In this document: piece after piece, positions 1 through 61,001 of the stretch
How the letters are laid out: each line of letters starts with the position of its first letter
How positions within the stretch are numbered: the stretch's first letter is position 1
NCBI RefSeq assembly: GCF_001447785.1
Contig: NW_015174995.1
Coordinates: forward strand, 1 to 61,001
Length of the DNA: 61,001 nt
Direction: 5' to 3'
DNA from: Gekko japonicus
Lineage: Eukaryota
Position numbers and translations under genes: made by a program
The notes under the pieces: model-generated
Databases searched by the model: none
Told to the model about the DNA's origin: nothing
Seen by the model: the letters and a program-made list of their open reading frames with translations, nothing else

Positions 1-197
1 CATGAGCCCATAGGGTGTCCAAACTGAAGCGTGACCTCTTGGAATGCTATTGGAGATCAGGCGTATGTTCCTCTTAACCACTGCCTTTCACAAGAATTAG
101 GCTGCTTGAGGGAAAAATATCCTTCCAGCGATGTGAAATTGTAGAAGAGCAAGCAACAAACAATACAGCACACAGTCTAATATATCCATGAGCAGTA

Positions 198-257
198 AAA
201 CAAAACAACTGTGAACTGAAATACCCGCGGGTATTTCAGCTCACAGTTGTTTTGTTT
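198..257. repeat. 60-bp near-perfect palindrome inside a 136-bp insertion (150-285)
   Basis: 30-bp arms centred on cccg|cggg with 1 mismatch. attgtagaagag is duplicated at 138-149 and 274-285. Confidence 0.85.
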
Positions 258-399
258 CGCTGTTTTTGGTTAGATTGTAGAAGAGAGCAGAAATCATTTT
301 AAATGTCTGAAAAGCATTTTGGAGGTGGGTCATTGGGTGTTTTTTGGAGGAGTTCTCAATCATCACTTTTTACATTCTTTTTTCCTGTTTTCCCATTAG

Positions 400-435
400 A
401 CTCAGGAGCAACTATAGGGGCAGCGAGTTCTGCAG
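400..435 (+). CDS. 36-nt microexon DSGATIGAASSA
   Basis: Pyrimidine tract + ttag| ... GCAG|gtaagg; phase 1-1. Confidence 0.75.
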
Positions 436-3400
436 GTAAGGAGAAACTTTGGCTTCATAGTACTGTAAAGTTTGAAAGCATTGTCATCTTCATGAGACAC
501 ATTCATCTTCGTTCTTTTTTTCAGAAACCACCACACCAACTGGAGAACATTCAGGTATGAAGACATACAACCATCGTGCCTACTCTTTGGTTTCTCTGTT
601 CGACAATATTCCTGAAGTGAAGATTTGTTTATTCTTGAGAGTGGTTTTTCATAGAAGGAGGGAGGGAAGGAGGGAGGGTGGGAGGGAGGTTATGTGTATT
701 TGTAGCTCACTGCCCTACTCAAAATTACATTCAAAAGCAAGGTTCAGAAAACCTTATTAGTTTTTTTTTCTATTCTTTTAATTTTTTGCTATATTTTTAC
801 ATGTTTTATCCAGTTATAAACCCTTAACCATCTATTATTCTGTATTTTTTGGTCTTTAGTCTGAAGTATTAAACTCAAATTGTTCAATTGTCCTTTCTTA
901 ATAGGGAAAGTGTTCCAACCCTTTTATCATTCTAGTTTCTCTTTTCTGCACTTTTTCCAGTGCTATAATATCCTTTTTGAGGTGTGGTGACCAGAATTGG
1001 TCACAGTATTCCAAATGAGTTTGCAACATCAGTTTATACAGGGGTAGGGGTCATTTCGTAGAAAAAGAGGTCCATTAACGCATTAGCATAACTCATTAGC
1101 ATAACTTATTTGCATCTGCCATACCCCCAAACATGGGTCAGAAGGCAACACCCACTGCTCAGGCTCCACTGGACTGTTTTGGATTGCTAGCTATTGGAGG
1201 GGGAATGTGTAGATCTGTCCTCACAGAGGAGGGAGAGCATGTACCTGAATAAAACTTGGTCTTAAAGGTGCCACTGGACTGTTTTGGACCAGGGGACCAG
1301 GGGGGGGCTCTGCAACTTACCTGGCTTCCTCTTACTCTGACTGAAGGGCTGCTGGGAGCAGTGGGTAGGGCTATTACATGTGCCCACCCCCTGGGCTCTT
1401 TACTGCTGGAGCTCCGCTCCTGTGTGCTCCTACAGGAAATGACCCCTGTACAGGGTCATTATGATACTGGCTGAGTTGCTTTCAATACCCTTCCTAATAG
1501 TTCTGAGCATAGCGTTGGCCTTTTTTTATTTCAGTCGCACACTGTCTGGACATTTTCTGTGAGTTACCTACTACAACTCCAAGATCTCTCTCTTGGTCAG
1601 TCTCTGCCAGTTCAGACCCCATCAATGTGTATTTGTAGTTAGGATTTCTGGCCCCAATGTGCATCACTTTGCACTTGGCCACATTGAACCCCATTTGCCA
1701 TGTTGATGCCCACTCCCGGTCAGACTCCCGGTCAAATTACTCTCAGCAACACTCTCTTTGGCAGTGATATGCTTATTGAGATATATGCATGATCCAGAAC
1801 ATCATTCATGTTAGAACTGGTGATTTTGGCACACAGATGCTTAATAGAGATAATTCAAACCGAGCCCTCTCCCCTTCCCACTTGCACATGTCACAGTCAC
1901 CCTGCCTAGTGTTGCCATCTCAGTCAAATGGAAAATATATGGGTTTGTTTATCTACTTCCTAACCTGGCACAAAAAGCTTCAAGGCCACCTTTCCCTGGG
2001 AAAGGGAAAGGAGGTACATCTTGCAAGAAAAGTTATGGCTCCTAAGAGCAAAAAGTTCCCACTCATTTATCACACTCACCCACCTCCCCTCCCCGTAGGA
2101 ATTCCCTCCCCCCAGTAACTATGACAACCTGAGCGAGCAAAGCTATGCAAGGTTTGACACTCGCCCATCCTCAACAGATCCCTTTGGAATGCCTCACAAT
2201 CCTCCCTGGTTTTCACTACCCTGAACAGTTTCATGCCATCTGCACATTTAGCCACTTCACTGCTTACTCCCAACTCCAAATCATTAATGAATAAAAGCAT
2301 CAGACCCAGTTCTGAGCCCTGCAGTACCCCACTGCTTACCACCCTCCACTGAGAAAATTGCCCATTTATACTCACTCTCTGTTTCCTATTAATTAGCCAG
2401 TTTTTGATCCACAAGAGGACTTGTCCTTTTATTCCATGACTATTGAGCTTACTTAGGAGCCTTTGATGAGGAACTTCATCAAAAGCTTTCTGGAAGTCAA
2501 GGTAATCAACATCTATTGGGTCCCCCTTGTCCACATGTTTGTTCACCTCCTCAAAGAACATTGACAGATTAGTGAGACAAGATCGTCCCTTACAGAACCC
2601 ATGCTGAGTCTGCCTCAATAGTTTTTGTTCATCAATGTGCCTACCACCAACATAACCCGGTATTGATGTCAGACTGACTGGCCTGTAATTTCCTGGATCT
2701 CCTCTGGAACCCTTTGTAAAGATGGGAGTGACATTAGCTACCTTCCAGTCCTGGAGGCAGATTTTAAGGAAAGATTACATATTTTTGTCAGGAGATCCAC
2801 AAGTTCACAATTGAGTTCTTTCAGAACTCTTGGATGTATGCCATCTGGGCCTGGTGATTTATCAGTTTTTAAGTTACCTATCAGTCATAGGACCTTCTCT
2901 CTCATCACCTCAATTTGACTCAGGTCTTTCAACACCCCTCCCAAAATCAGCGGTTCTGGAGTGGGCAAACACTTCTCATCTTCCACAGTGAAGACAGAGG
3001 CAAGAAATGCATTCAGCTTCTCAGCCATTTCCCTATCATCCTTCAGTACTCCTTTTACCCCTTGGTCATCCAAGGGCCCTGCTGCTTCCCTGGCTGGTTT
3101 CCTGCTTCTCATGTATTTGAAGAAAGTTTTATTGTTGGTCTTTATGTTTTTTGTGTTATGCTCCTCATATTCCCTTCTTGCCTGCTTGATCACAAACTTG
3201 CATTTTATTTGCCACAGCCTGTGTTCCCTTTTATCAACCTCACTGAGACTAGCTTCCCACTGCTTAAAGGAATCCTTCTTACCTTTTACAGCTTCCAGAA
3301 TTGCCTCTTCCCTGGTAGTTTCTGTGACCATCTGCTCCACAGCACAGTTATTGAGAGTGTCTAGACACTCAATCTCTCTTTCCCGACTTGAACACATATT

Positions 3401-6400
3401 GACCCAATCAATGTGTGGGCAGCACCTATTATGACGCAGTTATTTTCATCTAGCCACTATCTTTAATTCATTCATCATTTTATAATCCTCCTCTCTCTTT
3501 TGATCTGGTGGGCGATAACAAACTCCCAGTGTTAAGCTACTTTTTGGGTCCACTATTTCAAACCAAAGCATTTCCAGAAGCAAGTCCAATTCTTTTACCT
3601 TCTCAATCTTACTGGACTGCATACAGAGCCACCCCACAATGTTTCCCCTCCATCCTTCCAATGTAATCAGGAATCACCATATCCCATTGATTTTCCTCAT
3701 CCCACCAAGTGTCTGAAGTACCCACAATGTCTATTTCCCCCTCCCCAACACCAAGCATCCCAACTCCTCAATTTTACCATGGAGACTCCTAGGATTTGTA
3801 TATAAACATCTACAATTTCCCATGCATATTAGGCCCACAACCTTCCTCCTGCTGCCTCGAGACCTTGCCAGGCAGTCCATATCATTAGCCACAGTCCCAG
3901 TGGACAATACTAATACATTTCCCTGTAGAAAACTAACACCTTTGAGATGACCCATCGCAAACCAGAGACTTTTCATCTCCTGTCGGCTTTCCCCCAATAT
4001 TCAGTTTAAAAACTGCTCTGTCACCTTTTTTATTTTAAACTGTGGCAGGACCTTTTGGAATTCAATTGGACATCAGGCATATCTTCCTATTATCAACTGC
4101 CTTTTACAGTAATTGGGCTACTTTCGGGGGGGAAATCTCCTTCCCACAATGTTAAATTGTAGAATATTGCAGAAATCATTTCAAATGCCTGAAAAAAATT
4201 CTGGAGGCAGGTTGTAGGGGCTTTTTTTGGAGGAGTTATTTATCACAATTTTTCACTTTCTATCATTCTCCCCCCCCCCCCCCAGACACAGGAGCAGCTA
4301 CAGGGACACCCACATCAGCAGGTAAGCAGAAGTTTTGGGCCCATATTACCGTCATGGTTGAACCCATTATCATTTTCATCATGCTCTTTCATCTTCCTTC
4401 TTTTTTCAGAAACCACCACACCAGCTGGAGAGCATTCAGGTATGAAGCCTTTTCCAATATATCCATGGTGTCTACTCCTTGGACAGTCTTCAAAAATGTT
4501 CTGGATCTCTGGAAGTATAGAAGGATGAATGGGTGGACGAATTGAGGGAAAACGCTAGCTTGAAGGATGAATCGCTGGATGGATTACAGATGAATAGATA
4601 GGTAGACTGATGCCCCATCGAAAAGGCTCTCACAGTTAGCTTAGGTTCCAGAGAGCTGTTCAAGAAGTTGGAGAACTCATGATTGAGGCCACAAGCTCAT
4701 GAAATATCACCACGGGAGGAGAATTGCTGATTCCCTGATTCTCTTCCCACTTCATCAGCAGTGGCCATCAGCTTCTATGAACTTGTATCAGATGGAAAAC
4801 TGCACAGCTCAGATGCATAAATTCCCAGGGTGTCCAACTGGATGGAGGACATATTGGAACTCTCATGCCTATCAGACATATCTTCCTCTTACTGGTTCTA
4901 GTTTAATGAAGGTGCTGGGAACCCAATCTCTTTTAGAGTATTTTAACAACTGAAGAGTGTTTTCTTTTGGTTTTGTCACTGAGGATCCTTCAGTCTTTCT
5001 TTCCTGCTACATTTGACTCCTTGTATTAGTTTCTCTGAGAACCAGGCATAATTCCTGGGGCACAAAGGACCTTTGGGGGCCACAGAAGAAGATCTAGCTG
5101 AGCTGAAGTTTTGGAAACTGAGGTAGTTGGAATTCCAGCCTCACATTTAATTGCCTTGGATTGATATATATAATTAGGGAGAAGGGGGCAGATCTTGGAA
5201 TTATTGAAAACTCTAGTAGGGAAAATGCCATATGATCTTAAAATATGTCTTTGCAGCATTAGTAATGTAGGAATCTTCTTGGACTTGAAAGAAAGTAAAA
5301 CCCTCTGAGTTTGTGGCATATTATTAAGGTGTTCAATCCTCTTTAAGTCAATAAAGAGAGGGTAAAGATCTAGCTTGAAAGCAATATAATTTCCATCATT
5401 CACCCTCTTCTTTTGGTGGGGGGCAGAAACCACCACACCAACCAGAAAACAATCTGGTAAGAAGCTGTTTTACCACTTCCATGAAGTCAACACTTTGGGA
5501 TCACTTGCAAAATGTAAGGGATGAAGGGATGCATGGATGAATGGATCAGTAGCCTGGTACCCCAGCCAAAAAGGGACTCAAGGATAGGGTTCAGGAAAGC
5601 AGCACAAGATGTTGTTTCAACCCGTGATTGAGCTCAGGAGGCCCAAGAACTGGCACCAACAGAAGGGACTTGACCATTCCTTGTTAGCCGAATTGCTCTT
5701 TAGGAGAGGCAATTGGAACAGTTTAATAATCAGGATTCAGGTCTGTGTATACGCAGGATGGGCTATGCCGGTACGTTTCAATTAAGAGACTAAACAGAAG
5801 TAAAACAAAACTTTCTTTACTAAATATATAATTCAATCACACAAGAATAAAAACCACACAGGCATACAAGGACTAAGAAAAACAAGTTAGATATCACAGC
5901 ACAGTTGCATGAGCAGGAATATCGTTGGTGGGGTATATTTACCTACGTCGTGGCTCAGCTCCGAAAACTTCCAGCTGAAGGGAGGGCAGAAGGGGAGGAA
6001 AACGGGGTAGAAAACACGTGAATCCAGACCAGCCGGGAACACGTGGATTGACCTTAGCTGCAGACTAAGGCAAAGCGGTTATCGGGAGTTTGGTATAGCA
6101 AGTGGGACAAAAGAGGTTCAAGCAGACATAGAGGGGTTGTTGGTATGAAGAAGGGTGACCTCTTGGCTCTGTGCACGATGTTTTAAGGTCTCTGCTGCGA
6201 GGGGAGGGGGTGGGCTCAAATGGATTACCAGGTAGCCCGACCCTAAAGGTCAGTGATTGGCTATGATATCAATATTCAATCTATCGATTAACTAAAGGGA
6301 GGTGTCTGGGCGGAGGCAGGAGGTACGTGCCGGGTCACCAAGTAGCGCTGACGTGGATGTTGCTATGTGTAATGGAATTCTATTGTTGGTCTGGCAAGGG

Positions 6401-9400
6401 AGGACTTCTGATGTTAAGCTTGTCAGGTGGAGACACTCGGTCTGGGCTGGCTAATGAGTTTCTGTGTTTGCGATCAACCTTCATGTTTGCATACATGATG
6501 AGCTTAACGACTCTGGGGGCCCCACTGGCTAGATGTTGATCATCCTATGCAGCTGGCATCGTCTTGGCTTGCCCCCTGGTTGAACTCTACGTTCCACAGT
6601 CTCTTCACTAACCCGTTCTGTATCAAGCTTATATTCACAAGGCATAGTCCATAAAATAGTCCAAAATGGATGCTTATGGTAACATCCTTGCTATCGTTTC
6701 CTGTGGTTGAAATGAGGCCTTCAATTTCTACGAAGCTGTATCAGACAGAAAGAAAGAGGAAATACACATGAGATCATAGGCTGTCCAAGCTGATGATGTC
6801 TCTGTGGGAACTCCTTTGAATACATGACCTATTTTCCTCATCATTACTGCTTTTCAGTCGAATCGACCAGATCTGAACCTACACAATTTGTGATGGTTTT
6901 AAATTTCTGAAGAGTGGAAAAAATCTCAATGTACGAAACCATGTTAGGGATGTGGGGGAAGGATATTCCCATCACAGTTTCTGCTTCCTGTTACTTTCTT
7001 GTCTTTTCCTGGTTTGAGCACCAGGCATAGCTTCTGGGGAACCCATTTCAGTGGGTAAGGGGACATTTTTGGTTACTTGTTAATGTCAAGCTCATAAGCC
7101 TTGCCATTTTCTTTATGCACCTTCTTTTTGTTTCTGTTTGCCAGAAACACCCACAGCAATCGCTGGACCATCGGGTAAGGAGCTCTTTCCCACCACATCC
7201 ATGAAGTGAACATTTGGTTACATTTGATAGTAGCTATTGTTAGAAGGACGGATGGATGAATGGCAGAACTGAAGAAGGGAGGGAGGAAGAGATGGAGGGA
7301 GGGATGAAAGATATGTGTATTTGTACCCCACCACTCCACTTAAAGAGATTCAAAAGCAAGGTTCAGAAAACGGGTACAACCAGTTGGCCAGTTCCTGATT
7401 GAGGTCAGCAGACTCATATTGGACCATGACAGGGGACTATTCCTTACCCTCTGTTCACTGTAGACCAAAAGATGCCATTTACAAATAAGGCTTACCAGAT
7501 TGTGAAAGACTCAGTTGATACATAGAATGTCATAGGGTGTCCGAACTGTGGCAGGACCTCTGGAAACTCTATTGGACATCATCAGGCATATCTTCCTATT
7601 CACAGTAATTGGGCCTTTCACAGTAATTGGGCTGTCTTGGGGGGGGATCTCATTCCAGTGATGTTAAATTGTAGAAGATAGCAGAAATCATTTAAAATGT
7701 CTGAAAATGAATTTGAAGGCAGGTTGCAGGGGCTTTTTTTGGAGGCGTTATCGATCATAATTTTTTGCTTTCTATTATTTGTTTTTTCCTCCTTAGACCC
7801 AGGAGCAGCTACAGGAACACCCACGTCAGCAGGTAGAGAAAGGTTTTGGCCCCATATTGCTGTCAAGGTTGAAAGCATTGTCATTTTCATCATACTCTTT
7901 CATCTTCCTTCTTTTTTCAGAAACCACCACACCAACTGGAGAACATTCAGGTATGAAGCCTTTTTCAATACATTCATGGTGTCTACTCCTTGGACACGCT
8001 TCAAAAATGTTCTGGATCCCTGAAGTGCACAAGGATGGATGGGTACATGAATGGAAGAATGGAAAGAAGGAAGGGTAGACTGAAGGATGAATGGATGGAT
8101 GTATTATAGATGAATCGATTGGAAGCCTGATGCCCTACCCGCGAAGGCTGTCATGGTTAGCTTAGGTTCTGGAGAGCTGTACAAGAAGTTGGAGAACTTG
8201 TGATTGACATCATGAGCTCATGAAATCTCAGCATGGGAGGGGAATTTCTCATTCCCTGCTTTGCTTCCCACTGCTTCAGCAGAGGTCTTCATCTTCTACA
8301 AACTCATATCTGATGGAGAAATATACAGCTCAGACACATAAATTTCTTGGTTGGATGGAGGTCACGTAACTCTCTTGGCTATCAGACATTCCTTTCTTTC
8401 CATTCCTGCAAAAAAATTCCTGCTTCTAGTTTAATGAAACTGCTGGGAACCCAATGTCTTTTTGACTATTTCAACAGCTGAAGAGTGAAAAAACAGGATT
8501 CCAAATGCCTCAAAACCACCTATTTTCTGTTGGTTTTGTCACTGAGGATCCTTCAGACTTTTTTTTTCATACTTCCTCTGACTTCTTGAATCCTAAGCCA
8601 AAAAAGGGGAAAGAATAAGGTTCAGGAACACTGGACAAGGTGTTGTTTAATCCATGATTTTGCTCAGGAGGCTAATGAACTGGATCTATGGGATGGGAAT
8701 CGCCCCCATTCATTGCCCTCTGTTCCCAGTGGTTCAAAAGAGGCCTTCAACTTCTATGAACTTATATCAGACTGAAAGAAAGAGCTAATACACATTAGGT
8801 CATAGGCTGTCAAAGCTGATGATGTTCCTGTGGGAAATTTATTGGATAACATACCTATGTGCCTCATCTTTCCTGCTTTTCACTTGAATTAAGCTCATTT
8901 GAAACCACAGCTTTTGTGATGATTTTTCATTGCTGAAGAATACAAAATATATCTAAATGTATAAAACCATGGCATTTATGCAGGGGGGAGTATATTTCCA
9001 TCTCACTTTCTGCTTTTTCTTACTCTTTTTCTTACTCCTCTCCTCGTGTGAGTACCAGGCATAGTTCCTGGGTTACCAATTTCAGTGGGTTAGGGGAAGT
9101 TTTGATCACATATATACGTTCAACTTGATAGCCTTGTTTTTTTTTCATTATGCACTTTCTTCTTTCTCTTTGCCAGAAACAAACACAGCAATTGCTGAAC
9201 CTTCTGGTAAGAAGCTCTTTTCTACCACATCCATTTAATGGACATGTGGTTATGTTTGATAGTAGTTTTTGATGGAAGGATGGATGGATGACAGGATGGA
9301 GGGATGGACAAAGGATATGTGTATTTATAGCCCTCTGTCTTGTTTATCATTTGTAATATTTATTGATGAAAGTATGGATAGATAGATGCACCTTTGGACT

Positions 9401-12400
9401 GTTAAATGTATGTATTTATAGCACTACTCATGAAGAGATTCAAGGGGAAGGTCAGGAAGACTTCACAATTTGTTCAACAGCATGTTGAGTTCAGTTTGCT
9501 CATGGAATTCCGCCATTATCGTATAACTGGCTATTCCATGTACTTTCTTTCCCACTAATTCAAGTAGAAAGCTTGCAACTGTTCTGAACAAACAGCATTC
9601 AGAGAAGTTGTTGTCTGATGTGTATAAGATCATGGGTGTCATACACTGAATCAGAATGCTTTGATGCTTCTATAGAACCTCAGACACATCTTAAGCTGTC
9701 CTCTTTTCCACTTCCTTTTGCTTTATTTAGGCTGCATGGAACCTGTTCCCCTGTTCAATGTATTATAATGCCAAGACCAGAAACATAATGCATGAAATCT
9801 TGTGGGTGTTTTATGATTTATTGATAATTGTTTTGTGCTTTCTCTTTCTTGTTGTTTTTCCTTCCTCCAAGGGCCTGCTATACCTACACTCGCACCCACA
9901 TCTGGAGGTGAAGAAAATTTTGCATACATATTAAAGCAAAGATTAAAAGCATTGTGATTTTCATCTTATACTTTCTTCTTTTTTGCTTTTGCCAGAAACA
10001 ACCACAGTATATGCAGAACCACCTGGTAAGAAACGTTTGTTTATCACATCCATAAAGTGAGCTGTTTGGTTATCATTGAATATTTGTATCACTTGATGGA
10101 TAGATGGACAGATGGATAGATGAATGGATGGATTAATTTATTTGCAGCTCCACCAAATAAGAGACTCAAGGATAAGTTTCACGAAACCTGCACAATAAGT
10201 TGTTCAGCTCTGAATTGAGGTCTGCAGGCTCATCATGTTTCACATCAAGGATGGCTTGATAGCCCATTCCCTGCCCTCCTTTCACCATAGTTTGCCAGAA
10301 GTCTTTAACTCAATTGATTGCATATCAGACTGAGGAAGACAGTCTTCCTCATACATACAAAATACATACATACAAAATCAAAGAATCTTAAAGTTGAACT
10401 AGGACCAGATGGTACTCTATTAGACATCAGACAGAACAGAACAGAAGTTTATTATAACAGTCATAGACCAGATAAAAATAGTTTTACACATTCCTAAGAA
10501 TAAAATACAAATCTGCCTTAAATATACTACTAAAATATACACTATTGAATATATCATTTACTCTATCTCAATAAATTTGAGCTGAACATTTAAATTTATG
10601 ACTTGCATTTAAACATAAATACTTCTGTGGCTGCTATGGTATTTTCTATGTGAACACGTACAAGTTGAATGGAATAGCAGTACTACTAATAATAGCAATA
10701 GTAATAAGCCACACTTCACTTATAAGCAGGGCTATTTTTGGGCAGGAACGCACAGAAACGGAGTTCCGGCTGGCTCCCAAGTTGGCCACGCCCAGCAGGA
10801 ACTCATTAGCATAATAGGCCACACCCAACAGCAGAAACTCATTAGGATTGGCTACATTAGGGGTGTGTGGCCTAACATGCAAAGGAGTTCATGCTACAAA
10901 AAAAGGCCCTGGGTTTTGACAACAAACAAGGTAAACAGAATAACAAGCAAAAGGTGGGTGTGGCTGGATAACCACACTTCTGGTAACATGTGGGTGTGAC
11001 CTAATGTGCTAATGAGCTGTGCTGTCAGGGGTTTGGCCCAATATGCTAATGAGTTCCTGCTGTTGGGTGTGGCCTATTATGCTAATGAGTTCCTGCTGGG
11101 CTTTATCTACAAAAAGAGCCCTGCTTATAAGGCATCCGGTTCTGATGGCATTTTGAAGGACTTATAAAATTAAAATAAACATTATAAATAGTAAGAACCG
11201 CTGTACATAAAGGTAAAAGAAGCTTAAAACAGCAATAAAATGCATTTTAAAATTCTTAAAAAGCAAGCAATAAAGTGCATTTAAAATTCTTAAGAAACAG
11301 GCAGTTAACAGGTGATTGACATTTGACTTCCTGTGTTATTATAGATTTTCTAATTCTTAAAGCTAGCCATCCATATGTAGCCACTAGAAGTGTTACCTCT
11401 GAGTGTCTGTCTGCCAGGAGATTTTTCATAATATGAACTCTTTGCCTACTAGTGAGAGGTAAGGACTTGGGGAGTGGAAGTGATTTACGGAGATTATTAT
11501 ATGCCTTATAGTCGAAAATAATATGTTCTAAATTTTTGATGCCTTTGTTACAGCAGGGACATATACGTTCCTCAAATGGGATTTTCTTATACTTTCCCTC
11601 TGTAATTGCTAGAGAAAGGGCATCCCAGCGCATAAGAGTAAACATTCTCCTATAGTAATGGTTTGACAGTTGGTGAAGATAGGCCATGGCCCCGGTCGCA
11701 CAGGCCAGATAACGCGGGGGGAGGCATGGCTCTTTGCACTGACGCACTTAGACCAGCCAGAACACGATCAGACACGATGGAAGCACACTGCGGTGTCGTC
11801 CGTCAGCGCGTAGGCATCAAGGAGGACAGCCAGGGGAAAGCCACGCACCGGCGCGAGCACACGAAACGATTCCGTCGGCAGCCCGTGGCAAACCATTTGC
11901 TAATACATTTGTTGAGATACTTTTTAACTGCGCAGCTTCAGCGGCATGCCACGGGTTGGCCACGGGTGCACTACGCTTGCCAGATGTTGTGGTGTGATTG
12001 TGCCCTGAAAAATCTGCCCAGCATTCGTGGCTCTCCCGTGGCAAATTCAGCATGTGAACGGCGCCCATAGAACTTATTCTGTTAGTGGGGTCCAGAAGTC
12101 TATTCAATTTCTCTACTCTGCCAATATCGTTCTGCCTATCAATATCTTCATCAGACATATCTTCCTGTTTTTGATTGCCTTTCTGTGTAATTAAGCTGCT
12201 CTGAAACCATACCTCTTGCACCTAGTTTATATACCTTAAGAATGAGAAAATAATTAAATAGCATCAAAAGCATGGTTTTTTTGTTTTTTTGAGGATTTAT
12301 TTATCATTGTTTCTGCTTCCTCTTTCTTCTTATTTTTTCTTCTTCTAAGAACCTGCCATAACTAGTGCGGCACTCATATCACCCGGTAAGTAAAATTTTT

Positions 12401-15400
12401 GTCCACATAATAATTGAAAGACTGAAAGCATTGTGATTTTTATCTTAATCCTTCTTCTTTCTTTTTTTTACCAGAAAGAACTCCAAAAGTCACAGAACCC
12501 ACTGGTACGCAGCAGTTTTTAACATTATCTATTATGAGAAGAATTACAATTTTGTTGACAAATCTTAGTGATGGCTGTATGGATGGATAAGGTCTTTACC
12601 ATGCTTTCTGTCCAAATGAACCTGAAGTTAAGGTTCAGGAAACCTGCAGAAGAAGTTACTCAACCCATCATCAAGGACTGCGTGTCAGTAGGATTGTAAG
12701 ATGCAAGGGTAACTGCCCTTTTCATGTCCATCTTCCCCAGTGATTCAACAGTATGTCTGCAATGCATCTGAATGAATATCAGACTGAGAAACAAAGAGGT
12801 TATGTGTGTAAGATGAAATGGTGGCCTAAGCAGTGCTGCCAAGAGCCACATGGGGCCTCTGGATAAAGATTCTATCTTGGACCTCTTTGGACCCCAATCC
12901 AAACCATGTGCCTATTTTTGTAATTTTATTTTTGTACACATATACATATCTTTACCAATATAGGACACACTTCTTACATCTGATGAAGTAGGTCATGGTT
13001 TACAGAAACTTCATATTACAATAAATCTTTCGTATGTAACTCAGTAAGAAATATATTTAAGTTTAACCTTCGACATTTACCTAGCACAAAAGCAGGGGAA
13101 AATGGATTATGTGGTGGTGCTGGAGGAGAAGTATTGTGATCATTGGGATTTTCTAAAAAGATTATATCATTTATCATATAAAATGGTTTAACGTCTACAG
13201 TAGCAAAACAGCATTTACAAAAAAAATTAGCTGTTCCATCAATACAACAACAACTCCCTGCCTAAACAGTTTTTAAAACTTAATTATATCTAATTAAGGG
13301 GAGGAGGACTTCTAACTTCTGCTCCACATGTGTTAGGGCTGCCAAATCGGACCGGGGTGGGTGGCCCGATTTCCGCTGCGGCGGAATCGGGCCCTGGGGG
13401 AACCCCGCCCCCGGCGTGCACATCACTAGGTGATGTGGGCACGCCGGGCACGCTGGGGGCGGGGCCTCAGCCATACAAGGGAAAACTCCATAGAACATGC
13501 CTACATAACTTCTGGGTGACGTGCACGCAGTGCACGCGCACACTCACCCGACACCGGCCGGGAGCCCCCCACTCCTGGCGAAGACTGATTTGGCAACCCT
13601 AACGTGTGTAATCAGTAAAACATATTATCATTATATGACCATACACATACAGGGGGCATTCTTTTACTACTATGATAGATCATTCCCCCTGTTTCATATT
13701 ATCAACAAGAGTTTGCTGCTATACATATTCTGTTCTAAGCAGCCAGCCAGGGATGAGAATGAGTTGAGACCAAGGCTGAAAAATGGGGTGGGGTTAAAAG
13801 AGGAGAGATAAATGAAGGCATATCGTGAAAGGAAGAAAGGAAAATGATGGAGTTGGAAATTGTGGGAAAGATGAAATGTTTGTTTTATTTTCTACAACTA
13901 ATAGGGAATATTTGGGTGAGCAGACAAAACTGTGGAGGTGGGTGGAAGGAAAGGAAGGAAACAGACAGGAGGAGACAAGAACCCTTTTAGGATGCTGCAG
14001 CCTGGCAATAACTGTAGTGGCCATGACCTGTGCTGGCTGGTCTTGCTGCAATGCTGGCTTGATGAATGGGTTTAGCAGGATACTGAAGTGTTTGCCTCTT
14101 TGCGGTAAACTTTGCAGAAAGGTACCATGAGGAGAAAGCACATCTGATTCTGTTTATTTCCCTGCACCCCTAGTGGCTGCAACACAGAACTGCATTAGAA
14201 GTAATCTGAATACAGCTTGATGCTGACTTCTAGGGGCCACCAGCTAACTTGGTTTGGGCCCTGGGGATTTTGTCTCCCCAGTCTCCCTTTCTCGGTGGCC
14301 TTGGTCTTAATATGTGCCACGATTATTTGGAACTGTATATGACATCAGTCTGTTATACAAATAGCCTACACTTGTAGAGCTGTCCATGTTTGAATCTACC
14401 CCCTTGAATGTCAGGCATACATACTCGTATTCCTGGCAGAAGTGTAGCACTTCACTGGGGAGATTCCCAGAAATAAATATACTGAAGAGAGAATGAAAAT
14501 TCAAATCTTTATTTTGAAAAATTGTGATTAGGAAAGCAGAAGAGAAACAGAGAATCATATTCTTTCTCCCTCAACACACACACACACATGGAGTAAACCC
14601 TAACACCTAAACAGCTGCTAATGCTTGAGTATTGCAACAATCATAAAAGGGAATAAAAGGAGGTGGCAAAATAAAAACATATGACTCTTTCCTGGTTGAA
14701 GCCCTAGAGGGTCTGGAGAGATGGAGAAGAAAAACAACACATTCTGAGTGTCAGGTGATATCAAAAGCTGACAGAATGAAAAGAATGCGGGGTGGAGACT
14801 GAGACTGGAGACTTAGGGCATAGGGGAAGAAGGTGGATGCTATGAAAAATGACTGCAAAAATGGGGTTTGAGGGGCAATATTTATACAGAATGTGAAAGA
14901 ATGGGTCCGCTCTGGCCTGCAGGCCCTGTTCCATCCTGCCCTCCAAGGTTTTACCTAACACCTGGAGAGGCTTTTCTTTCTCTCTTGGGTAACCACTGCC
15001 ACCACTGGACCTTTGTAAGGAATTGCCCACTGGGAGGGTCAGGACCCCCAGCTTCCCTTCATAGTTCTGAGGCCTTGCCTCTGTGTCTCCCACTGCCCAG
15101 TGCTTGGTCACCATGGGGACCACTTACTGCCTTGTGCACCCCTGGATAAATAGCCACTCGCCAATTGACTGCCTTTCCCCTGGTGCTCCTTTTAAAATGG
15201 CATGTCCAAGACAGTGGAAGTCTATGTGGTACAGAGAACCACTTCCAACATCAAAAATTATAACGCATTTATTAAAAAGAAAATGTTCACAAACATACTT
15301 TTAGCACAGCACCAGATTGAGCAAGGGATTAAAAAGAAATGGGTAAAATGCAGTTCCTCTGTCCTTCTCTCTGTACATGCCCTATCAGATGATAAAACAT

Positions 15401-18400
15401 AGGACAGGCTCTTTATTTTAGGATGTTGCAGATTACAGAGTTTCTATTACCTTGCAGCTTCCTTCAGCTCTTCAGGCCAGCACATGGTTAACGTCTACCT
15501 CCTCCAGACCTCTGCTCTGGTGGACTCAGCAGCAAAAGAGAGCTTCCTTCTTGCTCCCCTGAATTTTATCACCTCTCTTTTCCCCACCCACTTACCAGGT
15601 CAGGCTGGTTTATAGAAGCTTTTCCTGAAGATTCTTCCTGGAGTTCCTTCCTGAAGTCTCTCTAGTATTTAATTCCTCCAAATCTCTGTTCCCTGCTTGG
15701 AGGGGGGGACTGTACCCTCCTATTGTGTCTAGCTAGATCTTAGCATTTTTAAGAGGTAGCTGAGGTGAGCCTGGAAAGCCATTGACCGACTTCCTCTGTT
15801 CTCTGCCCAGAGAGAGATAATAATAATAATAATTTTTTTAAAAAAAAACACACACAAAGTGAAGGTTTTGCTCATTTCAACCTTCAAAGAAAAAAAATCA
15901 TTTCTTCACACAGAAAAGAAGCTAAAAGTGAGACACTGGAGATGCTCCGAGGCCAAGATTGTGTTGAAGCCAAAAAAAATAGAATTCTATTGATCAATTT
16001 GGATTTTGGAATTTCAGATAGTTGTGTCTGAGGAAATTATGTGTTTACTATAAAGGTGATCATCAAATGGATCCTTTTGTGCATTAGGCTAAATGATGGA
16101 GACATTGCTGGACCTTTAAAAGGGAAGATGGCTGATATCCCTGGTCTCACTTGTGACTAGGTTTCGAGGGAACTCTGTATTGTAAAGTAGATTCCTGGAT
16201 GGTCCTATAAGGTAATTTAGTGTCCAGCAAACCTTGATGTTTAACTATGGCCTGAATTTTGATTATCATTCAGGAAGTCAAAGAAAAGAAATATTCTCAA
16301 GAGAGTGTTTATGCCCCGAGNNNNNNNNNNNNNNNNNNNNNNNNNNNNNNNNNNNNNNNNNNGAACTCAGTTTCTTTGTTTAATATCAAACATGGATTCA
16401 GGAACCATAGGGCCTGAGAAGTCATGAAGGTGACCCAAAAACATGGCTCCCCACTCAGGATTGCTTTCAGTGTTTCAAGACTTACCATATATCTTTCTCT
16501 TATTTACTGCCACAGATTAAAGGAAAGATTGAAAGTGTTGTGATTTTTGTGTTAAACATTCTTCTCCTTCTTTTTCCAGAAACAACCAAGGCAGTCAAAA
16601 AGCCCAAGGAAATGATGCTGCTCTTCCCATTGAGGACAGCAGGTCTGTGGTATTGACGTATGGGAGGGCAATTGTTAATTTCCTGCTCACCTTTTGCAGT
16701 AGTTCAGTAGAAGGCCAGCAAATGATCTGAATAAATATCAGGCTGAGAAACAGATGAGTATAAGACCATGAGCTATCCTAAACTAAACCAGGATCATTTG
16801 GAACTGGATAGGATATCAGAAATACTGTAACATTTCATCTTATTCACTACTTTTCTGTGTAATTAAGGGACACAAAGATACAGCTGATATGCTTCAGGCC
16901 ATGGGGTATCAAGTTGATGCAGAATCCTTTGCAACTGGATAGAACATAAGAGATACCTGATATCTTCATTGTCTTTTCATGTAGCTCAGGTACACAGCAT
17001 CCATTCTTCTGCTGACTATATGAAAGCATCGAGGACATTAAAAAATGCAACAAAACACAGGGTTTTTTTTAGAATGTATCACTCATTGTTTCTGTTTCTT
17101 CTTGCGCCTCATTATTTATTCCTGTAAGAACCATCCACAGTTATTGGTGCACCAAAATGTCAGCTGGTAAGGAGAAATATTGGCCACATATGACAGGACA
17201 GATTGAAACCATTGTGATGTTCATCTTACATATTGATCTTCTGTCTTTTTTGTTAGAAACAACCACAGCAATCACAGAACACACTGGTAAGAAGCAATTT
17301 TACCACATCCATGAAGTGAACACTTTGGATTTTGTAAAAAATTGGATGGATGGGTGGATGGACTGATAGACGGATGGGCAGATGGACATATAGAGTTGTA
17401 CCCCATTTCCTCTAAAAAGTAATTCAAGGGTTAGATTCAGGAAACCTACACAAGAAGGTACACAACTACTCATGGAGATCAGCACTCCATGTTATTGCAC
17501 TGTGGAAAGGAATGGCCCATTTCCTGCCCTAATTCTCAAGTAGTACTGCCAAAGGTTTGCTACTCATCTGTATAAATATCAGAAAGAGAAAATACAGCTC
17601 AAGTGTATTTGATCATGGGATGTCCTAAGTTGCACAGTATGAAAACCTGGTGCTTTTTTGTTGTTTTTTTAGTGTGTGTTTCTGCATCTACTTACTCCTT
17701 GTTTTTTTCTTCCTATTAGAACCACACATAGCTTCTGAGGAATCCGCATCAGTTGGTAAGGAGAAATGTTGCTGACATTCTAAAGTAAAGATTGAAAGAG
17801 CTGTAATTTTCGTTTTACAAATTCTTCTTTCTTTTTGCCAGAAATGGAATTCCCTGCATTAATGCCAACAATCACTTCACCTCAGCATGCTGGATTCAAA
17901 GGAAGTATGAGGCCTTATTGGGTATTTCCCCTGAATAGCAGCCAATAGGGAACCATGTCTTTCCCAAGCAAAGTTTTGCTGCTGACCTACCCTTTAGTCA
18001 TCATGGGATTAGCCTTTGGAGCCAAGCAGGATATTGAGGGAGCATTTTTTTCACCTATTTCATGATGTCATTGTGGAATGTAATCTTAAATAGGCATGGT
18101 CATAACTAGTGTGACAGAGATTTGGTGGGCTGATCAGGATAGGTAGGGATGATCAGCAAGCAAAGAAGGGGTCCAAATCAGTACTAACAACTGAAATAGA
18201 AACTCTTTTCTTTATTGTTGACCATGATCAAAGAAAACATCTGTTCTTAACAAAGTTCAAGATGCTGATAACTTTACAGACAAAAGCATCTCTCTGTATA
18301 ATAATTCTGTTCTGGTCATGGACTCTACTGAACATTCCACATACTCCCAAATCAGTTCGCTCCCTGATCTGTCACTCAGAAGCTGTCCCTATCCACTGGC

Positions 18401-21400
18401 TGTGTTGCCTGAGTCTCGCCTCCAATATTCTAAACAGTTTGCTCTTCCTCTCCCCCCAATAGCCAGTCAGAACACAGAGGTCATTTGCATATGCGGCCTC
18501 ATTGGCCTTTGCCTCTAACATTCTAAACAGTTTGTTGTTGCTGTTGGGAGTCATTGGATGTGTCCTGAGGTAAAATACATATCCCAATTTTCCCTTAAAC
18601 TATCACTGGAGTTGCCAAAATACATATCCCAATCTTCCCTTAAATGGTCACTAGAGTTGCCAATCTCCCTGTGGGGCCTGGAGATCTCCCAGAAATCACC
18701 GTGTTCCCCAGCCACAGCACATCATTTCCCCTACAGAAAATTTCCCAGCTATTACAATGGCTGCTTTGGGCAGTGGACTCTATGGCATTATACCCTGCTG
18801 AAGTCCCTCCACACCCAAAACCTACTCCTCAAATCTACAGGTGTGGCCCTCCCCTTAGTATTGCCAGCCTCCAGGCAGCACCTGGAGATCTCCAAGATCA
18901 GTTCTCCTGGAGAAAATGGCTGTTTGGGCAATGAACTCTATGCAATTATACCCTGCTGAGGTCCCTCCACACCCCAAATCCTGCCCTCTCCAGGTTCTAC
19001 CCCTCAAATCTACAGGTGTGGCCCTCCCTTAGTATTGCCAGCCTCCAGGCAGCACCTGGAGATCTCCAAGATCAGTTCTCCTGGAGAAAAGGGCTGCTTT
19101 GGGTGATGGACTCTATGGAATTATATCCTGCTGAGGTCCTGTATAGGTTTCTGCCCCTCAAGCCTGTCCAGGTATGAGAGGGAATCCTACACTTTTTCAA
19201 TACATTTAACAACAACCCAGAGAGGTAGGCTACCCTCTCTGGATTCAGAACAATATGCCACCAGAATCCCTTTTTAACTAGTCCCGGCTTTTCCCCAAGG
19301 GAGGGATTCTAAACCTTTAGGTTAGCGTCTGGGACAGAACACATTGAATAACTCAATACAGAGCTGCACTCTTAATATTACAAAGGTAGCTTATATGGTG
19401 AGCTGAAGGCACAGGAAGTTTAGCCTTGGAATCCCAGTTACAACATCAAAGACAATTTAGAGCAAGAATACTATTTTATTCAGTTCAGAGTTTAGCACAG
19501 ACTAAGAGATTACAAAATAAGAAACCTAAGGCAGTTTGCCTTAACTACACATTAGAGATATGCATAATTACCAGTGCAGGGTCCATGTTCCAAGTGTGTC
19601 CAAAGGATACAGTTCATTTAGGTACAAAGGTATTTTGAAGGGATAGCCCATCCTTGCCCTCCATGCACTCTAAGGCACAAAGCAGTCCTTTGTCTCTTCC
19701 AGAGAGCACATGTCCAGGTGCAATAAACAGGCAAGAACAGGGGACCAAGAAGCAAGAGCAGAACAAGAGCAAGGGACAGAGAGAGTCCCTCCCATTGGCC
19801 CCAGGCTCTACCCCTCAGATCTACAGGTCTGGCCCTCCCCTTAGTATTGCCAGCCCCCAGGCAGCACCGGGAGATCTCCAGATTAGTTCTCCTGGAGAAA
19901 ATGGCTGCTTTAGGCAATGGACTTTATGTAATTATACCCTGCTGAGGTCCCTCAGCACTCCAAACCCAGCGCTCCCCAGGCTCTACCCCTCAGATCTACA
20001 GGTGTGGCCCTCCCCTTAGTATTGCCAGCCTTCTGGCAGCACATGGAGATCTCCAAGATCAGTTCTCCTGGAGAGAATGGCTGCTTTGGGCCATGGACTC
20101 TATGGAATTATACCCTGCTGAGGTCCCTCTGCACCCCAAACCGTACCCTCCCCAGGCTCTACCCCTCAAATCTACAGGTATTTCCCAACCCAGAGTTGGC
20201 AACCCTGTACCTGGCTATGGAACCGCTTTCCAGACCCTTGGAACCCTGAAGACATGGCATAGGAAGAGGTGCTTTTCTACCTTAGGTGCCACTGCATAAC
20301 CCCAAATCAACATAAGTTAGAGGTGGAGGGAACCATACCTGTTATCATGAGGCTGTCCTCCCATACTACCCACTTGGGGCAGCAAAATGACTTGAGACAG
20401 CCCTGCCTTATAGCTAAGCAGAAGGAAATAAACATGGCTTGCCTCCCTCTATTTTCCCCTTCCCTCTGCTGCCCCACCAGCCACAGTCGGGACACTCACC
20501 TGGAGCTTCCTTCTGGAGCTCGTTGTATTTTTCCCCATAATGAGCCTTACTCCTAGTAAGCATATATAGGCAAAGTGACATCAGAATCTTGCAGAACTGT
20601 TACACCAATTACACAATGACAACTCAATACTACACCAAAGTTCAGCCAATAGAAAAGCAATCTGTACTTCCTTCTTAACATGCTTTTAAGAATATTACTA
20701 CTTTATCTATGGTACACTACAAGTGCAACATAAACTGCTGACTACTATAGTTAAAGAAAATAGGATCTATGTTAAAGATTAGTTTAGGCTAGTTTGACCT
20801 ATGTGGCAAGGAGTGTGAATTTTTGGACTTCAACTAAAAACACAGAAAACAGTGCTGGCACATCTCAATAGTGTAGCCTTCATAGACATGGCTACACTAC
20901 GGCTCAGTCATATTTCACCTTTTTCCCCTTCAAAGGCCAGCAGAAGATGCTGGCCAGGTTTAGAGTCAGGGTGGGTCTAGCAGCTAGGACAGCCCACCCA
21001 ATTAAACATGTTAACATATTTAATATTATATTTATTTATATATTAAACTTTTAAAGGCTCAGGGTGGTGAACAACAATAAAACACATTCATAAATTAGTA
21101 AGACAATTTAAAACAGTGAGATAATATGCAATTAAAACATTTCCAGATGGTGCTAAAAGACTTCAGATTGTGCCACTGCCTCGTGAGGGAATGCAGGAAA
21201 TGGAGGGGGGGTGCCAGACAGGGTGGAACCCATTGCTGTCCTCAACCAAAAGCCTGGCAGAACATTTCTTATATTTATACCCCGCCCTCCCAGACAAGGC
21301 CGGCTCAGGGCAGCTTAAGGAAAAGAATAAAAACAACAATAAGTAATTTAAATAATCCTAAAAACATATAAACAATTCCAACATTAAGAGGTGCTAACAG

Positions 21401-24400
21401 ATGGTGATCCTAATAAGTTATTAAAAGATTAACCATTTAAAATTAAATTTAAGATGGCAGTCAACCTTCATTATACCATCCTAGTGGTTGACCCAGATCT
21501 AAAATTGTGCGGCTGGCACAGGCTGTTTTGATGACTTCAGGGAACATGGATCTCCCTTGGGGGAGCTCCATCTTGCAGGCCCTGCAGAACTGCATAAGGT
21601 CCCACAGGGCCCCGATCTCCTCTGGAAGCTCATTCCACCAGAGAGGAGCCACCACTAAGAAAGCCCTGGTTCTGGTTATAGCCAGCCTGGCATCCTTTGG
21701 TCCGGGAAGGATCAGTCGATGCTGGGACCCTGATTGCAGTGCTCTCTGGGGAACATGTGGGGAAAGGCAGTTCCTCAGGTATGTAGGTCCATGACTATAA
21801 ATGGCTTTAAAGGAAAGAACCAGCACCTTAAAACGAATTTGATATGCTATCGGTAGCCAGTGCAATGCCTTCAGCCTTGCAAAACTGCATTAGGTCCTGC
21901 AGGGCATGGATGTTATTTGGCAGAGAGTTCCACCAGGTTGGGGCCAGGGCCAAAAAGGCCCTGGCTCTGGTTGAGGCAAGCTGGATGTCTTTCAGGCTGG
22001 GGATCACCAGTAGGTTCTTCTTGGCAGAGCATAGTCCCAGACTATTTAGGGCCTCAAAGGTTAATACAAGAACCTTGAACGTGACCTGGTACTCCACCTG
22101 GAACCAGTGCAGCTGGCACAGCACTGGTTGAATATGTGCTGTTCGTGGTGTTCCGGTAAGGACCCACACCACTGCATTCTGGATCAGCTACAGTTTCCAG
22201 GTCAGTCTCAAGGGTAGCCCTGTGTAGAGTGAGCTATAGTGGTCCAGTCTGTAGGCGACCGTTGCATGGATTACTGTGGCCAGGTCGGGGCTAATCTATG
22301 ACATAGATCAGCTTAATTATTAAATAAACTAGTTAAATCCAAGCTGTTGTCTCAAGTCTTCATTTGATGGGTACCTGGGGCAAACAATCATGACAATCAG
22401 AAAACCCACTAATAAGAAGCAGTTTTTTATCACATCCATAAAATAACAGTTTGTAGATCATTGCAAAATACTGTTTACAGTTGGATGGAGAGGTACACAG
22501 ATGGAGGGATGGACTCCGTTTTCTCTCCAAAGATGGAGGGATGGATTCCATTCCCTCCACAAAGGAACTCAAGAGTAAGGCTCAGGAAATCTGCATAACT
22601 AGTTCATCAACATCTCATGGAGGTCAGCACATCTTTTGTATTGTACTATGGGAGGGGAACTGCCCATTCCCTGCCTTCCTCCCCAGTGATTCAGCAAAGG
22701 CCTGCAACTCATCTGAATAAATGTCAGGCTGAGAAAGAAAGAACTGATATTTATCAGATCATGTCATGTCCTAAGTTGAACCAGGACCCTTTAGAACTGG
22801 ATAGGACATCAGAGATACCTTATATCTTCCCCTTATACACTGCCTTTAGTTGTTATTAAGCTGCTCTGAAAGCATTCTCCTGACCACTATATTAAAATCA
22901 TAAGGAATGAAAAATAAGCCCAAATGCATGAAAACCTGTATTTTTAAAGCATGTATCACTCACTTTTCCTGCATCCTCTTACTCCTTGTTTTTCCTTTTT
23001 CTCAGAACCAGGAATAGCTAAAGACGAATCCACATCAGCTGGTAAGGAGAAATTTTTGCCACTCATGTTAGTAAAGACTGAGAGACCTGTGATTTTCATG
23101 TTATGTCTTCTTTTTTGTCAGAAAAAACTATGGCTGCCATCTCTAGGTCCTACTTGGGGCCCGCCCATGGGGGAGAAAAAGTGGAGTTCCACAGAAGGAT
23201 AGGCATGGGTCACCAGCCTTTCCGTCCAGTAATGAAAAACAAGCCAGGTAGGTTCCAGCTCACAGCCTTTCTATTGGAATGCTCATATTGCTATTGTTTC
23301 CAGATGAGTTCCCTCACTCCTTGGTCAGCCACCTAGTTTCTTTTCATCTGCACGCTGTTGAGTCTACCTGTTCCCAGTTCTCCCAACTCCCCTCTGACTA
23401 TTAGCTTTGGCTGATCAGATCCATGGGGAAAGGCACCAACCCTCCCTCAACCCTGGTGTTCCCTCCAGCCCAATGAGATATCTTCCCCCCTTTTTGCCAC
23501 TGTCACCCCAATTACCCATCTGAATTCCACATGATGACACTCTGGCCACACCCTAGCTACCAGCTTAACCTTTTTCCGGGTGTGTACATCCCTGTCCATA
23601 GACATTCCTTCAAGGTCCAGCCTAACCCCCTTGGTCACAATGTCCATCATAGAACCCACTGGTAAGAAGCAGTTTTTTACATCTATTATAAGAATACTTC
23701 AGATTTCTTGTGGCACTAGAGAAAATATGTGAGCAGATTATCCCATGACTATTGAGCTTACTTAGGAGCCTTTGATGAGGAACTTCATCAAAAGCTTTCT
23801 GGAAGTCAAGGTAAACAACATCTATTGGGTCTCCCTTGTCCACATGTTTGTTCACCTCCTCAAAGACCATTGACAGGTTAGTGAGACAAGATCGTCCCTT
23901 ACAGAACCCATGCTGAGTCTGCCTCAATAGTTTTTGTTCATCAATGTGCCTACCACCAACTTACCCGGTATTGATATCAGACTGACTGGCCTGTAATTTC
24001 CTGGATCTCCTCTGGAACCCTTTGTAAAGATGGGAGTGACATTAGCTACCTTCCAGTCCTGGAGGCAGATTTTAAGGAAAGATTACATATTTTTGTCAGG
24101 AGATCCACAAGTTCACATTTGAGTTCTGGGCCTGGTGATTTATCAGTTTTTTAGTTGTCCATCAGTCGTAGGACCTTCTTTCTCGTCACCTCAATCTGAC
24201 TCAGGTCTTTCAACACCCCACTGTTCCCAAGCGTTTTGGGTTTGTTTGGGTTTTTTGTCTTGTCTGTTGTTCACTGAGCGAGCTCTGTTTGCTTGGGGCT
24301 TATTGCAGGCCCCACCCCCCTGCTTTTGCTGCTGGGAAGCGGGGCTGTAAGGCTTCTCCTAAGCAGAGGTGCTAGCCTTTGGTGTGAGCCCAAGGGTGAC

Positions 24401-27400
24401 AGTCAGTCAGTCAGTCATACCTTTTATTGGCATACTCAAACATAGTACAAAATAGGAACAAGCAAAAAATACAGTTCAAGATTAAGAACAATGGGCATAT
24501 ATATACACACAATAGGCATATATTAAAAATATATATATTACAAATTCATGGCAAAACATGCCCTTCATAAATTTTAATAGACTTCTCCAGGAATTTACTA
24601 ACAGCCCTTGTGATTTCTATTTCATTATCTTTTAATAAGTGGCAATAGTCAATTCCACTTACTAGATTACAGGGAGGGAAAGATAGATTACCAAACAGTT
24701 CCCTCTGGGGATTAGAATATAGCTGGCAGTCCAGCAATATATGTTGAATGGAATCTGGAATGTTTGCCCCACAAGGACAGACTATCTCACTATATGGAAT
24801 TTGTAGGAATCGATGATAAACAGGTGTAGTCAGGGGTTGGAAATGCTGATGTAAAAATTGTTTTTAATACAAATTATACTTTTAACAATCAAAATAGTGT
24901 TGTTGAGGCTTATTTTCATATATTCTTGGCTCTTAATAGTGAGATTCATTTGACTGAGTATATTAATTACAGTTACAATGTTTCTTCATATAGTCTCCTA
25001 TGACTCTTAAGATTTCCTGGAGATGGTCTCTTTACTTGTGTATCTAAACTATCTCCCTTTTGGAAATGACAATGTATTTCAATATCCCAATGTGTCTAAA
25101 TTTGATTCCCTTCACAATAGACTAGGGGTCTCCTCAGAGCACCCCCCACGGTGTAACTGAGCAGGAATTATTCTTCTCCTCAGAAGATATAACCCATTTC
25201 TTTTGGCCTGAATGGTAGTTTCAGCATACTATCCAATCGTCCTCACCAAAATCTCAATCCCAATTCTGGTGTCTGTGTAAAATGGACTTCATTTTAGGCT
25301 GACTCTTAGACATTCAGTACTGATACTGAATTCTTCCTCAGAAGTGATAGAAAACAGTTAAGGCAAGGAGTCATTTCCCTTCACTCCAAAGGTTAAAGGT
25401 TAACCTCTCTGACTGACTCTGTCAGACTCACTGACTCCAGCTGATGCTGTCAGAAGCCAACTGAGTGACTATCTGACTTCTGAAAGACTAACTTGCCAAA
25501 TGACTCCAAAAAGACTGTGCCCTCAGTACTCAGCTAATCATAGAGTTCTCCTCAGCTGGCATTTGCCAAAGGGAAGGGGGGGAAGGGAGCAGCCTGTCAC
25601 TCAAGCTCTCCATTCCAGTGAAGACTTAACTCTTCAGCTCCCAGCACTACGAAACCAGTTGTTAAGGGCAGTCTGTCACAGGGGCCCATAGAATTGGACC
25701 CTCATGAAGGGGGGGGAGGTTTGAGGAGAGGCTGCACATTTTTTCCCTTGATCTAAAAAAACCCAGCCCCTGAGCCCCAGATACCACCGGATCCATTCTC
25801 CATTATACCCTATGACGACCATTGACTATAATGGTCCCCATAGGGTATAATGGAGCCGAAAAAATTGGGAATCCCAAATATTTTACCAAATCTGAATACC
25901 CTATTGGTATTGGGATTTGGAACTATTGGGAAATAATAATATTTTTTTCGGGTTCAATTTGCACACCCCTACATTCTGTAAAAGGGGCCAGAGAGGTTTT
26001 GGCTGGAGAAGCTGCATAGAGCAGAAGAAAAGCTGGCCTAAGGGAAGGGGAGGGAAAAGGTAGGTTTAACCACCCTCCCATGCCATATCTGAGGCTACGG
26101 GAGTATCAGGGCAGCCTTGTGAGGGTGGCAGAAGGGGGGCTGGCAGCGGGGGACCTAGGGGACCTCATACCAATATCACTTCTGAAGCAGGATTTTATAT
26201 TTGAAACACCATCTTAGTAAAAAGATAGAAAAATATAGTATCTATCACCACAACAACAAAATTGAGCTTATTGAGAATAAAATATATCTAATAATATATA
26301 AAGGATAATTAATACTATTAAAATTAGTGATTTCCTGTACTACTTCAACTAGAACGATGGCAAAGCACGGCCAGGACAGCTCTTGTGGCACTAGAGAAAA
26401 TATGTCAGTAGTACCAGATCAGCCTGTGGAGCAAGTAGAACAGTTTAAGTATTCAGGAGTTATATTTCCAGCAAATGTTTCTTGGAAGGTGTATTTGAAT
26501 TCTGTTATGAGAACAGTCATGACTACTATTTCAAGGCTATTTCAAGATTCTATTATTCCTCTGGTTGAAGCACATTTTTTTGGAAATGGACAGGATGTGA
26601 AACCAGTGCTTTCTTTGGTTTAAAAAACAAGGAGCCAGTACTTCACATATAAAGATACACCAATTTCCACCAATTCCACCTCCCTCTGCTGATCTCCACT
26701 AGGTTGTTCTGGAGGAACAACATTTCAGAAAGCTTAATTGGCTGCAGAAAAAGAGGGGGATTGCTGCTGCTCCTCCTAATAAAAGGATACAGGACATTCT
26801 CTGGTAATCCTTAAAACAACCCTGAATAATTGATCAGCATTATTATCTCCAGGGTATAAATAATGGTCTGGGACTGAGAAGTTGTGGCTTGCCTACCTAA
26901 GGCTACCTATGAATTCACAGCAATGGTGAGAGTGGATCTGAGGACATTTTGATTTATTCCACACACCTTTGCAAATGTGCACTAAATTCTTCTATTGTTG
27001 ATTTGTTTGCCCTGAAAAAAATGTTCCTGTACTGGTGAGTACCATCACAAAAGAAGCCTGCATGGAATATACCATGTATCTTTTATTCACAACTTTGGAA
27101 TATAATTAGTCCCCCCCCCAAAAAAAAAAAAACTACTCTCCTGTCCACTGTCTTTTACTGATAGAAACCAAGGCTGGTGATATGTTATGGTTGTCTAGCA
27201 ATGGCCATTGAAGGCATCTGTTTCTTAAAGTTATAGGTGCTCCTTCTTTCATTTGGGGTGATTTTAATTCCCCTGATGTATTTCTTTACATTTCAGATTT
27301 TTCTACAAACCTGAGGCTTTTCTCAGGTTTGTAGAAAGACCTGTCTTGTATGTTTTGTATGTCCATGACCCCAGTCCCCAGATTTCAGTATCCACAGATG

Positions 27401-30400
27401 GGGGTCACATTGAGAATTAGATATATTGATGTTTTGTCTATTCACTGCTTTTGTGTTTTTTTTTTAAAAATGGGATTTACTGCAATATACCTATTACTGC
27501 ATATTCGTCCTTGCTTTTTCAATAAACAGTCACAGTATTCCAGAAGCCTAACTTAGGTGGTAAGGAGCCTTTTCTGTAAAATACTAAGCACCATTCAGAA
27601 TCTATTTCTCTTATGCAGTCTTCTTTCTTCTTGTTTTCTTTTAAGAACCACCAAAGGCATTTTCATATTCCACTGGTAAGGGACAGCTTTTGTACGTATG
27701 AAGCCACATTAGTTAAATGTACAGCTTGAATATCAGTGAAACAATATTGGCTACTATTTCTTCCCTAAATCTTCTCTTGTTTTCTCTCTTTGTTTTGCAA
27801 AGTACCAGGCTTTAGCATGAACCCTACTCTTCTGTCTGTTGACGGGCATCTCCTGTTCTCTTACTCTTTCTCCTTCCTTTCTTTTCTCAAATGTCCCACT
27901 TCACTTTTTCAATTTTAAGAAAAATCTGGGAAATCATTGGTGTGGGGTATACCAATAATACCACCATAATATCATGGCTAATCTTCATTTTCAGTGTTTA
28001 GACAATGTACAACATGCACAATGTACTAATTTCCATTGTAATTGCACCCTAGTTAATCCCCCCCCCCCGATATTGCTCACTGGCTGCATTTACTACATTC
28101 AAACATAGCAACAAAACCCTTATGTGTTGCCATAGCATAAAACTTGGCAGTGATCCTGCTTTCATACTTTCTCTCTGCCTCACCCATGCATTTTGAAAAC
28201 TGAATATGTCTGTACTTACCATAATTCAGAGTCTGTTGTGATATCCAGAATGACTACCAAATGACAACAGTGATTTGGACTCCAGGTTCCATGTTGTCAG
28301 AGGGTAGCTGCAACCGCTAGATATGAGTCAAATAGCAACTTATAGACCAATAAGATTTTCAGAGTATGAGCTTTTGAGGCCAAAGCTCTTTTTATCAGAT
28401 ATAAGGTATAATGGAGATATTTGAGTCCTTACATCCTGGTCAGAAGGTGGGAGGGGGGTTGCAAAGAAGGGACTCAGGATGCAAAGGTACAATGCACATT
28501 GTAATCAGCTTAATTAGAGGAGGGGAGAAATGCACGGGGCATAAAATTTCCATCTGTAGTAAGATAAGGATCCTATGTCCTATTCAGCTTGGGGGGAGGG
28601 TCATTGTTCTGAATTTATGAATGAACTCCGGGGTGGTGGTGGTCATTGTTCTGAATTTATGAATGAACTCAGGTTCAGCAATCTCACATTGTAATCTCCC
28701 CTGGAAGTTTCTCTGTTTGAAGACTGCCACTCTTAGGTCAGCAATGGAATGACCTGGAAGATTAAAATGTCTTCCCACTAGTTTTTTGACTATTGTCCTT
28801 TTTAATATCAGATTTATGTCCAAAAGCCCACATCCCAACTTTTTCTTGGTCTCCAAGATGCTACTGGACTCAAATCTAGGTGGTTTGATATGTCATTTTA
28901 TCCAATATGTCCTTCACAGTAAACCATTGCAATCCAGGAAGTCTCCAGTGTCTTAGCCACATCTGAAAGGAGTTAGCAGGGGAGAAAAATAAAGTCCAAG
29001 AACCCAGAACTCAAGGCTCATTTCCATCTTCACAAACCATTATTACTTGCCATATCTGATTTAACAACCTTGGAAATAATTTCCTCAGATAAGGTCAGAA
29101 TAACTGTACAAAAAACTCCTCAGCCAGCAAGGGAGCTAAGCAAATCCAGCAGTATGGAATTTCCCATTCCTTCCCATTCTTGCCTAACCTGCTTCAGAAG
29201 CATTTGACCGCTTTCAAAGTATGTCAAACTGAGAAAAGAGAAAGACTGAACTGATGCATAAGTGCATCTGGTGGCCTTAACATGAAGCAGGATTGTTTGG
29301 GCTTGGAAAAGATGTTGAAGTTACCACCATATATCTTGTGTTTATACTTTTCTTCGTTATATCAAAAAGAATTTGTCTAGCCTTTGAGATATATGTCTAA
29401 TATATTAAATTGCTGAGGACTGAAATAAATGCCATCCCAACTGCAGGAAAAAAAATGTGGATTTATTGCATCTGCAGCTTACTCTTTCTTCTTCCATTTT
29501 CAAGATACAGGCTCAGTAATGAGGAAGTTGCAGTTTGCTGGTAAGAAGCATTTTCTGTCACATATTAAATACCATATTGATCCTACTGATTCCTGTTGAT
29601 TCCTCTTACTCAGTCTTCATATTTCTTTTTACACTGAGCATTCATAGCAATCAGGAGGTGTCAGTTATCAAGTAAAGCTACATATTAAATGCTATATTTA
29701 ACCTGCAATTTTTTCTTTCTTTTTCCAAGAAATGGCCACAATAGTCACAGAATTCACTAGTAAAAACATTTGTTGTACATATGAAACCATGTCAGTTAAG
29801 TACATGGTTTCGATGTGAGTCAGACACTGCTGGCTGCACTCGTTTTCTGAAATGTCTTCTGTTTTCTCTTCCTTCGTGTCATAAACCTTTATTTTGAATA
29901 TTGCTCTTCAACCTGGCAAAGTGCTTCTTGTCTTCTTTACACTAGAATGTTGCCTGTCTGAGTATGCAAACGTTGGAGACTTCTCCATGCAGAAATATTA
30001 TTGATCAGTGCATACATACAGATATCCTTTTACAAGTATACAGGAAAATTTGAAAATGACATCTTTGTGCTTACCACAATATTTGCCTGCCTTCCCTTTT
30101 AAAAAATTGCCTTCAATATTGAATTAACAAGTGAGAAAACCTCTAGTAAGAGGCACAACTTCTTGAACATAACATCAGGATTAATCCTATATTCCAGTAT
30201 GCAGAGATTGAACTGGATGATATTCATGAAGGAATTTCTATCACACCGGTTTTTGTGGGGTAGTTGCCACCAATGCTCCCTCTAAGCTGTGGAGTCTTGT
30301 GAGCAAAGATTCTACTTTGTGAGCTACTGGCATTAAAGTTGTGAGTGTGCAATTTGGCTACTGCATAAATTAGTTTGCTCTGAAGCCATCCTTCCTGACC

Positions 30401-33400
30401 TAAGACAAAGATGTGTAAGCCGGAGGCTAAAAAACTGTGAGCTAGCTCACCCTAACTCAGCTTAGAGGGAACACTGGTTGCCACTGAACAGTAGCAAGCA
30501 GCTGGTCCTGGGAGAATCATGAAAGTCAAGTGGTAGCAACTTGCTCCATGGTTGCTGGTCTCTCAAAGGCCAAAAGAGCCCTGGAAAGAGCTCTGTCCCT
30601 CCTGCCTTTTACTGACAGAAATGAAGGCCTGGAATATTGCGGAGAATACTAGGTTGTTGCTTACCTATAGCTCCAGGCTTAAGATGGGGCAACAATTGTA
30701 CCTGGGTGAGGGTTGGGAGAACAAGGATGTCTTTGAGCCATTGGGCCTAACACTGGCCATGAGCCAGTCAGGATCCAAGCAGCTTCCTACTGCCTGTCCC
30801 CAGAGGCCAGCCCATCACGTGATGGGTGGGGTGTTCAGACCTGGAGGCTGCAGACTTCGTGGTCCGTGGCTCATATTGGAAAGGAGCAAGATAGAGAGGC
30901 ACTGGGCATTCAGCAACTGTCTCTCTCATGGGCAAACTGACCCTCCCATCCCATGTTTTCAGGGTTTAATTCTGTGTGGTTACCAATGCTGCCTCTGAGC
31001 TGTGGAGTCTTGTGAGCAAAAATTCTACTTTGTGAGCTACTGGCATTAAAGTTGTGAGTGAGCAATTTGGCTACTGCATAAATTGGTTTGCTCTGGAGCC
31101 ATCCTTCCTGAGCTAAGAAAAAAAATCTGTGAGCTGGAGACTAAAAAAAACTGAGCTAGCTCACACTAAGTCAGTTTAGAGGGAACACTGGTGGCTACTC
31201 ATATTTTGCTGTGTCTACAAGGGGGTGCAGGGCTGGGAAATTTTTTTACCCTGAGGTATAATTGACAGATGAACTCCCTGCATGATAATTTTAAAAAGGG
31301 GGGAGTCTCCTTAAGGGTTTCAGGGTGGGTGGGATGCATGACTGCCAACATCAGGGCTGAAACATTGACCACACCCCGAGGAAAATGGTGATGCACAGGA
31401 ATAGCGGTTTCTGTTTCTTCCAGTCCTAATACCAGCCCTCTTCCTTTAGCTACTCCAACAGGTTTGCTGGGGAAGGTGCTGACAGCAATTGGGCTGTCAA
31501 CCATACCAATTGTCCCTAGCCTATGCTGCACCAAAACCTGAGGAACCTGTAATAAATAAAGTTGTGGCCAGCTCTTCCCAGCACAATGTGTCTGTATTGT
31601 CCTTCTCTCTCCCCACCCCATGGGCTGGTCCCCATTCCAAGCACAATAAGTTTTGTGAATGCATCCTTTTGCCTATTATGAATGGTTGTAAACACTCTTC
31701 TTTCCTATTTTTCTCTTTGCTCTCCCCTCCTTCCTTTGTATCTATTTATTTAGTGTAATATATGTAATAATTACAACTAAAAACTGAAACAACACAAAAC
31801 ACTATCTGAGCTTTGCAAAGTGAACGTGGATTCTGTTGACTACCTTGTGTCCAGACATGTGTTGCTATGATGCCTTGAACCCAGATGTGTACCTGCACCC
31901 TGACCTACTTACTTGTCATGTCGCACTCTCTTGCAGGATGGGAATATTTATATCTAGATAAAAAAAACAAGTGGCAAAGATATTTGCATTGCATTCTATT
32001 GTATCTGGTGCTCCAATTTCTTTTCTACTTAACTTATCCTGTGCTATGCTATGCTGTATCTTGTTATGAATACTTTTTTTATTAACACTTGGCAGATTTT
32101 ATTGACTATTTAAAAGGTAAATAATATGAATGATATAATCAAAATGTGCTTATTAATGTTAACTTTTCTTTCTTTCTGAATAGCTACCTCTGAAGAGACA
32201 GGTGAGTCCTGTGCCCTCTGGTTTATAGTCCTGTAACCAAATCCTTCTGAGTAGCAATGGAGCATCCATTGCACTCATTAGAAATTTCAGGAAGATATAT
32301 AAGAATGTAAAATGTCTGGCATTGCAATATCGGGCAGTATATGTGAGTGTTGGAGAGAACTGTTCTAATGAATACTTGGTTGCTGGTCAAATACAGAGTC
32401 AAAAATAGTATGCAGATTGTTGAAAGGTTGCAAGGAAAATGTTCCTTTATTATTATTTGGTGAGAAAAATTCCTGATAGAAGAACAAAGTTCCAGGTACT
32501 TTTAGTGTGGTATTTGGGAATCTTGTCCTGATTTGTATTTGACAGAACCTAACAAACTGCTATACAGTTAATACAGTCCACTCCAAACAGGTTTTGTTCT
32601 CAGAACTTGAAATTTTCAGACTGGAAATCCTAGATTCTGTGAACCTGTGAACTTTAATTTCAAAGCAAATCGGAGAACCTGTCTGTAGCATTGGTGACTA
32701 ATGAGAACAGGCATAGATCATCAGTGCCACACTATTAATTCTCAGAGGAGACTGTAACATTTTTTCTTCTAACAGAAGGTGCTAGTGGTCCAGATCCTGA
32801 AACAGGTAAGACATTAATGTCAACCATTGAATATTCTTTCCTTCGTTTTGTATGTCTCGCCAAGATTTTATTTTCCCATGTCTTGTCATACATATGATCA
32901 TAAGTTAGATGATCAGGGTTTTTTCCTGGTACTTGCACCACAATATGCATTGATTGGGGATGTCAATGAAGTGGGTGGACATTTTATTTTTGCATTGAAA
33001 CCATATTCTCAACAATCTGTCCCTCAGAGTATTTCTACCATCCTGTTTTTGGATAGTTTTCAATGACTTCTTCATCCATAAATAATTGTGGATTCCTTCC
33101 TTTGTATCAGCTGATTCCAATGAGGCATTGTTTTTGGAAAATCTCTGATTATTCTAAATTGTGCACATGAGGTTGCATGAATTAACCACTGGAAAGACTG
33201 AAGGTGGCTTTCCAATCTGGGACCAAATACAATTTGAAAACATGACTGTAAGCCATGTTATTTGGCAGGTACACCAAATATTTTATAACAACACTTGATG
33301 ATAACAATAGCTGAAACAATATTTCTGTAAGTCTCTTAAATGTGATCAGTGTTTAATAATATTTGATGAGTGAAGAGTTGCTAGAATCTTGCTAGAATCA

Positions 33401-36400
33401 TCCTATTATTTCTCACTTATACACTTTGATTACTTTACCAGAAACAGAAGTCTTGGGTGAAGACTCTTCTGATCTGTCAGCAATAGGTAAGACATTGTTC
33501 CTTTTCTTTTACCTAGTGTGTTAATTGATCAGTCAGAGGGCTAAGCCTGGCTGTCAAAGGTACAAGATTCAACTGTGTCACTGTCAGTTATCATAGGAAA
33601 TGGTTTTCCACTCTGCAGATCACTGTGTGCTCATGATCAAGAGACATTTACCCCCCCCCAAAAAAGAGACTAAAACATCATTTCTATTGCAGGAGCATTT
33701 GGTTTAGTTTGTTAGAAGGTAGCATTCAGTTTCATGTACTTGTTAGCTGTCCGTAGTGATGCTGTTTCACCAGTGTCATTTGCAACCAATCCGGGAAGAC
33801 TCTTTACATGCACAGACATGAATAGACATATACACACAAATGTATTTTGCCTATGCTATTTTGTATTCTGATTTGCTTCAGAGTGAGAGTGCATACAATA
33901 TACCTCCTACATGTTAGCTGTCTGTAAGGAAGTATGGCCACTTGTCCATTCCCTATGGACATTTGCAAAGGGAAATAACAACATGTAGACCTCCATAAGC
34001 CCATAGCAAGCACACCAGAGTCCATAGCAACCCTGGTATCACCCACCACTCAGACAATGGCACGGCAGTTAATGATGACCCTGTGAGTGGCACATGCAGG
34101 CACAGCCAATCACTGTCTGCATATCTGGCCACTCCTTCTCTACAGCATTCCCACTCCTACCCCCCCCCCCCGAAAGCCTGTAAATAAGGAAGAAAGACCC
34201 TGGACCAGCACAACCCCAACAGAGGCATGTGGCTTGAGTGCCCTCTCACCCCTTAGGGGACGGGCATCCGTGCAGCAGATAAGATGCCCCCCCCCCGTCA
34301 CTGGCAAGAGCACGACTGACAGCAAAAGGTCTGCCCACGTGCACCCACATCTGCTTTGATCTAACATGCCTTGTGCATGGGGGGAAATGAAGATTAAAAA
34401 TATACAAGAAAAGAAAGACAAGGAAAAACTTGTTCTTTAGCAAAAGCCTTATAACAAATTTGTCACTTTAGATTGTATTGATACTTTAATGGTATATTTT
34501 GAAATTACTTTGGGGGAAATTTATGGAAGTGCTATATGTTGAACCATACCTTTCATGCATTCTTCACAAGAATGATAAGAGTCTTCATAAGAATCACAAC
34601 AAGAATTATTGCACTCATACTTTCAGAGTTCTGGAGTTCCTTAAAATCTTAACAGAGCTTCTTTGATAAAAAAGCAGTAACAGCAGAAGTCCAACAGCAT
34701 AATCCTATGAAAAGTTACTCCAGTCTATTGATTTTAGTCATTTTAGAATGCAGTTAAGTCTGCATAGGATTGTGATAGGAGCTTCCTAATCTTTTTTTCC
34801 AGAAACACATCGGAAAATCTCTTTAAAAAAAAAAAAGGTTTTGGATAGAGCACTGTGCATGCAGAACCTTATGGCTGATTTTAATCTCTATATTTCATTT
34901 TTATCTTTTTTCTCCCTATGTTGCCTTGGGAATGTGATAAATCACAAGATCACATTGATGTAATTTTTCAAGCACTATCATCAATCATCTCTGTGTATGT
35001 GATTTTACCAATGCACCGAAAAACAAATGGGTTACATACACATACCTAAAAAAGCACACAGAAAGAATCATGATGCAATCATATGTATAAAATTGCTTTT
35101 TGCAGTGTTTTATGAATGCACATATTTGCACTGGTAAGGAAAATAAGAAAAGATGCAGACAGGTTTAACAATAGACTGTGCATGCCCCAATTATGGAATT
35201 AGTAGAAGGAATTCTCTTACTTAAGCCAGTATTCAAGAGGAACAGAATGCATGAGAGCAAATCCAGAGGCAACTCCCTTTCTCAGTTTGGACTGCTGCTA
35301 AATTCTAGCCTCCAGGGTGAAGAAGGCTCAGTCAAAGCATAGCAAAGTCAGGAATGGAACAGGATCTTTCCCTGAATCCTCTTTACAAACCAGACAACTT
35401 GGGAAAGGGAAAGGGCCTGCGGTGATGAAATGACTAGTTACCAAAGCCAGCAAAGTTTACAAAATCCTAATTGGATTGACTATCAGTTCATTGACCATGA
35501 TGAGGGCACGATAGAATAGTTCCTTGGGACAGCTGTGTTTCTGATTACTAGTCTAGGAGGTATGAAAAGTAACTGAGATAAATGCCTTTAAAATGTACTG
35601 GTTTTTTACAATGTACTGGGGTTTTTTTTTACAAATGTACTGTTTTTTACAGTACAAATGTACTGTTTTTTACAAATGTATTGTTTTTTTTTGCAACAGT
35701 ACACAGTAAGATGTACTTTTTTTTTTTTTTTACAAATGTCCAGAAGCTACAGTTGGTACTGCATGTGGCAGACAGTGTGTTGACCGGAGTGAGTCACAGG
35801 ACCCTATCATTCCAGTCTTATTCCATCTATACTGACTTCCATTTGCTTCTGGACTCAATTCAATGTGCCAATATTGACCTTTAAACCCCTGTATGACATG
35901 GGGCCAACATACATTAAGCACCACCTGCTCCCATATTCATGCACTGGATTTGAATAAGATGCAGTTCAGCAAGGATAAGTGTAGAGTTCTATGTCTGCAT
36001 AACAAAAGTCAGAAGCACACATACAGGATGGGGAACACACTTTTGAGTAGCAGTGTTTTGGAACAGGATCTTAGGGTATGGTTGGACTATAAACTAAATA
36101 TGCCAGTCAGGAAGGAAGAAAGGCGGTCTTTGGGTGCATCAACAGAGGCATAATGTCAGAATCTAGGTCAGTCCAAGCCAAATTCCAGAGTCAGAGTCAA
36201 ATGTCAGTTACCGAGAGCAGAGTCCAGTTCAAAGCATTACACAGGGAGCAAGGTCCAACAGTCCAAGGTCATTCACAAGTACAGGGAGGAAGATTTCAGA
36301 GTCAGAGTCAAGAGCCAGTCCAAGGGTCACAGGAATAGAGTTCAGAGCTGTGGTCATTGAATCAAGAGGTTGATGACTTATTGCTTCCACAACATGCAGG

Positions 36401-39400
36401 CTCCAAGCACTGGGTTTTATAGACACTTCCTAACAAGCCCTTATTAACAGCCAGCTGCTTGGAAGTACTGCTGCAACTATTCCAGGCTGTCATTAGCAAG
36501 AAGCTGGCAATGGTCCAGGAGACATGTACTCTGCCTCCTTGCTTGCAGTTCCCTTCTAAGCATCTGTCTCCGGAACGCAAAGCGTGGAGGAGAACCTGGT
36601 GGACTGATCTCACTTAACTGGGTCTCACATGCTGCATCAGGGCTAGGTGCTGGTGGGTCTGGGTCAGCTGCTGGCTGTGAGCCTTGATTAGTCTGTAGGT
36701 CCTCTGCCATTGGTTCAGGGCTGACTATGTGAAGCGCCTCTGCACCTGAGGAGTCCCCTTCTCCTGAGGAGTCTCCAACATTGTTTGTCTCAGGCTGACA
36801 CATGACACATAACATCCAAATCACAATATTTCATAGTCTCACTGTACACCACATTGGTCAGGGCACACCTGGAGTACTGCGTGCAGTTCTGGAGGCCTCA
36901 CTTTGAGCCAGTTTGGTGTAGTGGTTAAGTGTGCGGACTCTAATCTGGGAGAACCGGGTTTGATTCCCCACTCCTCCACTTGCACCTGCTGATGTGACCT
37001 TGGGCCAGTCGCAAGCTCTGGCACAGCTGTCCTTGAAAAAGAGCAGTTTGTGTCAGAGTTCTCTCAGCCCCACCCACCTCACAGGGTGTCTGTTGTGGGG
37101 AGGGGAAGGGAGAGGAGTTTGTAAGCTGCTCTGAGACACCTTTGGGTAGTGAAGGGCGGGGTATAAATCCAATCTCTTCTTCTTCTTCTTCTTCACTTAA
37201 AAAATTATGTGGACAGAATGGAGTGGGTACAGAAAATAGTGATGAAGATGGTCAGGGGCCTGGAGACCAAACCCTACAAAGAAAAGCTAAGGGAACCAGG
37301 AATATTCAGTCTACAGAAGAGTATATGAACAGCTGTCACTTAGAGGAGGGTGCAGAGATGTTCCCCTGTTGAAGCAGAGGATAGGTCTCGTAATAATGGG
37401 TTTAAATTGCAGGATAAAAAATACCGGCTGTATATTAGGAAAAAATGTTTTGAAGTAAGAGAAGTTGAACAGTAGAATCAGCTGCCTAGGAAGATGGTGA
37501 GCTCCCCCTCCCTGGCAGTCTTCAAGCATTAGCTGAACAAACACTTGTTAGGAATGCTTTAGGCTGATTCTGCATTGAGCAGGGGTTGGATTAGATGGCC
37601 TGTATGGCCCCTTCCAATTCTGTGATTCTATGATTCTACCCATCCACTCTGGTCATCTTTGGAGACCCCACTTTGTTTGCCCCTGCCATCCAAAGCTAAA
37701 TGGGTAGCAACCCAAGAAAGGCCTTTATTGGTCACGGAACCAGAACTTGGGAACTCCCTCCCAAGAAAGACTCACCTGCCTCCTTCTATTGATGTCTTTC
37801 ACCAGGAGAGGAAGACTTTTTTGTTTCATCTGGAATACCCTCAGAAATGGTTACTGGCCCTCCTTTTGGTGCTGTTTGTTTATGCATTTTTAATTAAATT
37901 ATTTTATAAGATTAAATTTATTTTTAATTGCTCATTTAAAAAAAAATTAAAACCTTTGCTCCCTTGTGGACTCCAGTCAGGAGGAAAGGTGGCCTTTTAA
38001 AAAGATATTTAAACAAACCAACAAATGAGTGTATAAGTCAACTCTCTGCTTCCCCTCAACAAACTATTTTTGCTGATCTTCTGCCAAATTTTGCCAGTAG
38101 GCCCCTGATTTTGTGGTCATTTCAGTGCTTGAAAAGCTGCCTGTTTGCACGATTTTGCATTTTGTCTTCAGGTTTGTCTTAGCATGAAAATGAAAGTGCA
38201 AAAGTAGTAATACTTCAAAATATTTTTTAATTATAAAATTGATAGATTGCTAATACTAGCAAGTCAATATGGCATATAATTGCTAGAATACTGATGATCA
38301 TATAATCCTATAAAATTTTATTCTTTATTTACAGAATCATCACATCCTTCATCACCAGGTAATAGAATACCATCTCTATTTTTGTTTTTACATGGGTGAA
38401 CTCTATTTCTGGGAAGGAAAGCATGATACAGCTTTGCTCCAGCTTTTAAGTATTAAAGGTCACAGGTGACTGTAACGTTTTGTTCTTTCTAACAGAAAGT
38501 GCTGGTGTTCCAGATCTTGTAACAGGTAAGACATTAGTCCTATGTTACCTAAATTTTAGTTCATCAGGCAATGAACTAAGCTGGAATCTGATTGTCACAA
38601 AGTTCTACTATTTCACAATTAGATGATATAGGAAATGTTCTCCTAGCCTTCAGGGAACTATGTGAAATAAGCAATTGGATTATCTCACCAGTTGGGTAAC
38701 ATTAAATTACATAGTACACCTGAAAATATGAAGCTGCCTTATATTGAATCAAACTCTTGGTCCATCCCAGTCAGTACACTCTACTCAGACAGGCCGATGC
38801 ACTCCAGGGTCTTAGGCAGAGATATTTCACATCACCTACATCCAAATTGTTTAACTGGAGATGCCAGGAACCTGGGATTCCTGCATGCTGAGCAGATGCT
38901 CTACCACTGAGCCACAGTCCTCCACCACAGTAGATCCTTGCTCTCTGCAAGAAGTATCTTATATGTATTTTCATTCTGAAGCAAGTCGGAGTACCTCTCT
39001 GGCACTGGTGACTGAGAAGTATGGGCGTAGATTAACTCTCTAAATATTTCATTTATTTAACAATTCCAAAATATCATTGCTCTTTCATGTTACTTAGATG
39101 CAATGCATTAGCTTCCACTGAGATGAAGAGCCGTTTTAGTAGAATCCCCCCTGATAAATGTTTTTGTATGTACTGTAAGGATCAAGTTGACTCAACTGCC
39201 TGTATCCTTTTTAACTGCCCCTGTTATAATTCACTTCCCAACCCATATATTACTCCCTGGACTGACTGCCAATAGAACATTTCTGAACAGCAGAAACTAA
39301 AGATTTTACTGTCAGGCAAGATAAAGAAGTGTACATGTGATCTAGCCATATTTATATACGCAGTTGCAAATTATCTGTAACATAATTTGACATATGGCTT

Positions 39401-42400
39401 GTGGGCTGTTAAATTACAGGGAAAGGAAAGGAAAAGTCCTATGCTGTGCACCCTACCTACTGAACTATGAGGTATCCTAGCTGAGGTTTATGAAGTGCTG
39501 GGGGGGCTGTGATTGGCTGTGGCTTTAGTCATCATCATATGCTCTGCCTGGGCTTTTGAGCGGGGCATGCCTGCAGGGGGGCTCTTTGCCTGCCTTGTTG
39601 TATCAGCTCCTACCGGTTATATCATGGTTTTGGGCAGCATAACTTTACACTGTTGGGGGGCACCTAAGGGTGCTAACAAGCTCCCGCCCTGCCCCCAGAT
39701 GCATCCCTTTCTCTGCTGATGCAGCAGTTTGTGCTGAGTTGCTCTGCAAAGTTGCCACAGCAGTGCCCGCCTGGGGCATAGAACTGCCAGGGTGCTTCAC
39801 TGGTGCATCTCAGAGATGCACTGGTGGAACACTTTGCCAGCTCCCTGCATCCTTTCAGACGCCCCTCTCTCTGGATTGTGCTGTTAGTTTTGTTTCTCGC
39901 CATATAATAAATGGCACCAATTTAATCTAATTAATATTTGTTTCAAAATTCTTATTTTCTCTTTTTTGATACAAAACACTACCATTCTTCCCACCTGGAA
40001 AAAATTTTTTAACATGTTCCATCATTCTGAGTCCCAAATACATGAAAATTGTTGAAAATTTAGATTGGGAGTTTAGGATGGACTCTCATGCCAAAATGGA
40101 CTCTGTGAAGATCAAATGTACTGTCTGGCTCACTAAATGTAAAGATTATAAATCCTTTGGCCCACTGAAAACACTGACCAATGTTTATTAGATCATCAGT
40201 TGTTAAATCTTTGCCTTTAGTTATTTAGTTAAGATATTTGTGCCACCATTCGCCCAGCATGGGAACTAATAAAGGCAGCTAACAAACCATCAGTAAAATA
40301 AAAAAATAAAATATAATACAAAGTTTTCCACCCATCCTGTAACTTAGCCAATTTTTAATTTTTAAAATGGTTGGCATGTAGAATGTGATTGATTAAAATG
40401 ATAAAGTGTCAGTTTGACAAGATTGACATTTGCTTTCTTCATATTTTAACGCTTACAGCTCCTAAGACATACAGAATACCTTCAAGAGGTAAATTCAGCT
40501 TTCTCCATTAATTATATAGCATATACAATTAAAATGTGGTTTGGGGTTGACCTTCTTCTGGTGTTCTCTGTTCATGTTTACCTTACAAGTATAGGTATGA
40601 ACCCAGCAAGGATAAAGGCAATTGAAAGGAGCATTTGATGGGGAGATCTGCTGGTAGAGGAAGGCTTAAGCTGCCCTCCCAGATTTCCTCTGATGTGAAC
40701 AGACTCTCTTGAAAACAGACTGCAAGAGAACAGAAACCATTCTGACTTTTATTCTTTTTACATTACAACATCGATGCACTGCATTTCTGCCCTCATAAGG
40801 GCCACCAAGGGAGCCAACAAAACATACATAATAAAATCACATCTTAAAAAAACATTAAAATCAGCAAAAACAAATCATTCAAGCAATTATAATCAGAGTC
40901 AAAATACATACCAAAACATAAAAGCAATGATTGAGAACAGTGGGCAGGCAAGAGGGATCACTGAGGAAATGCCAAACAAAACAAAAAGTCTTCACCCACT
41001 GACAGAAGATGGTAACAGAAGGAGACAAATGAGTATTCCAAAGGAGAGAGTTGCAGAGTTTTGAGGATGGACTGAGCTCCCGTCTCTGGCCCCAGCTCCT
41101 GCCAACCTACCAGTTCAAAAGCAAGAAATTCCAAGTAGATAAATAGGTACCACTTCAGTGGGAAGGTAGCAGCATTCCATGCACCTTGGCGTTTAGTCAT
41201 GCCGGCCACATGACCACATGAAGAGCGCTGGCTCTTCAGCTTGGAAACAGAGATGAGCACTGCCCCCTAGAGTCAGATTTGACTAGCTTTCGAGCAAGGG
41301 AAACATTTACCTAGTGAGAGGGTTCTCTTTCAGGTTGCCACCCACCTAATCTCAGAACGGGGGGCAACTGAAGCAGAGCCTCCAAAGATGTCTGCAGTGA
41401 TTGGGTAGGTTTATAACGGTAGGTTCAGAGGGTAGGTTGGCCTTTAGGTTTGCTGGTTCCAAACCATATATGGCAGGGGTGTCAAACATAAGGCCTGGGG
41501 GCCAGAACCAGCCCACCCAGGGCTCTTATGCAGCCTGCAAGGAACTAGTGCAAGGGAGGGAACAGGAGACTGCTTGAGGGGAAATGGGTAGAGCCACTTT
41601 GACTGTGGCTTCAGCACGGCAGAACAACCTCATCTACAGCAGTCAAGCAGCGTGGGAGCATCTGCCCAGTGCTGCACTGCTAACTCTCTAATCTGCCCAT
41701 ATGGCTTTTCTTTTGCACCCCCCCCAGCCCATGAGGCCTTGCAGCGAGGATACACCAACTCAGAGCTTACCAGCTGCTGTCCTTTGTACAGTTTATGTCT
41801 CCGGTACCTGGCAATACATTATATGACACAGATGGCCCAGCGCGACAAAGTGACATTTATGTCAGATATGGCCCTCGTAACCAATGAGTTCAACACCTGA
41901 GATACACAGCTTTAAATGTCAACACTTTGAACTCTGCTGTGGAAAACGTTGGGAGTTTAGTGTAGATGGGATAAGACTGGAGTGATATGGTTAGGCTTGC
42001 CAAGTCCCCCTGGGGGGTGGAGAAACCCCCGCCCGAGAGGCCCGTTACCCACTGTCGGTGGATCGGGCCCCGGGGGAACCCCACCCCCAAAGCACGCAAC
42101 ATGCCCAACGTCAGCATGTCACCCGGAAGTGACGCAGTCACGTCGGGCGCATTGGGGGCGGGGTCGCGGTCGTCCAAGGGAAAACTCTATGGTTTTCCCT
42201 TGGATGATTGTGGGCCCACCCCCAGCGTGCAGTACAAACTAAAGGGGGGTATTTTTTCAAGCCTGCCACAACCAGGTGCAGTGTACAGAATTCTCAGCAG
42301 AACCAGTGCCACTGTGGCAATTCAAGGACTGATCTTAAAGCACAGAGTCACAAGAACTCCAAGCCAGGGGAGGGGTTGCAACCCCAGAACAACCAGTTCA

Positions 42401-45400
42401 GTGTGCAGAATATCCAGCAGAACACAGTGCCACTGGCACAGCAAGCTTAAAAGGACTGATTTCAAAGCACAGAGTAACAACAAGTCCAAGTTGGTGTGTG
42501 TGTAAATTTTGCAAGCTCTGTGCAAGAAAATGGAAAGGGAACACAAAGGAAGGAGGGCAAAGGGGGAAAAAACCTCTTGAAACTGGCAAGACTAGTTTGA
42601 AACTGACAAGAGCAGTGGGGAAGCCCATAGAAACCCTAAGACACAGAGATAAAAAAGAAAAGGAAAATACAATCCCCAGGAACCTGCAATGCTGGCTTCC
42701 AATCATCTTGGAAAATATTAAATATATCCAGCATTTTCCAGATTTTTTTCCTGGTTTTTCGAAAAATCCCAGTGTCTTTGAGAAGCTGAAATATACCCCA
42801 AAATACCAATAAGGTATTCTTGGGGTATATTTTCGGCTCAGGTGTATCCAAATTCACACCCCATGTCAGGATTAAGTTTCAGTTCATTAGTCTGCATCCA
42901 CTCCAAAACTGCCACCAGACACCAGTTCACGTTTTTTACAACTTCCCTGCAATCGGCTGGAAGAGCGAGATAGAACTAAACATCATCTGCATATTGGTGA
43001 CAACCCAGCCCAGATCTCCACATGACCTCACCCATCAGTTTCATTTAGATGTTAATGAGCATAGGGCACAAGATAGAACCTTGCAGGATCCCACAGGACA
43101 AAAGCCAAGGGGCTGAACAGCAGTTCCCCCTCTTCTGAAATTTACCCTCTACATAGTACCATAGCCCCACAGAACAGCACCTCCCAATCCCAGCCCAGAA
43201 AGGCAGTCCAGAAGGATATCATGATTGACAGTATTGGACAGATCCAGGATAATCAATGGAGTTGCAGTTCTCTGTCCATCTCAGTGTGCAGGTCACCAAC
43301 CAGGGCAAACAAGATTGTTTCAATACCATAAAACCAGATTGGAAAGGATCTAACAATTCTCTTCAAGGAGCTTGAAGCTGTCCAGCCATTTTGTTACGTG
43401 CAGCTTTATATATACAATTCACTACTCAGTTTCTTTCTTATGATAAAGTTTCATATAGGACATCAGATATAATTATTTTGGTACAATAGGAAAACAAAGG
43501 ATGTGGTTGTGTTCCTACAGCCATATGAATCACAAATTCACAAAATAATCCCTTAAAAGGAGGGGTCTAATGAAGCAAAATATGTGGGAGGGGAAGATTG
43601 CTGTACTGACTTCAGTAGCTTGGGTTCCTTGAATGCAAAGTCTGCAAGTACAGCGGAAATACTGAAGCTGATTTATCCCTCAGAAATACCCATGATCACT
43701 TCTCCAGGAGCCCAAGCTAGTCTACTGTTGTTTGAACTAATAAGGCAGGTCCTATTATTGAGCAAAGAGAAAAGCTCCCTCCAGTGGAAGACTTGGATTC
43801 TATTGTTAGACAGAAAATATTCCATTATTTACTTTACTGAATTTCTATCTAGGAAAATGGGGGTGTAATTTGGATTTTCAGCCCCAATTGCCAAAATGTC
43901 TTGGGTTGTCAGTGTCAGGGGTCATTTCGCAGAAAAAGAGGTGCAGGAGCTCATTAACATAACTCATTAGCATAGCTTATTTGCATATGCCACACCCCCT
44001 GACGTCACCGGAAGTGTGTCAGAAGGCAACACCCACCGCTCAGGCTCCACTGGACTGTTGGCAGAACAACCTCATCTACAGCAGTCAAGCAGCGTGGGAG
44101 CATCTGCCCAGTGCTGCACTGCTAACTCTCTAATCTGCCCATATGGCTTTTCTTTTGCACCCCCCCCAGCCCATGAGGCCTTGCAGCGAGGATACACCAA
44201 CTCTGAGCTTACCAGCTGCTGTCCTTTGTACAGTTTATGTCTCCTGTACCTGGCATTACATTATATGACACAGATGGCCCAGCCTGACAAAGTGACATTT
44301 ATGTCAGATACGGCCCTCGTCCAGAAGGATATCATGATTGACAGTATTGAAAGTCACTGACAGATCCAGGATAATCAATGGAGTTGCATAGTGATGGGTG
44401 AACTTCCCTCTAGGCTCGTGGGTGAATAAATTACAAAGCAAAAAAGGAGCACATTAGGGGAAAGGGTTTTGGTTCTTGAATGTACTCTTTTGTCTTGCAT
44501 TTGCTTGCTTTGGTGTATGAGTACCCTGCCCTCTTACCCAAAAGCAGCTGCTCGTGCATGGGCCGCTCAAATCCCCTCTTTGGTGGCTGTGATAGTTTCC
44601 TTCTTCTTTTCCTTGGAAGCAGCAGTAGTAGCACCTCTTTCTTTCTCTTTTCCATTCCCCTCCACAGTAGGTAAGGTCTCTGGGTGATATGTGTGTTAGG
44701 ACATGATGTTTTCCCACAGTGTTTGACTATTGCAAGGCATCATAAGAAAATGACACACCTTACCTATCCTATTGCTTGAAAGGGCAACCTAATAGCGGTT
44801 CAAGCATCTGGGTGTGGGGAAAGGACAGATAAGACAAATAGGAAATAAAGGCATAGTGCTGCCACTCCAGAAGGGGAGAGAGAAGATAGGGATAGCTAGC
44901 ACTAGATCGTGAACAAAGTCAGGAACTAAAATTGCATTCATGTTTAGTTGTGTGACACTGTTGCTTCTTTTCATCAATCAGTGATCTCGTGTTCTGAAAG
45001 ATACATGTATGTACGTATCAGCAAACATGACCTCCAGGCTTTGGGCTACAATCCATGGGATTTGCATCTGAATCATAATTCCTGTAGATGTAAAACTACT
45101 CCAGGCTACGTTTTCTGCAACATACCACTCCATGGTTGTGGCACAGTAAAACAAGTAAGAAAAATGGTGTTGGGGCGGTTATTAAATATAAACTGTATTC
45201 TGGTTTCTTTTGAAACAAAAATACATTCTGGTTCTATTTTATATGGATGGGGAAAGTATTTCTTTTATTCACTGTGTGAGCTGGTAAAGACATAAGGCTC
45301 CTTCTTCATTGTGGGTAAAAAAAGTTGTATGCTGACTTAGGGAAATGTATGCTTCTTAATTCAATACCACCCTACTCTCCTCTGGAGTTCCTTACACCCT

Positions 45401-48400
45401 CCTGCCTTACTTACAGTGTAGAGATACATCAGCACTGAACAGGGTTTTCTGGTTAGGAGGGATGCAAGTTAGGGTATCCATGGTTAAAGTCAGCATTGGC
45501 ACTTACCCTAAAAATAGTCCATACAAGAAATAATTTGTTGTTGAGGGGTATGAGGAGGGAGTGTGAGTTCCTGATACTGGCTTCTGATTTCATGACCCCA
45601 CTTAAGAGTGCTCACAGCAAACAGACTGAATATATTTAGAGTGATTATAATAGGAAATACATACAATTCAAAGATTACAATGACTGAGGAATGGCAAATT
45701 CATATTTAAATAGGTGTCAAAGATTTCAGTGATTAAGGAATAAGCAATCATAACAAATTGCAGACAGGAATCTAGACATGGTCCTGTTTTGAGGCATTCT
45801 TCTTCAGTATACAAATACCAAATAGACAAAAATGTTGTTCTGCCCTCTTATAAAAACGAATGTATTCACACTGCAATAAAAGACAAAGGATATTAAAGCT
45901 ATACATTATTTTTGATTTTTTTCAACTATAATGAAGAACTCTACAGAGACTTCTTTAACACAGCTGCAGTTTGAAAATATCCTTGTCATTTAATAATGCT
46001 GACCCTTTAGTGTGGATACAAAATTAAACATTCCTTATGTACACGCAGCCTGAAGGGAACTACAAAAATTCACTTCATTCAAGTTTTAAAGGGCCTTATC
46101 TGCCTTGTCCGGAGATAGCAGTCAACAATTGCTGAGAAACTTCATTCATAGTCAGACTTCTAGGTCAGGAATCCCTGTAAAGCATAGTGAACTATAATAT
46201 AAACATACTAAAACAGTAAAGTTCAGACATACTCAGGGAGTACGGAGATTTCTAACAGCAGCTGGTGAAATAAAACTCTCGTTACAGACTGCAAAGTGTA
46301 GTACTCAGGAATCCCAGGCAATAGGTATGTTAGGACATGATGAGTGATTCAGGGATTAGAATGTGAATTCTTTAGTCATCTGTATAGGGTTTATTTCTTG
46401 TTACATATTCCTCTGCAATTATTGCAATGATCATTCCTAAAATATTCACAATTATTGCAATAATCATTCTTAATATATTCACAATGTTTTTTCTGTTCAT
46501 CAACACCGCAGTCCATCTTTATCTGTTTTTTTTCCACACTTGCACATCTGAATATGCTTTGCATTTTTCAGAATTACAGATGTACGTGTAATCATCTTTG
46601 TATTTCCAGTTGCTTTTCTTCTGGTGGGAACAATCATACATCTTAAAATATTTCGGGATATTTAGGTTAAAGAAATCATTGAACTCTAAACTCCATAAGA
46701 CCCCCTTTAATAACTATCATTCTGAAATATTAGTGGATCTTTAAATGGTCAAGTATACTGTACAAGGTATTTGGCAACTTATATATGATACTGACATGGT
46801 ATCCTTGTTTTCTGTCCTTCAGCAGAAAAATTATGGCACTATAGTATATTCCAATGTAATCAAGACATCTTCCTTGGGCTACACCTTTATGAGGAAAAAG
46901 CATTTCAACAAGGGAGTGATAACTCTATTTCATGTTACGTGTGAAATGAATGAAAGCAAACTTCCAAGACGACGTTTTGTTACCAAAAATGATATTACTA
47001 CAACACAGCATGGCAAATACAACGTTAATATTTCACTCTATGACTCATTATCTTTCAAAACTCCAATTTATAATCAATATTTCATGCATCGAAACCAGGA
47101 CGCATTCCTCCAAGCCTCTCTCCACAGTTCTGATCCAAAGTTGGTCTTATTTATGGACACATGTGTGGCATCTCCAGACATCAACTTCAAAACCTTGACC
47201 TATGACTTGATCAGGAGTGGGTGAGTGTATTTTACATGACTAAAATGAGAGGTATTTTGCTGTCTTTCTGGTTCACACAGCCAAGGAGTGAACAATTCAT
47301 TCTTTCCTTGTGCATTGCACAGCTATGACAAGGTTTTGCTCACAAAATGTCAAATAAACATGGAGTTGGGTTACTTTATTGCATCATTTGCCTCATCCAC
47401 CCTTCAAATGAGATTACAAGACAAAACCTTGGGTTTAACTAGTTTATATAGTTAACTGATCTACATCACAATGTTAAGCATGCTAACTGCTATTGTGTTT
47501 AAATGGGCAGGCTATGCTAGGCAGCGTGACTGTGGCTAACTTTGATAGACAGACTCACCCTGAGCCCAAACACAAACTTGGTCTGCATTGGCTGCACACA
47601 ATGTTCCAAGAGGTGCCCAGCCTCAGCCCCCTACCCTGATATACCACACGGCTTTTACCATGTTCAAAGAAGATGGTGCTCAGCACTGAAAGTGCTCCTT
47701 CTCAGCCACACCCCACCACACAGCCAATGATGCATTGTTTCAGATACACCCTCCATCACTTTTGATTTCTCAGGGTGCTTGCCAACCATCCCTGTCTAAC
47801 CAGAACAGCCCACCCTATCCTTGCCACACTAGTTATGACCTAAAGAGTCAACCCTCAGGTTTATTTAACCAACCGTAACCCTGACATCCAGAGAAGCTGC
47901 AAAATATTCCTGCTCAGCCCCAAAAGGCAACCAGTCAATTCCTTGATGTCCATAGGGAGGGTGGGAGGGTCAGCAGCCAGGAGCAAAAGCCTGCTTGGGG
48001 AAGGCACAGCCAGGATATATGCTGGACAGCTGCACCTCCCCATTGACTGCTATTTGAATGGATCACCCAGTAATGCTTTATGCCTTATTTGAACTCCAGT
48101 GGGGCCAAGGCAAACAGATCCTCGGCTTTAACATCAGGAATACCACAATTCCTAACAAAGCTCTAATATTTCTAGGGAGAATTATGGAGACCGATTTCAC
48201 TCTCTAAAGTCAATGGGCTTAGAAGAGTGTAACTCTGTTTACGATTGCATTGCAAGTGTCTTAGGACTATCTCTTTGTCTCATCATTTAAATATCCCCAG
48301 ACAGAGGCAGGACAGTCCAATGGTATATGGATTTATATATTAATGGTCCTGGCAGATGTCCTTTTGATTATGACCAGTTTTGTGATTCTATATAACTTCC

Positions 48401-51400
48401 AAACAGGATCCCTTTGCATTCTCTAAGAACCGTATATAAAATATTCATGTGTCTGAGATCCTGTTCTCCAAGACCTTGCCACATATGATTTTTCTTCTCC
48501 TCCAACAAATGTCTCAAAATTTGCTTCTGTTGTTGTTTTGTTGCTTTCACAAACCCAAATAGGCATTCATATCACATATTTTGCATCCAATACTCAATAA
48601 TATTGATGTTCCTTTCTTTCCTTCTCCAGTTTGGGAGGTCTCCTTTAGGGCAGGTTCTCAAGATACTGGAGGACCTGCTGGTTTGATCTGGAGGGGAGAG
48701 GATTGACCAGCACTTTTGTCCTGTCTGTACTTCCCTCTGTACATCTGGGCATAAGTAGGAGCTAATTTCCTAGGCATTCCCCAGCCATCTTCAAATCAGG
48801 CATGGCAATCTGCAGATGCCCAGAATTGGTCCCTCATGTCTTGCAAACTGACCTCATTCCACATGAGTTTGGGTACTATTTTGGAGGTCTTAGCAACTGT
48901 ACTAGCCAATATATTGATGGGTGCATTGGTGATAACATTGCTGCAGCAGTTTTCAAAACAAACAATGCCAGCCACCACCAGACTGGAGACCAGCATGGGG
49001 GTTGGGGATATCTTCTGACTCACTGAGTGGCAGTCATTGTAATATCCCAGACATCCAGCATGGCCCATGATTATCAGGAACCACCTACTTTGTAACTCCA
49101 CAAGTAATGCTGCTGGTTCTCCTTCCGTACAACCTTCTTTATTTTCCATTGCATGGCTTAGATAGGAGGAGAAATAAAAACTTTGGTACACTTGCTACAT
49201 TATTTAAATGTCTACTCTTAGTAGCATAGGGAAGAAGCAGAATATTTGACATTCAAAATCAATCATTATTCCATTATGAGTTTGTTAACACAAACAAACA
49301 CGAATGGGTGGGGGCAGCTGAAATTGCGATATACATGCTGGATTCTTGTATAATGCATGTATCTAGGATTCCATATAAACACAAATGGTCTAAGCCAGAA
49401 GAGTAGAATTTTTCCTTTAATAAGTATTCTCGCCAATACACTGACTCAGTGGTACATTGCCTTGTTTATGTGATTATCTGAACTAATCTGAGACATCCTA
49501 TTCTTTTCCAGATGTGCACAAGACTCTACCTATCAGGAACTGCCTTCACCAAGCAATAATGCTGTTCGCTGGAAATTCAATACCTTGAAGTTTCTTGAGA
49601 AACACTATGCAATTTACTTGAGATGCCACCTAGCAGTATGCAAGGCTTCTGATTACTCATCCCGATGCTATCAGGGGTGCTTACCCAGAAAAATCAGGAA
49701 AGCAAGGGCACTCAACGATCATGTGGGTGTTGTTGTGGGACCTGTCCAGCTTCAGAGAGAAGACAAAAAACATGGTAAATTGTTCTTGTGATTCCTTCTC
49801 TTTCTACAGCAGTGGTCGCCAAAATATATTCAGGAGAAGTTCCAAAACATCCAAGATGATTACTCACATTTTGTTATAAAATTACATGCTGCTGTATTCA
49901 TTTTTTTCCCCCATTTTGGTCAATAAAAGCATACTACTACAGAAGTTCATTGTACAACAGAGAGAATTATATAGACCCATTCTAGTGACTGCAAAAGTCA
50001 CTAAAGGTACATGTCACAGTCCCTTCACATGCATTCTCTGTATGTGGTTTAACTACTGGCACTGGGTGCTTCCAGTGCCATCCTAAGCAGTGTTGTACTC
50101 CTTTAATCCCATTAACTTCCATAAACATAGATGATGGTAACTCTGGGGAATTTCACATTACCTGTCTTCTCCCGGTTTCAAGCCGGGAGTCTTCCGTTTC
50201 CAGATGAACCGGTACAGGGCTGCCGTTTCACACACGGCTTGCCCCTACCGGAAAGGAGCCGATTCACAAGCGGTTCGGCGTTTCACACACGCACCGCTTT
50301 GTTTCCCCACGGTTTTTTTTTTTAAAGTCCGTCTTATAGCGATATATCGATATACCAGTACTCCAATGTATTCCAATGGGATCGCTATAGCGTTATATCA
50401 ATATATCGATATAAGCCAAACGTTCAAAAAAAAAAAAAGCCCGCGCGGCCGAAAAAAGGCGGGAAAGAACCGTATCGGAACCGGGAGAGGGAACGGAAGA
50501 CTCCTCGGAAGCGGTTGACAGGTAAATCGCTTCCCTCCCGGTTCCTATATGGAACAGAGACTTTTGAGTGTGAAATGGCAGTCAGATCCCGGTAGGGAAC
50601 CGATTCTCAACCGGGTTCTGTCTGAAATGACAGACCAGCACCCGGTTGAGAATCGGTTCCCTACCGGGAGAAAGCACCTGTCTGAAATTCCCCTCTGTTT
50701 ACAATGGCACTGTTTGATCCAAAAGGGAGCTGGAAATCTGTCATTAAGAGTTTTTATTATTAGTAGTCTCACCACCTTCTTTGGAGCCATGACAAGTGAA
50801 TTATAACTCAGGCAATCGTGTGGGTCATTTGGGTCTGCATATTCTGGGGTATTTATGGAGGGACCATGATAAAACATCAATTAGAACAAACGGCTCTACA
50901 TTCTAGTATTTCAGCTGCACTTGTGTATACATTGCAGCTCTTGGATGTTAGGGAGAATTAACACATGCATATTCATCACTAGATGACTTGCAGATGAATG
51001 TGTGGCCTGTTTCCTTCCAAAGACATTCTGAGATGATGGGATAATATAAAGACTTCAGGGTGTTGATCTGAGGAGTATTAATTCATATCAGTCAATCATC
51101 CATTTATGTTATTGTCATCAAATGACAATTTCAGTGTGAACGTATCAGTGTGATATCGTCCTTGAACTAGTGATCCAAATAGCGATTACAATGCCAACAG
51201 GTATATGTGTAAATTCTAACAAATCATTCCATCCTGTCTTTTAATTTACAGAACGGAGAAAGCGTGCCATTCTCACAGAAGCTGAAGCCATCTCTCCACT
51301 TACTATTACTGCTATTAGTTTGGTAGTCATTGTTTTTGTTTTAGCTGGCATTCTTCTGAGCAGCAAATTGATTAGGAGAAAAGACCATCAGATATACTGA
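400..51400 (+). CDS. 5'-partial multi-exon gene: microexon-built mucin-like stalk + DMBT1-type ZP domain + TM (DMBT1-like ZP-mucin)
   Basis: About 28 AG/GT-bounded phase-1/phase-1 microexons with lengths divisible by 3, followed by 4 phase-compatible exons (1-0, 0-2, 2-1, 1-stop) with no internal stops. The ZP sequence closely follows DMBT1 (GCGT..Q, TIVYSN, DTCVASP, LTYDLIRSGC, YLRC..VC....SSRCYQGC, VVVGPVQLQ). Confidence 0.8.
525..554 (+). CDS. 30-nt microexon ETTTPTGEHS
   Basis: ttttttcag| ... TCAG|gtatga; 89-nt intron from its partner. Confidence 0.75.
813..4040 (-). mobile_element. Fragmented CR1 LINE ORF2 (APE endonuclease + RT), degenerate
   Basis: ORFs contain GVCYRPP, QHGFCKGRSCLTNL, YLDFQKAFD, FNVAKCKVMH and ERDLGV. 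Interrupted at 1045-1448 and about 1720-2155. Confidence 0.92.
1045..1448. mobile_element. Non-autonomous hAT-type DNA transposon nested in CR1
   Basis: TIRs taggggtcatttc / gaaatgacccctg; 8-bp TSD tacagggg / tacagggt. Confidence 0.8.
4286..4321 (+). CDS. 36-nt microexon DTGAATGTPTSA
   Basis: poly-C + cag| ... GCAG|gtaagc. Confidence 0.75.
4410..4439 (+). CDS. 30-nt microexon ETTTPAGEHS
   Basis: ttttttcag| ... TCAG|gtatga; 88-nt intron. Confidence 0.75.
5040..5075 (+). pseudogene. Dead 36-nt microexon copy (EPGIIPGA...)
   Basis: Start matches the 7019 and 9053 exons. No GT donor, and the short intron is interrupted by about 280 bp of unrelated sequence. Confidence 0.5.
5427..5456 (+). CDS. 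30-nt microexon ETTTPTRKQS
   Basis: cag| ... CTG|gtaaga. The pyrimidine tract is broken by a G run, so the acceptor is weak. Confidence 0.5.
5682..6684. mobile_element. Solo LTR (ERV-like, 4-bp TSD)
   Basis: TGTTA...TAACA termini and TSD tcct. Absent from the paralogous site near 8710. Confidence 0.8.
7019..7054 (+). CDS. 36-nt microexon APGIASGEPISV (or 30 nt from CAG at 7024)
   Basis: tttgag| or caccag| acceptor; GTGG|gtaagg. Confidence 0.6.
7145..7174 (+). CDS. 30-nt microexon ETPTAIAGPS
   Basis: tttgccag| ... TCGG|gtaagg. Confidence 0.72.
7797..7832 (+). CDS. 36-nt microexon DPGAATGTPTSA
   Basis: cctccttag| ... GCAG|gtagag. Confidence 0.7.
7921..7950 (+). CDS. 30-nt microexon ETTTPTGEHS (identical to 525-554)
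   Basis: cttttttcag| ... TCAG|gtatga. Confidence 0.75.
9053..9088 (+). CDS. 36-nt microexon VPGIVPGLPISV (or 30 nt from CAG at 9058)
   Basis: gtgag| or taccag| acceptor; weak GTGG|gttagg donor. Confidence 0.5.
9177..9206 (+). CDS. 30-nt microexon ETNTAIAEPS
   Basis: tttgccag| ... CTG|gtaaga. Confidence 0.72.
9872..9907 (+). CDS. 36-nt microexon GPAIPTLAPTSG
   Basis: cttcctccaag| ... GGAG|gtgaag. Confidence 0.65.
9996..10025 (+). CDS. 30-nt microexon ETTTVYAEPP
   Basis: ttttgccag| ... CTG|gtaaga; 88-nt intron. Confidence 0.72.
10430..11665 (-). mobile_element. 3' fragments of a non-LTR retrotransposon (ORF2 C-terminal zinc-knuckle region)
   Basis: ORF 11256..11747 EGKYKKIPFEERICPCC..LEHIIF; microsatellite tail near 10430. 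Relatives at about 24400-24820 (-) and 39060-39435 (+). Confidence 0.65.
10727..11123. mobile_element. hAT-type MITE
   Basis: cagggctattttt / aaaaagagccctg TIRs; perfect 8-bp TSD cttataag. Confidence 0.85.
11688..12066. mobile_element. CpG-rich probable PIF/Harbinger-type MITE
   Basis: Abrupt GC/CpG-rich block with imperfect inverted ends (ggccccggtcgcaca / tgtgaacggcgccc). TSD unclear. Confidence 0.45.
12350..12385 (+). CDS. 36-nt microexon EPAITSAALISP
   Basis: tcttctaag| ... CCG|gtaagt. Confidence 0.7.
12475..12504 (+). CDS. 30-nt microexon ERTPKVTEPT
   Basis: ttttaccag| ... CTG|gtacgc; 89-nt intron. Confidence 0.65.
13334..13601. mobile_element. hAT-type MITE (TAGGGyTGCCA termini)
   Basis: tagggctgccaaatc / gatttggcaacccta; TSD acatgtgt / acgtgtgt. 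Partial relative at about 41992-42240. Confidence 0.8.
15014..15910. mobile_element. LTR-like repeat; relatives at about 53416-54400 and 58808-59065
   Basis: TG...CA ends and a shared core resembling gtggaagtc(t/a)atgtggt..agagaa.cac..cagcat in three places. TSD not resolved. Confidence 0.5.
16321..16362. other. Assembly gap (N run)
   Basis: 42 N. Confidence 1.
16580..16609 (+). pseudogene. Dead 30-nt microexon (ETTKAVKKPK); donor lost and 36-nt partner missing
   Basis: The short-intron motif (gattgaaagtgttgtgattttt) and ttccag| acceptor are present, but the exon is followed by aaatga instead of gt. Confidence 0.55.
17129..17166 (+). pseudogene. 38-nt frameshifting variant of the 36-nt microexon
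   Basis: taag| ... GCTG|gtaagg splice sites intact, but 2 nt longer than its paralogs. Confidence 0.55.
17257..17286 (+). CDS. 30-nt microexon ETTTAITEHT
   Basis: ttttgttag| ... CTG|gtaaga. Confidence 0.7.
17720..17755 (+). CDS. 36-nt microexon EPHIASEESASV
   Basis: tcctattag| ... TTG|gtaagg. Confidence 0.7.
18652..20207. mobile_element. hAT-type element with an internally amplified 175-bp unit and an intervening LTR-like block (about 19140-19800)
   Basis: tagagttgcca / tggcaaccctg ends. The unit recurs at 18831, 19006, 19817, 19992 and 20168. Confidence 0.65.
21020..22290 (-). mobile_element. Stacked L2 LINE 3' fragments
   Basis: ORFs with HWLPIAYQIRFKVLVL, AHIQPVLCQLHW and RAFLALAPTWWNSLP. 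Confidence 0.85.
22382..22411 (+). pseudogene. Dead 30-nt microexon (ETIMTIRKPT), separated from its acceptor at 17841 by about 4.5 kb of inserted repeats
   Basis: The exon body and downstream unit flank (aagaagcagttttttatcacatccat) resume here. The donor is mutated to ataaga. Confidence 0.55.
23006..23041 (+). CDS. 36-nt microexon EPGIAKDESTSA
   Basis: tttctcag| ... GCTG|gtaagg. Confidence 0.72.
23122..23661 (+). pseudogene. 30-nt microexon (EKTMSIIEPT) split by a 510-bp insertion
   Basis: 23122-23132 (AAAAAACTATG) + 23643-23661 (TCCATCATAGAACCCACTG|gtaaga) sum to exactly 30 nt. ATG occurs at both insertion junctions. Confidence 0.65.
23738..24219 (-). mobile_element. CR1 RT fragment, near-identical to 2429-2938
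   Basis: ORF 23622..23927 QHGFCKGRSCLTNL...YLDFQKAFD. Confidence 0.9.
27530..27559 (+). CDS. Microexon VTVFQKPNLG (36-nt type with outer AG lost; inner CAG gives 30 nt)
   Basis: tttcaataaacag| ... GGTG|gtaagg; 86-nt intron to its partner. Confidence 0.5.
27646..27675 (+). CDS. 30-nt microexon EPPKAFSYST
   Basis: ttcttttaag| ... CTG|gtaagg. Confidence 0.6.
28330..28880 (-). mobile_element. Penelope-like element fragment (GIY-YIG C-terminal region)
   Basis: VGRHFNLPGHSIADLRVAV..QRNFQGRLQCEIAE.EFIHKF. Contains a 30-bp internal duplication. Confidence 0.8.
29505..29540 (+). CDS. 36-nt microexon DTGSVMRKLQFA
   Basis: ttttcaag| ... GCTG|gtaaga. Confidence 0.58.
29730..29759 (+). CDS. 30-nt microexon EMATIVTEFT (weak donor)
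   Basis: ttttccaag| ... CTA|gtaaaa. Confidence 0.4.
30271..30476. mobile_element. hAT-type MITE copy 1
   Basis: caatgctccctctaag / cttagagggaacactg; TSD gttgccac on both sides. Confidence 0.85.
30984..31190. mobile_element. hAT-type MITE copy 2 (same family)
   Basis: Same body as copy 1; TSD gtggttac / gtggctac. Confidence 0.85.
32184..32201 (+). CDS. 18-nt microexon (A/T)TSEET
   Basis: tttctgaatag| ... CAG|gtgagt, a consensus donor; phase 1-1. Confidence 0.6.
32776..32805 (+). CDS. 30-nt microexon EGASGPDPET
   Basis: ttcttctaacag| ... CAG|gtaaga; paralog of 38496-38525. Confidence 0.7.
33442..33486 (+). CDS. 45-nt microexon ETEVLGEDSSDLSAI
   Basis: ctttaccag| ... TAG|gtaaga; open in phase 1. 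Confidence 0.62.
   Translation, partial: KQKSWVKTLLICQQ
36154..36807. mobile_element. Solo LTR (Gypsy-like, 5-bp TSD)
   Basis: TGTCA...TGACA termini and TSD cataa. CR1 is continuous across it. Confidence 0.85.
36905..37193 (+). mobile_element. Full-length tRNA-derived squamate SINE
   Basis: A box tggtgtagtgg, B box ggtttgattcc, (TCT)n tail, flanking tcactt duplication. Confidence 0.85.
38335..38358 (+). CDS. 24-nt microexon ESSHPSSP
   Basis: tttatttacag| ... CAG|gtaata. Confidence 0.62.
38496..38525 (+). CDS. 30-nt microexon ESAGVPDLVT
   Basis: tctttctaacag| ... CAG|gtaaga. Confidence 0.7.
38713..38920 (-). mobile_element. tRNA-derived SINE
   Basis: The reverse strand starts ctgtggctcagtggtagagcatctgct. 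Confidence 0.7.
40459..40488 (+). CDS. 30-nt microexon APKTYRIPSR (last found before ZP)
   Basis: ttaacgcttacag| ... GAG|gtaaat. Confidence 0.6.
41080..41312 (+). mobile_element. Sauria-type SINE, 5'-truncated
   Basis: agtagataaataggtaccac...catgccggccacatgacc...gagatgagcac...tttacct tail. Confidence 0.75.
42870..43400 (-). mobile_element. L2-type LINE RT fragment
   Basis: The reverse strand gives QYADDV (catcatctgcatattggtg) and a QGS-like motif. Confidence 0.6.
44060..44320 (+). repeat. 261-bp near-identical copy of 41618-41878
   Basis: Direct comparison; the shared translation GASAQCCTANSLICPYGF appears in both ORFs. Confidence 0.9.
44982..45154 (+). CDS. ZP exon 1 (ZP-N): (V)ISCSERYMYVRISKHDLQALGYNPWDLHLNHNSCRCKTTPGYVFCNIPLHGCGTVKQ
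   Basis: cttttcatcaatcag| acceptor in phase 1, CAA|gtaaga donor in phase 0, 173 nt. Lies inside ORF 44948..45295 and has the ZP-N Cys pattern. Confidence 0.92.
46823..47220 (+). CDS. ZP exon 2: QKNYGTIVYSN...HVTCEM...YNVNISLY...LFMDTCVASPDINFKTLTYDLIRSG
   Basis: NAGNAG acceptor (ttcag/cag; start 46823 or 46826), GG|gtgagt donor in phase 2. Lies inside ORF 46745..47224. Confidence 0.95.
49512..49774 (+). CDS. ZP exon 3 (ZP-C end, RKIRKAR basic site, external hydrophobic patch VGVVVGPVQL)
   Basis: ttcttttccag|A TGT GCA CAA GAC completes GG|A. Donor CAT G|gtaaat. 263 nt, open. Confidence 0.95.
50145..50693. mobile_element. PIF/Harbinger-type MITE in the last intron
   Basis: TIR ggggaatttca / tgaaattcccc, 3-bp TSD tct, CpG-rich. 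Confidence 0.8.
51252..51400 (+). CDS. Terminal coding exon: (E)RRKRAILTEAEAISPLTITAISLVVIVFVLAGILLSSKLIRRKDHQIY* (furin motif, TM helix, short basic tail)
   Basis: ttaatttacag| acceptor in phase 1. About 22 hydrophobic residues followed by KLIRRK. TGA at 51398-51400. Confidence 0.88.
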
Positions 51401-51881
51401 TATCAGTATGTCACCAGCATAACCAGACTACTGCCAGCAGCTATTTAAATCAAAATGTATGTCACATGGATTACTGCATGAATCGCAACCCAGTTGTCAA
51501 TGTGCGGAATTTAAAAAGATTGAATCTAATCAAAATTAAGTTGCTGTTCCAACTACTCTAAGTAATGATATTTTAGAGTGGCTTTCCTGGCTGTTCTCTT
51601 GTTTATTGGGTTTTGTTATGTAATTATATTTAAGTGCTATACAGGACATGCAGTCATTAATAATGTGATAGATATTGTATTCTTATTATGCTTGCAGGCA
51701 GCAAATATCAGGTATCTGTGGTGACTATGTGGTATCTTGGTAAGGACAAATATGGAATAGTATTTTACAGTTGAAAGGTGGGCATGTTTCAGCTGTGTTA
51801 ATTCCCAGTGTTTGGTAGACTTTGATCTGCATGTGATATCTGCCAAAGATGTAAAATGAGTTTTAATTTCAGTTTATTTGA

Positions 51882-51887
51882 AATAAA
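51882..51887 (+). terminator. Probable polyadenylation signal of the ZP gene
   Basis: AATAAA about 480 nt after the stop, followed about 25 nt later by GT-rich gtgtggtcagttctt. Confidence 0.55.
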
Positions 51888-52296
51888 ATTGCTCTATATT
51901 TGCAAGTTAACAGTGTGGTCAGTTCTTACTAGCTCACAAGCAGAATTAATTTTATATAACTGAAAGGTGAAAGGCAACATAATATTGGGATGAAGCGTCT
52001 GCTGTCTTTGTCTTGCTCCACTCCAACTTACTATGCAGTGTTAGCATCAGCAGTGGGCAGGCTGGGGCAGATGCCAAGGCCCATCCCTACTGTGAAATAA
52101 TTTTTTCCTCGCATTGTGAAGTTCACACCACAATAAAGTGGAAAATGACAACTCTATTACTTTATGGTGATCAATGCTAGGCTTCCACCAAGGTGCCAAG
52201 GGACAATTTGCCACTGTAATGACACAGATTTTCCCTCTCTTTGTTAACAGAAAATCACTGAACATCACCAAGATGTTTTTAAAAATTTCTGCATGT

Positions 52297-52360
52297 NNNN
52301 NNNNNNNNNNNNNNNNNNNNNNNNNNNNNNNNNNNNNNNNNNNNNNNNNNNNNNNNNNNN
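52297..52360. other. Assembly gap (N run)
   Basis: 64 N. Confidence 1.
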
Positions 52361-55300
52361 GTATTGTTGGTGTCTAATATTTGTGGCGAATACTGTGATA
52401 ATGGTACCAAAGGACTGTAAGCCATTGTTCTGGAAAAACACCCCAGACATTCCCAGCACAAACACAGAAACAGTTTAAAATCAGGAAACAAACATTTTAG
52501 TCCCATCTCTCCCTATTGTGTTAGTATTCTACTGGCAGGGCTTTGGTTTTGTTTGTTTGTTTAAAAAATATGTAATAGAGAATTCATAATTCTTTCCCAT
52601 TACCTGCAGCACGAAATGGGAGTGTCCATGCTACCACCACAGAACTCATTCTTCATTCATTGCCCTGCATTTATAAACAATACATTAGCAACAGCTAGTA
52701 CTTTCTTTTGAAAATACATTCCAAATCATTCAAATGTGGTCAATGACTTGGTCAGCAAGTAATCAAGTAACCATTTAAGATACATTGTGTGGTTCTCAAT
52801 CACAAATACTTCAGTTGACACTTAGTTGATACTTAGATCCTTTTTCTGACAAACTTATCCTCTCAGTAGCTGTCTACTGTTGATTGGCAGTAGATTCAGA
52901 CAGAGAAAAGGAAGTACTTCTTCATATTGTACATATGGAATTCACTGTCACAAAATGTAGTGAATGCAACGGCCAGTAGCTTAGATAGCTTTAAAAACAA
53001 ATTACACAAATTAATGAATAATAGTTATATTATTTAGTTAATTCAATTTTTAAACTACCCTTCCCTGTAGGGCAGGGCTTAGGGCAATGTACATCAGTAT
53101 ACATCAGTATAAAACATATACATAATAAAATCATATTTAAAATCCATACTATGAATATAGTAGTAATAACCAGTACTCAGTGAGATGGTGATGGAACTGC
53201 CAAAAATATGCCACTGCCTCATGGGAAGGGAGGCAGGAGAAACAGGAGTACCAGCCAGACAGAAAACCATCTCTGTCCTCAATCAAACGCCCTCTACTAT
53301 TAACAGTAGAGACTGGAGACTTGTTGAAAAGTGACGTGTAAGTATCCCTCCATCCTGTTCTCTGAGGTGTCTAGGCACCATTGGTCACCAGAGTCTCTGT
53401 ACAGTGATACAATGCTGTAATGGCCCACCTGGCAAGGGTTTTCTCTCCTTCTTTTGGGATCACTGCCACCAACTGGCCATTTTAGAAATTTCCAGCTGAA
53501 AAAATCAAGGGCTCCCAATTTATCTTCCCCAATTATTGTACTTAGACCTCACCTCGTGTTTGCATCTACCACTACTCAGCGATTGGTTATCACAGGCTTA
53601 CTATACTTGAACACTCCCAGGAAAATACTGATTTCCCAACTGACTGGCTCCCTTCCCCTTATATCCATTTTAAACCACATGCTCAAATGGTGGAAGTCAA
53701 TGTGGTTTGGAGAATAACCACCAGCATTCAAAATAGTAAAGAACTTATTAAAAGTAAAATGTCCACATAAATACTCACAGAAACAGACTGCGATACAAAA
53801 AAACCCCCACACCCAACACCCCAATTCCTCTGCACCTCATTCTGTACATGCCCTAGCTGATGTTATTCAAAGGCAGGCTCTTTACTTTAGAAATTACAGC
53901 GTTCCAAGGCTTCCCTGTATTTTGTTGTATTTGTTCATGCAGCCAACCTTTTGTCAACTACACATGGCAATAGGTGCCCTCGAAATGTAACCTGAGTGTG
54001 AGAACTCCTTCATCTAGAATAGACTTTGCAAAATAGACCACCAAAATAGACCTCCTCCCTCCATGCCAAAGGCTTTTATTCTTTTCCCCACCCCCTTGTG
54101 GGTCAAAGAATACTTTCCTGGAATCTTCAGGAGGATACAATCTCTCTCAGACTCTGTCTGAGTCTCTGTGTCCCTTATAGGTGTCAGATTCCCAGTTAAG
54201 GCGTGAGCTGATCATTTAATTGGCTGTGGCCAGAAAGCCAATTAGTATTTCCAAAGCTTTGGTGGTTGGTACTAGGTGAGGCTTGGGAGCAATTGACTTC
54301 CCTCTTCCTGCCTGTCTTTAGCTAAGAGAGAGAGAAACTTAAAAACTCAATGTGAAGGTTGCATCACAGCCAAAACGCCAAATCAAATGCATTTCCCCAT
54401 AATTTTATTTATTTATTTATTTTATTATATTCAATTTTTATACCACCCATTCCCAAGACAGGGCTCAGGGCAGTGAACTAACAAACCATTAAAACAAACA
54501 TGTCAAGAATAAGAACATTAAAATTATAGCAAAATTTCAAGTATATTCAAATTGGAGAGATGGCAGTATACACTTTATCTGAACACTTGTTGTGGATCAA
54601 CAACTGTGATAGGCTACTGCTTTCATTGTCTGGGTGTGGGCTTCCTAGAAGCACCTGGTTACTGAAATGAAGGGAAAAAACAACTCTGGACTAGATGGCC
54701 TCTCAGTCTACTCTAACAGAGTTGTTTCTTACATTCCTATGCTCATCTCAATACTACATGTACAGATGACAACAGCTCCACATCATGGACAAGCAGCAGT
54801 GTAGTCACCATATGACAATGATGTCCTGGTAAATTATTTACATAAAATTGAATAATGGGAAGACTCCTTTTCTTTACCACAATCATCATGTTTGAATTTC
54901 CCCAGCAGAATAGACCTCATTTCCCCTTTGAAAATTGATACCGGTGGTGGTCACGCACGCAACATAAACCGGGGGGGGGGGGAGGGAGAGAGGCTATTCC
55001 CTCTTGAGGAATTTGACCCACAGTTGCATGATAACACAGTCCTTTGAAGCTGTGGGGACAGCCCGCCACTGCTTGATCAGACACAACTGCGGGTGAGTCA
55101 GGGTTGGGGGGGGGTTTGCCATTTGTTTCCGATTAACTTAAACGGGGAATCGATGAATCGCATCTCAGCACTGAGGGCTCCCTATGGAGTGTGTGATGAT
55201 GCGCATACTGAAAAGGGAGGGGAAAGCAATGGCATGGAGTCGGGATGGCCTAATCAGAGCATCCCAATGCCATGAGAGAGCGCTGGAGCGATCAGACAGG

Positions 55301-55459
55301 GGAAAGTCCGTCCATGGCCCGTAGCAACCTGTTTGCTACTGGACTTTCCCTGGTGTCTTTTTACTCTGCTTCTGTGGCAGAGCAAAACGGGTTGCCAATG
55401 GATGCGGGACACTTCCCAGATGTTCATGTCTGATTGCACCCTTTAAATCTGCCTGGCAT

Positions 55460-57539
55460 GAGTCAAGAGAGAGAGCTGGTCATGAAAGGAGTGCTGGCAG
55501 CTTCTCTCCGTAGGTGGAATTTTATCTTCAGTTTATTCTATTTGCCTATTTTATATTACCTCCCCCTTGGATTCTCCTATGCTTCAAGGCCAGAATTGTG
55601 AGCTGACTACAGGAAGCTTTTTATATAAATAGCACTTTTCAAAGCTTTGGAGCAATCTGGCTTAATGCCGAACCAAAAACGCCGCCGGTCTTCCTCTGAT
55701 ATAGCAGATTTGAAAGGCGGCAAACAACAGAGGATTGATAAGTTTGTCTTGAACACGCAGGCTGGAGCAGTTTATCTTTCCAACAGATGTGCTGTGCTGG
55801 AAGCGGACTCACAGGTTTTGTCGGGAGAAGAGTAGAGAAACTCTTTGGCTGAGACAAATACACAACAACATTGCTGCCAGCAGCTGCCATATAGGATAAT
55901 GGAGCTTTTTTCAAAGGAAGCAATCCTGACATCACAGTCTCTGGCCATATTACTTGATAAAATTAATGCCATTGATGTTAAGGTAAATAGTTTGGAGGAG
56001 GTTGTTAAAAACTTTGCTGTGTCAAGGCCAAGAGGAGGGAAAGATAAGATAGACGCTGAGACCACAGGAGCAGATGGGACAGCTGCAGGTGATTTACAGC
56101 AAGGAAAGGAAGGCTCTGAAAGATACAAGGAGATTCTTTTAACTCAAGGACTGATTATTTTAGATGGAGGAATTTTGGTCTGATTATTCGTTCCTTGAGC
56201 CAACTGCTCAATTGTAGTACTTCAGAGATTTTTTTAAGCTCTTATAGCAGGCTCCCTAGATTGGGAATTCTCTCCAGAATGGTTCTACAGTTTAAGAATG
56301 AAGATACCCCAGCTAAGATGTTGTCCCTGCAAAGTTTTTATATAATCATTATGGAATCTGGGTGACCAGAGTTTTTAAGGACAATGTGTGTACTTCCCTG
56401 CACCCTAAAAATAAGACTCTTACTCTAGAGAAGCCAAAGGGGAAATTGGATGCCTTCCCCCTTAACAAGAAACAAGGTCTGAGTAGTGCTTTAAAGCCTG
56501 GCTCCCAGGAAAGTAATAAAGGAAGGGAGATTAAGCTAGGGATGGCACCGAAGTTACCATCCAGTGATATTAATTACACAGACCATCCAGTGATAATAAT
56601 TACACAGAATTGCTCACCCAGGAGGGAACGAATAAGATCCACTCCCTACTTGGGCACCGAAGTTACCATCCAGTGATATTAATTACACAGAATTGCTCAC
56701 CCAGAAGGGAACGAATAAGATCCACTCCCTACTTGCGAGTCATGATTCTAACCCACATACAAGGCCACGAGAGGAACATTCAGAGGCAGAAGTGCCTTAT
56801 AGGCGGATGCCAATAAATGGCCAGAAGGGGGTGATTTATGAGACAGAACTGGATTTAAGATCACACCAGGTGATCTCTGTGCCATCGGGGGGCCCCATTA
56901 ATGTTAAATCTCTGGCTTATGAATTGAGGGAAGCTGAAGCCAAACAAGTTAGGGCTCAACAGATTCAGTTGATATCTATGGATGGAATGCCCAAGGAAAC
57001 AGAAGGAAAAATGATCCTACCTACCCCATCAGCAAAGGGGGAGCACTTGCCACATAATGTAGCCAAGATGAGTCCAGACATACTGGTGCATCAAGACGAT
57101 GAGGGGGTACCGCTGGTGTCGCTCCGTCAAGAAGAAATGCTGAATAACTCTATTGAGGATGAGCTCCTTACCATGTTCGCAGATCTTACACCTCAGGAGC
57201 AACATGCTGTAATGGAACGGCTGGAGTATACAAAAAAGTGCCTGTTGGCCCGAAAGGAGCACGAACGGATAGGACAGCAAGCGATTCGAGAGGATGTCAT
57301 GGTCAATTCTAACGCCCATATCCCACTTCAGACATTGCCAGCCCCACAGTCGGTCCCTTTGATAGAGGTTGAAATGGATATAGAACAGAGTGGGACAGGA
57401 TCATCGGCTGCCATTGAGGACTGCCCTCAGCTGCCAAAGAATCGATGTGGGTTTTTTGGATGTGTTTTGTTTTCTGATTTTTACCTGCCAATGCCATGTA
57501 AACTCTGATGTACTTTTATAATAAATAACTCTTTAAAAA
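55460..57539 (+). mobile_element. 2.1-kb retroposed insertion with a decayed LINE ORF1-like frame and no RT
   Basis: 15-bp TSD aaatctgcctggcat (55445-55459 and 57540-57554), AATAAA at 57520 then an A run. ORF pieces 55647-55835, 55845-56183, 56362-56676 and 56693-57508. Confidence 0.7.
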
Positions 57540-59290
57540 AAATCTGCCTGGCATTTATGCCTATGGCGTGGCTAATTGTGCATGTGATCCGGGACCATAA
57601 TATCTTTGTAGAAGTTTCTTCTCAAGGTACTCAGATGTTTGTCGCTGTTGATACAAACTTTTTAGCCACAGTTTATGCCAGCTGATCTTATAAATTGTGG
57701 AAGATCCATGAAGGCCACATATAACAGTTTCTTAAGTCCCTAGGCATATTTGTTAATCAGATGGTTAAGCACAAAATGCCATAAGAACATAAGAGAAGCT
57801 CATGTTGCATCAGGCCAATTGCCCATCCAGTCCAACACTCTGTGACACAGTGGCCAAAATACCAAGTGCCATCAGGAGGTCCAGCAGTGGGGCCAGGGTC
57901 CCCCTTTTACAGGGTCCCCATTTGAAGATGTGCGTTCCCACCAGAGCCGGACGCCAGAAGTCAGGTGGCATGGGGCTCTAGGATTTCCCTCATCTCTATG
58001 GTCAGGAGGCCAGCCAGCTTCCTGGAACCCACATGTTCTTCAGAAATAATGTTGCTCTGATTGGCCTAGTCCTTTCATTTATTCTATTATATTGAAGCAA
58101 CACTCAGTAGACTAATTGGGCAGTAGTCAGCAAGTTATGATTTATTGGAACTACAATGCACATTTCCCATATTTTAAGGATTTTCCAGAGGTGTTAACAA
58201 GAAGATGAACTAGTACAGATGGCCACCATCAGACATTGCAGAGAAAATTTCAGAAAGCAACATAGCGGGCTATGATGGAACATCCCCACTGACATGCAGA
58301 CCCTATTCTGTCTTGCTCTCCAAGGCTTCTGAGCACCAGCAGCCATCCAGGCTCTCTGCCTGGAATGTTTCCCAACCTTCAGAGGTGCTTTTATCTTCCT
58401 CTTTAGATTCAACCCCTGACACCATCTGGCCTTTGTAAGAACTAGAGGAGAAAGAGCAAAAGGGGTGGGACCTCTGTGAGAAACCAAAAAGGGTACTGAG
58501 TACCAGAAGCCATAGGCGTAATCTTCGTGGGGGCGGAGGGGCTTCAGCCCCCGCCGAAATTTTCAGGAAGCTGCTCAGCCTCCCCCGGGAGCCACCCTTG
58601 CTCCTAGCAAAGCAATGCCTCTGGCCCAGCCCCAGCCCCCCCCGGGAAATTGGAAAGTCTACACCCTTGAGCCACACAAAAGAAAAGGCTGATGTACTAG
58701 ATTGTGTGCAGATCAAATATTAATATATTCATTGCAAAAAGTACAATCTAATATATTCATTGCAAAAAGTACAATCTAATATATCAGCCTTTTCTTTTGT
58801 GTGCCTTTGTAGGAACTACCCACTAAGAGGACTTGGGCTCCCAGTATCCCTTCCCTGCATTCTTAAGCCTGGTCCCTTGCCTGTGTCCCTACTACCCAGA
58901 TTCTGGTTACCAAGAGGACAGCTACTGCACTTGTTCACCACTGGAGGAGTAGCAAGTTGCCATTTGACTGCCCCTTCCCTTCTCCTGGCACTCATTTTAA
59001 AATAGCATGTCCAAAATGATGAAGGTGTATGAGGTACAGAGAACAACTATCAGCATTAAAAGAATGTAAGAGACGCCATGCTGGATCAGACCAAAGGCCC
59101 ATATAGTCCAGCATTCTGTTCACACAATGGCCAACCAACTACCTCTTAGCAGAACTCTAACTAGGACAATTTCTGCCATTGCCCAACCTGGGACTCAGTT
59201 TGGTGTAGTGATTAAGAGCGGCAGACTCATAGGGGCAAATTCCACCTCTTGCGTGTGATGTCTGAGCGGCAACATGAGAGGTCATACCAT

Positions 59291-60036
59291 CAAACTTGGA
59301 TGGTATCTTGGGGAGAGGCTTCAGCAGCTACCCTGCGAGTTTGGAGCCTCTCCCCCAAACTCCCTCCCCTCCAGCCCCCAGAATTTACCCTATGTTTTCG
59401 CCATTGACTTCAATGGCCCATAGGATATAATGGGGCCAAAACTGACATTCGGCTGGCCCTTTTTCAGGCCCAGCATTCTAGCGCAGAGTCTGAAAAAGGA
59501 GAGGAGGGGGAGGCAGCTCCGCAGGCGATTTTTCAAGCCCGGCGCTCCAGCGTGGAACCTGAAAAAGGCAGGGAGGGCAGCTCAGCAGTCCCCCCCACGG
59601 TGGTTGCAGCAGCGGCGGCCATAACTTTTTAAAGAGCCCCTAAGGAAGGCCCATAGAATTGGACCCCCTGGTCCAATGTTCTTCAAACTTGGTTGGTATC
59701 TTGGGGAGATGCTTCAGCAGCTACCCTGCAAGTTTGGAGCCTCTCCCCCAAACTCCTTCCCCTCCAGCCCCCAGAATTTACCCTATGTTTTCACCATTGA
59801 CTTCAATAGCCCATAGGATATAATGGGGCCAAAATTGACATTCGGCTGGCCCTTTTTCAGGCCTGGCATTCTAGCGCAGAGCCTGAAAAAGGAGAGGAGG
59901 GGGAGGCAGCTCTGCAGGCCATTTTTCAAGCCTGGCGCTCCAGCGCGGAACCTGAAAAAGGCAGGGCGGGCAGCTCAGCAGTCCCCCCCCCATGGTGGTT
60001 GCAGCGGCGGCCATAACTTTTTTAAGAGCCCCTAAG
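59291..60036. repeat. Tandem duplication, period 393 bp
   Basis: Near-identical ORFs start at 59430 and 59823. Confidence 0.9.
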
Positions 60037-60551
60037 GACAGCTGGAGGAGCAAGAATGACCTCTCATGCGAGAGGTGGAATTTTCCCCTATGAGTCCAAG
60101 GCCACAACTGGCTCAGGGAGGCAGGAAAACGTTTCACCCCGCCCCCCCTGCGGGCATCGCAACTGCCGCCGAGAACATCAGCAGGGCTCCCGAGCAAGCC
60201 AAGGAAAGGGAAGGTGGTGGAGCAGCTGGAGACATTGTAATGAGCACTCGAGCCCCGCCCCCAGTAGCCCTCAGGCCGGAGAACCTGGAGCAGTCTTGGG
60301 AGGTGGATTGGCAAAAAGCAAAACCAAAAGTGCAGGAACTCAAGAGAACTCCCATAATGGAGCCGGTTCCTCTTCCACAGCCCAAAATGCGACCCACAAA
60401 CCCTGAGCTTGCTTTTTCTCATTTGCGAGTCTGGCCTCCGCACTCTTTTAATGAGGCAGCCCTGAAGCTTGGGGCGGCGGGAGTTTCTTTGCACGCAGCT
60501 TGTGCGGCTGGCTGAGTGCCTCTTCTGCTTGCCCACCTCTCGCCTCCGCAC

Positions 60552-60867
60552 CTCATCTTCTGCCAGGCATGGAGGAGCCCAGCTCACCCAGGCTTCTTGC
60601 CTCCTGCTGCCTTGGCCCTCTGGTGCATGGGTGAGTCCCCAAAGTTTGACTCTTCCTCTACAAGTCTCTGGCACTGGAGGTATTCGCCTCCTTCCCTCCT
60701 GCCTGCTATGGCTGCAACGCATCTCATCTTCTGCCAGGCATGGAGGAGCCCAGCTCGCCCAGGCTTCTTGCCTCCTGCTGCCTTGGCCCTCTGGTGCACG
60801 GGTGAGTCCCCAAAGTTTGACTCTTCCTCTACAAGTCTCTGGCGCTGGAGGTATTCGCCTCCTTCCC
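60552..60867. repeat. Tandem duplication, period 171 bp, running into the N gap at 60868-60889
   Basis: ctcatcttctgccaggcatggaggagcccagctc at 60552 and 60723. Confidence 0.9.
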
Positions 60868-61001
60868 NNNNNNNNNNNNNNNNNNNNNNAATCAATCTGC
60901 AACTCTGACCACTGTGCAGTGCTGCCTCTACTGATCTGTAATGTTCCAGAGGTGTTGTAATACCCAGTTTCTCAGACGAGTGTATGCCTTTCTATTGGTC
61001 C

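Follow-up and report, generated by a model that had tools for sequence, protein, structure and literature searches.

Organization of the locus

The window (the whole stretch of 61,001 nucleotides of Gekko japonicus DNA analysed here) contains an array of small exons at 400-40488 on the forward strand, followed on its 3' side by an intact four-exon ZP-N/ZP-C/TM module at 44982-51400 on the same strand (Table 1). The array comprises 26 well-supported and about five doubtful exons of 18-126 nt, and the well-supported ones are all of phase 1-1. These features are best explained as one forward-strand gene of a gekkotan lizard. At least the 3' two-thirds of this gene lie within the window, and its 5' end and signal peptide fall outside.

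The ZP-N and ZP-C Pfam scores exceed the cut-offs. All ten cysteines common to the Rhineura DMBT1-like protein and Monodelphis DMBT1 are present in the gecko module, and the exon with the basic site retains 5 of 5 family cysteines. The complete ZP-N/ZP-C part precedes candidate basic cleavage motifs, a transmembrane helix and a short tail. The first ZP exon has the phase-1 acceptor proposed for it in the initial annotation and matches ZP-N. The named relatives of the module are DMBT1 or DMBT1-like, the closest ZP modules being those of DMBT1 (gp340, salivary agglutinin, hensin, muclin, CRP-ductin) and the reptile DMBT1-like proteins, with 37-54% identity and a place in one tree. In this tree, the ZP exon groups with two geckos (100/100 clade), nested within squamate DMBT1-like proteins. 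The gecko clade has a long stem branch and is restricted to geckos as far as seen.

Table 1. Exons of the array and of the ZP module, with the evidence for each
Feature	Position	Strand	Evidence and remarks
36-nt phase 1-1 exon, DSGATIGAASSA type, copy 1	400..435	+	pyrimidine tract-AG, G/GTAAGG, cassette family alignment
30-nt phase 1-1 exon ETTTPTGEHS, copy 1	525..554	+	splice signals; resembles XP_077204003.1 302-311
36-nt exon, copy 2	4286..4321	+	splice signals, cassette alignment
30-nt exon, copy 2	4410..4439	+	splice signals, cassette alignment
doubtful 30-nt candidate ETTTPTRKQS, half-decayed cassette	5427..5456	+	pyrimidine tract broken by G run
36-nt exon, copy 3	7019..7054	+	cassette alignment; XP_077204003.1 match p=0.007
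30-nt exon, copy 3	7145..7174	+	cassette alignment
36-nt exon, copy 4	7797..7832	+	cassette alignment; weaker donor GTAGAG
30-nt exon, copy 4	7921..7950	+	cassette alignment
36-nt exon, copy 5	9053..9088	+	cassette alignment; weak donor GTTAGG
30-nt exon, copy 5	9177..9206	+	cassette alignment; XP_077204003.1 343-351, p=0.017
36-nt exon, copy 6	9872..9907	+	cassette alignment; donor GTGAAG
30-nt exon, copy 6	9996..10025	+	cassette alignment
36-nt exon, copy 7	12350..12385	+	cassette alignment
30-nt exon, copy 7	12475..12504	+	cassette alignment; weak donor GTACGC
assembly gap, intronic	16321..16362	.	3.8 kb past exon 12475-12504, 217 nt before acceptor of 16580-16642
63-nt phase 1-1 exon	16580..16642	+	weak donor GTCTGT; position of XP_077204003.1 322-341
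38-nt frame-breaking cassette copy	17129..17166	+	strong donor GTAAGG; no XP_077204003.1 counterpart
30-nt exon, copy 8	17257..17286	+	cassette alignment
36-nt exon, copy 9	17720..17755	+	cassette alignment; XP_077204003.1 p=0.003
63-nt phase 1-1 exon	17842..17904	+	XP_077204003.1 366-383, p=0.003
36-nt exon, copy 10	23006..23041	+	XP_077204003.1 470-479, p=0.007
126-nt phase 1-1 exon, basic and aromatic, not mucin-like	23122..23247	+	XP_077204003.1 483-514, p=0.003
30-nt exon EPPKAFSYST	27646..27675	+	possible counterpart XP_077204003.1 515-523
36-nt exon ..MRKLQFA	29505..29540	+	XP_077204003.1 525-535, p=0.003
doubtful 30-nt candidate ending in A	29730..29759	+	donor GTAAAA; no XP_077204003.1 counterpart
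18-nt exon ATSEET	32184..32201	+	position of XP_077204003.1 536-541 (AASEEK)
doubtful 45-nt candidate with Cys, ends in A	35744..35788	+	XP_077204003.1 correspondence positional only
24-nt exon ESSHPSSP	38335..38358	+	XP_077204003.1 578-582, p=0.027
30-nt exon ESAGVPDLVT	38496..38525	+	splice signals, phase-1 frame
30-nt exon ..YRIPSR	40459..40488	+	counterpart adjoins ZP domain in XP_077204003.1 and other squamate DMBT1-like proteins
doubtful 51-nt candidate, hydrophobic	44620..44670	+	good splice signals; absent from XP_077204003.1
ZP-N exon 1	44982..45154	+	Pfam PF23344 E=1.4e-9, tblastn; entry phase 1, exit phase 0
exon with ZP-N end and ZP-C start	46823..47220	+	Pfam PF00100, exon boundaries, tblastn, tree
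exon with ZP-C end, basic RKIRKAR site, hydrophobic patch	49512..49774	+	Pfam, boundaries
last coding exon: RRKR, transmembrane helix, short tail	51252..51400	+	tblastn, boundaries; stop 51398-51400

Splice signals and reading frame of the small exons

The small exons are set in a context of pyrimidine tract, AG, exon and G/GTAAG or GTATG, and the peptides quoted in the initial annotation were found at their positions in the frame set by the phase-1 acceptor. Positions 1-45000 were scanned for at least 15 pyrimidines in 20, an AG, at least 6 of 7 matches to G/GTRAGT and a length of 12-72 nt. The scan gave 27 candidates on the forward strand, 23 of them with a length divisible by 3, and 13 on the reverse strand, 2 of them divisible by 3. 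When candidates also had to be 3n long and open in phase 1, with each donor counted once, there were 16 candidates on the forward strand and none on the reverse strand, against a mean of 1.8 and a maximum of 6 in 100 first-order Markov resamples. The enrichment of splice-flanked, phase-1-open exons of 3n length is strand-specific. Together with the collinear gecko model described below, the scan bears out the earlier proposal of small in-frame coding-type exons over 45 kb ahead of the ZP/TM module.

About 28 microexons had been counted, all with lengths divisible by three. That count had overlooked the exons at 16580 (63 nt), 17842 (63 nt) and 23122 (126 nt). Not every cassette copy is 3n; the one at 17129 is 38 nt to its strong donor, breaks the frame and is 18 nt only with the weak GTGCAC donor at 17147. 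This copy is probably a dead exon. The assembly gap leaves the reading frame unaffected because both flanking exons are of phase 1-1; the cassette copy adjoining it lacks its 5' half, with homology beginning at 16509. Exon 17842-17904 ends in A, so that the next codon begins with A and encodes K, as in the Paroedura model XP_077204003.1. Exon 23122-23247 shows a compensated frame difference from that model within its first third.

As all units are of phase 1-1, the gain, loss or skipping of a unit keeps the reading frame. The symmetry had been taken as a hint of a splicing code, in which combinatorial alternative splicing of the microexons would set the length and the O-glycan pattern of the stalk, as in schistosome micro-exon genes (MEGs). 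Any subset of units would be in frame, and several exons have weak donors (GTTAGG, GTACGC, GTCTGT, GTAGAG) or acceptors and could be skipped. The weak donors also weigh against the reading of the array as one expanded linker. However, the splice sites of most exons are strong and look constitutive, with a long pyrimidine tract and G/GTAAG. Moreover, shuffled extracellular modules are usually of phase 1-1, and tandem exon duplication needs this phase to remain in frame. Thus, the symmetry lends no particular support to a splicing code; it is expected from exon duplication in a DMBT1-type family and needs no splicing rationale. Such a code appears unlikely, although it may coexist with array growth by duplication, and alternative splicing of individual array exons is possible.

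Tandem duplication of a two-exon cassette

The core unit of the array is a 36-nt exon, an intron of 86-90 nt and a 30-nt exon, present in 12 tandemly duplicated copies, some decayed. In 10 of the 12 copies, the first exon measures exactly 36 nt and has an open phase-1 frame; the second is 30 nt in 10, with remodelled forms of 63 nt and 126 nt in the other two. Nearly every copy retains the AG and GT sites, and most have an internal intron of 86-90 nt. Further decayed partial cassettes, at least five in number (4994-5070, 5369-5499, 22383-22453, 23648-23705 and 27500-27575), were found by nhmmer, on the forward strand only. The cassettes are nested in larger repeats of 0.8-3.9 kb with spacings of 3886 and 3511 nt. 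Copies 2 and 4 share 89% identity over 235 nt. The repeat homology extends to position 9; the window thus begins within the repeat array.

Comparisons between paralogues did not show the exons to be more conserved than the flanking intron, as had been expected of them (60% identity for the 36-nt exon vs. 69% for the short intron). Because of this difference, sequence conservation alone does not demonstrate coding constraint. The array could then be for the most part a pseudo-exon graveyard, or else an artefact of prediction, with a functional transcript using few or none of the exons, in keeping with several decayed copies and one frame-breaking copy. However, among copies that are ~60% identical the exact length and phase are preserved, as are the open frame and the splice sites, and this reading is very improbable.

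The array probably grew by tandem duplication of the unit of 36-nt exon, ~89-nt intron and 30-nt exon, and some copies later decayed or were remodelled. Donor loss would account for the 63-nt and 126-nt exons, exon 16580-16642 appearing to derive from a 30-nt cassette exon in this way, and a 2-nt insertion for the dead 38-nt copy. The 155-nt exon-intron-exon unit is presumably recognised as one splicing unit.

Collinear exons in Paroedura and models of other squamates

The computed RefSeq model XP_077204003.1 of Paroedura picta (LOC143842725, uncharacterized) has, like the gecko gene, a long repetitive linker, a ZP domain and a TM segment. It contains collinear counterparts of about 12 array exons. 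Its counterparts of exons 16580-40488 are collinear. Within the whole array, six exons each match the model significantly relative to shuffles of the same composition (p<=0.007); the ZP exons are 61-67% identical. In the model, the '..IPSR' exon is followed immediately by the ZP exon, in support of the link between array and ZP module. The model may be orthologous or closely paralogous to the Gekko japonicus gene, and it has amplified other units, the 18-aa GTGVTTGSDTTA-GSHTST and the 7-aa EPGTAAG. Its first ~170 residues look mis-modelled, and one stretch in its 5' part is a wrong-frame reading of the 36-nt exon type.

Order and length are conserved relative to the Paroedura model, including the 18-, 36- and 126-nt exons, which further argues against a graveyard. 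ZP-only models do occur in other squamates, as a graveyard would allow, but they have no signal peptide and some have no first ZP-N cysteine; for these reasons they are truncated rather than alternative products. At least one of them, the 317-aa Sphaerodactylus model without a signal peptide, exemplifies the earlier claim that standard annotation misses the cassettes.

Counterparts of 17129, 29730 and 44620 are missing from the Paroedura model, as combinatorial splicing would permit. However, the exons absent from it are those that look dead or doubtful in Gekko japonicus, and the database searches found only this one protein with the array.

The 5' architecture of the gene bears on another possibility, namely a full DMBT1-type protein whose signal peptide and SRCR and/or CUB exons precede position 1, with the array as a very long SID/STP region inside it. 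The window opens inside the repeat array, and the sister squamate proteins have a CUB or SRCR domain ahead of a short S/T/P linker that ends in '..VPSRA' or similar before the ZP domain. Neither a credible N-terminus nor a signal peptide can be recognised in the Paroedura model. However, no SRCR or CUB exon was found within the window, including the 45 kb upstream of the ZP exons, and the only Pfam domains in the 975-aa Paroedura model, of which ~650 aa precede the ZP domain, are those of ZP. This architecture retains an appreciable, if minority, probability. It is compatible with the single-gene explanation and differs from it in overall architecture only.

Linker peptide and relation to known systems

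The linker is mucin-like, as had been proposed, in its 5' half (S+T 34% and S+T+P 49% in the first 15 exons) but not in its 3' third; exons from 16580 onward have mostly 14-36% S+T+P. Since the 5' half is rich in S, T, P, A, G and E, it is probably O-glycosylated. The stalk length had been put at ~290 aa; a 29-exon tally gives ~363 aa.

Classical mucin PTS domains resemble the linker in being S/T/P-rich, repetitive, extracellular and presumably O-glycosylated. However, their repeats sit in one large exon whereas the gecko linker is split over many small ones, and its S+T content is only ~34% in the best part. Alternatively spliced O-glycosylated stalks are known from the CD44 variant exons and CD45 exons 4-6. 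The frog mucin FIM-C.1 is polymorphic via alternative splicing (PMC7177656) and illustrates how splicing can vary stalk length, and MEGs consist of many very short symmetric coding exons (3-81 bp) separated by long introns (bioRxiv 10.1101/2023.06.21.545858); both are precedents for combinatorial splicing. The likeness of the array to MEGs lies in exon structure, without homology. Exon skipping is documented in MEGs, whose products are small secreted proteins, whereas the gecko array would encode the linker of a ZP membrane protein. The resemblance is thus best regarded as analogy only.

In DMBT1, S/T-rich linkers separate the domains (PMC3100851); they comprise SIDs of 20-24 aa, TTT and STP regions (PMC3100851, PMC5435793). 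Like the gecko gene, DMBT1 combines a transmembrane/cytoplasmic end and S/T/P-rich linkers before ZP with a repetitive, duplication-prone structure. In contrast to DMBT1, the gecko gene has no SRCR or CUB exon within 45 kb upstream, its linker of roughly 330-360 aa is spread over ~26 separate exons, and the 22-aa unit encoded by one exon pair is divided into 36-nt and 30-nt exons. The putative homology of the cassettes to SIDs is based on position, size and composition, with no significant alignment. The array may be read as an expanded DMBT1 SID/STP linker that inherited its phase 1-1 symmetry and altered its copy number by duplication.

Probably, therefore, the locus is a lineage-specific gene of the DMBT1 family whose linker of small phase 1-1 exons was expanded by tandem duplication. 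The gene is presumably expressed, and its product would be O-glycosylated on the linker, released by furin and polymerised through its ZP module.

The exon array

The window comprises 61,001 bases with a G+C content of 42%. The peptides on which the initial annotation had based a claim of many small in-frame phase-1 exons were found at their sites on the + strand, in the frame set by the phase-1 acceptors, and their splice contexts are canonical (examples in the Table). A scan of positions 1-45000 by splice signals alone, with exon lengths of 12-72 nt accepted irrespective of divisibility by three, gave 27 candidates on the + strand, 23 of them with a length divisible by three, and 13 on the opposite strand, 2 of them divisible by three. 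When only candidates of 3n length whose phase-1 frame is open were accepted and each donor was counted once, the + strand gave 16 and the - strand 0, compared with a mean of 1.8 and a maximum of 6 in 100 first-order Markov resamples; the array copies are paralogues and hence non-independent events. Despite the paralogy of the copies, the splice-exon pattern on the + strand is genuine and strand-specific. A gene on the opposite strand is ruled out by the lack of strict candidates there, and a chance origin of the pyrimidine-AG...GT pairs is ruled out by the shuffles. Peptides, splice contexts and scan thus bear out the claim.

Twelve copies of the cassette, in which a short intron separates a 36-nt from a 30-nt exon, were aligned. 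Ten of them have a first exon of exactly 36 nt with an open phase-1 frame, ten a second exon of 30 nt, and ten an internal intron of 86-90 nt. The two exceptions at the second exon, the cassettes starting at 17720 (63-nt exon) and 23006 (126-nt exon), are both remodelled. The AG ahead of the 30-nt exon and the G/GT behind the 36-nt exon are invariant. A profile made from the eight best copies and used to find more in the window detected additional partial, decayed copies, with every significant match on the + strand (Table). The 30-nt donor is lost in the 16580 and 17842 copies, whose exons extend to 63 nt, and the exon of the 23122 copy has grown to 126 nt; a 3n length and phase 1-1 are kept in all three. 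Contrary to the initial proposal, not all cassettes are multiples of three: the 17129 copy has a 2-nt insertion that leaves 38 nt up to a strong donor and breaks the frame. The initial observation needs further corrections: decayed copies are present, three larger exons had been overlooked, and the candidates at 44620 and 35744 are doubtful.

Among the 26 supported array exons, 25 measure 18-63 nt and all 26 are 3n and phase 1-1. Symmetric exons of at most 81 nt encode most of the region, an organisation like that of the microexon genes (MEGs) of schistosomes. The three 5'-most cassettes lie within longer repeat units (3.5-3.9 kb), and further cassettes within repeats of 0.8-2.5 kb. Homology to the repeat extends to position 9, indicating that the window starts within the array, which probably extends further upstream. 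The first assembly gap is intronic, 3.8 kb past exon 12475-12504 and 217 nt ahead of the acceptor of exon 16580-16642; the reading frame is independent of this gap because all flanking exons are phase 1-1. The cassette beside the gap is without its 5' half.

Features of the window. Single numbers are exon start positions; P0004 is the Paroedura picta protein model XP_077204003.1
Feature	Position	Strand	Length (nt)	P0004 residues	Remarks
Cassette exon	400-435	+			long pyrimidine tract and AG upstream; G/GTAAGG donor
Cassette exon	525-554	+			89 nt beyond 400-435; like acceptor; G/GTATGA donor
Array exon	16580	+		322-341	assigned from position and size alone; top local match at 333-341 (p=0.25)
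Array exon	17257	+		342-351	
Array exon	17720	+		352-363	
Array exon	17842	+		364-384	
Array exon	23006	+		469-480	
Array exon	23122	+		481-514	
Single exon 3' of cassettes	27646	+	30	515-523	counterpart possible
Single exon 3' of cassettes	29505	+	36	524-535	
Single exon 3' of cassettes	32184	+	18	536-541	
Single exon 3' of cassettes	38335	+	24	577-584	
Single exon 3' of cassettes	38496	+	30		
Single exon 3' of cassettes	40459	+	30	abutting ZP domain	
Partial or decayed cassette copy	4994-5070	+			profile search
Partial or decayed cassette copy	5369-5499	+			profile search
Partial or decayed cassette copy	16509-16603	+			profile search
Partial or decayed cassette copy	22383-22453	+			profile search
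Partial or decayed cassette copy	23648-23705	+			profile search
Partial or decayed cassette copy	27500-27575	+			profile search
ZP exon 1	44982-45154	+			
ZP exon 2	46823-47220	+			
ZP exon 3	49512-49774	+			
ZP exon 4	51252-51400	+			stop at 51398-51400
Assembly gap	16321-16362				
Assembly gap	52297-52360				
Assembly gap	60868-60889				

Conservation within the cassettes

Comparisons of the cassette paralogues showed an identity of 60% for the 36-nt exon vs. 69% for the short intron and 60-63% for the flanks. What the paralogues conserve is composition, length, phase and splice sites, but not sequence, in keeping with a linker that is constrained in its composition. The short cassette intron may be under a constraint of its own and may carry splicing signals for the microexon pairs. 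No conserved RNA structure was found across the cassette alignment (0 pairs). The sequence around TTGAAAGCATTGT.ATTTTCAT is a recurrent block of the cassette introns, for example 436-524, 4322-4409 and 7055-7144. In four of the 12 cassettes, the second exon has a CAG acceptor directly preceded by TGC (TTTGCCAG; 7137-7144, 9169-9176, 9988-9995 and 17834-17841). SRRM4-dependent microexons have UGC close to the 3' splice site as their enhancer motif, and an SRRM4-type role of the motif in these four cassettes is taken as a lead only.

Introns of the gene also contain dispersed repeat pairs of 91-99% identity (2429-2938 with 23738-24219, and 41618-41878 with 44060-44320), probably interspersed elements of recent origin. 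Two tandem arrays (18822-19139 and 19799-20179) have units of 174-176 nt, and units of 393 nt and 171 nt form one each (59290-60038 and 60547-60867), the last abutting the third assembly gap.

ZP module and stalk

The ZP-N domain was detected with PF23344 at 38.6 bits (Pfam cut-off 24.7) and the ZP-C domain in two exons with PF00100, which scored 38.6 bits in one and 28.5 bits in the other (Pfam cut-off 24.6). All ten cysteines common to the Rhineura DMBT1-like protein and Monodelphis DMBT1 are aligned with cysteines of the window exons. Reading of the sequence alone places RKIRKAR beyond the last cysteine, followed by a hydrophobic VGVVVGPVQL strand, and places RRKR, a hydrophobic helix of ~23 residues and a short tail in the last exon. 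RKIRKAR and RRKR are predicted to be basic cleavage motifs, and the helix is a predicted transmembrane anchor. The proposed attachment of a modular stalk to a ZP protein with a putative transmembrane anchor is supported. Since the ZP module is intact, the locus is not pseudogene-like. No further ZP-N exon need be postulated between 45154 and 46823, as the second half of ZP-N lies in ZP exon 2. An extra ZP-N cysteine (..NSCRCK..) in exon 1 (window 44984-45154) is also present in the Sphaerodactylus and Paroedura proteins and is absent from Rhineura and marsupial DMBT1.

Exons were searched and aligned singly, and only totals and composition were computed for the whole stalk. Its length comes to ~330-360 aa instead of the about 290 aa first estimated. 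Serine and threonine make up 34% of the first 15 array exons, or 49% with proline; over a 29-exon tally, in which two exons are offset by 1-4 nt, the values are 28% and 40%. The mucin-like composition is confined to the 5' half, and the 3' third is not mucin-like. Downstream of the gene, a 290-aa stop-free stretch at 56636-57505 (+) has no Pfam match and shows a weak CCDC117-like feature match in the ESM Atlas (score 0.89, low recognition). This stretch could belong to a neighbouring gene as an exon, derive from a retrocopy or have no significance.

Family placement

The largest ZP exon, used as the query of an exhaustive HMMER search, matched DMBT1-type proteins with SRCR, CUB and ZP domains, together with three close relatives at 60-74% identity. 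Two of the three are gecko proteins with names: P0004 (XP_077204003.1) of Paroedura picta, 'uncharacterized protein LOC143842725', and P0003/P0151 of Sphaerodactylus townsendi, 'DMBT1 protein-like'. Otherwise, the matches that bear names are DMBT1 or DMBT1-like. In a maximum-likelihood tree of the ZP exon, the window sequence and its gecko relatives form a clade with 100/100 support on a long stem, nested in the squamate DMBT1-like proteins of Rhineura, Phrynosoma, Lerista, Pogona and snakes (97/95 and 94/88 support). The tblastn searches with SRCR-bearing relatives (P0002, P0007 and P0010) matched only the four ZP exons and found no Group B SRCR domain in the window, and those with CUB-bearing relatives gave no CUB match in the 61 kb. 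CUB is also absent from the precomputed Pfam domains of P0004.

The '..IPSR' linker end at the ZP domain and the 22-residue unit, which falls in the size range of the SRCR interspersed domains (SIDs) of DMBT1, lead us to read the array as an amplified linker of DMBT1 type. In other squamate DMBT1-like proteins, CUB or SRCR is joined to ZP by a short S/T/P linker that ends in '..VPSRA' or similar; at this place the window has '..IPSR'. In DMBT1 itself, S/T-rich SIDs of 20-24 residues separate the SRCR domains, and TTT and STP regions are also present (PMC3100851, PMC5435793). One pair of 36-nt and 30-nt exons encodes 22 residues. The fit to DMBT1 linkers lies in composition, the 22-aa unit and the position beside the ZP domain, with no significant alignment to an SID.

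Comparison with Paroedura picta

P0004 has ~650 residues of repetitive linker ahead of its ZP domain. The window exons were aligned to it exon by exon, and six of them reached p<=0.007 against 300 composition-matched shuffles. The counterparts in P0004 are collinear with the window exons (Table). The terminal A of exon 17842-17904 predicts that the next exon opens with a lysine, and K occupies this site in P0004. Within the 126-nt exon, the first third (23122-23180) matches P0004 481-494 in another frame than the remainder; the two species hence differ by a compensated pair of 1-nt indels, with the overall frame kept. No counterparts in P0004 were found for the candidates at 44620 (51 nt), 17129 and 29730.

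The Paroedura model was probably built on transcript alignments, because exons down to 18 nt are unlikely to have been placed ab initio. Its residues 1-170 (approximately) have a mis-modelled look, with an out-of-frame reading of the 36-nt exon type (QEQLQGH..), duplicated intron-like stretches and no signal peptide. The expectation that gene predictors miss such an array holds for Sphaerodactylus and Rhineura, whose models are ZP-only and without a signal peptide, but not for Paroedura, where the array is modelled. Searches with P0004 residues 300-660 returned only the protein itself and two unrelated low-complexity bacterial matches, and residues 650-975 matched only marsupial DMBT1. Thus a single protein with the array, in a single isoform, is present in the searched databases. 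Word searches of the literature for microexon-encoded mucin domains gave nothing relevant.

Discussion

The feature is real, and DMBT1 is a better reference frame for it than the schistosome MEGs. Shuffled extracellular modules are usually symmetric in phase 1-1 (Patthy's class 1-1 modules), and a duplication requires this symmetry to stay in frame. The array would be the product of birth-and-death evolution of phase 1-1 exons within tandem repeats. A combinatorial splicing code of the stalk, as put forward in the initial annotation, is a possibility to which we give a low likelihood. We likewise give a low likelihood to its full form, a vertebrate counterpart of the MEGs derived from DMBT1 by loss of SRCR and CUB, in which ~26 symmetric microexons for the glycosylated stalk of a surface or secreted ZP-module protein would be used in many combinations and splicing would set length and glycan pattern per tissue or cell, atop germline variation in copy number.

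The ZP-only stubs of Sphaerodactylus and Rhineura and the long Paroedura model with its bad 5' end exemplify inconsistent pipeline annotation, and the exon table could seed an improved annotation of squamates. The cassette, with its 36-nt exon, length-conserved intron of 86-90 nt and 30-nt exon, is a natural test case for the recognition of microexon pairs by the splicing machinery. DMBT1 belongs to a family of pattern-recognition and mucosal glycoproteins, and the locus illustrates its remodelling in one reptile lineage, where linker exons that ordinarily encode spacers between SRCR and CUB domains appear amplified into the bulk of the protein. If these exons are used combinatorially, the locus would offer an example, rare among vertebrates, of a glycoprotein stalk coded by splicing.

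Follow-up and report, generated by a model that had tools for sequence, protein, structure and literature searches.

What kind of protein is encoded by a gene in which a zona pellucida (ZP) module of the DMBT1 type is preceded by tens of kilobases holding microexons and no recognisable globular domain? DMBT1 is a pattern-recognition scaffold of mucosal defence, and its binding activity resides in its SRCR domains. We examined this question at a locus of the gecko Gekko japonicus, in a stretch of 61,001 nucleotides (positions 1 to 61,001 of the forward strand of contig NW_015174995.1, NCBI RefSeq assembly GCF_001447785.1; hereafter the window). Our analysis makes it likely that a DMBT1 paralogue, gecko-only as sampled, has its 3′ part in the window; a predicted spacer of microexons leads into its ZP module, and the 45 kb before that module are free of SRCR and CUB exons.

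The ZP module itself is complete. It is encoded by four exons at 44982-51400 on the plus strand and includes a cleavage site, a hydrophobic patch and a membrane anchor. Pfam recognises both of its halves in the open reading frames of these exons (ZP-N, E=1.2e-09; ZP-C, E=3.4e-09), and alignment to relatives, together with a reading of the splice sites, gave four exons with canonical AG/GT sites and consistent phases. Exon 1 (44982-45154), placed by Pfam and by its splice sites, encodes the first half of ZP-N; it is entered in phase 1, is left in phase 0, and contains neither a start codon nor a signal peptide. Exon 2 (Z2; 46823-47220, phase 0 to 2) runs from the remainder of ZP-N through the linker to the middle of ZP-C. 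Exon 3 (49512-49774, phase 2 to 1) completes ZP-C with four cysteines and also encodes RKIRKAR, a basic cleavage motif, together with the hydrophobic patch. The last coding exon (51252-51400, entered in phase 1) adds a second basic motif, RRKR, and the transmembrane helix, behind which a short basic tail runs to the stop codon (51398-51400). The order downstream of ZP-C is thus RKIRKAR, hydrophobic patch, RRKR, transmembrane helix, basic tail. In alignments to relatives the canonical ZP cysteines are all conserved, and so are the basic cleavage site, the hydrophobic patch and the C-terminal anchor of exons 3 and 4. The nearest solved structures, betaglycan (E=5.2e-7) and uromodulin (E=2.8e-4), are both distant relatives.

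Upon close examination of ZP-N, we noticed an additional pair of cysteines at residues 36 and 45 of exon 1, arranged as a C-x-C motif with a further cysteine nine residues on. Among 130 aligned relatives only three sequences carry this pair, namely the window, Paroedura picta and Sphaerodactylus townsendi. This clade-specific pair may form an extra disulfide.

A first-pass annotation of the locus, made from the letters alone, had called the ZP sequence strongly DMBT1-like. The database comparisons agree: every named best match is DMBT1 or DMBT1-like, with E values down to 2.7e-53. An exhaustive search with exon Z2 returned 149 matches, and all of those looked up by name were DMBT1, DMBT1-like or CUZD1, most of the 149 being not named. 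We then placed the module in a careful maximum-likelihood tree of 57 sequences and 130 columns built on exon Z2; the searches, like the tree, used single exons. The window, Paroedura, Sphaerodactylus XP_048361639.1 and one Logan fragment form a clade with full support (100/100), which sits within a squamate-only clade of 14 sequences (97/94). The other members of that larger clade are the SRCR-bearing gecko DMBT1 proteins (Eublepharis and Sphaerodactylus isoform X3; 100/99) and DMBT1-like proteins of lacertids, Varanus, snakes and agamids. Mammalian DMBT1 falls in the same major clade as the window, and Naja CUZD1 in the other (99/95), so that the phylogeny that had been proposed as a check places the ZP module in the DMBT1 clade and apart from Naja CUZD1. 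Among the 149 matches, most of them not named, no protein stands out with a build like that of UMOD or GP2, that is, long and devoid of SRCR and CUB. Several relatives (Phrynocephalus, Calonectris, Protopterus and a Rattus isoform) display two ZP modules, which suggests that these models are fused tandem genes.

Sphaerodactylus carries both paralogues, and the window gene must therefore stem from a duplication in geckos or earlier in squamates. By alignment and tree, its orthologues are Paroedura picta LOC143842725 and Sphaerodactylus townsendi XP_048361639, with 62-72% identity to the window over the ZP exons. Word searches across the length ranges 174-555 and 536-1706 aa returned no other orthologue above 47% identity. 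The annotation had considered the build possibly lineage-specific, and the sampled clade is in keeping with this, consisting of gecko sequences plus the one fragment, whose species is unassigned. The closest full-length model, Paroedura XP_077204003.1 (‘uncharacterized protein LOC143842725’, 975 aa), carries its ZP-N and ZP-C between residues 659 and 891, behind 658 aa of repeats; it contains no other Pfam domain, and hence no SRCR or CUB. No signal peptide is obvious in its first ~170 residues, one part of which is an A-type exon (see below) read in another frame, with 82% identity to the frame-0 reading of 4289-4321; the 5′ end of this model is probably wrong. The Sphaerodactylus model comprises 317 aa and starts inside ZP-N. 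Both models thus look incomplete at the 5′ end, and their repeat sequences and copy numbers are species-specific; what they share with the window are the extra cysteines and, in Paroedura, spacer exons that are colinear with those described here. We found no paper describing this gene in reptiles, the Paroedura and Sphaerodactylus orthologues included.

What precedes the ZP module? The absence of SRCR and CUB exons from the 45 kb before it, claimed by the first-pass annotation, held up under five methods applied to the assembled sequence of the window on both strands. A motif scan of 644 stop-free stretches of at least 45 aa in six frames detected neither domain. When 156 relatives, most of them with SRCR and/or CUB, were compared with the window by tblastn at E≤0.01, the matches fell on the ZP exons only, bar a minus-strand reverse-transcriptase match and one weak CUB-like match. 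Profile HMMs derived from these relatives (186 instances of SRCR, 178 of CUB), run with filters off over 2672 stop-free pieces, yielded best E values of 0.42 and 1.3, respectively. When translation was carried through stops, each written as X, the same profiles returned nothing above noise, the opposite strand scoring equally. Finally, Pfam found no SRCR or CUB in 32 of the 33 plus-strand stop-free stretches of at least 97 aa 5′ of the ZP module (all but 43971-44357). Of the domains proposed at the outset for a six-frame search, the analysis thus recovers ZP-N and ZP-C within the window, and neither SRCR nor CUB.

Two weak candidates came out of these scans. A 19-aa SRCR-like stretch at 32384-32443 (+) accounts for the E value of 0.42, and a CUB-like stretch at 42859-42936 (+) for that of 1.3; the latter also matched one relative by tblastn at E=3e-4, a value before correction for 156 queries. 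We rejected both as non-significant: read-through did not extend them, the minus strand scored equally, and Pfam did not recognise them. Between the array and the ZP module, and on the gene strand as they are, both could be relics of decayed exons or chance matches.

In place of globular domains, the 45 kb before the ZP module hold only small phase-1 exons rich in S, T, P, G and A, much as the annotation's ‘only microexons’ had it. We predict about 26 such exons 5′ of the ZP module, among them about ten duplicated pairs of a 36-nt exon (A) and a 30-nt exon (B). Self-comparison and repeat finding show that the repeat unit recurs about ten times between 400 and 23100, and our description of it is based on an alignment of eleven copies. 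The 36+30 nt pairs of the first-pass annotation are thereby substantiated, as some ten units with AG/GT sites, phase 1 throughout, and an A-B intron of 86-90 nt.

All units lie on the plus strand, and the window opens inside the array. The first unit (400-554) consists of A at 400-435 (36 nt) and B at 525-554 (30 nt) separated by an intron of 89 nt, and the second (4286-4439) of A at 4286-4321 and B at 4410-4439. A lone B-type microexon of 30 nt follows at 5427-5456; it belongs to repeat family D6, is open and bounded by AG/GTAAG, and has a poor upstream pyrimidine tract. Complete units then recur at 7019-7174 (A 7019-7054, B 7145-7174), 7797-7950 (A 7797-7832, B 7921-7950), 9053-9206 (A 9053-9088, with the weak donor GTTAGG; B 9177-9206), 9872-10025 (A 9872-9907, B 9996-10025) and 12350-12504 (A 12350-12385, B 12475-12504). 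The next two copies are defective. The unit at ~16500 lacks an A exon, and its B-type exon (16580-16609) has lost its donor (GG/AAAT) and is probably a dead copy. In the unit at 17129-17286, B (17257-17286) is preceded by an A-like exon of 38 nt (17129-17166), which would break the frame if spliced in and is probably skipped or dead. Several donors are weak.

Toward the 3′ end of the array the A exon precedes longer partners. At 17720-17904, A (17720-17755) is followed by a 63-nt exon (17842-17904), both colinear with Paroedura residues ~355-383 at 55% identity over 20 aa, and at 23006-23247, A (23006-23041) is followed by a 126-nt exon (23122-23247), colinear with Paroedura 469-514 (tblastn E=0.02). 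Beyond these lie a 30-nt microexon at 27646-27675 with a good AG/GTAAG, which resembles a Paroedura segment by eye; a 36-nt and a 30-nt exon at 29505-29540 and 29730-29759, corresponding to Paroedura 519-535 at 59% identity, the second with a weak donor (GTAAAA); two copies of a second microexon type, 30 nt each, at 32776-32805 and 38496-38525, whose surroundings are 85% identical; and a 45-nt exon at 33442-33486, which together with the second microexon type resembles Paroedura 558-650 by eye only. All of these lie on the plus strand, and those at 27646-27675, 29730-29759, 32776-32805, 38496-38525 and 33442-33486 are candidates drawn from splice-site scanning and by-eye resemblance. In the window, splice-site scanning and tblastn of the Paroedura protein identified with confidence no exon that joins ZP exon 1.

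Are these short segments coding? The A exons are exactly 36 nt in nine of ten copies and eight B exons are exactly 30 nt; the tabulated A and B exons have AG/GT sites and are open in the same phase 1, the degenerate B exon at 16580-16609 being the one without a donor. Nine of the ten A exons and all eight intact B exons are free of indels, and their flanks are full of them. By contrast, the exons are not the best conserved parts of the unit: identity between copies is 57-60% in the exons and 65% in the A-B intron, reaching 77% in the A donor flank and 74% in the B acceptor tract. We therefore ruled out the notion that the exons are better conserved than the introns, and the coding argument rests on the preserved length, frame and splice sites together with the match to Paroedura. 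This is consistent with spacer exons whose length, frame and splicing are under constraint and whose sequence is not. The frame of the array is fixed independently of these comparisons, because ZP exon 1 needs one preceding base and the predicted upstream exons are all multiples of three.

The match to Paroedura is specific to residue order. Against a shuffle that keeps composition, five of 13 microexon peptides resemble the Paroedura spacer significantly (z 3.5-4.5): the B exons of the units at 400-554 (z=3.8) and 9053-9206 (z=4.2), the A peptide at 7019-7174 (z=3.6), the A exon at 17720-17755 (z=4.5), and the pair at 23006-23247 (z=3.5). In addition, tblastn of the Paroedura protein on the window, at low stringency and with noise, recovered colinear exons at 17842-17904, 23122-23247 and 29505-29540. 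The order-specific matches imply that the microexons are coding sequence common to both species. We also weighed the reading in which the 36+30 nt units are non-coding and exon-like by chance, the product being a short ZP-only protein that starts near 44982. The Sphaerodactylus model, beginning within ZP-N, would suit such a product, as would the between-copy conservation of exons that does not exceed that of the intron. Yet ZP exon 1 is entered in phase 1 and offers neither start codon nor signal peptide, the indels that crowd the flanks spare the exons, and orthologous peptides occur within the Paroedura protein. We regard this reading as highly improbable.

Read in phase 1, the microexons encode peptides rich in S, T, P, G and A, such as a 12-mer starting DTGAATG and a 10-mer starting ETTTPTG. 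The 26 predicted exons amount to ~300 residues, with 28.5% S+T and 41% S+T+P. Classical mucin PTS domains have a higher S+T content, and 28.5% lies at the low end for a mucin domain.

The surroundings of the exons are marked by assembly gaps and mobile elements. The window has ~42% GC and contains three short runs of N, at 16321-16362, 52297-52360 and 60868-60889. The first lies in intron-like sequence beside the repeat unit that lacks an A exon, and homology to the unit resumes at ~16500, ~140 nt to the right of the gap; the absent A exon may lie in the unread gap sequence. This gap cannot shift the frame, since the predicted exons are all symmetric, multiples of three and in phase 1. A reverse-transcriptase-like open frame at 2175-2504 (-) matches the retroelement part of one database protein. 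The element at 2429-2938 has a second copy, 92% identical, 21 kb away at 23738-24219, and with the reverse-transcriptase-like frame it represents intronic transposon insertions. Within the gene, between the units at 17720 and 23006, two blocks of ~175-bp tandem repeats (85-91% identity) occupy 18756-20179. At 38856-38921 (-), Rfam has a tRNA match that barely passes its threshold (31.1 bits; cutoff 29) and probably marks a tRNA-derived SINE, not a gene. Just 5′ of ZP exon 1, 41618-41878 and 44060-44320 are 261-nt copies that lie 2.4 kb apart and are 98% identical, which points to young repeat insertions in this last intron-like stretch. On the 3′ side of the gene, 55845-57505 (+) holds open frames of 112 and 271 aa that match no Pfam family and have weak atlas leads only (CCDC117-like, score 0.88); an adjacent gene could have an exon here. 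Beyond them, 59290-60867 is occupied by tandem repeats of 393 bp and 171 bp.

The array has its blemishes, and a decaying duplicate, a pseudogene or a barely expressed gene whose array is eroding, would account for the one frame-breaking A exon, the one lost B donor and the several weak donors, as well as for the dense transposon insertions at 38-45 kb. The ZP end tells against decay: all four of its exons are open with canonical sites, the canonical cysteines and the extra pair are conserved in three species at the 62-72% identity given above, and Paroedura has an mRNA-based model. Decay thus seems to us very improbable, and we continue with a coding spacer that leads into an intact ZP module.

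Where did the spacer come from? In DMBT1, SIDs are S/T-rich motifs of 20-24 aa between SRCR domains, and separate Thr-rich and Ser-Thr-Pro-rich regions lie near the CUB domains (PMC3100851). The first-pass annotation had taken the 36+30 nt pairs for SID exon pairs amplified after the SRCR exon was lost. One A+B pair does encode 22 S/T-rich residues and is SID-sized, with no SRCR domains in the window for it to separate. The homology, however, did not materialise. We compared the 13 microexon peptides with 39 distinct linkers between SRCR domains. Their source was a set of ten SRCR-rich relatives treated as mammal-type DMBT1, three of them named (rat, cheetah and a lungfish), and at this peptide level we found no order-specific similarity between the unit and the SIDs (all z≤0.6), a result that speaks against SID remnants. 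In the Eublepharis and turtle relatives examined, moreover, inter-SRCR linkers measure only 7-10 aa. Similarity to the spacers of squamate and turtle DMBT1 reached significance in one of 13 exons (z=3.5), too little to support a claim.

The closest architectural parallels are found in gecko paralogues of the same squamate clade, Sphaerodactylus townsendi DMBT1 isoform X3 (XP_048361586.1) and Eublepharis macularius DMBT1-like (XP_054838246.1). Isoform X3 is ordered as signal peptide, CUB, ~450 aa of T-rich repeats of 10-11 aa, SRCR and ZP, and many of its repeats begin with E, like the B exons of the window; Eublepharis has ~125 aa of T-rich repeats at its N-terminus. Lacertid and agamid relatives likewise have T-rich spacers, here between CUB domains. 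These paralogues differ from the window gene in that they have kept SRCR domains (one in X3, seven in Eublepharis), with an SRCR directly before ZP, and X3 also has its N-terminal CUB. The order assumed in the first-pass annotation, CUB directly before ZP, therefore stands for mammals (PMC3100851) and fails for gecko DMBT1, where SRCR occupies that place. Because an SRCR-bearing gecko DMBT1 already has a T-rich array, the repeat spacer appears to be a family trait. An existing squamate DMBT1 trait that was expanded in the window gene would be more economical than SID remnants, though low-complexity protein sequence alone does not settle the choice between the two origins.

How far does the absence of SRCR and CUB extend beyond the window? 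That the gene is ‘SID-only’ is unproven, because the window begins in mid-array, the Paroedura 5′ end looks mis-framed, and a gap interrupts one unit. One possibility, to which we give slightly less than even weight, is that the whole gene is devoid of SRCR and CUB, a gecko duplicate of DMBT1 reduced to a tethered, cleavable and polymerising protein of spacer plus ZP with an extra disulfide. An ordinary multi-domain DMBT1 paralogue, with a signal peptide and CUB and/or SRCR exons 5′ of the window or in the gap, seems to us similarly tenable and likewise a little short of even. It is favoured by the start of the window inside the repeat array and by the unreliable 5′ end of the Paroedura model, with its out-of-frame A exon and no obvious signal peptide. 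Relatives in which SRCR or CUB is N-terminal to a long S/T-rich stretch also exist, as modelled by Sphaerodactylus X3 and by a turtle relative with three SRCR domains, a 337-aa S/T-rich linker and ZP. On the other side, the 975-aa Paroedura model contains neither domain, the search across 536-1706 aa returned no long orthologue that carries them, and 45 kb without a globular-domain exon is unlike any relative examined.

The 3′ part of the paralogue suggests a likely mechanism. In uromodulin and other ZP proteins, a membrane anchor holds the precursor, cleavage at a basic site releases a hydrophobic patch, and the modules assemble into filaments through ZP-N and ZP-C. In the window gene, at least ten tandem 36+30 nt units and about eight further small exons, all predicted, would encode a ~300-residue spacer rich in S, T, P, G and A, which is probably O-glycosylated. 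This spacer is predicted to be spliced straight onto the complete DMBT1-type ZP module. By analogy, the precursor would be held in the membrane by its C-terminal helix until cleavage at the basic site after ZP-C frees the blocking hydrophobic patch, upon which the ZP modules could polymerise into filaments through ZP-N and ZP-C. Such filaments would display the glycosylated spacer, and any domains contributed by 5′ exons, at an epithelial surface or in a secretion.

Comparison with known systems shows which parts of this build are familiar. With DMBT1 (gp340, salivary agglutinin, hensin, muclin), the window gene shares its place in the DMBT1 clade, with 43-50% ZP identity to reptile and bird DMBT1-like proteins, as well as spacers rich in S and T, the basic cleavage motif that follows ZP-C and, as in other squamate members, an anchor at the C-terminus. 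It differs in having neither tandem group B SRCR domains nor CUB in the 45 kb before ZP, in a spacer far longer than a SID of 20-24 aa (PMC3100851), and in the extra cysteine pair of ZP-N. Uromodulin shares ZP-N and ZP-C, the cleavage site, the hydrophobic patch and the logic of the anchor, and with its solved filament structures provides the model for a ZP polymer; it is distant, being absent from the 149 matches, and has N-terminal EGF and D8C domains instead of a repeat spacer. CUZD1 combines two CUB domains with a ZP of the CUZD1 clade, whereas the window lacks CUB and its ZP lies apart from that of Naja CUZD1. The nearest evolutionary parallel is ‘mucinisation’, in which mucins arise when a non-mucin scaffold gains PTS repeats (Sci Adv 2022, PMC9417175). 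The window gene resembles it in a non-mucin scaffold that has gained tandem S/T/P-rich repeats of variable copy number (PMC9417175), and departs from it in that its unit consists of two microexons with introns of their own instead of a repeat within one exon, and in its S+T content of 28.5%.

Judged from sequence comparison, the passage from a microexon spacer to a ZP module is an unusual build, and the paralogue apparently belongs to the gecko lineage. What is at stake is moderate: neither the gene family nor the ZP mechanism nor the T-rich spacers of DMBT1 are new, and the orthologues already sit in databases as unnamed models. Annotation pipelines handle the locus poorly, having cut one orthologue down to its ZP module and given another an out-of-frame N-terminus. 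If the whole gene does lack SRCR and CUB, it would represent a lineage-specific, ZP-anchored mucin whose length could vary by gain, loss and skipping of two-exon units. It would then be a natural example of mucin-like repeats made from symmetric microexons rather than from repeats within an exon, and a paralogue reduced to the polymerising ZP end, with the rest replaced by a glycosylated spacer that can expand exon by exon, would show how a defence receptor can turn into a structural polymer of a surface or secretion.
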